A DNA stretch of 64,000 bases, taken from Lytechinus pictus. Lineage: Eukaryota. Numbering within the stretch: the first letter of the stretch is position 1; every line of letters begins with the position of its first letter. The notes under the pieces are model-generated. The model was not told the DNA's origin and did no database searches. It saw only the letters and a program-made list of their open reading frames with translations. Below, piece after piece: positions 1 through 64,000 of the stretch. The stretch is taken from positions 22,816,001 through 22,880,000 of the forward strand of contig NC_087247.1 of assembly GCF_037042905.1 (NCBI RefSeq), read 5' to 3'. The translations under genes and the position numbers were made by a program.

Positions 1-599
1 ATAATGAGTCAATTTATGAATAGTATATGATACCATGGACCATGATTATACCAATGACTTTGAATTATTATGGTCATAACTTTGACAATAAACAAATCAA
101 AACATCCTTTCAATTCACTGGCGTGAAGGGGGGGGGGGGGGGGTCATATCCTAACATCTTTGTGGAAGCGGAAGGGTATTTGTACAAAAAATATAGGCAT
201 GCCTAATACTTAAAGTTAAAGTGTACGATAAGTTACTGATGACAGTGACCAAATTAATGCCGTTAATGAAACAAGTGAGGACAGAAATTTACACTTCAAT
301 TTCATCCGTTTATAGGAGACTTAAATCACATTAATATAACTATCTGATATTTCAAATATGAATTTTGATCAAAATGGAAGTAACCATTGGATGGAAACAA
401 CACCACCATGGGCGTCAGATGAGGGGGCGGGGTACTATCCCCCAACAAAAAATAAGGGTAGGGGACATAGGCCATGCATGTCCCCCAAAATATTTCGAAG
501 TCTTGTATTTATAGATTGGCTTATTTACTGACAAGAGTATCAACTTAATAATTTTTCTAAATGGCTAAAACAATGCTTAGAACCTTCTTTTTCAACACT

Positions 600-1435
600 G
601 AGTATTGAAATGTCGGCTCGCGCTTCGCGCCCGTGTCATTTAGATAGTGAGATGTGCATCCCCTTGATGAATAGTCATAGAAATGTTCCTCCCGCCTACA
701 TGACAATGTATATATAATTTTAGCTTATGCATCGCCACCTCATGAAGTTTTTAGTAAGGTAGGCATTTTCATTTCATGATTAAAAGTTAGTGTCTAAAAT
801 GCCCAGTTTTTACATATTTATCTTTACAAAATCCTCTTCATGATTTTCTTACAAGTCAAACAGTGTTTTAAACGTTCCTTTTCGGGTAAATGTAGCCTGT
901 AAGACTGTATAAAATTTCTTCCTGCGCTTCGACCTCGAATTGTTTGATCGGTGAGATGTGTATCCTTTCATGAATCACTGCAGACAGTCTTTAACATGTC
1001 CCCTTTTCAGGTCACTATATTAAAAATTTCAGCTCGCACTAAGCGCTCGCATTTATTGTTTAGTTAGATACCTGTCCTGTTCATACTATCAAAAAGTGCT
1101 TAGAAATCCCAGTTTTCAGGTCGGAGTGTAAAAAAAAATCAGCTTGCGCTTCGCACTCGCATTATTTGATGGTGAGATATGTATCCTCTTTATGAGTCAC
1201 TGCAAAAAGTCCTAAATGGGGCCCTTTTCAAGTCAGTATATTAAAAAATTCAGCTCGCGCTTCACGCTTGCATTTATTGTTTAGTTATGTACCTATCCTA
1301 TTCAAATTAACATAAGTGCTTAGAAAGTCCAGTTTTCGGGTCGTAATAATTTTTTTTAAACATCAGCTCTCGCTTAGCGCTCGCAATATTTTGATTGGTG
1401 AAATATGTATCCTCTTCATTAATCTTGATTAAACA
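600..1435 (+). repeat. Tandem array of ~110-bp units built on CAGCTCGCGCTTCGCGCTCGC, alternating A/B units; internal part of a hAT-like non-autonomous element whose right end GGATCCGCCCCTG lies at ~2338
   Basis: Motif recurs at ~616, 922, 1030, 1140, 1251 and 1364; the same unit occurs at 51250-51800, 54600-55330, 55790-56100 and 63780-63910. Confidence 0.8.
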
Positions 1436-1439
1436 GTCC

Positions 1440-2026
1440 AGGGATGGTCCGGGCTGAAAATATTTATATCTAAATAAATAGGGTAAAGTTCACAAACCAA
1501 AATGCTGAAAATTTCATCAAAATCGGATAACAAAGTTATTGAATTTTAAGTTTATCAATATTTTGTGAAAACAGTTATATGCACATCATCATGAATATTC
1601 ATAAGATAGGCTGATGATGCCACATCTCCACTTTCTTCTTATGTTATGACATGAAATCATAAATGCTTCATTTTTTAATACATGTGTAAATGATGTGTCT
1701 CCATTATAATGAAATAAGTTACGGCAATAAACAACTAATCAGTTGTCAATCCAATTGTTATAGTTCTTGATAGAAATTTTTTGAATAAACCTAATTTCAT
1801 ATAATAAAATACAAAAGAACAAGTACGTATATGACATCATCAGCCCACCTAATGAATATTCATAAAGACATGCCTAAAACTGTTTCACCGGAATAATGCA
1901 AATCTTTAAAATTCAATAACTTTGTTATTTGTTATCCGATTTTGATCAAATTTTCAGCATTTTGCTCTGTGAATTATACTCTAAATATTTATTAAGATAT
2001 AAATATTTCCAGTTTGGACCATCCCT
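1440..2026 (+). mobile_element. Kolobok-like MITE family 1 (long imperfect TIRs, TTAA target), inserted into the tandem array
   Basis: Left end AGGGATGGTCCGGGCTGAAAATATTTATATC mirrors right end GATATAAATATTTCCAGTTTGGACCATCCCT|TTAA; homologous copies at 22446 and 56720. Confidence 0.8.
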
Positions 2027-3539
2027 TTAATAAGTCCTTTCATGTTCGTATTGCCTAGTTCGGCACGCATCTTGTTTATGATTACAGAATCTGCTCAGAA
2101 TTTTCGATTTTCAGGTCAAATTTTATGAAATATCAAAAGCATTGAGCGCGATTCATGCTCATCACATTATTAGATAGCATATTTTCGGTTTTGGTTTTTT
2201 AGAATTTATTAGATGAGTCTTTAGATTAAAAAACCCCTCAAATCCAATAAAAAAAATCAGGTTTTAGCAGCTGATCAGGCAAAATTTGAATGAAAATACC
2301 CCCCCCCCCCCAATTGGCGAAAGCTGGATCCGCCCCTGTTATTAGGTAATTAAAATAATATGTAGCTAGAAAGCCGAAGAAGTGTTGCTGCTCAAGTTCT
2401 GAGTGACGCCCGTGCATGCATGAATACCACAATACATGTATTCACGTTTATGTAAAGGGTCGTTGCTTTATTTTGGGGCACATTTTTCCATTAATTAATC
2501 ATACGAGTATATAGGATTAATTAGAGAACAATTAAATTTTATTTTGAAAAATAAACCGGCTTAATTTACCCAGCAGTCAAAATTGGGTAGGGGCTGCGGA
2601 ACCGAGGAGGGAATGGTGCTTTAGCCCCCATTTTTTTTCAAACCTGCCCAGAAATTGTTTGGATTTTTTTCATTTTCAGCCCCCCCCCCCTATCCTTAAA
2701 AAACCTAAATGGGACAATCCTACCTCACCCTTAAGTTTTAAGCACCTCTGAAACAGCTGAGGCTTTGATTGTTAAGATGAGCACTTGTACCAATTTATCG
2801 TGAATGTTTCTTTTCTTTTATCCTATCAAGCAAAACCTATTAAATTGATTAAGTTGAATTACCGAAGCGGATATTATACGATTTTCAATTGATTTTTATT
2901 GTTGGTTGTATTCAATAGCAAATTACTACGCATATTTCTCTTTTATTTAGACATGTAAGATCCCTGATTAAAAAAAAAACATAATTCTTGTTATCCGATG
3001 AATTTGCTTCCCTATAAAAGAGCATTTGATTGCAGGCTGAGTAAAATTTGTGAATATCAGTCAATAATTTTTCGACAATCTCACCGCCAAGGTCATTTAA
3101 TATCCTCCGTTATTTTCCAGTAAAATGACAAACAGAATGAAATAAAAAGGGGTCATAACAAGAAATGAAAACAGAAAAATCGATGAACGATATGCTGATA
3201 TCTCACAAATGAATTCCAACTCCATCTCACCCTGTTATATATCCGGTTATATATTCGACCAGCTTCTTGATTCGACTATTCATAAATCCATATTAGACGC
3301 TCTCTGCGTACATGTTTGCGAATTCATTATTTCCGAGTATTTCGAGCAATAGGCCTAGTGAGTTGCATGCAAGAAAAACGAATCAATATGTTCATTGGAT
3401 GATTATAGAACATTGTCGGAGAGTCTACCAAATACATGAATGTACTTGAGAGAGAAACGGATACGCCACTCCTGCTTCTCTCTATTGCTAAAGCTTATAT
3501 AGTCGACCCCTATTATTGTGCCCCACTATCTTTCATCAG

Positions 3540-3671
3540 GGGATCGTTTTTTCAACAGTTTAGTCTGACAAGTGGTCAGATCTGACAACTTTCCATGATT
3601 CTGATTGGCTGAGAGGCACTATGGTAACTTTAGGATAAAACATGCGACAAGTCATTTCATGAAATGCTCCC
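3540..3671. mobile_element. Short Harbinger-like MITE, degraded
   Basis: CAG|GGGATCGTTT...GAAATGCTCCC|CTG ends; internal CTGATTGGCT motif shared with a related fragment at ~10117-10360. Confidence 0.4.
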
Positions 3672-4060
3672 CTGACCTTATATACCCTTATCCCCTTGCC
3701 CTTTTTTTAACACGCACACACACCCGACACACAAACTGGGGTATAATGGTCGAAAGGACGGAATGCGCGTTTCCAAAATCTTACGCAAAGTCCGGTCCGA
3801 AAAATTGTCTTTAAAATGATAAAGAAGGTGATGTTTTCAACTTCGATCGACGTTAAAGCCGGGCCCGGACGCGCCTTTTTTAATGACAAATTCAGTCTTC
3901 GATTTTACTATTGTTAGGAGCCGGAGTTGAAATGCAGATTATATTACTGGAATGTTGTACGATGGACATGTGTCGTTTTTCGGACCGTTCATAGTTGTTA
4001 TGAACTGAATAAAAATCTAATTTAGGTATTTAGGCCTAACAGCTTACATGTATATAGGCC

Positions 4061-4804
4061 CAGGGGCGGCGTAGCGAAGTTAAAAGTGTGTGGGGGGGGG
4101 GGCACAGGGGAAAAGGGCACCTTTTCTTCCGAAAAGGGCACTATCTTAAAACAAAGAAAAAATGGTGTAATGAGCAAAAAAAATTGAGGGGCTATTATTT
4201 CATCACGTAAAATTTATAGGTTGCGAGCGAGCAAAAATTTTGACATTATTTTTTCAAACGGAAATCCAATTTTGTGATAGATTTCTACATAATTTTCAGA
4301 AAATAATATAATACTTTACCCTTCTCTTTTTCCTTATCTTTCCTTTTCCCTTTTTTTTTCTTGGTCGTGAAAAAATGGGTGGGGGGAGCCCCCCCCCCCC
4401 CCCCCTGTGTACGCCACTGCTTATCTACCCCACTCACATGACTCATGAATAAGGCACGTATAATTATTCTTACAATTGTTTTTCCTTCATAAGTAGTAAC
4501 ATCTAAAAATAGGAGAATAGTATTTTCTTGTTTCAAAGGGCACTCGTTAACACATATAACGGGCCATTCTCAGGTGATAGGGGCACAGAACACGTTCATG
4601 AGGGGCACTTTTCTTTGGTAAAAAGGCACTGTGATTCGAGAAAGGCACTTGCTCACCCGTAAAACGGGTCCTTCACAGGTCAAAGGGGCACAGTACATGC
4701 AGGTTCATGAGGGGGAGGGGGCATTTATCTTGAGTAAAAAGGGCACATTTTCAGTACTTCAAAAGGGGGGGCACTGTGCCCCCGGCCCCAGGATGCCGCC
4801 CCTG
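4061..4804. mobile_element. hAT-like non-autonomous element with a nested fragment of another hAT-like end (...TGTACGCCACTG at 4419)
   Basis: TIR CAGGGGCGGC/GCCGCCCCTG, sub-terminal G/C tracts, degenerate 8-bp flanks TATAGGCC/TATATACC, internal AAAGGGCAC repeats. Confidence 0.6.
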
Positions 4805-5290
4805 TATATACCTACCTGAATTTAAGATGGAGGGGGAGTGTGTCAGGAGAGTGTTCTGAGATGTTGGTGTTGGAATGACAGCTCACTAGAGATACGGGTA
4901 CATTGACCAGTGTTTCAGCTTTTATTTATTTATTTTTTATTTTTTTATTTATGTAATTATTCATTTATTTATTTATTTATCTATTCATGTCTTTATTCAT
5001 TTTATGTATTTTTTGTTTGGGGGCCTGCAAGGTATCAAAAGCCCGTTAAAATGGGGTAGGGAGGCTGAACATGCATTAATGATAAATTTCATGGTTATAT
5101 CGAAACGAGTGGGGAGGACTGGGGGCTGAAACCCAGACCCACCCCCCCCCCCTCTCTGTTCCGTGGTCCCTGCTGCTTTCATTCCTTCCCATTTCTCTCC
5201 CTTAGTTCTTGGGCAGGCATTCTCTCCTCATATCCCACTTATTTCCCCTACACTTTATTTTCAACGCACACTTTCTTAAAACCCGCTCAC

Positions 5291-7715
5291 TTTTTTTTTT
5301 TTTTTCAATATGTTTTTATTAAGGATTTCATTCAAATGAATTACATAAACTGCAGATAAATACAAAACAAAATACAAATCTTCATTTCATATCAACAAGG
5401 ATATGCAAAAAAGTACATATATATTTACCAAGAACTGAAGCAAATAAGGACGGAATGAAACTCCTTAAAATTATACTTTTATATCTGAAAAAAAAAATAA
5501 CTCAACTGAGTCCCCAACCCTCTATGTATTTCAATAATAATTAATGTTAAATGGCTATATAAATGATTTGCAGGAAAACAGAAATCAACCTAAATGTATT
5601 ACCATTGCATCCCATTTTAAATCAAGCTTCAACATAACTTTACATAATTATACACACATACACACACCCACCTTAACACCCATACACACATGCACATACC
5701 ACACATACGTAAACAAACATAATATATACAAATCTGCATAATGAACGTTTAACATTTTGGATACAGAAAGAAAAAAAAAACCTGCAAATCATATTGATAC
5801 AAGAGAAGGGGAAATTGAAAAGAACTAGTAAAAAGAAAAAAAAAACATCAACATACACACCAGGATTCACACTCGCACCACACTAGACACATCCCACCTG
5901 TTCACATTCAAATCCCTTTTCACCTTCAGTTCATCCCATTTCTGCAAATGTAAACTTAACTTGCCTGACTTCGTTGCTAGGCGTCTTTCTTCTTCTATAC
6001 AACCCGTTATATATTTGTGTATTTTAATAAATGACGGTACCCGGCCTTCAGCTCTGGATTTAAAAATTGCATATTTAATAAAAAGAATAACAGAATTGAC
6101 ACATTTAATTCTACAAGAATTTCCAGGTAACTCTAAGAATATTTCCCTCCAATTCAAAGTTCTTAATTCAGCTAAACAAAAATGATCAATACAAATTGCC
6201 AAAGAGGTTTAACTTTTATGCAATCCATGAGTATATGAAAGTACGATTCAGTTTTTGTACAACCAAACGAACAATAATTATCTCCCACGAAACCAAATCT
6301 CATCAAATGCTCTTTTGTATATATTGCTCCATGTAAAAGCATAAACTGAAATTCCCTTTGTTTTCTTATAAGAGTTGTACTCCTGATATATTCAAATAAT
6401 TTACAAATTTCTACATCAGTAAAATCAAAATCACTGTGACCATCCTTAAGTGTTAACTTGTATAGCTCTTGTAGCTTAGTTATAAACAAGTTATAAATTG
6501 TTTTTGATTTAATTACTTCAAAAGCTGTTTCCTGTTTTCCAATATTCATACTTATCCCAAAGTCTACCAAATCAATTTTTTTAAACTTTATTAAACTATT
6601 AAAAATTTTCCAGCTTGCTGGTATAACGTGCACAATATCTATTATTTGGAGAAGTTGATTTGCGGTAATACCGAGATTTTGAAAAAAAGTCACAGGCTTC
6701 AAGTGGCCATTATCAAAGATTTGATCAACGCTAAATATTCCTTTATTAAAAAGATCATTGTCAAAAATTGTTTTACCTTTTATACAAATATGTTGATTAT
6801 TGAATATAATAGGGTTAACCTCCTCTTCAGAATAACGAAATCTCCTTAAGTCTTGCCAAGCCTTCATCATTTCTGAATAAAATGGGGGCATTTTTATATT
6901 TAATTTTGAAGTGTCAAAGTCACATAGAAACAGAAATCTCCCCCCAACTGATCGAAAACAAAAATCAAAATACAACTTCCATCCTGCATCTCGTTCTCCG
7001 TAAAGTAATCGCTTAAGCCACATTAAACGTTGAGACTTTACAAACAACTTAAAATTCATCATTTTTAAACCCCCTTGTGAGTAATCCTGGTACATTATAA
7101 TTCTCTTTATCCGATCTTTTCCGGACCATAAAAATTCAAATGTGATCTTTTCAACCTCAGCATACAACCACTGAGGAACCACTATTAGTGACGAAACAAA
7201 ATTTAGCCTTGACAATGCATATGTTTTTAACAAGTGAATTTTCCCCATAAGTGTGAGATCCCTTTGTTTCCACCATCCCAACAGTCTTTTTATTTTACTA
7301 AGTATTTCTTTGTAATTCATGTCTTCTTTTATTATAACATTAAGAGAAAAGTAAACACCTAAAATTTTAATATGCTGAACAAAATTCCCAAACAACTGTG
7401 TCTGAGGTCTGTCATTATCCCGACCCATCCACAAAATATTAGTTTTTCCTTTGTTTATTTTTAGACCACTAATTTTCTCGAATTCTTCAAAAAGGTATTG
7501 AAGACGATCTAAAGAGTGTGTATTTTTAACAAACAATGATATATCATCAGCATACAAAATTTGCTTTATTTCACGGTTCTGAAATTGAATTCCTTCAACC
7601 TGTCTGTCTTTCCTTATTGCCAGAGCAAGTATTTCAATACAGAGCAGAAACAAATATGGGGAGAGGGGATCCCCCTGTCTTACCCCTCGCTTTATATTAA
7701 AATAACCGGAAGACC
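5291..7715 (-). mobile_element. 5'-truncated L1/Tx1-clade LINE (C-terminal RT, zinc finger, 3' UTR, poly(A))
   Basis: ORF 6172-7752 has GVRQGDPLSPYLF, YADD and CSFGC...H...C; continues after one frameshift into ORF 5867-6202 (...LHLQKW); AATAAA (tttatt 5315-5320) and poly(A) (T15 at 5291-5305). Confidence 0.93.
5867..7715 (-). pseudogene. LINE ORF2 remnant (reverse transcriptase plus zinc finger), 5'-truncated, one frameshift near 6190
   Basis: RT motifs QGDPLSP and YADD; Tx1-type KEILSKIKRLLGWWKQRDLTLMGKI block. Confidence 0.88.
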
Positions 7716-8831
7716 TATACCCATCACCCACACCCTCATGCAATCCCCACACAGACCCTTACCCTCACCTTATAGCTCTCTTCTCTCTCTCTCTCTCGTC
7801 CCCTAACCATCCCAACCCTCGCACTTTGACCCATGCATGCGCACACAGAGTGACTAACAAAATCATTGCTCCATGCAGGTACGTTTATATCCATGATTTA
7901 TTGTCTGTCATTAATTTAGCAAAATTCATATAATCCCAAAGCAAAAGAGAATGTATTTACAAAGAAATATAATTGTATAACAACAAACTTAACAATATAG
8001 GCAGCAATATGCAGTGTATAAAATGTTATAATTTAGCTTTTGCAATACACAGCATGTGTGCCAATATATCGGAAGCACATTAATTCATAAAAGGCTAAAT
8101 CATAAAATGTTCCGCATTTTAAAAATCTGTTTCGAATTCTTCCACCAACATGAATACGGCAAGTATCTTTATCACTTCATTCAAATATGAGAGGAGTACG
8201 TCAGTACACCCCCTACCCCCTCGCCTTTAATCACAACCAGGCGAACACAATTGTCAACTCCGTAATATGCCCTTTACAACTGATGAATGCTATTTAATTC
8301 ATTTCCTAGGAACCTCAAATTCCCCACATGCTGGTATTATGCCTCTTTTACACTAACCTTTGTAAACATCTTGAGAGTGATCATTATTTTTTATTAGTGC
8401 GTTCATTCTCTCTTTTATATAAAAAAAAAGCCTCTGATATATTCCTAATTACTTTCCTTTCAATTTGTGAGAAGTTCCCAATATGATTATTGTTCTTCTA
8501 GTAGCCTACTAGATTGTATTCGTCCTCGGCCCGCTATGCCCCTGTAAGCGTAAAAATAGATAAAATCACCATGTACCCTCGCAGTCAGGGTTAATTTCGA
8601 GCCGCGAATTCTTGAAAATTACAATCAAACTTTATATGACATATTATGTAACAATAATTTATCTTATTCAAGTTACACCCATTATTATGTTGCTTGTCGG
8701 TTTGCATAAAACTCATAGCACCAAGTAATAACACATTTATCAAGCATATACACGTAGATATAAAAAAGTGAAAAATACACAAACTACGGAATATCATCAT
8801 ACAAGCATCATCACACACCATCCAGAACTCC

Positions 8832-8865
<34 letters not shown>

Positions 8866-9448
8866 CACTTAATTGCATTTATATAAAAAAATTCCTCTTC
8901 ATCTTATGATGAACTTGTTTGTTCTCTTAATGCCTTAAGCCGATCATCATTCACTTTATTATACGCAGTGATTAACCCATAACCAATGTTATTTTCTTTT
9001 TAATTATACAGAATCGTAACTCAATATATAACATACCTAGAACATGCATGCGTAGACAAAAATATTATCGTATAAAAAAAGGGGGAGTCCATTACCTTAC
9101 AGCAAGTTGATTAGATAGAGAGAGAAACAAGAAAGAAATATGAACGTTTAGCTGAAATTCACCATAGAATAACATAAATAATGATGAACTTGGACATTTT
9201 AATTTTGTGAAGTCTTGTGAATTTGGTTCTTTGATAGTTTTCGCTAAACATTAATTAATAATTTATTTTTCTTTATTTTTCTGTCTTCATATAAAAAATG
9301 AAGCCAGGCTTACTCTTATTATATAAATCTTCAGATAAAGAATAGAATAGAAAATGAAATATGGACCAAAGAAATTACAAAAGAATGCAACACACTTATA
9401 AAGTACCCGTTCTTGCCAATGGAACAAACATAGAGGGGTAAAACATTC

Positions 9449-9890
9449 CACAGTAAAAACGCTGTTTAACTTTTGTTATACAACGCCATTTACTATATGG
9501 ACCTTACAGTACTATCTGTTTAACAGTTTAAGCAACCATGCTTGATTTATTGAAAATTAAATATTAAAATCAAACTTTGTAGTTTTTAAACACTTTGATT
9601 AACTACTGTAAGGTTCGTATAGTACACACTTAAAATATTGGGCAACATACTGTCCACTGTGTTGGGTAATGCATGTTGGTAATATATATATATATTCTGG
9701 GCAATTATTATCCAAGTGAGCAAATTTATTACCCAATTATTAGTTTTTATTACCCAATTTGGACAGATTTTAAACAATAGTTGTGTGGACACTATGTTGC
9801 CCAGGGTTGGTTAAAAGTTGGGCATTTGTTTTGCCCAACTATTTTAAGAGTGTAAACAACGATGTATATTTAAACAGCGTTTTTACTGTG
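9449..9890. mobile_element. MITE with perfect 21-bp TIR, containing a nested MITE
   Basis: CACAGTAAAAACGCTGTTTAA at 9449 is the reverse complement of TTAAACAGCGTTTTTACTGTG ending at 9890. Confidence 0.75.
9625..9852. mobile_element. TA-flanked MITE (CAC...GTG ends) nested in the previous MITE; related to 30443-30638
   Basis: TA|CACACTTAAAATATTGGGCAAC ... TTGCCCAACTATTTTAAGAGTG|TA. Confidence 0.7.
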
Positions 9891-10543
9891 CATGATGAGG
9901 AAGGGGGGGGGCAATGTATATTCAACACAGAATTGCAGTTTTCATATAAAAAGATAACTCTAAGAAAATACCAAATTGAGGGATTTCCTTGACACTGATT
10001 ATGATAGTACTATTTGCAACGATGAAAGCCAGCAGATAAGGCAGTAGCGTAGAGTATAAATTATGGTAAATGGTCAAAATTTGAAGGGGGAGATGCAAGC
10101 ACCCGGATCTGCATCTGGGGACCGTTCATATGGCGAGTCAGTGATTTTCATTGACTAATTTGCTCTTAGCCAATCAGATGCAAAGATTTTCAGGAGCTTA
10201 TAACAACTGTCGCTGAATATCACGAACAAAAATTGTCATTGGGTAAGACTCAGTCGACTATAGGAGGGATTCTTTAGCCGATGGAGTATAGTCCTGGTGT
10301 ATATGATAGTGTTTTATCATAATCATTGTAATATTTAACATATACATGAATAAACACCCCCTAATGGAACAAAGACACAGTACAACGCGTGTCACACTGA
10401 TGGTATTCTGTGAAATCTCATATTTGACTGTGATTTGCCCTGTATGGATCATTCTATAAAGTGGAAAGTATCGCCCCCTTCCCTTCCTCCATTCCTCGTT
10501 GTCCTGAATTGATTAGTGAGGATGGAAAGTTAATGAAATATGG

Positions 10544-11062
10544 TTAATATTCTTCATCATCGTCCAACACTTGTCCAAGTATATACACAACTCTCTCTTT
10601 CTTCCTCTTCATCTCCTCATCCAGTTCGGTAACTTCCAATTCGTCATCGCTATCGGGATCATCGAACATCATGACGATTTTGGGGTAAATCTTTCGGATG
10701 AGCTCTTCGACCCCGTAATAGGCCACGGACCAGATGAACCCCTCGATAGGCATGGATATGCTGAAGATGGACACCAGGGTAAGAACTTCATGGAGAGCGT
10801 TTTCGTCTTGCCCAAAATAGTTCCAGGCCATGGCTGAGGCAATGAACCAATTCGGTGTGCCGACAGCGAGCGAGACAGCGCTGCAGGCCTCGTATGGTAA
10901 CTTGAAGACGGAAGCGAGGATGAGACCAAAGATGAATCCAACAAAGGGTAGAAGACAGCCACCCACCCAAAGCTGCCAGGCACCGATATAGTGATTTGGA
11001 TGGTTTATGCCGTTCAGGATAGGACCTACCACAACAGTCACCACAAATGCAAAGCTGCAAAT
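10544..11062 (-). CDS. SLC10A-like: SLC10-family (sodium/bile acid cotransporter-like) paralog A, last coding exon (C-terminal TM helices and acidic tail)
   Basis: Acceptor ttttcag|ATT, phase 0, 519 nt to TAA; LWVGGCLLPFVGFIFGLILASVFKLPYEACSAVSLAVGTPNWFIA aligns with ASBT [44 protein letters not shown]. Confidence 0.9.
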   Translation of the reverse strand: MCSFAFVVTVVVGPILNGINHPNHYIGAWQLWVGGCLLPFVGFIFGLILASVFKLPYEACSAVSLAVGTPNWFIASAMAWNYFGQDENALHEVLTLVSIFSISMPIEGFIWSVAYYGVEELIRKIYPKIVMMFDDPDSDDELEVTELDEEMKRKKERVVYILGQVLDDDEEY

Positions 11063-11468
11063 CTGAAAAGAATATAAAATCAGTACTATTATTTACAATG
11101 ATTAAAAAAATAAATCACATTGACATAAAAGTTAAAGTAATTTATGCTCTGTATGCATGTTTATCCATGCTTGGAACAAAGTGACTTCCGGTTAACGAAG
11201 AGTTAAAAGTAATACGCCACAAATATATTATTACAGTAGACAATGTTATCAGCACTGTCAGAAGGCGACATATTTTTGGAAATGACAATTATTTTTCTCT
11301 TTTTTTTCAAATGTGACGAACAATCAACATGACCAAGATCAAAATAAAGAAATGAAAACTAAAAGACGAATATCAGAAAGAGAGAAGAATTAAAATGGAC
11401 TAAAAAGTATTCGAGAAAATGTTTCCAATTATTCTATTGGGAGGGGGGGGAGCATAGCGGCTACTGTA

Positions 11469-11907
11469 CGGAATAATTTTGAGTGCCAAACAAATGACGA
11501 GATAGGAAAATGAGAAGACGGTTAAAAATGACGAGATGACGAGTTTTTGGAAGACGACAGGTAGGCTTGTTTGGAACAAGCCAAGATGGTGAATTGTTTG
11601 AATTCAGAAAGTTAGTCTTTTTGGTTCGGGACAAGAAGACAATGGAATGACGAGTTTAACGAGTTGATGATTTTGAAAGAAGACTTGTTCGGTACAAGAA
11701 GAAAGGATGACAAGTTGTTGAAATTTAGTAAGTAAACTTGTTCGGGACAAGACGACGAGTTGTTGAACTTTTCCAGTCGACTTTTATATAGAGCCAAATA
11801 AAAGATGACAAGTTGTTAAAAATTTGAAAGTCGACCTGCCGAGTCCCAACAATTCGTCATCTCGTCTTCTAGTCTTCCTATCTCGTCATCTGGCTGGCAC
11901 TTTTACG
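11469..11907. mobile_element. TA-flanked MITE with internal GACGAG/ACAAG sub-repeats in the last intron of paralog A
   Basis: Left AGTGCCAAACAAATGACGAGATAGGAAAATGAGAAGACG mirrors right CGTCTTCTAGTCTTCCTATCTCGTCATCTGGCTGGCACT. Confidence 0.6.
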
Positions 11908-11943
11908 TATTAGTGAATAGCAACAAATGAAAATAAATATTAC

Positions 11944-12154
11944 CTTGGCTACTTTCCTTGCCCGCTTCTCCCCTGCCAATCTCTTGAAGAGCACACCTAA
12001 CCCAGTTGGTATGAAGATGATGACTTCGGTGATGAGGATTTCACGAGGTGTACCTATGACGTAATATGCATTTGACCACGCACTCGAGTAGAAGGAAAAC
12101 CAGAATGGAATGAGCCCTATCGATAGGGCTGTAGAAAACATTGAAAGGCACAAT
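11944..12154 (-). CDS. SLC10A-like: SLC10-like paralog A, 211-nt middle exon
   Basis: ttctgcag|A TTG TGC... to ...GCC AAG|gtaata; phases 2 and 0 match the neighbouring exons; LCLSMFSTALSIGLIPFW...FIPTGLGVLFKR. Confidence 0.9.
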
Positions 12155-12177
12155 CTGCAGAAATGGAAGACAAATAA

Positions 12178-12777
12178 AGGAAAATGTAAAGTCCACCCCA
12201 GAAAAATGTTGATTTGAATCAATAGAGAAAAAACAAAGTAGCATAACACTGAAAATATCATCAAACTCGGATATAAAATAAGAAAGTTATGGCATTTTAA
12301 AGTTTCACTTATTTGTCACAAAACAGTGATAATTTATGCACAACTCAGTGGCATGCAAATAAGACGGTCAATGATGTCTGTCACTCACTATTTCTTTTGT
12401 TTTTTATTGTTTAAATTATACAATATTTCATTTTTTACAGATTTGACAATAGGGACCAACTTGACTGAATCATATAGTTTTAAGCAATGCTAGTTCCACA
12501 TGTTCATGGAGGAATCAATCGTTGTTTCACTTGATAATGAGGAGAAAATTAGAATATTTCATATTTCATGCAATAGAATACAAAAGAAATAGTGAGTGGA
12601 TGACGTCATCAGTCTCCCCATTTGCATGCGTATAACTGTTGTGTGAAATTAAGCAAAATTTTAAAATGTCATAACTTTCTTATTCTACATCCCATTTTGA
12701 TGAAGTTTTCAGTGTTTTGCTTGTAGGATTTTTCTCTCTTTATTCATATCAACTTTTTGTTGGGGTGGACTTGTCCT
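12178..12777. mobile_element. Kolobok-like MITE family 2 (TTAA target)
   Basis: TIR AAGTCCACCCCA...TGGGGTGGACTTGTCCT|TTAA; second copy in opposite orientation at 47769-48376. Confidence 0.8.
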
Positions 12778-12969
12778 TTAAGAACTGTAACGGGGGTAGA
12801 ATAATGTTTGATAATGACACATAGAACAGATGATGGATTTCGATCGGTAGAACTTTTGTTATCACATTTACTAAATGTAACATATTCAAATATGGAATAT
12901 CTCCACTTTCACACTCGCTCGCTTTAATCGCTCACAAATATTGTTGAATCGTATATAGTGGAGGTTTCG

Positions 12970-12971
<2 letters not shown>

Positions 12972-13003
<32 letters not shown>
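12972..13003. repeat. (TA)n microsatellite
   Basis: Direct reading. Confidence 0.9.
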
Positions 13004-13005
<2 letters not shown>

Positions 13006-14577
13006 TTGTATTTCAATCAATGTTTCATGCAAAGCACATATATTAGGCTTTCATTTCAATCAATATTCAACGTAATATCCGGGCGTCATAATATTACTGA
13101 AACAGGGGGTATATACTAATATAATCGGAGCCAGTGAAAATGACTGTAGCCATCTACCTTCTCTCCTATAATGCACTCAAACTGCACCCTTCCTCACACA
13201 TATGCGCCTAAACTCACACACCCATAATCTTCCTGATAAGCATTGTTTCACTTAAATTACTTCTCGTTAACATGGTTAATGTGAATTGAGACTAGCTCCA
13301 AACCATCTACACTCCTATAGATGACTGTGATCGATTTTTCTTTTCTCCCTCGATACATGCTCGATATTATGGATATAACAACCACATAATTATAGTTTCT
13401 ATACTATAGCACAGATCCTCTGAGAGTGTTCATGTTCAAGTGTGAGTTAATGCATTTATAAGATTAAGTATGTTGAATTGCTGATACTACCCTTCACACC
13501 CTACAATAAAAATCAAAGGGGAAAAAACTCTCTCTTCATAATGTACTGTCCGACATAATCATCCAACTTTTCTTTCACTGTGCCTCAAGCCATTGAAATC
13601 TCGATACGTCAGTGAATCACGATAATATTGATTACGTTTACCAATTACGATTAACAACTTTTGTTGAAATCTGGATTTCTCATGAATTATTCGTTTATAT
13701 ATCCATGATATTCATCATCTAGGATCCATGGTAAAAAGCCTTGCTTCATGAAAAATAGGGACCCTAACCTAAATAACAATCCTTCATCTAAATTCGACCA
13801 CACATCTGGCCATGATCCGGCCATGACCGACATTTTCTCAATTGGACCTCCTTTAGTTTCTCTGAAGAGCCTAGGGTACGAGTAAAGGTTTGATAGGGTT
13901 TGGGGTTCATGATTCTGACATAATTAGGAAGATACACCCTTTTAAGCATTTTAAATGAATCCAATGTGGCTGTGAATTTGTGAGCAGTCAAACATTAGAT
14001 TTAGATTTAAAGATTGCAGGTTGAATTTAAAAAGCTACATTATTATATTTAAATCATTTGAGAATCCAAAACAAATCATTAGGATTCAAATAAACTCAGA
14101 TGTCACCATTCATAGCCGTCCTGTATTCATTTTAAATCATTGAATATTTAACCTATATATTTAACCTGCACATTATGTAATGCGCAGTTGCATGGCAGCA
14201 ATAATGCCGCCGGAGCAACGTCGTGGATTCCTGATAAGACATTTTCTATTATTGAGATCAGTGTTGCCAGATCCAATCAGGAGCCCATTGATTTACTATT
14301 ATCGTAACTTTGTCATTATGGTAACTATCATGGTAACATGATACAACAGCCAATCACAATCAAGGTTACCATGGTAATTGCTAAAATGCAAAAATGGCAA
14401 AGATACCGCAGTTGAAATCATAAAATGAAACAGGCCCTTGAATACTATCATAGCCATACTATCATAAATCATATCATAAAAATGCATAATTCTAGGTCTC
14501 ATTTAGATCGCAAAGCATATCACAAGGCCATGAAGAGCTAAATATAAGATTATCATATAACACTAAAATAGTGATAG

Positions 14578-14588
14578 TACTACTACTA

Positions 14589-14641
<53 letters not shown>

Positions 14642-14710
14642 TTACTACTATAACTACTACTACTACTATACTATTATTACCACTGCCTCTTCAATTATTA
14701 CTACTACTAC
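14578..14710. repeat. (ACT)n microsatellite
   Basis: Direct reading. Confidence 0.9.
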
Positions 14711-15080
14711 AATTATGACAATAACAATAATGATAATAATATGATATTTCATGTAATAATGACTGTACTGAATAAAACAAAATGATTTGACGTATCATGT
14801 CTACGCAACCAGTATTTTCCATCCAATTAGCATCTGGTCCCCTCACTGTTTAACAAACGTACCAGCAGATAATTGACATTAATATGTTGCATAATGAAAT
14901 AATATAGTCTCAGCTGTCCATTGCCTTGTCCTGTAAATTTCTACATCATGTATGACTGAAATGAATTATATCAGACAGCTGAATGATATACAATGTGAAG
15001 AGGGAAAGCTATTCTCTCTGGTTGCGTTGCAGGGGTGTCGTCACAACCAGAACCGGGAAGTTGTTTGCATCGTGTTAATA

Positions 15081-16290
15081 ATTAATTTCAGCTAAAAAAT
15101 TTTAATAATAGATAATAAAAATAGGAGACGACAGAGAGAAAACATAGAGAATACAAGAAAGTGTGTTAGGAGGGCGAGGAATTGGGGACAAAGTTTTTCT
15201 TCAAGCATCCCAACGTAGTTATTTTTCTATTCATGAACAGTACCCTTATAATTCCCTCTTAACCTTGTTCAATTTCCTTTTAAGTGTCTTTTCCCCCATC
15301 CAATGTATTTAATCATGCCCAATATCAATTATAGAAAGCCCCTGTTTCTTCTGATTAGTGCAAGGGCGTATCTTTCTCTCTATTAAGCCCTCTATTTATC
15401 CCATCTCGTTTCCAATAAATACCCAGTTCTGATAAGTTCGTCTTTGAACGTAAGATGAAATTCATATTTCAAATGCAACATATGGTTCAATGTTTCCATA
15501 TCAAAATAGAACTTCCTTATTTAACAATTATAATTTCGTCATTATATTCGAATGAATGTGGAGATGGAGATGATTCGCCATTGTCGATTTGAAGAGCCTA
15601 CATGTACATGTATATCACTCATGGAATTCAACATTCCTCTCATTCTTTTTCTATTCGAATGCATTAATTTCAGCTAAAAAAAATAATAATAGATGATAAC
15701 AATAGGAGACGACAGAGAGAATACAAAAAAAGTGTCTTGGGAGGGCGAGGAATTGGGGACAAAGTTTTTTTTCAAGCATCCCAACATAGTTATTTTTATA
15801 TTCATGAACAGTACCCTTATAATTCCCTCTTAACCTTATTCAATTTCCTAATTAGAGAAAGAAAAATAATATTTTGATATCGATATTTTTAAGTGTCTTT
15901 TTCCCCATCCAATGTATTTAATCATGCCCAATATCAATTATAGAAAGCCCCTGTTTCTTCTGATTTAGTGTAAGGGCGTATTTTCCCTTTACTGTCCCTC
16001 TACTAAACCCTATATATTATCCCATCTCGTTTCCAATAAATACACGCTCCTAGTTCTCATTAGTTCGTCTTTGAACGTAAGATGAAATTCGTATTTTAAA
16101 TGCAATATAATTATGATGCTTCAATGTTTCCATATTATCGAAATAAAACTTCCTTATTTAAAAATAATAATTTCGTCATTACATTCGAATGAATGTGGAG
16201 ATGGAGATGATTCGCCAATGTCGATTTGAAGAGCCTACACGTATATCACTCATGGAATTCAACATTCCTCTCATTCTTTTTCTATTCGAA
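15081..16290. repeat. Diverged intronic tandem duplication of ~580-630 bp (15081-15659 and 15663-16290)
   Basis: Both copies start ATTAATTTCAGCTAAAAAA and end CTCATTCTTTTTCTATTCGAA with collinear interiors. Confidence 0.9.
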
Positions 16291-18568
16291 ATCATTTTTT
16301 CTGCGATTAAATCAATTTTCTTTATAATTCATGTAGAATCTGCGCTCAAATTTCCCTTAAAACCACAATCTGTAGGTATCATGCATATTTTGCAGGGTCG
16401 TATAAACTGGTGGTTTGTGGCGTATACGAACGCCCCCCCCCCCTCCGTCTCTCCCCTCCCCCTCTCTATCCCTCCCTCTCCCTCCCCCCCCCCCTCTCTC
16501 TCTCTCTCTCTCTTGGAAAAGTTCAAAACACCAAATAGGTTAATGTTGACTGTTTTGGCGGTTGATAAAGTGAATTATATCTCCATGGTCGACGAGAACC
16601 CTTTTCTTTTTACAAAGTGAACCCTTTCCCCAGAAATTTTTTTGTGGGAGCAAGTTAGAATATTTTTATTTTAAATTGCTTAAACTACATTCTTGATAAT
16701 ATCCATAGGGTTAGGATTTTTTCATCATTGGTTTGGATTCCCTTATTTGGGTAGCCGACATTTTCCCAATTACATTTGTAATTGTTTTTGTTCATTTATA
16801 TCTTTTTCTTTATTCACTTTGGGGGATGGATGAATAATACAATTGCAGGGCGAAGTAAAATCAACAAAGATCCTCTTGATTCTATACGAGCAATCTAATG
16901 AATACAAATCTAACCCTTCAACTGCATCTGTGCATGGAAAACAAATCAATTATTGATATCGCGGTCCTAGCTTTTATAGGTATATTTCTATGAATGCCCT
17001 TGGATATAATATATTCTTCTCGGTATACTGCATGTTATCGGAGCCTGACTATAGTGAACTTGGGGGAGGGAGCAGCCCAGCCCCCGAAATTTTAAAGAGT
17101 TTTACGCTCCATGGATGATTTTTTTTTTATTTACATATAACATTTCCTTCAATATCAACTCGGACGCTTTCCTATGTAGTTTACTTAATCATATATGATA
17201 ACATTTCATATATTCTGCACCCCCTCCTGAAAAAAAATCATGATTACGGGGTAAGGCCATGCTCATGAATGTTGTTTAAAATCAATTTTTCATAACTTTT
17301 AGTTCTTTATTCGTAATTGGTGAATAGTTATGATGGGGGATGGGTTAATGGACGTCAACCTTCGATATATATACATGTATATATAGTTCTCTTTTATTGG
17401 AATTATTTCGTTCGTTTCCGTTTCTGTCTGTCTGCCTCACCCCCACCCCCTCTCATTCTCTCTCTCTCATATACTTTTTTCTATCAATCCCTTGGTGGAA
17501 CCGCCCTCCAGACAGTTATTGATAATTTGACAGTGTCCGATACAATTTTTACTATTACACTGTCAGTGAGGAGAGGGAAATGGAAATGGAGGGATAGAAT
17601 GCGAAAGATGGGGGGGAAAGGGATATAAAAGAGGGGCACTGAAAATGAATGATGTGTGATAGGGGGCTACATCAGGTCACAGAAATGAAATAGGAAAGCG
17701 ATAAAAAATCAAAGTATAAAGAACAGAGGGTCTGTCAAATCATGGTCAAACAAAAAAGATAAGACAAGATAAAAAGAAACAAAGAGAAAAAAACGCAGAC
17801 ATAATTCTCAATCAATCATACGACCATATTCATACACTATCTAGGTTCGTATGATAGTCTCCGCCCCTAATATAGCGTAAGTCTCTGAGGTAAACCAAGT
17901 TCATGATAAACAATTCAACATCCACTGAAATTTCAACACAATCATAAATCTTATTTTTGTATTGTTTGTATAAATTCCACCCTATCCATCTCCAAACAAT
18001 TTCCTGTATTGTAATTTGACTCCTGCACGATCGTGGACATTAATTATAACCACACGTTATGGAATTTTTCTCGAAATGAAATAAGTGTTATTGCTTGCTC
18101 TCCCAACCGAATCGTCTATACTAATTATAAGAAGTCATAATACCCCGTGGGAAATAATTCTACGCTTGCAATATGTCATGACATACCCTGAATAGATTAC
18201 TTCATTGTCGAATTTCCGATACTGGTCAAAATACTGGTTCTACAGGTAACCTCAACCGTCAACCACGATGCTGACATGTACCTTCATTTCTACCTTTCTC
18301 CATTTCTCTTCCGCAATGATGCGCCTACTTCTCTTAATGTCATCCTACGGTCCTTCTCATTTTATTTAAACCATCTCCTTGCACCTACTTTCACAACCTT
18401 AATCATTTTCATTGTCAAGATTTTATTTTTAAATTCAATTCTAATCATTATAATGGGGGATCCGCATGCAATACAACCCATACTGTTCAATGCATTTGGA
18501 CTTCAATTCAATTTCGTTTTCAGGGACGGAACAATGACCCACATTACCGGAACTACAACATGGGTCAT

Positions 18569-18832
18569 CAGGGGCGGTACCACAATATTTTTATAAGGAC
18601 AGGGGGGGGGGGGCTTGGTGGCAAGACGTCATATTTTTCTCAATCGAATTAAAGAGATTATATCATAGATTTATACAGCCCAAACCTGTCTTGTCAATAA
18701 TCTTCTTCCCCCTTACTTCTTTTTCTCAATCTTACTCCTTTCTCCTCTGTCTTTCCCCTTTTTCACTTCTTAAAGAATCATAGGGGCCACGGTCGCCCCT
18801 GACCCCCCTTCCTCCCTGCGGCGCCACTTCTG
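18569..18832. mobile_element. hAT-like MITE with 8-bp TSD (one mismatch)
   Basis: TGGGTCAT|CAGGGGCGG ... GCGCCACTTCTG|TGGGTCGT. Confidence 0.7.
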
Positions 18833-18876
18833 TGGGTCGTCATCAACGGCCAACCTGTGCAGAATAGAATACATAC

Positions 18877-19190
18877 CCGACAGTGACAAACCCTCCTCCG
18901 TAGTAAACGAGGACGGAGCAGAATGGTGATACAGGACACACGGCCAGCATGATAATAGACAGGGCATCGAAGGTCTCCATGTCGAGGATGAGAGCCAGGA
19001 GATAACCGACCAAGGGCTGGATGAAGTACTGGAGACCTAGACCAATCATCACGCTCTGAGGAAGATGCATTTCTTTACGAGAGAAGTCATCCATCGAGAT
19101 GAAACAACCCATACCAAACATGACGATGGCTAACCCGACGTAGCTTAGTGTTATTCTTACGATAAACAAAACATTCACATGGGTTTCCAT
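18877..19190 (-). CDS. SLC10A-like: SLC10-like paralog A, first identifiable coding exon
   Basis: ttcttag|ATG GAA ACC... to ...GTC GG|gtatgt (phase 2); MFGMGC, GLQYFIQPLVGYLL and AVCP match SLC10 N-terminal helices; the three exons splice to 347 aa. Confidence 0.9.
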
Positions 19191-20840
19191 CTAAGAAAAT
19201 AAACAGAAATCATCTATTAAAATAGATTTAAAAATGATCCATACTTATAATCATTCGAGCACGATTCTTTGAATGATGTTAAATGAGAATGTGGCCACCT
19301 AATAGCTTCATGATATTTGTTTTCTTTTCATTTGAACAGCTCCAGCATTTGCTGTTTTCCACAATGATCCCAATGATCAAGATTCTTGTCAATGATTATG
19401 GTAACCTTTGCAAAGCACTAAAGTTAGAACCCGGGGGTTAGAATATATTTCTTTTAAAACGATATTGGGATCCATCATGCATGAGATACATCGACACTCA
19501 TTGGCTCAGTGGCTTGACGATCACGGCAAGAAAGTCAAGTTAGTGCACCAGTGTCTTTGGTAAGACTCTAGCGAGTTTTAGCACCACCACGCACAACGCT
19601 TTCAAGAACATAGAAAATATTATTGTCATAATATGCCCTCTATGACAAAGGGCAACCAAGAAGTCTTTGTTGAAAAATAGGAGAATCAAAACAGCAGTTT
19701 CGTCCTGGACGAATGACATATTTACAATATTTTGTCAGCTCTAATACTTAGGACGAACTGTTAATTGTTCCAGATCTCCCACCTGGTCATTGTCATTTGA
19801 CGGGTATTTTCAATACATTCATGGTGTTCTTGAATCATCATGCGTCATGATGCGAAAACTCCCTAATCACTGAACATATGCGGTTCCTATAGACGAAGAC
19901 GATTATCAGTCCTTATCAGTTAACCCTCTTGCTATGTCTCCTTGGCTTGCGCATGCACAAGGGTTAAAAGCCAGAGGTTAAAGCATTCTTAGCAGTTGAC
20001 TTCAGACCTTAAAATAGCCTGTTCTCTGTGCCCCTCACACAATGAAATGTATTTTAAATTGTGTTGGTTGAAGACCATCATAATATATAATTATGGATGA
20101 TTGTTGTGTCATGTGTATATGTCAGGCACAAGAGGTTGCATTAGACTTGTTGGAGTTCAAATTCTTATGGATATGGACTTTTGCCTCTTATGCAGCCAGT
20201 AATGACATTTTTCTTGTTAAATAATCCTCCCATATATAGGTCCAGAGCCAGCTTATGGAATGCAATTATCGAGAAAGTATTTAATTGTGTGATGGTGAAA
20301 ATTTGCCTAAATATCATGGAGAAAAATACTCAGAAAATTACACCCAAACAGGAAGCACTATTTCTGCATTATACTCACTGATTGGGCGAGAAACTCGTTT
20401 TCTCTCGCTGTGAGGTTGTCGAAACTGAGTAACTCTCTAGAGACTCCCATTCTCAACGTGATTTCTGCGAAATGAAAAAAAACGATAGATATTATAATCA
20501 TCATCATTTATTTATACTATATCATTACTGATTCCCACATCAGCAGCATCAGTGTTGTTATACATATCTCATAATGTATAATGCAAAATTACAGTGCACC
20601 AACAAAATGATGTTCTTCTCTTGGTCTATTCAAAGCCTATTATGTTAAAGTCTCACCTTTTGCAAAGATAAACCCAACTTTTCTTGACTAATGACGCACT
20701 GATAGCAGATCCCATTTTTTTTCTCAGATTGTACAATGATGGTTGAAATATATGATTGTTTTCTTTTATCTATCTTTCTCATTATACCATGCTACCATTT
20801 CATAGCGTTAAGAAACTTAATTTATAATTTGCGCGCTATA

Positions 20841-21097
20841 CACTGTTGAATAAATATTGGGTAAAATTTTAACCAGCACGAGGGTAATATGTGTCCAACA
20901 AATAATTATGAGCAATATTTTACCCAATGCGGGAAGCATATTGTACATGCTGTATGGTTAAAAAATAAGCAGCAATTACTTTAGAATGGGCAAAATTTTC
21001 ATCACGCTTGATAAATAAACATGCCCAAAAGAAATGCCCAATGTTGGTTGGACGCATAATTATCCTCATATATCATTTTTACCCAATATTTGTAGAG
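20841..21097. mobile_element. TA-inserted MITE (CACTG end); same family as 36428-36687 in opposite orientation
   Basis: AAATATTGGGTAAAAT / ATTTTTACCCAATATTT inverted repeat; an adjacent duplicated empty site is present at 21175-21285. Confidence 0.7.
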
Positions 21098-21617
21098 TTT
21101 ATATGTAAAACTGAATAAGCTTAATATTTCTTTAATTATTAATATATAGCACCCCACCCTCTTTCTTTCTTATTCTACCATGCTACCATTTCATAGCGTT
21201 AAGAAACGTTATCATAATTTGCGCGCTATATTATGTATAAAACTTGATAAGCCTATTATTCTTTTAATTAATATAGCCCCCCAATGCCCACATGTCAAAA
21301 TACTTGTAAATAGACATCGATTTTATGGATATTTTGTGTTGAAATATTCTCGAGAAATTTCACCTTTCCTTACATTTACTACCCTTCTGCTGATTTAGGA
21401 GATATGCGGCCAGCTATATATGTTGTGGCACAATCTTTTTATTGCATGCTACTTTGCCTTTCAATATTAGTTAACATTTAATTTCACATTAACATTAATG
21501 TGTCCTTTCTAGTCCAAAGTCACAGACTGCTGATAAACTCGTTTATTGAATTTAGTCGTGGACATAATTTGATTATTTTACTGATATTGTGTATACGTCA
21601 ATAATATCGTCGTCGGA

Positions 21618-21900
21618 TCCACGAAGTGGCACACGCGACCGTTGGTGCGCGAAATCACTTTTAGAAATGAACGCGAATAAAGATTTTTACATTTTCAACT
21701 GCCCGTTGCTATATGATTGTGAAGTTTAAGATAATGAAGAATGCACATACCAAGAGACAGGTATCTACTCCTGCCGAATGAACATCAAATCTTGACATAG
21801 AAGTGATTCAAACACAAGCATGACAAGTGTCGTTTTGTGGAATATATATATTACTTCAGCGTGCGTAGAAACGGCGCGCACCTGCGTGCCATTTCGTGGG
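21618..21900. mobile_element. Degraded CpG-rich MITE
   Basis: CCACGAAGTGGCAC / GTGCCATTTCGTGG inverted termini. Confidence 0.4.
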
Positions 21901-22445
21901 TTTATATTTTACAAAGGATATAGAGGCTAGTGTCGTTTTTTTTTGCTATTACTGATATTGGTATTTATATTCAATATCACAGTGTTAAAAAAATCAAATT
22001 AAATAGATGTACACAATAAAATCAGTGGTATAGTATACCCACTCAGCTTTATATATTACAGAACTGTTCTTCCCTGGGTCCAGACAATGTATAACAAAAG
22101 TTACTACAAATGACCTTGAATAAAATTATACATCAAAGTAAGATAATTGAGCTATTATAATGACATTAAACAGCAACAATACAAGAGCATATCCCGCAGC
22201 TCGCCCCACCGCCCACTCCCACACCCCCCCCCCCCCCTTGTTGTCAAGTGTATTTATTTTTCTTTTACAGATTAGAGCAAGACAATTCTTTTTTTTTACT
22301 TCGAATTTGTCACAATTAATACCACCTAGGCCTAAATTAGTTTTAGTAAATTACATTCACATGTTACAAGTACTTGACACTGCTTCATACCATTGCAAAA
22401 AGAAAACCTTATGTCTCCTCAGACAAAGATGACAAAATGACATAC

Positions 22446-23029
22446 AGGGGTATTCTGGGCTGAAAATATTTATACCTATAATTAAATAGAGTAAAATTCA
22501 CAAAGCAAAATGCTGAAAAGTTCATCAAAATCTGATAACAAATACGAAGTCATTGAATTCTAAATTTTAGCAATGTTTTTTTTAAACAGTAATAATGCAC
22601 GTCGTCATGAATATTCATAAGGTTGGCTGATGATGTCACATCCCCACTTTCCCTTTTCTTATTTTATCACATGAAATTCCATACATGTGTGAATGATATG
22701 TCTCCCTTTTAATGAAATAAGTTGCAGGAATGAATAATGCACTAAATCAGTTGTCAATCCGAATTTTCTAATTCTTGGAGAAAAATATTGAATAAACCTA
22801 ATTTCATATAATAAAACACAAAATAACAAGTGGGGATATGACATCATCAATTTGCTCATTGAATATTAATAAAGACATGTCTAGATCTGTTTTACCGGAA
22901 TAATGCAAATCTTTAAAATGTCATGACTTTATTATGCATTGTCCGATTTTGATCAAATTTTCAGTGTTATATTTGTCTGATTTTTATTTATCTTTTCAAA
23001 TAATATTATCTTCAGCTTGGAGCATCCCT
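22446..23029 (+). mobile_element. Kolobok-like MITE family 1, copy 2
   Basis: Collinear with 1440-2026; right end AGCATCCCT|TTAA. Confidence 0.8.
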
Positions 23030-23264
23030 TTAAGTCAGTATCGCAAGCAATTTATATCAAATTGAGTTGATGATTGTATTTTATTATTGACTCATGTAAA
23101 AGTATATCAGTGCGTAAAAAGAAAGAGAGTATGTTGAAATGAACTTGTTTCATATCATCTGTACTTTGGTATAGGCATTAGAAGATAATAAAACGTGTAA
23201 TGATATTCACAAATTGTTTTCATTTTGAGTAAAAAATGAAGTGTGTATGCAATGATCGATTTTT

Positions 23265-26200
23265 TTTTTCAATAAAGGGGCCGATATTGTCTTTTTGCAA
23301 GAAACCTTTAGTACTAGGGAATGTGAGGGTAGATGGGATTCGTCGTGGGACCGCACCAGCTATTTTAGTCATGGTTCAGCTCATAGCAAGGGTGTATTAG
23401 TTTTGATTGCGCCAACGGTAGATATGGAGATATTACAAGTCTTAAGAGACAATGAGGATAGATTTGTATTTATACATTGTAAGTTTCAAGGGGTTAGGTT
23501 GATTTTAGGAAATGTATATTTTCCTACATGAAATTTTGAAAAAGAACAAATGCAATTTCTCAAAAAAATACGAAATACCCTTGCTAAGTTGAATAAAGAT
23601 AATACCCTGTTATAATAGGTGGTGATTTTAACATGATTAGGGACAATAATTTAGATTATAACGGACAATCTCAAAATAGGATTTCAAATAGATTAAATCG
23701 AGACTTTGGAAAATTTATGGAAGACTTTCAATTTTTTGACGTTTGGAGATGTAGACATCCCCTGAAAAGACAATTTACATACATGCAAAAGAACCCCTTC
23801 ATTCAAAGCAGACTTGATTACTGGATAATTTCTGAATGTTTAGAGGAAATGGTTATAAGGTGCGATATAATTCCATCTGTGGCCCCTGATCATCATTCAA
23901 TTTTTTTACACTTATTCGACAAAACAAAAAATAAAGTTATTGCAAGGAAGAGGTCATATTGGAAATTTAATAATAGTTTATGTGAAAATGAAGATTATGT
24001 TAAAGAATTAAAGAAAGAAATTCGTGAATTGAGAAATGAATTGCAATCTGAAATAAAAGATAAGAGGTTGTTATGGGATTTTCTAAAAATGAAAATTCGA
24101 AGTTTTACACAAAAATTTTCGAAAAAATTGGCTGATAAAAGAAGGAAAATGAAAACGGATTTAGAAAGAGAAATACAGTTTTTAGAAGAACAATTGAAAG
24201 ATCGTACTGATGCAAATACTTTAGAAAAACTAGAAAATACAAAAGAGAAATTAAGGGAAATTTATAGTTATGTTAATGAAGGTGTTAAGGTTCGATCTCG
24301 TGCCTCCTGGTATGAATGTGGTGAAAGAGACTCGCGTTATTTCAACCAGTTGATGCAAAGTAATAAAAGAAAAACCACAATTAAAAAAATTGAAACCACA
24401 GATGGAAACATCTGTTGTGATGAGAAAAGAATAAGTGAAGAAATTGGGAAAGTTTACAGTAGGTTGTATGATAAAGTAGAGTGCGTGTGTTCGGATAACC
24501 TCTTTGATGAATTTTTTCAAGGATTACCTAAATTGGCGGAGACATCTCGAGAACTTTGTGAAGGGTTAATAAATAACAAAGAATGTCTAGAAATTTTAAA
24601 AGAATTGAAACACAATAAATCACCTGGAAATGACGGTCTTTCTTCAGAGTTCTACTATACTTTTTGGCCGGATATTGGAGATTTAGTTAAAGATGCCTTA
24701 AATGAGGCATATTGGTCCGGGGAATTAGCATCGTCGCAAAAACAAGCAGTTATTACGTTAATCGCTAAAGATGGGAAAGATCCTCTTTTATTGAAAAATT
24801 ATAGACCTATATCCCTTCTTAACGTGGATTATAAGATTTAAAAAAAATACTTAATGAAATCGTTGTGGGGGATCAGGTGGGTTACATACAAGGTAGAAGT
24901 ATTGGTGAGGCCATTCGTACTATAGATGATGTTATTTTTCATACATCCCATTTTAATCTACCTGGTTTTTTGTTAGCTATAGATTTTGAGAAGGCCTTTG
25001 ACTCGTTATCACATCATTTTCTTCAAAAGGCTCTGACGGCTTTTGGTTTTGGTATATCCTTTCAGAGATGGGTCAAAGTTTTGTATACTGACACTCTAAG
25101 TTGTGTTTTAAATGAAGGAAATTCCACCGGTTATTTTGAAATAAAAAGGGGGGTGAGGCAAGGGGATCCTCTTGGTCCTTACCCTTTTTATTTTGTGTAT
25201 TGAAGTAATGGCTAATAAATTACGAAAAGATAATCTGATTGAAGGAATTAGATTTGGAGATAAAGAAATTAAATTAGCAATTTATGCAGATGATATGACA
25301 GTTTTTGCTCGTAATGTAAAATTAGTTGATAGACTAAAAGTTTTATTTGCAGATTTTGAAAAACTTTCTGGATTAAAAATCAAGAATGAAAAAACGAAAG
25401 TATTAAAATTAGGCTCATGCCAGCATTTAGATTATGACTTCTCCTTCGGCGAGATCGTTGATTTTCTTAAAGTTTTAGGAGTATTTTTCACCCTTGATGA
25501 ACATAAGAAAGAAGATCTAAATTACAAAGAAATCTTAAGCAAAATTAAAACACTCTTGAACTTTTGGAAGCTAAGGGATATAACGCTTATGGGGAAGATT
25601 CAACTATTAAAGGTGCATATCTATTCTCTTACTCCTGTTCCTAAGTGGGTTTATGAATCATTGGATGAATTAACTTTTGATTTCTTATGGAAAGGTAAGA
25701 AAGACAAAATTAATAGGAATACAATGTTTTTAGACTATAAGCAAGGAGGATTAAAGATGTTAAACTTCCCTGTGCAGGTAAAGGCACAGCGAATAATGTG
25801 GATTAAAAGACATTTAAATAAAGATGAAGATATGAAATGGAAACAGTACTTTAATTTTGCCACTAAACATATGGGTGGAGATTTGATATTTTCATGTGAC
25901 TAGATACCAGGTTTATTGAAAGTAACAGCTTCCAAATTTTACATGGACTTATTAGAAGAGTGGGTAAATATAAGACATATTAGAAGTACAGAGTTTGGGA
26001 AAGTGGTGATTTTTAATAATAAGCTTATTCGATATAAAGGGAGTTGTATATTTGATAAGATTCTATACGATAAAGAGGTTTATAAATTGCATCATATTTT
26101 GGATAATAATGGTAAACTAAAATGTGATACACATTTTCTTAATTTGAATTTAGATGCAAATGATGTTGAAAAGATCAAGCATATATATGCCTGTTTACCC

Positions 26201-26920
26201 GTTAGTTGGAAGAACAATATTGAAATGAATGCAAAGCATAACTCTGGAATCGATTTCAATTTGGGTAAGAAAACATCTAATTTAATGCTTTTAAAATCAA
26301 AAGAAATATACGAACAGCTGTTGAATAAAAATGACATTAAACCTTCTATTTTCGACAAAATTAGAACGAATTATGATCTTACCAATAAGGAAGTAGAAAG
26401 TATAGTTTTAAGACTAAGATATTGCACACTGAATAGTCGATTAAGGGAGTTTCAGTATAAACTCTTGCATAATATTATATACACTAACCACCACCTTTTC
26501 CGTTTTGGTCTTGTTTCGACCAATTTATGATCATTTTGTGAAAAGGAAGAAGAAACGTATGAACATCTATTTTATACTTGTGAATTTTCAAAATCACTTT
26601 GGGATCTGTGTGCAAGAAGTATAATTTTTGAAATAAATAAATTTAGTTGGCAGGAAATTCTTTTCGGGAAGCAGGAGAAAAGTAAAGGTAAATATCAATT
26701 AATTAATCATGTTTTTATTTTAGTTACATATCTTACTTACAAAAACCGAGAATTAAAAAAACCTCCTTCATTGAATGAAATAAAAAATAGTATTAGGGGG
26801 GATCAAAGAGAAGAAAAGAATTTAGCAACAAAGAGGGGGACTCTTACAATCCATTTCTCTAAATGGGAAAACTTAATTAGACCATTTATTGGAGCCCAGA
26901 GCCAGCTCTCCACCGGATAG
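23265..26920 (+). pseudogene. Fragmented LINE ORF2 (endonuclease/reverse transcriptase)
   Basis: ORF pieces 23295-23531, 23633-24841, 24865-25203, 25172-25903 and 25916-26530 are separated by stops or frameshifts, in correct domain order. Confidence 0.88.
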
Positions 26921-27367
26921 GGGATGGGGGTGTTTTAGGGAGGGTCGGGGGAGGGGGGTAGGGTCCAGGGCTGAGTTTGTTGTTGAGATTGATTTTATTT
27001 GAGTGAAGAGGCCGAGGCGATGGGTTTTTAAAAAAAACATGCTGATGGCTTCAATTCGTTAGGTTTTATTAATGATTTATTTTTGTGTATTTGACACTGA
27101 AAAAAAAATTCAATATGTTGAATTTATTGTAGAAGTTTATTATTAATGCATATTATTATTATCAATGTTATTTATAATTATGTTTTAGAAGATGTCTGAC
27201 ATGATTGTGTTTTATTGTAACATTCAAGAAAAAAAATGATGTTAAATTTATAAGTTGTCAAGGTATTTATCAATTTGTAAAGACATCAAACTTCTTTTTG
27301 TTATATATATTTTATTTTGTATATGAATTGAAGTTGTCAATAAAAACTACTTAATACAAAAAAAAAA
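23265..27367 (+). mobile_element. L1/Tx1-clade LINE with near-complete but disabled ORF2 (APE endonuclease, RT, zinc finger), 3' UTR and poly(A); no ORF1
   Basis: KGADIVFLQET, GNVYFP, IIGGDFN, SRLDYW, APDH (APE); SPGNDG, YRPISLLNVDYKI, IDFEKAFD, GVRQGDP, YADD (RT); AATAAA 27339-27344 and A-run 27358-27367. Confidence 0.93.
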
Positions 27368-28800
27368 TGCTAGTCAGAGTTTGCAATTGCACCTTTAAGT
27401 TTTTTTTTGGCGTTTATTTTCGCCTCTGCATCTCTTTTTAGCTATGGAGGTTTTCTAACCAACCTGTAAGCAATTATAGAGGCTTGCTAACGGAAATGAA
27501 TTCTAATGAAATGGTATTTCTACTCAGCTAGACGAAGGGAAATACAAATATAATGAATCTGTACCTTATCGACAAGGCGTGAACAACATTTTTGACATAT
27601 CCCGTCGCAAATGAAATCTGGACTCGCTTATCATTATCATGCTCCAGGCAATCATTTTATAGAAGGAATTATTTGAATAGTAAAATTTATGTATAACTTC
27701 TAATAGAAAATTGTAAACATGATTATTATTTGAAGAGAGATAATGTCAAATTTTCTCAAAACTAGATACAATTATGATATAATCCGTCATTTTTTTTTAC
27801 ATTACATTATTTTTCTGTTGTCTTTTTTTAAAGAAAAACGACATAATATGGCGGTAACCTTGTGGGTAACTGCCCATAAAAAGGCACAACATAATAATCA
27901 TCCTTTGGATTTATTTTCCATCCTCAATTTTTTCAGTGGCATCGATTCCCATTATCCTTTCTACATTGTACACCTCTGGTGAATAAGTAGATATATTGAT
28001 TTATAATTCGAATTTGATCCTTGATTAATCATTGCTATGAAAGATGATTGTAGGCGCGACCTTGGTTGGAAATGGCATTTTATTCAATTCACTTACTGAG
28101 TGTATTACCACAATGTATTCCAGGTCAACATTGAACTAAATGAATATGATGAATATACACAGCATCTACAACAATAAATTGAATGACTGAGTTTGACAGA
28201 CTGCATGGTGATGACTTCAAACGATGCATTTTTTACAGTAACTCCTAAGCAGATTTGTATTTATAAGAAAATGAAAAAAAAAATGCTTTCGTTGATTGCG
28301 AACTAAACAAACCCTTTTTAGAAAAATAACGAAATTATTTTGCGAGCAGTTTACAGCGTAAAACAGGTAGTACACGTCAAATAATTATTACTTAAAAAAG
28401 AAAATGAGAGTAAAACAAATTTTTGGTCTATATAATTCATAAATTTATTTTGGACAGGAACAAAAACAAAACTGATAAAAGAAGTATACTTTAAAAAAAA
28501 TTGTCAGGGAAATAAAAAAAAAAGGATAGAAATGTACAGCATTGCTAGAAGAAAAACAAAACAAAGAAAAGGATGAATTGCCTAAGCGCTCGTTAACATT
28601 CATGTCAGTAAGGAAACTTTAGGTTTTTTAGGTTGTTTCGTGATTTATAATGTGAATAAATTCCCATCAAAACATGAAATAATATGAAATTGATGACCAA
28701 AATGATGACTTCGAACAGCTTGAGTACATGAGCCGTGTTGTATATAATGCCATGCTCAAGCTATCAGAAAATCTATGATTTCTTAATTGGCTAAACTGAT

Positions 28801-28869
28801 CATTGACTATCAGGATAAAGATCTATCTATTTATCTATTATAGGTACATCTTTATCCTGATAGTCAATG
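28801..28869. other. Near-perfect 69-nt hairpin (30-bp arms, 9-nt loop)
   Basis: CATTGACTATCAGGATAAAGAT (22 bp) is exactly inverted at 28848-28869; arms extend to 30 bp with two mismatches. Confidence 0.85.
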
Positions 28870-28881
28870 TGTAATTACAAA

Positions 28882-29214
28882 CCGGTAAAGTTCTTTCCGC
28901 TTTAATCAGTGATCACAATCCGGTAAATTTCTTTCCACTTTGACAAGCGATCAAAATCCGGTAAATTTCTTTCCGCTTTGACCAGTGATCAAACTCCGGT
29001 AAATTTTTTTCTGCTTTGACCAGTGATTACAATCCGGTAAATTTCTTTCCGCTTTCAACAGTGATCACAAACTGGTAAATTTCTTTCCGCTTTGACCAAC
29101 GATCAAAATCCGGTAAATTTCTTTCCGCTTTGACCAGTGGTCAAAATCCGGTAAATTTATTTCCGCTTTGATCAGTGATCACAATCCGGTAAATTTCTTT
29201 CCGCTTTGACCAGC
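28882..29214. repeat. 38-bp minisatellite, ~9 copies
   Basis: Consensus CCGGTAAATTTCTTTCCGCTTTGACCAGTGATCACAAT with a constant 38-bp period. Confidence 0.95.
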
Positions 29215-29890
29215 AGGGAATGGACTTAATACATGTGTACTTTTGATTATGTAATCTTATTATTGTATATATCTGTATAAATTAATTCAATGAAACCTTT
29301 TTTTATTATTTGTAATTAAAGTAATTATAGTAATACTGTAATACTATGTGTGACATTTGTCTTATTGTTTTTATAATTGCGTGACAGAGAGAAAGAGTAG
29401 AAGAGAGTAAAAGGGAATCAGGAGTTACAGGCACAGTGTTTTCTCATATGAGGTGTTCTTTGTTGTATGGTATAAATAAATATTTACCATCAAATGGACA
29501 TGAAATTGGCTAATTATATCCGGATATAATAATATGTTTGGGTCTATTTACCAATTCATTCATAAAATTCAATTTCTTTTGAAATAATTTGCTGTTTATA
29601 TCATTTTAGCTGAAAAATATAGAAAGGGTGTAAGAGAGAAAGAGAGAGAGGGGCAACGTGGATGGATAGAGACTGCATGTGATATACGGTAGTGTGAGGA
29701 TGTGACTACGTGTGCGTGAGATCCCCGTGAGATATAAAGAAAAGAGGTAAAAAGAAAGAGTGAGGCAATAATAGGTTTAAATTGTTGAAGGGGTGTGGAT
29801 GGTACGTTAGAGGAGAGGGAATTAAGAGTGAGATACACCCGTATACCCACACACATTAACCCCTTCTCTCCTATAAGATAGGGGGAGCTA

Positions 29891-30349
29891 CACTGTTAAA
29901 TAAAATCCCTGATTTTACAGAAAAAAAGAAGATTTTGCAGAAAGCAATAACAGAATCATTCTGTAAATTCATAAAACAAGAATTTTTCTGCAATTTAACA
30001 GAACAGGTGGGTGTTTCATAAAACTGTTCGTAAGATAAGAACGACTTTAAGAACGACTGGTGATCCTTTCTTTTGGTAAATGGTATACATATAGGCGATG
30101 GTTTAGCGCGTAAGAAAGGATCACCAGTCGTTCTTAAAGTCGCTCTTAACTTACGAACAGCTTTATGAAACGGCCTCCAGGTCTGTTTAAAAAGGGGAAA
30201 AGGGTGTTTTATTTAAGGAAATTTGTAAGGTTCCATACACCAAATACCAATTTCCTGTAATTTTACATGATGTAATGTAAGATTACAGGTGTTCTCGAGA
30301 CTCTGCTGCAGGAACTTCTTTTATTTTAAGGATAAATTTTCTAACAGTG
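29891..30349. mobile_element. TA-flanked MITE containing a nested hairpin MITE
   Basis: TA|CACTGTTA ... TAACAGTG|TA. Confidence 0.65.
30007..30177. mobile_element. Foldback Harbinger-like MITE with CAG 3-bp TSD
   Basis: ~60-bp arms GTTTCATAAAACTGTTCGTAAG...CTGGTGATCCTTTCTT inverted; CAG on both flanks. Confidence 0.75.
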
Positions 30350-30442
30350 TAGTGTGGAGTCACGTGCTCCTTATACCCCTGGGACCCGTACAGATAAGAA
30401 TCGTAGCTGAAACATGCAAATGACCACTCACTATTAAACATA

Positions 30443-30638
30443 CACTCTTAAAAACGTTGGGCAACATACGGTCCACACAACAATTGGTTAAAACATTATC
30501 CAACTCTGGGTAGTTTTCAACCAATACTGTGTAGTTTTCACCAAAAGCACACATTATTGGTTTAAAGCTACTCAGAATTTGATAAAGTTTTAACCAATTG
30601 TTGTGTGGACCGTATGTTGCCCAACGTTTTTAAGAGTG
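30443..30638. mobile_element. TA-flanked MITE with perfect ~50-bp TIRs (probably young)
   Basis: TA|CACTCTTAAAAACGTTGGGCAACATACGGTCCACACAACAATTGGTTAAAAC exactly inverted, ending AAGAGTG|TA. Confidence 0.85.
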
Positions 30639-31115
30639 TAGTATTCTGATCACACCGGATTATGATCGGACGGAACTTCCCACAAGTGCAATTTGGCATG
30701 AATTTTAAAAAGCTACATTACTAGGTTGTACGAAATGACCGAGAGAAACATTGTATAATCGGATTTCTTCAATGAAGCAATGATGCCATATGTGATGTTA
30801 GGAACGACCAGTGAGACATCTCTCCCAACATACCCATTTCAAGCTCATCCTGTATGTATTATCACTTATCCATTCTCAATTTGACTCGAAGCAACCCCTT
30901 GGCAATGTCAAGCCGATGAGGAAATATCGATATACTTGCCATAAAGGATTAGGGAAAAATCTTGTTAATCTACCAGCACAGCAAAGTGATTACCCTCTGA
31001 GTGACATGGCCAACGTACAAAATAAACTACTGTGATTCATTCCTGCAATGAATGAGATACATATATTTTTGAAGTACTAGTAGTACAAATTAACATCATT
31101 ATATTAGAGCAATAC

Positions 31116-31260
31116 GGGCGTGTGGTCCACTGGATAGAGCATTGGACTAAATGATTGTTAGGTTGAGAGTTCGAATCCCCGCTCGACCACTATCTCCACT
31201 TTAACCCAAAATGACCCGAGAGTAATTTATTCCGTCTGTGAGGTCAGCCACTATAGCCAC
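31116..31260 (+). mobile_element. tRNA-derived SINE, diverged copy
   Basis: A box TGGTCCACTGG and B box GTTCGAATCCC; body TCTCCACTTT...CCCGAGA...AGGTCAGCCA homologous to the copy at 62269. Confidence 0.75.
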
Positions 31261-31910
31261 CTTTCGCAAACATCAGGGACGGTAACATTAGGGTCCCCTA
31301 ACACAAAAGTTAACGATTAATCATACACTTTATAGTCAATAGAATCAAACGTAGAAAACTGCTCTACAATCATTGCTAAGCTTAATTTGTTGCAAGCCCT
31401 ATATATCTGCTTTTCGTGTGCAAAATTCTTTCACGCGACACTCGTTTTCATGCATGTGTACGTCTGGTCATCATCGTATATGCCCCCTGAGCCGGCGGCG
31501 AGCCTCTACTATGACAGCTGGCTGGAGATATTCGAAATGCATGGCTTACAATAGATTATGACATGGATAAGAAAGTGGTTTTTCAAACAAATCGAGTACA
31601 TATTGAGTGAGGAAAAAGTTACTAAATTAAGGCTTAGATATAGATCATAACAGTCCATCGAATCGATATTGCATTTAATTTGGATTGTTGGATCACTGGC
31701 AATTGATTCCATGGGTCAGATCACCTCTCCAGCCGAAACCATTTCGCATGCGTTGATAATATGTACACAGCATATGCAATAGGCCTAAACGTCTGAACAC
31801 CGGCCGAATTTGCAGGGTTTTTTCTTTGCTTACTCCTCCTATGCCTCTAGCACACAATGTATTGGGCATTATGTTTTACTTTTCCCAGAAATGGGGATTA
31901 GATTCAAATT

Positions 31911-32213
31911 CCCGGGGGACCACTTCCATTGATGAGTGGATACCAGGCGCGACTATGAGCTTTCGAAAAGCACCCTAAACAAGGGAAGCGAGTCTTTTCC
32001 AGATTATGAAAATGCATCTCTTAACAAGTATTTAGCTTGTGAAACCCTACAAGTATTGGAAATACATTATATCCCCCTTTTCAGTATTTCAAACATCGTT
32101 TTTGACACCCTTTTACGTTACATAGGCCTATACGTAACGTACTTGCCCACTCTTTCCCTTTTTACGCGTGGTCGCGCCTGGTATCCACTCTTCAATGGAA
32201 GTGGGCCCCCGGG
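31911..32213. mobile_element. MITE with CCCGGG termini and ~45-bp TIRs
   Basis: CCCGGGGGACCACTTCCATTGATGAGTGGATACCAGGCGCGAC inverted as GTCGCGCCTGGTATCCACTCTTCAATGGAAGTGGGCCCCCGGG. Confidence 0.8.
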
Positions 32214-35200
32214 TGGCCTCTCAAGCTCTGGGAGGAACCAAATGTGGCTTTGGAAAGTCGTCCTAAATCGCATATATCGCTGTTACCATAGTAGCAACCA
32301 GAATTTTGCGCACGAAACGCAGATTGAATGTTTCCGTTCCAGATGCGAAACGAACAAAAAATCTCATGTCACACAATTTGCATTGCAGGACAGAGTTTTA
32401 CGACCATGACGACGGGCCCAAAAGTCTCTTCCAAAATCAACTACCGTCGTAAATAAGCGTTCGCGTTCTCCAACGAAAGGTCGGGACTGTCGAAGATTAT
32501 CGACTTGTGCTAGTTGGGGGGGGGGGGGGGTCACACACATTAAAAACTAACCCATTCGTTCATAGCAAATCAGGATGTGATTTGTACTGTCCATATCTCT
32601 GATCCTATCTAGTTTGTTCATAAACTCTGTCTTTCTCTGCAATATGTCAATCCTGTCAGTCAACAGGCGGTTCACATCTACTCTAGATTGGCATTTGCCG
32701 TTCGCAGCACCAGCCAGTCCTGGTCAATAACAACTGAAGATATTGTGTGAGTGGGGGTGAGTTCGTGGGTGTATACTGGCAAATATCATCTAGAGTAGAT
32801 AAAAAGCTCGAGCTACCATCACCGGCGCTTATAGTGCATTCAAGGAATATTAATCACTGAATAACCACTTCACATTCCTGTATTGAATCAATCTACACTC
32901 TTTTCCAATCCGGGGTCAGAATAACATAAGAATCCGTCCGTTTTGGATTATCCTAGAATTACAAGGAATTGAGCCAGTTTTACCAGGAAACGGTCATATC
33001 TTACCAAGAAATTGCCTTCGGATATTACTTGAGTGTTCCATCAAGGGGAAATTTCCCCGGTATTCTTTTAGAGTGTATGATAATTCGCTAGGTGTACTAC
33101 GGGGAGAGGTGAGGGTCAAGAAGGTGGCATTCCTTTGATGCTTCCTTGTTAAGATAATGTGAATACCATTTGTGATGAATAACGTCACCTCCTGTTTAGA
33201 CAAGACGAAGATGTGTATATCAAATCATATTTATGTTATAAACAGTGTGGGTTTGACGTATGATTCCCAGAGAGGAGCCACATAATTATGTGCGTGAAGT
33301 TTATTATACGATCACTATAATAAATCAGAATCACACAGTTTCAACGTGACGAACATGAGTTACGATAAACATCTCAATACATGGATGTAAACATGCACTG
33401 TGTTGTTATTACTGACAGCATGTGTCTGAACTGCCAAAGTTGACATGTGTCTGCTATTATGAGGGCATTGCCCAGCTACTTGTAGGGGACATATCTTGTA
33501 TGACTCTTAAAGCATCTCATGACACAAGCTTTTTTATTTGGTAAACTCAAGAGTCGTGTTTAGGTAAACCTTAACCATCTTAACCATTCAGGAGAAAGCA
33601 CTGAACTCCAATATCTGAAAGGGCATTCTTCCAAGACGTGCATGGGGCGTCGGGGTATAAGAGCTGAAATCGCACCCTCCCCATCGTTTATTCCCCTTTT
33701 GGAAATTTTTAGCCCCTTTAAGGTGGATCCCTTGATCCGCCACACAATGCTATATGTTAAATCTTTTCTGTATCTGATACATAAGGGGACGGAGAAAACG
33801 ACTTCAGACAATTAATTAGTGAGTATGTATGTGTAGTATACCCATGAGGACGGTGATTGATTCATAAAACAGAAAAGGGTATTTTGAGAAAAAAAATGGA
33901 ATAGGCCTGTGCAATACAGAAAGATACACTCTTCAACAGTATTGGTCACCACATAATAGCCAGAGAATATTGTGCCTTACCCCCAAAATGCTAATAGGTA
34001 TTAAGGTTTGACTTGGTGTCATTTGGCATCAGTTTGAGAGTTAATGACCATCAAATCGAATTAACAATCTGTCTCAATATTTTTGGTTGAAAACAATTTG
34101 TATAACAACGTTTTATTCTTTAGAAAAAGAGTGCAGGTATAGAGATATATGTACAATGGACATATAATTAGATTAACAGAAATATGAAGAAAAAAATATA
34201 TAAGATGGATAGGTTAATGGATAAAGAAATAAATGGACAATTAGGCATAATATACAGATGGGAAGATAAGTAGATAGATGTAATACTTTAAAGGATAGAC
34301 AGAAAGATAGACAAACCAACAAAATAAAACATACATGAAAATGCTGGTAGATGTACTCGTATTGTAATAAACTATAACATCCTAAAAATGGATTGGTCCG
34401 AGTGTGTAACTGAATTACATGTGTCCAACAACAACAGCATTAACTAAATCATTTTTTTTTTGGGGGGGGTATTTTTACTTTAATTTTGTTCTGACACATA
34501 TTACAAACATACTGATCATATTGACTAATTCTTAAGAAACGTTATGATGTATGGAGTATGGACAAAATTAATGTAAATATTCCGATAGGGGCCATAATAC
34601 ATGTCGCCTATATACATGCCAATTATTATTAAAGGCAGAATAAAAGTAAATATACACTGACAGTATAACGTAATAGGTAAACAAAATTGAGGGAAGAGAA
34701 CATGGGGTGCGGGGAGAATATTCCTTAAAAGTCGCAAGCGAACGAAGGGACCGAATAATACAATGATCTTTACAAAATTAAAATCAAGTTTTGTGACCTA
34801 TTTCGAACATACTATCTATAAAATGATTTTCATATTATTTCTTTAATTTCCCTTTTCTTCGGTCGTGGAACTTCCTGAGGGAGGGGCCGCCAAGGTCCCC
34901 CGCCCACATCTGTACGCCCCAAAAGAATTCGGTTTTGGAAAAAACTGGGGGCTGAAGCCCACCCAGCCCCCCCCCCCCCTCCCGTTCCCGCGGCCCCTGT
35001 ATAATACAATCATGTCAGCACCCGTAATGTTAAACTTTGATCGGCCTATATAGTTGCTTTAATCAAATACTCAAAAAGTATCAACAGACATATTTTCCTT
35101 TCTCAGTTTTTATTACGCAGAATTGTTTATCTTACAGCGCGAAATATTTTGCATTAAAGAACTCCACAATTTGGCGCCTACAAAACTGATTGAATTAACA

Positions 35201-36427
35201 CATGTTTAAATTAGCTCACCTTTATGAGGAAGGGAATGATAATATATTCCAAGCCTCATATGTTGTCACTGCCCACTCACTAAAATCCCAAACTGAAAAA
35301 TGTTCACACTCCTACGAGGGGCCATTATTTTAATCTTCATGCCATGCTGCAACAACGATATCCAGTAGTGGAGATTGATAGTAGGGTAAAGTGAAAGGAA
35401 CAAACCCTTCCTTCCCAATATAATTGGCGTAGACAAGGGGGTACAAAGGTATACATGCCACATTAGAATGAGAAATTAAAGAGGAGGAACCGCGAGCAGA
35501 GAGTAAGTGACATTACACGACATCTTACTTGCAGATGGATCTTTTATCCATGTGGTGAATGGGTGGTTATTAATGTATGCTCATCCGAAAATGTATCTTA
35601 CACCTTATTTTCAGGATTGAAAATTACACTGAAAGTAAGGTGTAAGGTCATAGTTGATTATGTGGTTAGAAAGTACCATTTTTTCGGGGAAGGGGGATGG
35701 ATAACTTTACTGATGGAGAAGGGCGCCGTCTCTTAAATTAATGACATTTTTCAAATGAAAAAAAAATGATTAAAAAAGAGACACTGAATTATATACGATA
35801 AGCTGCCTTTAGTTAAATATCGAAGACCAACATTGGATGCCTTTGATAAGGAAGTATTGCGGATGGTATAAAGCGTAGGCATATATACGCAAAGCATTCA
35901 AAATGAAAAAAGGACCATATACTTGTGTCTGCTCATTGGAGATTATGCTGGTAGAACATGTAATGTCGCCAAAATAGAGTACATAATAAAATATTACAAG
36001 AGGATTTTGATGTCATAAGGTGAACACGTTACACACTAATAAATAGGGGTGCACATTTTAACCCTAGCCTATACAGGGATTGGCACGATAGCAGCACCCC
36101 AAGAGTGCTAATGAGTGCAATTATACACCCCTCATAGTGCAAAAGACCTTGGTGCAAATGATATTGAAAGAGTGCATTTTTGCACCTCTTTCCAATAATG
36201 GGTCTAAGATTACGCCCCAAAAGTTTGGTACAAAATAATGTTACATTTAGGATTTTAAAAAATCTTAGTGTGTACATACTAAAAAATAAGTGTTGAAATT
36301 TGAACCCTGTGAAAAGGTACATTAAAGGGTGCAATTTGCTACATATTGCACCCTAAACGGATAAATTAAACATTCAATGAGGTGCAAATTTGAACCATTT
36401 AATTATTATGATCCAAACTAGCATTTA

Positions 36428-36687
36428 CACTCTTAAAAAATGGGTAAAAGTGCTCCATGAGGGTAACTATAAATTGTGTCAAACCAACATTGGACATTTA
36501 TTTTGGGCATTTTTATTTATCCAGTGTGATGATAATTTTGCCCATTCGAAAGTAATTGCTGCTTATTTTTTCACCTTACTGGACAAATTGCTTCCTGCAA
36601 TGGGTAGGTATATTACTGCCCCAAATTGGTTGGACACATAATTACACTCGTGGTGGTAATATTTTACCCAATATTTTTTTTACAGTG
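36428..36687. mobile_element. TA-flanked MITE (family of 20841-21097) inside a larger GCACCC-motif repeat (~36030-36800)
   Basis: TA|CACTCTTAAAAAATGGGTAAAA ... TTTTACCCAATATTTTTTTTACAGTG|TA. Confidence 0.7.
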
Positions 36688-37181
36688 TATTGAGTGCAAA
36701 TTAATACAAAGGTGCATTTTTGCACTCTTTTCTACATAGAGTGCAAGATTACACTGCAAAATGTGATTCCTGTCGTTCATTTGGGGTGCAAATTCGAACC
36801 TTTTCTAATATGATATTGACGTTTTACAAGAAAATATTTGGATTGGGACACCAAATATTGTAAAACGATGTGAAATAAAATGTGGTAAACCAATACTATT
36901 CTTGATATCATTTCTTTTATAGATTACCTATTCCCGTTAGAATTTCATTTGTTAAACATTTTGTACATTCAATGTAATCATACTAATAAAATTAACAATA
37001 TGCCTTGTCATATTTGTACTAATATCCAGATGAATCAATTTTCATATAGAAATATTGTCATTTTCATTAATTCTGACAAAAACATATTATATTTTAGTAA
37101 AAATTATGCTAAGCGCCCTGCATGCTGACAATGTTCTTTTCCAAATTTGAGTAGATTGTTTTGACAAGTAATATAATTATA

Positions 37182-39207
37182 CACAACAAATAAAGTAAGT
37201 CCCCCTTAAACAAACTTTCATAATGTCTGAGCCAGGAGTTTTAAAGATCTTGTTACATGAGCGTGTATTTATAAGCTACCCTCTGAGTGAATGTCAGGGG
37301 CCGCGGAACCGGGGGGGGGGGCTGGGCTCCAGTCCCCCCCCCCCACTTTTTACCAAAACCGTGTACAAAAACGTAAAATTTACCATATGATTGTGATTTT
37401 TAGCATGGTCAGCCCCCCCACTTTGAAAACCGTTCCGCGGCCCCTGAATGTTACAAATGTATTTTATGTCATGCTCAAGTGAGCACCTCCAAGGCAAAAT
37501 TATCACTTTTTAAAAGTCACAAGCCAAATATCATGACTTTGATTCCATTTTATTGGAACGAATTCCACATTCTCACCATTAAAAAATCGTCAGAAGGCTT
37601 GTAAAAGGTACATTCTAATAGACGATACAACTTTTATGCCAAATTTCACGGTTGAATAAACACAAGTCAAAATTTGCTATAATTAGGGGTTTTGCACATT
37701 TCTTTCAATAAAAATGATCGAATAAATATGATGACAGTTATTTCTGGGAAGAGTATATTCAACAATATCCATCTTTAACACGGTTCAATGAACATTTAAT
37801 TAAAAACAAAAAATATGATTTTGTTTCATTTTGGGAAGTGAAATTATCTCATCAACTTTTTTTCGTTATTTTCATGACAAATTAACATGCTTCAATGAAT
37901 TCTAAGGCGTTTAATTAAACATTCACGCATGAATGAACATGTGGAATGTGAATAGCTCTTTTTTACGTTATTTGAAAAAATACAATTGCTTAATATGGAT
38001 ATCTGTCACAAACCTTGCATTGTTCATTTGATTTGAATTTTGTGAAAATCCCAATGTTTAATGCTTCAGTGAGCACACAATATTCGAAAAAATATGCAAA
38101 TGAGAAGAAAGTTCAAGGCCTTGGCCCCACTTTGTTTCGTGTAAATAAATATTTTGGTGTGCACCTTTTGAACCCATGTGCGAAGTATCATGAAAAAAAA
38201 ATGTAGGCAAAAGTAACAAAAATCGTCCATGCAAAAACCCTCATTTCACTTCTGTTGAAATTTTGATTTCCTCTCTCATCTGCATGCTCATAGACATTTT
38301 GTACATTATGTGTGCATGTGTTTAAAACCCCTTATTCAATATTGTGGAACTTTTTTTTCCTCTTTAGCTTTATTATTAGGCAGTAATGTTTATCAAAATG
38401 GGCGGAATTCTGTGCAAAAATGATTTTTTCTTTTTTAATCATACATCATTATTTTTATCAACACACATACTTTCCGAAATATTTGAAATGGCATTTTCAA
38501 AGTCACAGACTCATTTTTAGGGGTTATAAAATGAATGATGGGGGCTAATTCTGTTTGAAATGTGACTTGATTGCTGTTTTTTTTAATCAGATATCATACT
38601 TTCCGAAATATTTACACTTTCCTGGTTGAGCGAGCAAATTTAAAAACCTTAGGAATTAATCCTCTTCATATTCCATAAATGCATTCTTTTCCTAACAATT
38701 TATCAGGATCAGTTAAATCTATGGACGAATCAGTGGTGAGTCCAAAATTTCAAAATGGGGAGGGACCGAGAAATTGGGAGAGGGGAGCCACTAACATTGT
38801 CCAATTTCAACATGTGTTTTTAAGTTATGGTACTACCCCCATAAACCCCTATGATGATACGTCACAAAAAATTGTGCTCACCCAACCACGAACATATCAA
38901 AATTGTGTGTGGATTGGCTAAATGATGGATAGTAAAAGGGCACATAGCACCATCAAATTCACCAAAAAACATCCTTCGCCCAACCCTGTACTTACACAAT
39001 CTGGAAAACGACTCTTGTGACTTTGAATAATTGTCTTTTTTTTAATTTTTTATCTTTGATTACTCATGTATGATCCAACCGATCAATCTCATTTTTTTCC
39101 CCAGGATTTGCTTCATGTGTTAAAAAACACCTACGAAATACTATATCTCAAAATTAGTCTGTTCAAAAGTTACATTTTTATTAAGGGGGGCTTACTTTTA
39201 TGTTGAG
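37182..39207. mobile_element. Tc1/mariner-like non-autonomous element (~2 kb) carrying nested insertions
   Basis: TA|CACAACAAATAAAGTAAGTCCCCCTTAA vs TTAAGGGGGGCTTACTTTTATGTTGAG|TA; no transposase ORF visible. Confidence 0.6.
37295..37446. mobile_element. 152-bp hAT-like MITE with perfect 15-bp TIR and 5-bp TSD
   Basis: AATGT|CAGGGGCCGCGGAAC ... GTTCCGCGGCCCCTG|AATGT. Confidence 0.85.
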
Positions 39208-41804
39208 TATAGAACGATTTTATAACTTTAAGTTTGGATGATGCCCTACAAAAATTATATTTCCTTTAATATCAAAGTTTTGTCTTAACTTCGTTTCAAA
39301 CACATCATTTACTTAACATCTTAAATACCGCATTCAATCAATAAAGACTGATAAAAATATAGAAGTAGACATATTTTATGTGCACTGATAATTGGGAGTA
39401 GCACTGTAACTGATTAAATATTAAATACCACCAGGCAGACACGTACTTGTCATATACCCGCATGTTCACAATAGCCTCATTTATAGGGAACATCAAAGTT
39501 ATGTTTTGATCGTTCTTAATGACAATCTTGAGTAGGCCTCAGTTGGTCATGTGATATCCATGTAATAGAATTTCGAAGGTTTAATGATATAAAGGAAAGA
39601 TAAACTTAAATTCGTCCTCATAGGCATATAATACCGATGCAGAATGATGGATATTGAAATACATACATGATATATGCATGCGTGTACGTATGGGTGTCTT
39701 GAGGATGTGAGGTTTGTGATTTTTCATTTAAAAAAATGGGAACCCAAAAAAAACTATAGTCTGAACTGCTTGAATAACTTGGACATTTTCTATCGATTTG
39801 ACTAAATTACTACTTTTTCTATATATGTTTAATGAATAATTCCATGAAGGCAAGCTTGACTAAAGATGATTACAGAAAAAAAATCCTTACACACACGAAA
39901 AAGTTATAACGAGGCCTATTAGGCCTTACATCAAAGAAAACCTACATATCAGTATTAAAGGGGGTAAAATATTCCAAATGTACATATTCCATTATCGATA
40001 CAATTTGAACTTAAAAGACCGAATTGACAATTCCCTTTTTTTTCTCTATATATTTTCTCTTTATTCACTGATGATTAATGTACTCAACTGCAAAAGATCA
40101 TCAAACAAAAAATAATCGAATAAAATGCAAATCAGGTATGTGGAGGTGTGCATGTGTGTTTTGCCGTGGCTGCCAATGTACAGACGTCCGAGGTACAGAA
40201 GTCCGACATTCGATTCCCGGTACTTTACATTGCCTTTTTTTTTTTTTTTTTTTTTTTACTCTAGATGAAAATAACATTGAAGCATCATTCACAAAACAAA
40301 AGGGTTGAGTTTTTCTGTAGATGTACATCTATTTTATATGATGAGCTCAAAGATTATGTTTCTAGTTTCTCGTGTCATTACCTACACATTAATGATTAGT
40401 CTTTGCACCCTCCTATATTCCCTCTCCTTGTACGACGAGCAAAATAATGACAACGCTGAATATTTTATACAAACGAATACCCCTTCGGGAAATTTGTAAA
40501 ATGTCTCCTTATGTCCATACAATGGCGATTGCATGTGGATTTTAATGGGAATCAAATTGGAAGAAAGGGTGAAGACAACAAGCCATTACCTTCCACCAAT
40601 CCGCCACAAAATAATGTTAGATACAGTTAAAACGATGAATGTTGTCGACAAGTCTATATGCTACTTGTTGCGCCAAATTTAAGCAAAGCGCTATTTATTT
40701 CATAAAACGGGAAAAAGTTGGTTCTATTGGCAAAAAACCACCAACCTTCTAGGAGTTAGTTATCTTGAATACAAAAGAACATAAGTTTTCATTAACGTTA
40801 TAAGAAAATTTGATATATTACCTCCTTCGTGCGATTCAAAGCAGTTACAGAGATTAGTTTCCAAGATCTTATATATGCAGGCTTCGATTTACAGTATATC
40901 CAGGGTAATAGTCACCTGAGGAGTATACAGTCCAACACCTATGTCTCAAGGTAGATTTCTCTTTCCGTAAGGTCCATCATCAAGAAAGGGTTGGTGAAAA
41001 AGAAGTATATTTCGCTGCTTTAGAAAAAAGAGATGAGTGGCGCCACCCGTGCCACAAAGTTCAATTAATAGTGAAGCAAAACACGGATAATAATTACATT
41101 TCACATCCTATATCGTCCATCTATCATCAAAACGCTAGCTAAATGTTGTCAGATGCCATTAGGGAATGGGGAAAAGTTCATCGCTGTTTAAGTTGATAAG
41201 TTAAACCGCGTTATAGGGGAGGAGGAAGCTTTAGTATATATGTAAAAGTTGAGAGCTGTAATGTGCGTTCGCGCAAGCCGTAATGCAACAAGCTTTACGT
41301 TATGAGAAAAACGTATGTGCCACTATGTCAACGCCAGCATTGCTCCTCCTCCACACCGTATAAATGCACATGATGAAATGAGACACTCGTCTACCAGGAT
41401 AATTATCCTGCTTTGGATACCAGTATTATTATTTGTTCTGTTGATCTTACGCATGACTATCCTTGGGCACTTTTTACTATACCATATACTCCATTTTCCA
41501 GCCAAGTCATCGTAAAAAAATAGTTCTATTTTTTTTTTTTATTCCTGAATGATTCGATGACTCTGTCGGCCAGAAGAAAGACTTTTCTATTTTTATACTT
41601 ATAAGACAGGTTTCAGTACTTGTAATAAGTATTATTGTTTGAGTACTTGTAAAAGGCCCTTATTCTAAGATTATAACCATCTATTGTGGATACCGAATGC
41701 GACAGTACTATTTCAAGTCAAGGGTCGCTGTGGTGTCAGTGAATGTGTTCAAAGCTCACTGCATGGGGTCGTTAATTTACGATATTACAAGTCCAAAAAA
41801 AATA

Positions 41805-41983
41805 CACAGTGAACACAAAATTAGCACATTGTTAAAGCCCGTCACTCTAACAACAAGTTGCACGAACTTTTAAACAAGTATTGTTTAGACTTGAAATTTT
41901 TTTTAAAATAAATTTTAAAGAAGAGTGTTAGAGTGACGGGGTTAAACAGTATGCTTAAAATTGTAAACAGCGTTTTTACAGTG
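41805..41983. mobile_element. Palindromic MITE; related copy at ~57900-58128
   Basis: CCCGTCACTCTAAC / GTTAGAGTGACGGG inverted core present in both copies. Confidence 0.6.
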
Positions 41984-42225
41984 CCTCTCTCTCTCTCTCT
42001 CTCTCTCTCCCTCTCTTTCTTTATCTTCTCCTTCCCTCTCCCTCGATCACATGGCCTGTCTCTCATGCAACCCCAAAAGCTTACCCAGTTGATTTGATTT
42101 TGAACTCTTGTATTATTGCAGCATTGTCATCATCGTTTCGGGATAATTCTACACTCCTACCTCCTTCTACCTCCTTCTATATTATCATAATGCTATATCA
42201 TTATAGTTCGTTTTTGTCATTATTA

Positions 42226-42471
42226 CACTGCAAAAAATCTGGTGTTGATTTAACACCAGCCCGGAATTTATATATGTCCACACCAGAGAAGTGTTAAACA
42301 ACACCAGTTTTGTTTTGGTCTAACACCAAATAGGTGTTTATACAACACCAATTAGTATCAAAACAGCATCGGTTTTATTCTAAACTGGTGTTGTTTCAAT
42401 ACTTTTCTGGTGTGGACATAATTATATAGATTCCGGGCTGGTGTTAAGTCAACACCGGAGTTTTTGCAGTG
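42226..42471. mobile_element. TA-flanked MITE with long TIRs
   Basis: TA|CACTGCAAAAAATCTGGTGTTGATTTAACACCAGCCCGGAAT inverted at the right end, ending GCAGTG|TA. Confidence 0.85.
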
Positions 42472-42529
42472 TAATGGTATAGTTATTGTTGATATTACTA
42501 CTATTTCGTGTTAATCTCATCGTTATTTC

Positions 42530-42757
42530 ATTATCATCAGCATCATCATCATTATACCATCAGCATCAGTATCATCATAATCATCATCAATATCATAATC
42601 ATCACCATCACCGCCATCATCATCAGTATCATAATAACCTTCATCATCATCATCTTCTCTTCTTCTTCTCCTTCTTCATTATCATCATCACCATCACCAC
42701 CACCACCACCATCATCACCACCTTTATCATCATCACCACCATCTTCATCACCATCAG
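42530..42757. repeat. Degenerate (CAT)n/(CAC)n microsatellite
   Basis: Direct reading; explains the poly-His and poly-Ile spurious ORFs. Confidence 0.9.
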
Positions 42758-42981
42758 TATAGTCATATTTCAGTATATACCCAACATTTGGAAATTAGAT
42801 ATGCTTTATGAATTCTCACATGAACGCATTTGGAGTGTAACCTTTTTCCTAATACTCTACATATAAAAACTTTTGATTTCAATGCAATCTATACGTGTAC
42901 ATCTCGAATGACTTGCGCTTGACATCCATCTGAAATTCGTTTATAATAGGCGCCACCAAGTGTTTAAAGCTATACACTATA

Positions 42982-45384
42982 CAGTGCGTCCCAGAAAAAA
43001 ACGAAACCGAGATTTAGCGATGATTTATCATAACTTAATCATATATAAAATAGACAAATTACCTACCAATCAGTGGCGTAACAGGCGGGGGGCAGGGGGG
43101 CAAGCTGCCCCCCCCTGACGGAGCTCACCGGGAAAAAAAAACGGGAAAAAAAAAGGGGGGAGGGAAGGGAAAGGGGAAGGAAAGAAAAAAGGGGAAAGGA
43201 AAAGGGAAAAGAAAACTAAGAAAAAACATAAAAAAGGGAAAACGGAAAGATAACGGGAAAAGGAAGGAAAAAAAACAAGTGAGAAAGAACAATTCGCGCC
43301 GATATACAAATACATTAGCATGATTAGTAAGACAGGAAAATAAATCAAAGATGACAAAAAGGCAAACAAAAGCGGGAAATAATGGCAGAATGGAATTAGC
43401 CAAAATCTAAATTGGAAAATAAAGAATAGGGACAAGATAACGTACACTACCGGGCTGCCGAGGATTGAGATAACGAGCGGGAAGAAAAATGGATGGTATA
43501 TAGCATAATGTCGTAGGAAAGTCTATCATAAACTTGCTAAATCTCCAAAAACTCTGTCCAAGAGTCAAGACCCCGTGCAGTGGGGGCTCTTCATCTGTAA
43601 CCTTTAATGGGTTCTATAACGGGCCCCTATATGGACCCTTCCTGCATTAAGCTTTACGTTGAAGAACTGGCGTAACGGGGGTGGTTCCACAGCCAAGGGG
43701 ACCGGCAAGGGGAAATAAAAGAAAATAAAGGAGGCAGCGAAATGAGATGAATGAAAAAAATATATGACATGATATTTGCTATAATGATGTAAAAATCTAT
43801 CACATAATTAGAATTTCATTTTAACAGGCCATTTTTTTCTGGCTCGCTTCGCTCGCTGGCGACTTTTTATAAATTTTCCCACATTTGCTATGGTGTGCCC
43901 CTCACAATATTTGGATGATTACGATACACAACTGTATTGAATTTATGTGTTGTGTTAAAGCTATATAAATATACACGCAATTTGATTAAAATGAGTGGCC
44001 ATCTGTAAGGTTTAAAATGGCTTTGATATCAAGAGGTTCCGGGGCTCTGCCCTGGACCCCACCCATAAAGCACTGTTATATGGATGAGTTTGGACCATGG
44101 CCCCCAAAAGTTCTACAACCAAACAAAAAAAAATGAGGAAAGAAAGGAAAGTGTATTATATTTTTTTGAATATTACGTTAAAATCTATCTTCATGTTAGA
44201 TTCTCATGAAAAGGTGATTTTTTTTATCTCGCTCGCTTCGCTCTCTTAGGACCTATATTAGGCTACTTCTTGCCAGAAGCGCCATACTCGGCCCCCTCGA
44301 GCATATAGAGCTTCGCCCTGATGCTCACAATCATAACAAAAATCCTGTTCACCGTGGCGTACAAAAAAAAGAGAGAAAAAAGGAGAGGAGGGTGAAATAT
44401 GATATCATCTTTTTAACATTATTTCAAAATCTATCACAAAATTGGATTTTTGCAATAAAAATGTCAAAAAATTTTGCTCGCTCGCTTCGCTCGCTCGCTT
44501 ATATATATATATATATATTTGCCCGATACGCCATATCGCCCCTCAAAATTTTTGCCTTATGACGCCATTGCCTGTTCCATGATATGACCGGGAAATTTTT
44601 GGCTCTTGCCCCCCCCCCTGGCCACCGACCCCTGTTACGCCGCTGCTACCAATGTAAAGCTTAGAATCTCTTCTTTCATATGGTATTACTTAGATTATTC
44701 CTCATTCACGCATGATTGAGCAAAAACAATTCGAAGAAAGGATGCCAAAAACTCATTTGGCGGGGGGTATCTGAATTTCAAATAGAAAATCACATGACTA
44801 AAAAGTTCAATATCTTCTCTTTTCTTTGATACCTAAATCACAGAAAATGGTCAAGTAGTAAAAAAGTTATGATCCCTCGAAACAATGCTTGTATTTCCAT
44901 AATTTCATTAAATAAACGTGTTTTCACCGGTTTCCCACTGAAGCTATCGCACGGTAACAAAAGACTTAATGCATGGCTGAGCGTCAACAAAACGGAGTGT
45001 CGAGTGAGTTTGAACGCTAGCCTGTAAAACCTCTTCATTTTATGAAATTATTGAAATTCAAGCCTTATTTCAAATAACCAGAACTTTGTTATTTCTTGAC
45101 CATTTTCTGTAATTGAGGTATCAAATTAAAGAGCAGATATTGAAGTTTTTTAAGAATGTGGTTTTCTTTTTAAAACCCAGATACGGCCCGCCAAGTGACT
45201 TTTTGGTATCCCCTTTTCAAATTGTTTTGCTCACTCATGCGTGAATGAGAAATAATTTAAGTAATTTCAGATGAAAGAGGAGATTCTAAGCTTTAAAATG
45301 GTAGGTCATTTGTCTATTGTATCTGCGATTAAGTTATGATAAATCATCGATAAATCTCGGTTTCGTTTTTTGTGGGACGCACTG
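42982..45384. mobile_element. Tc1/mariner-like foldback MITE with long TIRs, interrupted by a hAT-like insertion
   Basis: TA|CAGTGCGTCCCAGAAAAAAACGAAACCGAGATTTA ... TAAATCTCGGTTTCGTTTTTTGTGGGACGCACTG|TA; the left arm resumes at 44646. Confidence 0.85.
43071..44645. mobile_element. hAT-like non-autonomous element (1575 bp) with perfect 8-bp TSD
   Basis: CTACCAAT|CAGTGGCGTAACAGG ... CCTGTTACGCCGCTG|CTACCAAT. Confidence 0.9.
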
Positions 45385-46148
45385 TATAACTCCCTGTTTG
45401 CGAATGATTTCCGCGGTTTGTTGAGTTTTCTTGATTACTCATTGAGCTGTGTAAAGCATCGAAAATGATTTTCTGAGACAAAAATGATTGAGTTTGTTTT
45501 GTAGGTATGTGAGTACATGTCATGAAGTAGGTGTATAATTTGAATAACCCGATGTGTAAGGCGTCCTCCTCACGAAATTGAAAATGAATGTAAATATGAC
45601 AAAAAAAGAAGAATGCGAATGTAATTCTGTACATTATAAAGAAGCGAGATGCCAAATTTGTTGCATTAAAAAATCATTTCTTCAAAAAATAAAAATGCAT
45701 ATTATGTATAGGTCCATATTCATACACTCCAGCTTATGTACCCGATAAAACTTTAAATACAAGCATTTTCGTAGATAAATTATATTCCTTAACATATCAG
45801 TATGGGACCATGTCGACCATATTGCCGAAAATCTTATTATAATAAGAGCTTGTAATAGGCTTGTGCATGATCGTTACTGTTACCCACATCAGAAACACGA
45901 TGTATTCCAAATTGTCAAACCATAAACAATGTCCAAACAATATGAACACAGTATACCATAATAAAATGCTGCTTTCGTATATACACAGTTGTATATGCAC
46001 ACTGGTTTGGTAACGTGAAGGGGCTTCAATGTTGGTTTTACTGGGAACTAAAGTGTTTTTTTTTTCTGACATTTGGCAGCGGGTTCGAAGTATTCCAGCA
46101 GACGGGTGCAAGCAATTTTCATTTAAAAATGTTCGTTCTCATTACAGA

Positions 46149-46667
46149 TCAAGCAACGGATTCGTCATAATCAAAGTGAGAAACGTTGATGTCAACCTGT
46201 GTCATACCATCGATATCGTCTATTTCTATGACATCAAATCTATCCTTTTCATCGTCGTCGTCATCGTCCGCGTTGCAGCAGCACTTGGGGGATAACTTGG
46301 TGAAGAATTCCTGGATGTTTCTAAACATGATGGACCAGATGAACCCTTCAATGGGTAGGGTGATGCTGAAGATGGACAACAGCGTGATGACACCGTGCAG
46401 GGTTTCTTCTTCGCCTGAAAAGAAGTGAGTGGCGAGGCTCTTGGCGATGAACCAGTTAGGTGTGCCGACGGCCAAGGAGATGGCGCTGCACACCTGAAAT
46501 GGAAGGTTGAAGAGGAGGGAGAGGAAGAGTCCACAGAAGAACCCAGATAGAGGAAGGACGATGGCGGCCACCCAGATCTGCCATTCGGCGTCGAAATCTC
46601 CAGGATAGGCAATACCGCTCAGGATTGGACTGACAATGACAGCCACCCAAAAGGCATTGCTGCATAC
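46149..46667 (-). CDS. SLC10A-like: SLC10-like paralog B, last coding exon
   Basis: cttgatag|GTA TGC AGC, phase 0, 519 nt to TGA; collinear with the paralog A exon (SLAVGTPNWFIA and PIEGFIWS identical). Confidence 0.9.
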   Translation of the reverse strand, partial: VCSNAFWVAVIVSPILSGIAYPGDFDAEWQIWVAAIVLPLSGFFCGLFLSLLFNLPFQVCSAISLAVGTPNWFIAKSLATHFFSGEEETLHGVITLLSIFSITLPIEGFIWSIMFRNIQEFFTKLSPKCCCNADDDDDDEKDRFDVIEIDDIDGMTQVDINVSHFDYDESVA

Positions 46668-46810
46668 CTATCAAGACATTAAGGAAAGAGGGATGTCATC
46701 GTGTAATGTACATATGAATATAGGAATAGAAAGAAGTAACAGGGATGCATAGTGAGAAACAGTGGTTTGGTAGAGTGGAAACAGAGGAGAGACGTTGACA
46801 TTAAAAGTTA

Positions 46811-47431
46811 GGCTTAAGTCACAACTCAGAGCGGCGACCGACCGATTAGTAGCCTGCTCGGGCGCCGCTGGAATTTAGGCATCGCCGAACGATTTTTGTA
46901 GAAGTCGAGCGGGCTTTGAAAATACTTAGCGGTAGCCGAGCAGTGCCCGGTCGATTACCCATTACTCAAGGCCAAATCTGTGTCAAATCTTATCTGTTTA
47001 GCATCCGAGCAGTGATCGGCTGACGACATACCGATTACCGGGCGGTCTCCCACCGGCCACCGGCCTATTTTTAAGGTAATCGGCCGTTCGACCTTGAATT
47101 CGCCGCGAGATCATCGACCGATCTCTGGCCGGCCAGCGGTCGGCGACCGCTCGACAGCTGTTGATCCAACGAGTTCAAATTTCGACCTAAATCGTTCGAC
47201 GGCGTCCGCTCGATTACGTCGACGCCCGGACGGTTGGGCCGAGCGTATTTCAGGCGGCGAGTGAAAAGTGAGCAGGCGCCGTCAGAATTTTAACTCCGCG
47301 CCAAATCATGAGCGGCGACCGAGCGATGCCCCCAAAACCAGTGGTGCCCGGACGGTCGCCGGTCGGTGCCCGGGCGAAAATTGGCTAAAAACTCGCCGAG
47401 CAGGTTAAATTTTGGAGTTGTGACCTTAGCC
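46811..47431. mobile_element. GC/CpG-rich PIF/Harbinger-like MITE in an intron of paralog B
   Basis: TTA|GGCTTAAGTCACAACTC ... GAGTTGTGACCTTAGCC|ATA; sharp GC rise between the termini. Confidence 0.7.
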
Positions 47432-47768
47432 ATAGCGAAGTATTGGAGGAAAGGGGTGACGGAAACTTTATTAGGTATAGGGGAAATGGAGATAGACAAG
47501 ATAGCAAGATCATGATCGAGGGCGGTATAGAAAGAGGGAAAGCAAGGGACGAGAAAGGAAAAAAGGGGGACAGGTAGACAGTCACCAAACCATAAAGAGT
47601 AAGGACAGAATATTTGTGGGAAGGTCAAAGGAAAGGAAAAAATACCGATACCCCCGGAAACAGGACAAGAATCGGGAACTCTGAAAATTGAAATAAACTC
47701 GATGTTAGAGGGCGTTCTGAGGATACGGAAAACATTAGATTGATTCAAAGTACTCACAGTCATCTTAA

Positions 47769-48376
47769 AGGACAAGTCTACCCCAACAAAATATTGATTC
47801 AAATAAAAAGAGAAAAATCCACCAAGCATAACACTAAAAATTTCATCAAAATCGGATGTAAAATAAGAAAGTTATGACATTTTAAAGTTTCGCTTAATTT
47901 TACAAAACAGTTATATTCACATCCTTGTCAGTATGCACATGAGGAGACTGATGACATCACTCACTCACTATTTCTTTTGTATTTTATTATACAAATTATG
48001 AAATATTCCATTTTCTCTCTATTTTCGTGTGAAACAACAATTAATTCCTCCCTGAACATGTGTAATTAGCATTGTTTAATACTATATGGTTCAATCAAGT
48101 TGGACCTTATCGTCAAATCTGTATAAAAGAGGAAATATTGTATAATTCAAACAATAAAACACAAAAGAAATAGTGAGTGATGGACATCATCGACTGTCTC
48201 ATTTGCATGTCACCGAGTTGTGCATATCACTATTTTGTTGAAAATAAGTGAAACTTTAAAATGTCATAACTTTCTTATTTTACATCCGATTTTGATAAAA
48301 TTCTCAGCATAATGATTGTTTGATTTTTTTTTCTCTTTTTATTCAAATAAACATTTTTCTGGGGTGGACTTGACCT
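47769..48376. mobile_element. Kolobok-like MITE family 2, copy 2, with TTAA TSD
   Basis: TTAA|AGGACAAGTCTACCCCA ... TGGGGTGGACTTGACCT|TTAA. Confidence 0.88.
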
Positions 48377-48385
48377 TTAAATTAC

Positions 48386-48596
48386 CTTTGCCATTAGTCT
48401 AGCATTCTTCTTCCCATATAATCTCTTGTATAAGAGACCCAGAGCTGTGGGTATGAAGATTTCTACTTCAGCAAGGACGATGTCAGATGGGGTTCCAATG
48501 ACGTAATACTCTTGGGTCCAGGAACTAGAGTAGAGGGAGAACCAAAACGGAATCAACCCCACGGATAGGGCTGTAGAGAACATGGCCAAAGATAAC
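48386..48596 (-). CDS. SLC10A-like: SLC10-like paralog B, 211-nt middle exon
   Basis: caacccag|G TTA TCT... to ...GCA AAG|gtaatt; same length and phase as in paralog A; LSLAMFSTALSVGLIPFWFSLYSSSW. Confidence 0.9.
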
Positions 48597-48891
48597 CTGG
48601 GTTGAATATGAAAGGGGATAAGACAGTGTAAGAACAAAATCAATAACAAGAAAAGTGTCTAGACCTAATACATCACTTCTTTTGTGATTTTTTTTATTCC
48701 TCTAAATCTTTTTCTTTCTCAGTAAATTCCAGGAAAATATTGTCGTGTAGATACGTCATCATTGGAAAGCAATTTCTATCATTCGATTTCAATCTTGATT
48801 GACAAAATAAATCTTCATCAAGTAGGCCGCTTTTCTTCGGCAACATTAACATTTATGACGGAATCGAAGGCAATTCTTAATAACATTACTG

Positions 48892-49721
48892 AACAAGTGG
48901 AATGACTCTGGCGGTCTCACCTGATTCACGCGATTCAATATAACAGCAGTGCTGACTTTGAAAACTACAATAAAATAATTATTTAAAGAAAACACCATTC
49001 ATATAATGATACAATACTACGTTCATTGACATTTGACCTTGATCATGTGACCTAAAACTTGTCAGTGATACTTGATTACCCCTATATCCACAATTTATAC
49101 ACTATATCTATAAACTTTGAAAGTTATGACAGCAATCTAATAATTACATCTAAAACGGCCAAAGTCCATTGACCTTAAATTACCTTTGACCTTGGTCATG
49201 TGACCTGAAACTCGCACAGGATGTTTAAAGATACTTGATTACTCTTATGTCCAAGTTTAATGAATCAGATCCATAAACTTTCGAATTTATGATGGTAATT
49301 CAACAGATACCCCCATTATGGCCAAAGTTCATTGACCTTTGACCTTGGTCATGTGACCTGAAATGCGCACAGGATGTTCAGTGATACTTGATTACTTTTA
49401 TGTCCAAGGTTCATGAATCAGATCCATAAACTTTCAAAGTTATGATGGTAATTCAACAGATACCCCCAATTTTGCCAAAGTTCATTGACCCTATATGACC
49501 TTTGACCTTGGTCATGTGACGTGAAACTCAATAAGGATGTTCAATAATACTTGATCAACCTTATGTCCAAGTTTCATGAACTATAGGTCTATATATTTTC
49601 TAAGTTATGCTGTCATTTCAAAAACTTAACCTTCGGTTAAGATTTGGTTTTGACGCCGCCGCCGCCGTCGGAAAAGCGGCGCCTATAGTCTCACTCTGCT
49701 ATGCAGGTGAGACAACAAAAA
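48892..49721 (+). mobile_element. Helentron-associated (HINE/DINE-1-like) non-autonomous element with internal ~145-bp tandem repeats
   Basis: Starts AACAAG; sub-terminal IR GTCTCACCTG / CAGGTGAGAC; ~4 TGACCTTTGACC-containing units; (GCC)n; 3' stem-loop GTCTCAC..GTGAGAC followed by an A-tract. Confidence 0.7.
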
Positions 49722-49751
49722 TGGCCAAAGCAAGAAGTTTTATTTACGCAC

Positions 49752-50059
49752 CCGACCATGACAACTCCTTCGCCATAGTAGACGAACACGGCACAGAAGG
49801 GAGATACCGGGCAACACGAAAGAATGATCATGGCCATGGCATCGAAGACGTCCATCTGGAGCAGGAGAGCGAGCCCGTACCCGATCAGGGGTAGGAAGAG
49901 GGATTGGAAAGCGATGCCAATCACCACGCTTTTGGAGAGATGTTTGTCTTTATCAGAGAAATCCTTGATTGAGATGACACAACCCATGGAGAATAAAGCA
50001 ACAGCAATTCCAGTATAGCTGATATAAAAGCTAACAGTCGATAGGGTGTGCTCGAACGC
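49752..50059 (-). CDS. SLC10A-like: SLC10-like paralog B, exon homologous to the first coding exon of A; no start codon at the exon start, so upstream exon(s) are required
   Basis: aaaacag|GCG TTC GAG CAC... to ...GTC GG|gtgcgt (phases 0 and 2); LFSMGC, AFQSLFLPLIGY, SCCPVSPFC. Confidence 0.88.
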
Positions 50060-51249
50060 CTGTTTTGAGATTTACAAAAATAGATGGGACAGTCAAAAAA
50101 TTTGTAACTTAAGCCAAGTCGTCTCATTTTAAAATAGGCCTTTTCGGGCAGGGGCACAAAATAGGATGTCGTGGGCGTTTTTGAAAATGATGTATTTTGG
50201 TCGTCTTTATCTGACCGGGTCACAACTGTCAACATGGATCTTTCTATGTGAGGCATGCATATGGGGGAGCATTTTTTGGTCAGTCGTATAGCTGGTGAGG
50301 GCAGGGGGACTGTCGTCATCTTTATTTTTTTAAGCCCACCCCCATACGCCTGTGATATAGCATATGATTTGCCTCTTGCCTTTCCTATATTATGCACCTC
50401 ATTCATTGTCAGTTTCTCCACAATGTAAAGAACCTTTCACCAGATTTCATTCGAAATTGGTAAAATGTTCATCTCCATGTGCCTTTTATTTTGTTACAGA
50501 TATGATATGGGAGAAACAGAGAATCATGGTCCTGTCGCAGAAAGAATTGTGTTTAAACGTAACCATGGTAACTAAAACAAATCAAGTGCAAGTTCTAAAA
50601 GACCACCACAAACCTTACAATATTCGGTCTGCGACCCGATTTTGGCCAATTCGATGATAATTTTAAAACCTGAAATATATACTGCGTAATGTTCTAAATC
50701 ATCATACGAATACCATGAATACACATAATCAAATTTGTGACTATGCTATCACCATTATTAGAATAAAAGCGAATTTAATGTCTAGTCGTAAAGTACGATT
50801 AGCTACGATTTGAAACAAATTTGGACTTAATTGCAAAATAAAGGCTTGCAATCAACCAAAATTGTTATATTGGTGTTCTTTCAGTTAATTTGAATCTCAA
50901 ATAAAAAGATACTTTTCATTCACATTTTCAGAAAATGAGCTAAATGCGATTTGCTCCAAATCGGATTGTGGACCAGTCGTGTAAGGTGCATGTGAGGTGA
51001 TGGCCTTAACATGCGCAATTCATTGGATGAATGTGTTTGATTCTTTTCCTACAACTGGTCTCAGATAAATTACACTGTACCTTTCTATCAAACTCCTGTG
51101 ATGAGTCCAGTGGGTTCATGGTTAGGTTTGTTGCCATGTTTCCCGTGACAATCAGGTAACAGCTCACAAAGAAATCTGTATAGCGAGGAGTACAGCCAAA
51201 TATGTCGATGTTCTCTATTGTAAACAAGGGTGGATAATAATACTACTGA

Positions 51250-51895
51250 AATGTCCCTTTTTCTGATCTAAATATTACAAATTTTCAGCTCGCGCTTTGC
51301 GCTTTTATCATTTGGTAAGTAAAATACGTATGGTCTTCGTGAATTCCCACAGACAAGCCTTAAAATGCCCTTCTTCAGGTCTGAATTTTCTAAATTTTCA
51401 GCTCGCGCTTCGCGCTCGCAATATTTGATTGGTGAGATGCGTATGTTTATCATGATTACAATGACTACAAAAAGTGCTTCAGTGTTTAGATGTAATTCTA
51501 ACAAAATCAGCAAGCGCTTGTCACTCGCAGATGTATACTCTAATGGATATGTATACTCTTAATGGATTCCTAAAAACATAGTCCTTAAAATGGGCTTAAA
51601 ATTTCCCTGTTTGGGGTCATTATATACAAAATTTCAGCTCGCGCTTCGCGCTCGCATTGTTTGTTTAGCGAGACTGGTACGTATCATGATTACAACAAAT
51701 TACTTATAATGTCCCTTTTTAAGTCTGAATTTCAAAAATTTTCAGCTCACGCTTCGCGTTTGCATTATTTGATTAGTGAGATGGCACAGTCCTTAAAACG
51801 TCTCTATTAGGTAAGTATACCTGGCGCGCGCTGACTAAGTGACTCAATTTTTTTGCTGGTGCCCCCCCCATGCCGTGACCCACGGTACGCCACTG
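51250..51895 (+). mobile_element. Right part of a hAT-like element carrying the GCTCGCGCTTCGCGCTCGC tandem array
   Basis: ~5 array units followed by the terminus GGTACGCCACTG at 51895. Confidence 0.65.
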
Positions 51896-52315
51896 CATGC
51901 AAGCCTACAACTTTAGTGCCTCCCAAAGGTGCTTCCCTTCACTCAGTCACTGTAGGGTGTCACAAGAAAATTTCCCTTACGAATTTACAATCGATAGATC
52001 AATTTTAACTAAAGCAAATGAAATCGAACTTCTTGTTTTTAAAAGTAGACCAGCAATTGAGTGCAAATTTGAAATTAATGGCAAGACTTTTGATTGTATC
52101 TTGGACCCGGACATTAACTTGCAATTAATTGTAGATTCTTGAGTCCAATAAATGAACGGAACCCCTTTTTGAGTTCAACTACAAATGCGAATCTCGTTTG
52201 TAGTATACACCGCTTCAACATCAAACGGTAAAGCATATTACAGACATAATAAACATCGAAATAGCAATCGACCAAAACCAAGCAAATGGAATAAAAGAAA
52301 ACATCGTGTTATTAC

Positions 52316-52359
52316 CTTGTTGAAAGTAGGCCTAGCGTCAGTCTCAGGAAATGGTAGGT
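52316..52359 (-). CDS. Candidate 44-nt upstream micro-exon of paralog B (xLPFPETDARPTFNK)
   Basis: cacttcag| ... AAC AAG|gtaata; open frame ending in phase 0, compatible with the acceptor at 50059; no homology support. Confidence 0.3.
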
Positions 52360-53921
52360 CTGAAGTGATATGAACGACTTAATAATTTACCTTCGTGCAG
52401 CGATTATTAAAAAAATTACTGGATATTAATACCGCCATTTGCATGCCAAACCGTAAAATAATCTCGGTGTTTTTTTTTCCTGGTGGTAGCTGTTCAATAT
52501 AATACAGGACCAATATAATATACACCTTCAATATTCCATGTCCATTTTACCACCGGTTTTGTTCAAGTCTGCTTTTCCATGCTAATTCTTGACTATTCAG
52601 GCTTGACGTTGACTTTGAACCCATTACGATACAACGACTTTTATCAATAAAAGAATTGTTGGTTAATAATCGTCAATATTGAAGAAATATCTATTTTGTG
52701 GTTTTTAAAAGGTGCACAGTGATTTCGCTTTTACGAATGCAAGATATTACAATAAAATGTGCTTTGAAAAAAAAATTAAAGTCACGAATTCAAATATGAA
52801 CATGTAGATAAAGAATAATCTCATTATAAAAGCATTTTTTAATGTAACTGCTTCTGCATTACTGGATATACCGGAAGGATAATGATAATTTCATAGCTGT
52901 AACTTATTTTATACAGTTGCATTTTAATTTTACAAGTTTTCCAAACTTTGGCAGAAGTACCGATATATGATTAACAATTTTCTAAAATATCACCATGAAC
53001 AATGGCTGATACAGGGAAGCACCCCCCCCCCCCTTGAGAGCCATGATAAATATTTTTAGTGGAAACTGTTGTGCATACGCAAGTGAAGACATTAATTTTG
53101 TGTGCTTGTTAATTTTTTTTCTGGACACCCCCCCCCCTTCTCCCTTTTGGAAAGTATTAGATCCGCCCTTGAACATGAATTTGAATTAATTTCAGCTAAT
53201 CTGGGCCCCGTTGAACATTCTTATATTCTTATATAAGACTGGTGTTACAAATTAGATGAAATTGTTTCTTTAATCTATATTATTTTCTCTCTTTTTGGTA
53301 TAAAAAGGTAAAATATCACCCCCCCTCTCTCTCTCTCTCTCTCTTTCTCTCTCTTTAACCATTAATCTGTCTTTGGTATTCAGGTTGTTCATTGTTCAAC
53401 AAGTCAAAATTTCTCTTTAAATTGTAATCAATTTTAAATTTACCCATTTACTCATTGTTGTTATTATATATCACTTTATTTGCAAATCTGCACATTAAAG
53501 GAATACAATATACGCCCAGGACATTTCTCTATAATGAGAAAATGCAGGGCAATAAAATTCACTATACAGAAGAAAAAAAAACTTAGAATATAATACAACA
53601 ATCAATATGGAGAAAAATACTGGGAAGTGCAACGAGGTTAGCATTTCTCTATAATGAGAAAATGCAGGGTAATAAAATTCAATATACAGAAAAAAAATAT
53701 ATAGCTACATTACTTACATTAAGTCACGGTTTTAAGGATAAGTTGACAATTATATCAAATGCAAGTAAAATCTAAAGCCAAGTTCACCCGACAACAAGTT
53801 GATTTGGGAAAAAAAGAGGAAATCAGACAAGCAAAACATAACATTTTCGCCAAAATAATACTTAATAATATATTTTTATGATATTTTAAGATATTACATT
53901 ACATACAACATTGTATAGAAG

Positions 53922-55674
53922 CAGTGGCGTACCTGGCATATTTCATCAGGGGGGGGGGGGGCAAGCGACAAGGATGAGCAAGGTGGGGGGGGGGGGTAGT
54001 AGGCATGGACGTATATAGGCACAATTTTTTTTCAAGGGGGGCTGATAATAATTGCCCAAATATCAACTTCACAGTTTTTAATTTTCGAGCGAGCGAAGCG
54101 AGCGAACATTTTTTTCAATTATTATTTAGCCTTTTTACATGATGTGAAACGTGCAGAAATTATACATTCTGTCATAAAATTACCAATACACGAGGATATT
54201 TGGGCACCTCGCAGTCCTCGTTGCCCTGCATTTTGCAGCCCAGCCCCCTCCCATACACGTATAGGTCTGGCAGTGGCACTGAAGGTGGGAAAGGTTACCC
54301 AGGGGGTACTCAATAAAACATTTGGATCTTGCTACTACTGATATTTGCTATCGGGCGATTGCACTTTATTGTCGAAATTAATTCTTTTTTTGTATATCAT
54401 TCCAGAAATGAAATGTAATGGATCGTGATCGATATATTTCTAATCAAGTGGTTATTGCAATGTTTATATTAAAACACTTCTTTTGTTCCCTTTTAAAGGT
54501 GTTTACATTATGTTCCCAATTCTGCTCTTTTGGAGATGTTATAAAAGAGGTATTTGACAATGAATTCAGTTAAGAATAATAATATAAAAATAGTAAATGC
54601 GAGCGCGAAGCGCGAGCTGATTTTTTTCTAAAAATTTAGACCCAAAACGATACATTTTATGCACTTAATTATGAATAGGATGGGTATATTCCTTAATAAA
54701 TTATGCGAGCACGAAGCGCGAGTTCAAAATGTTGATATTCCTTTCTGGACACTAGACATTCTAAGCACTTTTACAGGATGGGTATCTAAACAGTCGTGTG
54801 GGTGCGAAGCGCGAGCTAAAACTTTTGATATTCCGACTTAAGAACTTGATATTCTAAGCACTTTTAGTAACCATGAACAAATTGGTTTCTAACTGAATAA
54901 TAAATTGATGCGAGTGCGAAGTTCGAGCTGAAATTTTTGATATTCCGACCTAAGAACTTGATATTCTAAGCAATTTTTGTAACCGTGAACAAATTGGTTT
55001 CTAATGATATTATTTTGACATTTTTTACTTTATATATTCCGACCTGAAAACCGGACATTCTAAACACTTCATTTAACTATGAACAGGATGTATATACCTA
55101 AACAGTTCTTTGTAAGCACGAAGCGCGAGCTGAAATTTTTGATATTCCGGCCTAAGAACTGGATATTATAAGCACTTTTTGTAACCGTGAACAAATTGGT
55201 TTTTAACCAATCAATTGACGCGAGTGCGATGTGCGAGCTTAAAATTTTTGATATTTTAACCTGAAAACTAGACATTTATCTTAGGTATCCAACCAAAAAA
55301 ATTGATGCGAGCGCGTAGCGCGAGCGAAATTTTTATTGTTATAATTACATTACCTAAAAGTTGTTCTCTACCTTTTTCCTGTCCCTGGTCAACCCAGTCC
55401 GTCCTCACTATCGGTACTAGAGAGCTCTAAAAGTCGCATTGCGTAAAAATCACAATTTACCGATAAAATTGTACAGTTTAATTGACATTTACCGACAAAG
55501 ATGGTGGAACTAAAAACGAATCAGTTGGAACAGCCCCGTGTGCCCGACAGTTTATAATTTTTTCCGACCGTCTGCAGTCCAGTTTTTGTTTTCCCCTTTC
55601 TCTTAAACTCTTTCTTATTTTTCCCCTTCCCCCTTTTTTCTCTCTTCCCCCCCCCCCCCTTAGGTACGCTAGTG
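53922..55674. mobile_element. hAT-like non-autonomous element (1753 bp) with perfect 8-bp TSD and an internal tandem array
   Basis: TATAGAAG|CAGTGGCGTACC ... GGTACGCTAGTG|TATAGAAG; GCGAGCGCGAAGCGCGAGCTG units at 54600-55330. Confidence 0.88.
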
Positions 55675-55784
55675 TATAGAAGGAACTGATGATGCCGCAT
55701 ACTAGTCATTTCTATTTATATTTTCATACATAATAAAGTATGGAAAATAAAAACTTGAAGCTAGTGGTTAGAATATAAAAAAAA

Positions 55785-56153
55785 AATTCAGCTCACGCTT
55801 CGCGCTCGCATCAATTATTAAGATAGATACCCATCTTGTTCATGGTTACAAAAAGTGCTTAGAATATACAGTTTTGGGTCGGAAATTCAAAAATTGTCAG
55901 CTCGCGCTTCGCGCTCGCATAAAATGTTGAGATAGATACCCATCCTATTCTTAATTACCAAAAGTGCTTGTAGATTTTCCAAATTTGAGGTTAGAATATC
56001 AAAAAAAATTTAGTTCACGTTTCGCGCTACCATCAATAATATATTGTTTAGATATACGTATACCCATCATGTTCACGGTTGCAAAAAGTGCTTAGAATGT
56101 CCGAACGGGAAACATATAGATGAAAATATCCCCCCCCCCTGGATCCACCCCTG
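55785..56153 (+). mobile_element. Fragment of an array-bearing hAT-like element
   Basis: Three array units, then a C-tract and the terminus GGATCCACCCCTG, as at 2325-2338. Confidence 0.6.
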
Positions 56154-56719
56154 GTAAAGAAATTACAGCTCCCGCACACATAATTTTAGAAGGGCCTACC
56201 ACTCTGATGAAAAGTTAAAATAAATTGAAAACCCAAAGTGCTTAAAATTCTATGCTTTCTGGTTGCATTTATTATTTTCAAAAAGTGGTATTACAACATA
56301 TTCATGGATGTTTTTTTTCACAAAAAAGAAAAGAAAAGAAAATTATTGCTTAAGAGGAAATTATCTAGTTGATAATCATGAAACTTATATAACTTAAAAG
56401 TGTGACTTGAAAATGACCAAAATTATCTGAGATCTAAAACTAGAAAAAAAAATAATCGGTTGTTTTTTTTACATCAATTTTTTTTTATCGGGTTGGGGCA
56501 CTCTTATTTGCCCTGTCCTTTCAGGGACGCTAGTGCTTTGATGGAACCCCCCCCCCCACATTGGAGGTTTATCCATATGTTCATATGCAGTAAACCAGAT
56601 TGTAAATCATATACGGTAGTTAACAAGATTGTATTAAATGTATAGAGGTCGTTTATTGTTTTTGTTTTACTTCGTTTAGTTAAAGCTCCGACACAGCCAA
56701 TCGCCTGACAATTTTTTTA

Positions 56720-57315
56720 AGGGATGCTCCAGGCAGAAAATAATCTGATTTAAACGGATAAAGAAAATTCAGACAAACTAAACACTGAAAATTTGATCAA
56801 GGAATAACAAAGTTAATAGCACTTTAAAGATTTGCTTTATTCTGGTGAAACAGTTCTTGGCATGTCTTCATGCATATTCAATGAGCAAACTGACGATGTC
56901 ATATCCCCTTTTGTTTTTTTTGTATTTTATTATATGGAAATAGGTTTATTCATTTTTTTCTTCAAATAACTGAAAAAATTGGATTGACAACTGGTTTAGT
57001 GCATTATATATTAATTGTTACAACTTATTTCATTATAAAGGAGACACCCTATTCACACATCTATGAAAAAATGAAACAATTATGATTTCATGTAATAACA
57101 TTACATAAAGATAAAACGGAATGTGACATCATCAGCTCATCTAATGAATATTCATGATGACGTGCATATAACTGTTTTCACAAAATATATGCTTAACTTT
57201 AAAATTCAACAACTTCGTTATTTGTTGTCCGATTTTGATGAAATTTTCAGCATTTTGATCTGTGAATTTTACTTCATTTATTAAAATATAAATATTTTCA
57301 GACCAGAGTACTCCT
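56720..57315 (-). mobile_element. Kolobok-like MITE family 1, copy 3 (inverted)
   Basis: AGGGATGCTCCAGGC ... GAGTACTCCT|TTAA; interior is the reverse complement of 1440-2026. Confidence 0.8.
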
Positions 57316-59510
57316 TTAAGGCAGGTATTGTACTTAATATTTTGTAATACCTTATTTCACCTTATATTATTTTTCCCCTCAAATTTTGCTCGAATATACA
57401 TGTATATGTTTTGTATGATTTTATATATATTTTTAACATTATATTGGCAGATGCCAATGATGTTTCAATGAATTCAATTCAAATCTTGTCACAATGCCTT
57501 CACACTTCTCGCTAAAAAAATGCTCAGCATCATCATGATCATAAAACTGCATTCGCTGGAAACTTCATGAACTTTTCGCTCTAAACCTGACATGCATTTA
57601 ACAATTGATGGCAGTATAGATGATTTGACGTTGGACCGGTTTGATATTGAAAGTACATTGGCGATGATAATCACGATCCATTGGGCAAAGGATATATTAC
57701 CTGTCTGTGGCGTCTTTCATGACCAAGGGAAAAAAGAGAAAATGAAAGGAAAGGAACGGGAGAAGGGTGAATTATGATATTTTCTGAATATTACGTCAAA
57801 ATCTATCATAAAATTTGATTTTTGCAAATAAAAATGTCGATTTTTTTTTATAACCGCAAGGAAAAGACGTGAAAAGACGTGAAATAACAATAAAAATAAT
57901 TTAAAAAGCACGTTGTTTAAGCCTGTCACTCTAACAAGTTGTTTAAACTTTTTAAAATATTTCTTTAAACTTTGTTTGAACCTTTTTTTAACAACTTGTT
58001 CTAAACTTTAAACCACTTGTGTAAAAAAAATAAAACGTTAAACAACTTGTTCAAGAATTTAAAGAATATTTGCTAGAATGACGGGTTTAAACAACGTGCT
58101 TAAACTTTTAGCCAAAGATATTAAAGTGTATAATCCCACGAGATGAATTATTGAATTAATTCGAGTGACTCAATAATTTCCCATTCCCCACCCCTCCCCC
58201 ATCTGCTTCAAAACTATAGAGCATTACATATGAAAGACAAATAGCACAACTGTGTTGTTAGTTTGCATTATACTTGTTGACATGGAAAACGCTTAAAATA
58301 CTTTGTTGGTTGTGAAGTGAACTGTGACTTTTACTTTAACATTCGTAGATCATAGTATGGCACATAATTGTTGTGATGAGAAGGGGCAAATTGACTTCAA
58401 GTGGAGAGTATGGTTCACAAACTTGTTACTTTTTTCCTTGTAAGAATATAGCCACACAAGATCACCTGGCGAAGTTTTAAGAAACTGTTTGTTAAGGGAA
58501 ATAAGGGGCACGGGGACATTTTAACTTCGATTTTTCACGCTCTGCAACTGTTTTTCTTTGCCTCTGAATTTTGACAAAGGCAGCAGGGCTCCTACAGATA
58601 ATTAAAAATATCCATGTAAATAGACATTTCAGACTTGTTTGTAATGATGAAAACGGGCTTAAAATTTTATAGTTCATGACTTTTTTTCCTTGGACTTACA
58701 ATTCAATTATACAAAAGCCATCAACCTTTTACAGCTAGCATGGTCTAAATTATGTATATAACTTATGTTCTGTAAATGTAATTGTCACACCTTATTATGT
58801 ATTTAGTATTGAAATATTATATTTGGGCAATTTTAGGTACAACGATCATGGAAACTTATTGCTATGTCATAAAAACATGATAATACATAAATTCTCCGTT
58901 TCTTTTCATCTCGAAATATTCCCAAATTTCAATTCGAATCAGTTGACATATGGAAGAGTTTGTAATATAATTCCTCATGTGTTCCTATATAAATATAAAC
59001 CTGGCATGGTGGCTCAGTGAAAAATTTGAAAATGACAAATTTTCTTGCTCGATCGTATGAGAATTTACTTTTTTTTAAGTTTAAGTTATTTTTTAACATT
59101 TTCAACAGTACAAATCCATAAAAATGCAATTATAATAAACAATTGAATTTTCACTATATTTTCTAGCAATCAAATCCAACTATTTTTACATTTTTGTTAA
59201 GATATTTTTTGTTTTGTTGAATCTGAACTCATGTATTACATCATAAACATAATATATGTGTTTTTATTTCTAGACGTTTTGTTTGCGGCCTATTTTGTAA
59301 CATGTTCTCATAAATATATTATATTCAATGTATACTTGGTAAGTGTATGTGCATTTACGAAATATTCTAATGTTTACTGATATTTCAATATTTCATTATT
59401 TTCACTAGTCAAATTATGATTTTTTTTTATTTGTCTGATTTTTGTTTTGCTTTTTTTTCGTTTGTTTGTTTGTTTGATTGATTGGTTGGTGGTTGGTTTG
59501 GGTTTTGGGG

Positions 59511-59786
59511 CACTAGCGTACGTACGGGGGGGGGGGGCAGAGGGGGCAGTCTGCCCCCCCCCCCCTGACGAGCCACAACCCATGCAAAGGACGTATCCCT
59601 GCCCCCCCCCCTGACGAGCTTGAAGACCTTTTTTTTTTTTTTTTTTTTTTTGCTTGTCAATTTTTTTTCTGGTACGAAATCCTTCATTTGTGATTGAAGA
59701 CCCTTTTTTTTTTTTTTCTTGTCCAATTTTTTTGGCGGACGGTTTTGCCCCCCCCCCCCCTGTGAAAAATCCCAGGTACGCCACTG
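59511..59786. mobile_element. hAT-like MITE with perfect 8-bp TSD
   Basis: TTTTGGGG|CACTAGCGTAC ... GTACGCCACTG|TTTTGGGG; same terminus pair as 53922-55674, reversed. Confidence 0.85.
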
Positions 59787-61074
59787 TTTTGGGGGTTTGG
59801 GTACATTAGGCTTGTATTATACGAAGAAAGGTAGAGACTTAGGAGGAAGGGGGAGGGGTACTTATTCTTATATATACAAGGTTATACCTATCCATTAAAG
59901 GCTCTTAGATGATTTGCTTGCATTATGCTTTACATATTACGAGAGGGCGCATCAAAATTATGCACATTTTTTGTTGTGGTGGATGAAAAACAAGAACGCT
60001 ATACCAAATAGATGTTTACAAAAAATGTTTGTAGCAATTGTTAATCCAATTAAGTTCTCTGTCAACTGAACAGCTATCTGTCAATATTGCTCCATCAAAA
60101 TGACGATCTCTCATTATTTGAAACATGTCACTGCGATAAATGATAACGTTTTTCACACTGTGGTACAGGGTGTGTCAATATTTGGTTTTCCCACATAGTG
60201 ACTACCGCAGAATGAAAGAAAAAAAAATTATCACAATGGGATGACCATGTGAACACATCGGAGAAAAAAATATAAATTTAGCCACACAGTGAATACATTA
60301 AATCACCAATCATTCACCGTGAAAATCCTATGAATTGATAAAAAAATCAATTTAAATTCAATCAACCATAAACAGTATGTTCTAAATAATTACCCAACAT
60401 GATCACACGTCACACCATTACGACGTAACCTATGGCCACACCTTAAAATCTTTGTTTTTTCTGTGTGAATCAGATATCTACCAATATTGACTGCAATTGT
60501 TATTTATTATCATATTTATTATTACCGCAACTTTAGGATGTGATATTAGGCCTACACATTTTTTTAAGCAGGTATTTCTGCATTTATTAATAAATCAAAA
60601 TTACAAATTTATAACAATGATATAACATCAAACATACATAATGATCAAATTACAAAGGTGACAATTGTATAGTAGATAAGTAGATATAGACATAATTCAT
60701 GTAAACAATAACAAATAAATTTAAATGCACAGGCCAGCTATGGTAAGCTGAAAGCTTGAAATAATAGCAGCCAGGGGAAAAGAGAAGGCTACATGAAAAC
60801 CATAATAGAAATACCGGGTCTTTATTATTTAAAAGTGATGTCACTTATATTGCTTAAAATATAATAAAAGGAAAGGGGGTAGAAAATTATATCATGTTAT
60901 CATAACATGATATCATATTTTTCGTAACAAAATGTTTTATAATTAATTATCTATGAAAGTAACAATGCGCATTTGGACCTTTTCTCGAAATATGGAATTC
61001 ACTTTTTCTGAATATTCAATCGAAATATGCAAAACAGGTCTGTGATCACACTTTGCTAAACAAATGCTACACAG

Positions 61075-62268
61075 CGACAATCCTCTTCACAGTGTGATCA
61101 TTATGTGTAACTACATAAACATACTGTATTGAACGAAATACCAGACAGTTACAATCCTCTTCACAGTGTGGTCATACCTACATAAGCATACTGTATTGAA
61201 CGAATACCACACAGTTACAATCCTTCTCACAGTGTGGTCATTATGTGTAACTACATTAACATACGTACGAATACCACACAGTATGATCCTCTTCACAGTG
61301 TGGTCATTACGTGTAACTACATAAACATACGTACGAATACCACACACTATGATCCTTTTCACAGTGTGGTCCTTACGTGTAACAACATAATCATACTGTA
61401 CTGAACGAATACCACAGTTGCAATCCTCTTCACAGTGTGGTCATTATGTGTAACTACAAAAACATACTTTATTGAACGAATACCAGACAGTTACAATCCT
61501 CTTCACAGTGTGGTCATAACTACATACACATACTGTATTGAACGAATACCACACAGTTACAATCCTTCTCACAGTGTGGTCATTATGTGTAACTACATAA
61601 ACATACTGTATTGAACGAATACCAGACAGTTGCAATCCTCTTCACAGTGTGGTCATTATCTGTAACTACATAAACATACTGTATTGAACGAATACCCCAC
61701 ATTTGCAATCCTCTTCACAGTGTGGTCATTATGTGTCACTACATAAACATACATACGAATGCCACACAGTATGATCCTCTTCACAGTGTGGTCATTACGT
61801 GTAACTACATAATCATACTGTACTGAACGAATACTACAGTTGCAATCCTCTTCACAGTGTGGTCATTACGTGTAACTACATACATTTACTATATTGAACG
61901 AATACTACACAGTTGCAACCCTCTTCACAGTGTGGTCATTATCTGTAACTACATAAACACACTTTTTGAACGAATGCCACACAGTTACAATCTTCTTCAC
62001 AGTGTGGTCATTATGTGTCACTACATAATCATACTGTACTGAACGAATATAACAGTTGCAATCCTCTTCACAGTGTGGTCATTAAGTGTAACTACATAAA
62101 TTTACTATATTGAACGAATACTACACAGTTGCAATCCTCTTCACAGTGTGGTCATTATCTGTAACTACATAAACATACTGTATTGAACGAATTACCACAC
62201 AGTTACAATCTTCTTCACAGTGTGGTGATTATGTGTAACTACATAAACATACTTTAATGAACGAATAC
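61075..62268. repeat. Minisatellite of 17 units, 66-74 bp each, with higher-order structure
   Basis: Consensus CACAGTGTGGTCATTATGTGTAACTACATAAACATACTGTATTGAACGAATACCACACAGTTRCAATCCTCTT. Confidence 0.95.
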
Positions 62269-62480
62269 GGGTCGTGTGGTCCAGTGGTTAGTGCATTGGA
62301 CTCATAATCACAAAGTTGTGAGTTCGAATCCCCACTCTGCCATTGTCTCCACTTTGATAAAAAAAGGCCCGAGAATAATATCTGTCGTCAATAAGGTCGG
62401 CCATTATGACTGATTAACCTAGACGTAAAATGTTTCCTAGTTAATTGGTTATATACCATCTTGGCGTTTTCACAGCGTCT
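62269..62480 (+). mobile_element. tRNA-derived SINE (head with CAT anticodon-like loop)
   Basis: GGGTCGTGTGGTCCAGTGGTTAG (A box), CTCATAA loop, GTTCGAATCCC (B box); poor acceptor stem; non-tRNA body shared with the copy at 31116; 3' boundary approximate. Confidence 0.75.
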
Positions 62481-62794
62481 TACACTATATTAGGAATTTT
62501 ATTAACACACTTGGGAACACACCTTCTTGCTGATCGAATTAGTTTTTCTACACAGTTGGGCACTGTGTAAACACATTTTGATACATGAATTTCACATTGC
62601 TCATTTGTTTGTGTGTCGGACTATGTAAAACAGTGTGTTTGTCGTTACCACACAGTGAATGAGTTCACACCGTGAGAATCGTTTCACTGTGTGGCAACTA
62701 TGTGTAATTACTACGGTATATATATACACGCACCGCACCGTGTCCACATTGTGTTCATACAGTTGACTACGTGATGACTATAAAATTGTACGTT

Positions 62795-63137
62795 CTTTCG
62801 ATAATTCCGAAGGTTCGTAATTCCGAAACACGTAAATTGCCTATACCTCGACATTCGTTAATAAAAAAAACCGAAAAGGGTCCGTTAATCCGAACATTAT
62901 TTTGTGGCGTTATTCGGAAGGGTCGTTAATCCGAAACAAAATAGGGTTAATTATACCGAAGGTTCATTAGTCCAAAAAAGAAATAAGGGTCCGTTAATCC
63001 GAACATAATTTTGTGCCGTTATTCCGAAGGTTCGTTAATCCGAAAACAAAATAGGGTTATTTATTTCGAAGGTTCATTAGTCCGAAAACGAAATAAGGTC
63101 CGTTATTCGGAAGGTTTGTTAATCCGAAAATGAAATA
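62795..63137. repeat. Short-period GTTCGTTAATCCGAA repeat block, probably a transposon sub-terminal region
   Basis: Many copies of (GG)TTCGTTAATCCGAA with a ~118-bp duplication. Confidence 0.7.
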
Positions 63138-63779
63138 ATCTGTGGCGAAGCCGGGAAAACCGGAAGGGCAAGCGTGGTGAAGGGGGGGGGGGGGTTAGAA
63201 ACACTGTTCCATTTTCATTTGTTATGAGGTTGGGAAGGCAGGGGTGCGGTGGAACCTATTTACTTGGGAGAGGGGCAAAGCCAAAAAAGCGCACTTATAT
63301 GTCAAAATGGGTCTTTTGGTGATATTTTCACAATAAGATTATCATCTGTTTGATGTCGTTGTGTATGTTTTGTGGTAATTAAGTTGAACAAAGACTTTTT
63401 AAAGTGAATTTTTAGTATTATGATATATTTATTTATCTGTCATGGATCCCCCTGCTTTTCAGGCCTCTGGCTTTCCTAGGGTGTTTGATCCTCACATTTT
63501 ACAATGTATATATCTACTCATGTGATTTTGAACTATTAAATAAATTCAGACTTTTTTACGCGGTTTGGAAAAAAATTCAAATCTTAATTTCTAAAACTCG
63601 CATTTTGGTCAATTATGGGGCATTAGGCCATACTGTTAAACGGGAATCCCGCACGAGATGTTGTGAGCGCTAATCGCAAGCTCAAACTTTTGGACACATC
63701 AATAAGAAATTAACATTAATCATTCTGAGCAGTTCACCTCGTAATCATGAAAAAAATGTGTAACTAACTATAGAATTAA

Positions 63780-63910
63780 ATTACATTCCAACCTGAAAAC
63801 TGGACATTCTAAGCATTTTTATGACCAGGAAAGGGGTGAGTACTTCACTACATAATAACTGAGGCGAGCGCGAAGCGCGAGCAAAATATAATTTTGATTT
63901 TCTAACCTGC
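63780..63910 (-). repeat. Further unit(s) of the GCGAGCGCGAAGCGCGAGC array family
   Basis: ACCTGAAAACTGGACATTCTAAGCA and GCGAGCGCGAAGCGCGAGC match the 54600-55330 units. Confidence 0.7.
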
Positions 63911-64000
63911 AATGTATTATGTTGTATCTGGAGGTTATTCACATGTGACCAACATACAGTCCCCAACATTTGTGATCCATTTGCTCGATCAGGCAGCAAT

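Follow-up and report, generated by a model that had tools for sequence, protein, structure and literature searches.

The window analyzed here, a stretch of 64,000 nucleotides from Lytechinus pictus chromosome CM073228.1, carries two SLC10 genes, A and B, which are arranged head-to-tail on the minus strand. Both were described by four-exon models with GT-AG splicing and uninterrupted reading frames. Gene A encodes a protein of 371 amino acids and gene B one of 364 amino acids. The two products share 52% identity, in line with the value of about one half estimated in an earlier note on this DNA. Model A is identical to the RefSeq L. pictus entry XP_063952722.1 and model B to XP_063953933.1. RefSeq names both proteins "ileal sodium/bile acid cotransporter-like".

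Coding exon 1 of gene A (20379..20450, minus strand like all exons listed here) comprises the ATG, residues 1-24 of the N-terminus with an NLT sequon and a GTGAGT donor, and matches RefSeq. Exon 2 (18877..19190) encodes TM1-TM3 including Q78 and the first crossover CPVSPFCS (residues 109-116) and gives a Pfam SBF match. TM4-TM5 are encoded by exon 3 (11944..12154), together with E172 and with G129 and S133, which occupy the positions of the former Na1 Ser and Thr. Exon 4 (10544..11062) covers TM6-TM9, an acidic tail and the stop codon; the codons of A265, P269 and N270 are located at 10865-10867, 10853-10855 and 10850-10852, respectively. In gene B, exon 1 (51081..51137) encodes residues 1-19, again with an NLT sequon and in agreement with RefSeq. 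It is followed by exon 2 (49752..50059) with the motif CPVSPFCA (residues 102-109), exon 3 (48386..48596) and exon 4 (46149..46667), which contains the codons of A258 (46470-46472) and P262 (46458-46460) and an acidic tail. The intact frames reported in the earlier note were found again, but its gene extents lacked one 5' coding exon per gene, that of gene B lying beyond its range. The start at 19190 which it had given for gene A corresponds to RefSeq isoform X2 and not to the full model.

The motif replacements on which the earlier note was built are indeed present. Within the window CPVSPFC was matched exactly twice (18918-18938 and 49793-49813) and so was GTPNWFIA (10839-10861 and 46444-46466), in all cases on the minus strand and with a chance expectation of none. 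A tblastn search of the window revealed no paralogs or pseudo-exons beyond genes A and B, and no RNA families were found there with Rfam. The same tandem order, B then A, is kept in Strongylocentrotus purpuratus.

Both proteins belong to the Pfam family SBF (PF01758), with scores of 85.2 bits for A and 61.4 bits for B versus a gathering cut-off of 24.3; a canonical urchin paralog reached 131.2 bits. No match to SBF_like (PF13593), the SLC10A7 type, was obtained at E <= 0.01. The score for Mem_trans (PF03547) was 16.3 bits and remained below the cut-off of 25.7. This match was rejected as a sign of PIN/AEC membership and taken as superfamily noise. Extra domains are absent from the clade proteins. 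AlphaFold2 models of A and B (pLDDT 85-86, pTM 0.81-0.82) are predicted to share the nine-helix fold of NTCP, with a core and a panel domain and two discontinuous crossing helices. The predicted helix breaks are located at residues 109-113 and 267-270 in A and at 102-106 and 260-263 in B. A Foldseek search returned NTCP as the closest structural match of both models, with a TM-score of 0.85-0.87 and an rmsd of 2.5-2.9 Å. Homology to NTCP, ASBT and SOAT (SLC10A1, A2 and A6) as well as to the bacterial proteins ASBT_NM and ASBT_Yf extends across TM1-TM9. The common framework of NTCP and ASBT is kept, namely the GMG motif, Q78, P83, P110, G124, S136/T137, P145, P178, G245, G267 and N270.

The positions of the sodium ligands were mapped by HMMER alignments to the solved structures of ASBT_NM and NTCP and by an alignment of 41 sequences, using the Na1 and Na2 residues of NTCP as defined in the literature (PMC9242856). 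All these sources agree with the earlier claim that the replaced residues are Na+ ligands. The position of NTCP S105 is occupied by Cys (C115 in A), that of N106 by Ser in A (S116) and Ala in B, that of the Na1 residue S119 (S128 in ASBT_NM) by Gly (G129 in A) and that of T123 by Ser, Ala or Thr (S133 in A). E257, the Glu common to Na1 and Na2, is replaced by Ala (A265 in A, A258 in B) and the Na2 residue Q261 by Pro (P269 in A, P262 in B), just as first noticed. At the E257 position the 41-sequence alignment showed Glu in 28 of 28 canonical sequences and Ala in all 13 clade members, and both crossovers are devoid of acidic residues. The "GD" pair, previously described as lost, has lost only its Asp, which became Phe or Val, while the Gly (G124) is still there. 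Several polar residues of the NTCP cavity have turned hydrophobic, e.g., N103 to Pro and Q264 to Phe. Preserved are the crossover Asn N262 of NTCP (N270 in A) and the Na2 Gln Q68 (Q78 in A). The latter is the sole canonical ligand retained among those tested (S105, N106, T123, E257, Q68 and Q261; S128 of ASBT_NM), and the proteins do not possess the ligand set of Na+-coupled SLC10 members. To judge by the aligned residues, both canonical Na+ sites are dismantled in A and B.

A separate observation concerns C115 at the former Na1 Ser position. The residue is an invariant Cys among the echinoids and either Ala or Ser in the holothurian members. That C115 forms part of a metal- or thiol-based site is a speculative idea.

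DNA of the orthologs came from a Logan transcript as well as from the loci of S. purpuratus. When Lytechinus was compared with Strongylocentrotus, dN/dS was 0.10-0.15, at a dS of approximately 1, which is near saturation. In 14 of the 20 motif codons all variation is synonymous, and the proteins diverge at the same rate as the canonical urchin paralog. Conservation peaks at the crossovers, the hinge Gly and Pro residues and the half-helix cap positions. An intronless 2.26-kb contig encoding the A ortholog provided evidence for a spliced transcript. The clade is under purifying selection. This bears out the earlier preference for selection over decay; lack of expression combined with a dN/dS near 1, which had been named as the contrary outcome, was not what we found. 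The odd motifs are the only feature that would suit decaying duplicates or annotation artefacts. Canonical splice sites, intact frames, spliced transcripts and the tandem order kept in S. purpuratus all contradict such an origin, the probability of which is negligible; decay to pseudogenes is ruled out by the dN/dS and the synonymous-only variation in the motif codons.

In the phylogenetic tree A and B fall into a clade whose monophyly is supported at 100/100 and which also includes Diadema, with a single-copy gene, and two holothurian genera. The separate SLC10 subfamily postulated before was thus recovered, with a wider scope than had been stated. An exhaustive HMMER search of 1.84 billion proteins retrieved clade members only from echinoids and holothurians and none from asteroids, ophiuroids or crinoids. 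Every other match in this search besides P0001-P0004 carries the canonical Glu. Camarodont urchins possess at least three paralog types of the clade. The clade nests with metazoan SLC10A1-6-like sequences, its branch point being an unresolved metazoan polytomy. The shared Glu was lost before the echinoid-holothuroid split, from which we assume a clade age of probably more than 450 million years. Our literature search on sea-urchin or holothurian SLC10, Na+-independent BASS proteins and the Na+ sites of SLC10A7 yielded nothing on this clade.

The RefSeq names are the only argument for regarding A and B as ordinary orthologs of the Na+/bile acid cotransporter ASBT. The tree speaks against it: vertebrate SLC10A1, A2, A4 and A6 group together (100/99) and leave A and B out, the stem of the clade measures 1.96 substitutions per site, and no vertebrate SLC10 member is orthologous to the clade. 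Moreover, the Na+ ligands are gone and urchins retain separate canonical SLC10 paralogs. ASBT orthology is therefore very improbable, and the RefSeq name denotes similarity, not orthology.

Since nearly all Na+-holding residues are replaced, the clade probably works without sodium. We favor, with a probability of roughly 0.55, the reading that the tandem paralogs A and B are functional and that their echinoid/holothurian SLC10/BASS clade consists of Na+-independent elevator carriers. Loss of the buried acidic residue would remove the cation requirement, and prolines would pre-organise the unwound segments which are normally ordered by Na+. The carriers would then act as Na+-independent uniporters or exchangers of the elevator type. 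Their substrate would be organic, probably an amphipathic anion, and might be bound by the conserved Asn and the dipoles of the half-helices, in a similar way as in the PIN-FORMED (PIN) auxin carriers. In ASBT_NM, Na+ stabilises substrate binding at the N-termini of TM4b and TM9b and at N265 (PMC10645422). The half-helix-capping Asn, a substrate contact in ASBT, is kept in the clade.

Alternatively, A and B could still be ion-coupled at a site that has moved or has changed its chemistry, for example by H+ via E172 in TM5 or by a cation at backbone carbonyls together with Q78, Q82, S112, S263, N270 and C115. The preservation of Q78 (NTCP Q68) and N270 (N262) is in favor of this, as are the clade's own polar residues Q82, S112 and S263 and E172, which is invariant among the echinoids. 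However, both crossovers are stripped of acidic residues, and the predicted place of E172 is in the panel domain and not in the core, approximately two helical turns in from the outer end of TM5. The holothurian members have Leu at this position; consequently, E172 cannot account for the clade as a whole. We consider ion coupling unlikely. The loss of the coupling residues and the more hydrophobic cavity would also suit proteins which transport nothing and serve as receptors, scaffolds or regulators. In Ca2+ homeostasis, such a part has been argued for SLC10A7 and yeast Rch1. SLC10A7, an atypical SLC10 relative, is not known to perform Na+-coupled transport. Yeast Rch1 is another such relative (PMC8073359). 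Both represent the separate SBF_like subfamily, whereas the present clade groups with SLC10A1-6-like sequences, without an SBF_like match or extra domains. Furthermore, the positions at which its conservation is highest are all needed by an elevator carrier, which makes a non-transporting function rather doubtful.

Besides the lost ligands and the more hydrophobic cavity, the echinoid proteins differ from NTCP and ASBT in an added Pro immediately before the second half-helix in both crossovers (PVSP-F and GTP-N-W). The Na+-independent elevator carrier proposed above resembles in this respect PIN8. Transport by PIN8 does not depend on Na+ or H+ gradients, and its proline-proline crossover follows the pattern P(N/Q)X-hydrophobic-hydrophobic (PMC9477730). 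PIN proteins (AEC, PF03547) share the crossover-elevator fold class and a Pro at each helix break. Their motif is fitted by the second crossover of the clade, P-N-W-F-I in types A and B and P-N-V-Y-I in type C. In contrast, the first crossover reads P-F-C without Asn or Gln, so that the full motif is found at one of two crossovers. The topology of the clade is inverted relative to PINs, and PIN8 matched the models with a TM-score of only 0.35-0.39 (E 0.09). By Mem_trans score and duplicated crossover motif A and B are not members of the PIN/AEC family, and the resemblance would be convergent. In the holothurian members the second crossover has no added Pro, and in one of them, P0004, the first has none either. 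The proline crossover is thus not a feature of every clade member. It is conceivable, although only as a tentative proposal, that an SLC10 lineage converged on a PIN-type proline-proline crossover and became an ion-independent uniporter or exporter, driven by the membrane potential, for an amphipathic anion specific to echinoderms, e.g., a sulfated sterol or saponin-related metabolite. If true, this would be a natural experiment on uncoupling an elevator symporter from Na+.

The link between Na+ binding at the helix crossover, substrate binding and the elevator movement is a matter of debate for NTCP, ASBT and BASS transporters. The clade is a long-lived natural variant which has given up the common Glu and most of the remaining ligands, with fold and crossover still strongly constrained. 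It could reveal which replacements suffice to make a BASS transporter independent of Na+ and whether the ion can be replaced by prolines. Additionally, a misleading automatic name is corrected. L. pictus is genetically tractable and knock-outs are therefore feasible. A laboratory counterpart exists for the exchange of Glu to Ala. E254 of ASBT_Yf is presumably equivalent to E260, the Glu common to both Na+ sites. The ASBT_Yf E254A mutant was folded and outward-open (PMC9242859; PDB 4N7X), and its structure was among the structural matches of both models. The mutant carries a single engineered change, whereas the replacement in the clade is natural and selected and goes together with roughly a dozen others that co-vary with it.

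The replacement of the canonical Na+-site motifs in the two SLC10 genes A and B, as described in the earlier note, was confirmed. The window is AT-rich animal DNA (35% G+C, no N runs) in which the two peptide motifs of that note each occurred twice on the minus strand, with a chance expectation of none. Gene models were built from ORF maps and inspection of splice sites. Gene A (exons 20450-20379, 19190-18877, 12154-11944 and 11062-10544; 371 aa) and gene B (exons 51137-51081, 50059-49752, 48596-48386 and 46667-46149; 364 aa) are both encoded on the minus strand by four exons with GT-AG introns. Intron positions and phases are identical, and the proteins share 52% identity. Both models match RefSeq Lytechinus pictus entries letter-for-letter (XP_063952722.1 for A, XP_063953933.1 for B), where the genes are already predicted; in GCA_037042905.1 they lie at about 22.83 and 22.86 Mb of CM073228.1. 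No other called gene was found within 10 kb of A or B, and tblastn detected no further gene copy in the window. The shorter start proposed previously for gene A, at 19190, corresponds to isoform X2, and the full model has one more 5' coding exon. Here an in-frame ATG (Met25) opens coding exon 2 immediately past the acceptor; RefSeq isoform X2 starts at this Met25, without the 24-residue N-terminus and its NLT sequon. Gene B has no ATG at the matching position.

To predict the fold, AlphaFold2 was run on alignments of 92-95 sequences, for A through its L. variegatus ortholog (98% identity) and for B directly. The models reached pLDDT values of 85.4 and 86.2 and pTM values of 0.81 and 0.82, respectively. 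Nine long helices were predicted, two of which are broken exactly at the motifs: at residues 109-113 (C-P-V-S-P) and 267-270 (G-T-P-N) of A, and at 102-106 and 260-263 of B. The top Foldseek matches by TM-score were NTCP structures (0.85-0.87, rmsd 2.5-2.9 Å), followed by bacterial ASBTs; SbtA, NapA and PIN8 matched weakly. Together with a Pfam SBF score well over threshold for both proteins, this ranking identifies A and B as genuine SLC10/BASS-fold proteins. Among solved structures, the closest in sequence (E 1.8e-20), ahead of NTCP and ASBT_NM, was a recent entry of 300 residues that is titled [quoted passage not shown] and carries canonical Na+ motifs (PDB 28sx, 28sz, 28sv, 28sw).

In HMMER alignments the exons and the full-length A protein were collinear with solved structures from TM1 to TM9. 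C115/S116 of A aligned to ASBT_NM S114/N115 (NTCP S105/N106), G129 and S133 to S128/T132 (NTCP S119/T123), A265 to E260 (NTCP E257) and P269 to Q264 (NTCP Q261). In NTCP, Na1 is formed by S105, N106, T123 and E257, and Na2 by Q68 and Q261 (PMC9242856). Consequently, the assignment of the replaced residues as Na+ ligands is borne out. Q78 (NTCP Q68) and N270 (NTCP N262) are retained in A. The only clade member without this Na2 Gln is the S. purpuratus type C2 protein P0045, which has Leu. Of the "GD" after the first crossover, reported as lost, the Gly is in fact kept and only the Asp is replaced, by Phe (A) or Val (B).

These changes were followed in an alignment of 41 sequences, consisting of 13 clade members, 22 canonical metazoan SLC10s, three bacterial BASS proteins and three further canonical-motif sequences (outgroups or without stated taxon). 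The E257 column held Glu in 28/28 non-clade sequences and Ala in 13/13 clade members. At Q261, Gln was present in 27 of the 28 non-clade sequences, and Pro (echinoids) or Val/Ser (holothurians) in the clade. Further clade-wide changes around the sites are PGG to PVS, the Thr opening the second half-helix to Pro, and, beside the Glu position, the preceding R-T to S/C-A and the following Thr to Val. The holothurian members are intermediate: they carry the Glu-to-Ala change but retain G-D/N, and one copy still has the Na1 Ser. This suggests that the Glu common to both sites was lost first and the remaining ligands later, in echinoids.

When a profile built on the C-terminal half was run exhaustively with HMMER against 1.84 billion representative proteins, only 39 matches reached E <= 1e-3. 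The Glu-to-Ala change was present in the four best (P0001-P0004), whose named sources are all echinoid or holothurian, P0003 being placed with an Apostichopus sequence; the remaining matches carried a canonical E-T-G-x-Q-N type motif. Searching a 5.8-billion set with the profile and single sequences added named members: one copy in Diadema setosum, types A, B and C in L. variegatus, L. pictus and S. purpuratus, and the holothurians Holothuria leucospilota and Apostichopus japonicus. Canonical-site SLC10 genes also occur in urchins, crinoids and hemichordates. In a maximum likelihood tree (LG+C20) the 13 clade members were monophyletic (support 100/100), with a stem 1.96 substitutions per site long. 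Echinoids were sister to holothurians, and camarodont A + (B + C) was sister to Diadema. Since vertebrate SLC10A1, A2, A4 and A6 formed a separate clade (support 100/99), the RefSeq name "ileal sodium/bile acid cotransporter-like" is a label of similarity, not orthology. A literature search found no paper describing the clade or its Na+-site loss.

Between Lytechinus and Strongylocentrotus, dN/dS was 0.13-0.14 for A and 0.10-0.15 for B at a dS of about 1; for S. purpuratus A and a close relative it was 0.23-0.28 at a dS of about 0.1. Among the 20 motif codons of five coding sequences, 14 were amino-acid-invariant with at least two synonymous codons and one varied in amino acid (Ser/Ala). Thus, the replacements are selected and not decaying, as the earlier note had argued. 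Divergence between the genera was equal for A, B and the canonical urchin paralog (77-78% identity). A 2,257-nt Logan contig contains an A-type ORF without introns and with 5' and 3' UTRs, and is therefore a spliced mRNA; a 1,723-nt contig gave the same intronless picture for Holothuria. The B-then-A head-to-tail order recurs in S. purpuratus, and A and B share one contig in L. variegatus.

How might such a protein work? In echinoid proteins a clade-specific proline is added 1-2 residues ahead of each second half-helix, and the half-helix capping Asn is invariant. The clade's natural Glu-to-Ala change is the same as the laboratory mutation E254A of ASBT_Yf, whose E254 we take to be equivalent to ASBT_NM E260. 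This mutant was folded and outward-open (PMC9242859). In ASBT_NM, main-chain NH groups at the TM4b and TM9b N-termini and N265 hold the substrate carboxylate, an arrangement stabilised by bound Na+ (PMC10645422). The echinoid proteins have lost the buried acidic residue, and charge balance would therefore not require a cation. The second crossover fits the duplicated PIN motif P(N/Q)X-hydrophobic-hydrophobic, both as P-N-W-F-I (types A and B) and as P-N-V-Y-I (type C); the pivot of PIN8 is a "proline-proline crossover", and its auxin transport is independent of Na+ or H+ gradients (PMC9477730). From the proline crossovers, the likeness to PIN8, the lost Glu and the ASBT_Yf mutant, we favour a Na+-independent elevator carrier, which would act as uniporter or exchanger. 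Because several polar NTCP cavity residues are hydrophobic here (including N103 to Pro and Q264 to Phe), a typical bile salt is unlikely to be its substrate.

Alternatively, ion coupling may have been kept through a relocated or proton-type site. This is unlikely, although the clade-specific polar residues Q82, S112 and S263 and the Glu E172 in TM5, invariant in echinoids, speak for it. E172 (exon 11944-12154 of A, and its equivalent in B) lies about two turns into TM5 in 11/11 echinoid members, is replaced by Leu in holothurians and in 23/28 canonical sequences, and could possibly be protonated. A role without any transport we consider still less probable. To the extent that sequence, structure prediction and evolution can speak to it, the interpretation in the earlier note is supported.

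Three collinear non-coding blocks (40963-41491, 35283-35432 and 7877-7986) are conserved in the corresponding B-A intergenic and A-downstream regions of S. purpuratus, with 69%, 71.5% and 77% identity despite near-saturation of synonymous sites. These blocks are candidates for cis-regulatory elements or an unannotated RNA. Some 6 kb downstream of S. purpuratus gene A, and on the other strand, locus L003 carries a gene with an ATP-synt_C (proteolipid) domain (28809-32769); a search of the first 10 kb of the window detected no counterpart. An interspersed repeat of ~600 bp lies at 12182-12788, 28 bp upstream of A coding exon 3, and at 47756-48380, 6 bp downstream of B coding exon 3. It is palindromic and MITE-like, since it matches in both orientations, and the location of the copies in different introns implies independent insertions. 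Remains of non-LTR retrotransposons with reverse-transcriptase domains (Pfam RVT_1, zf-RVT) are found at 5867-7752 (minus strand) and 23633-26530 (plus strand), the latter split by frameshifts into at least four ORFs. Duplications, either tandem or local, as well as satellite-like arrays occupy 61045-62268, 54712-56100, 28871-29213, 15081-16296 and, within intron 2 of gene B, 49021-49621.
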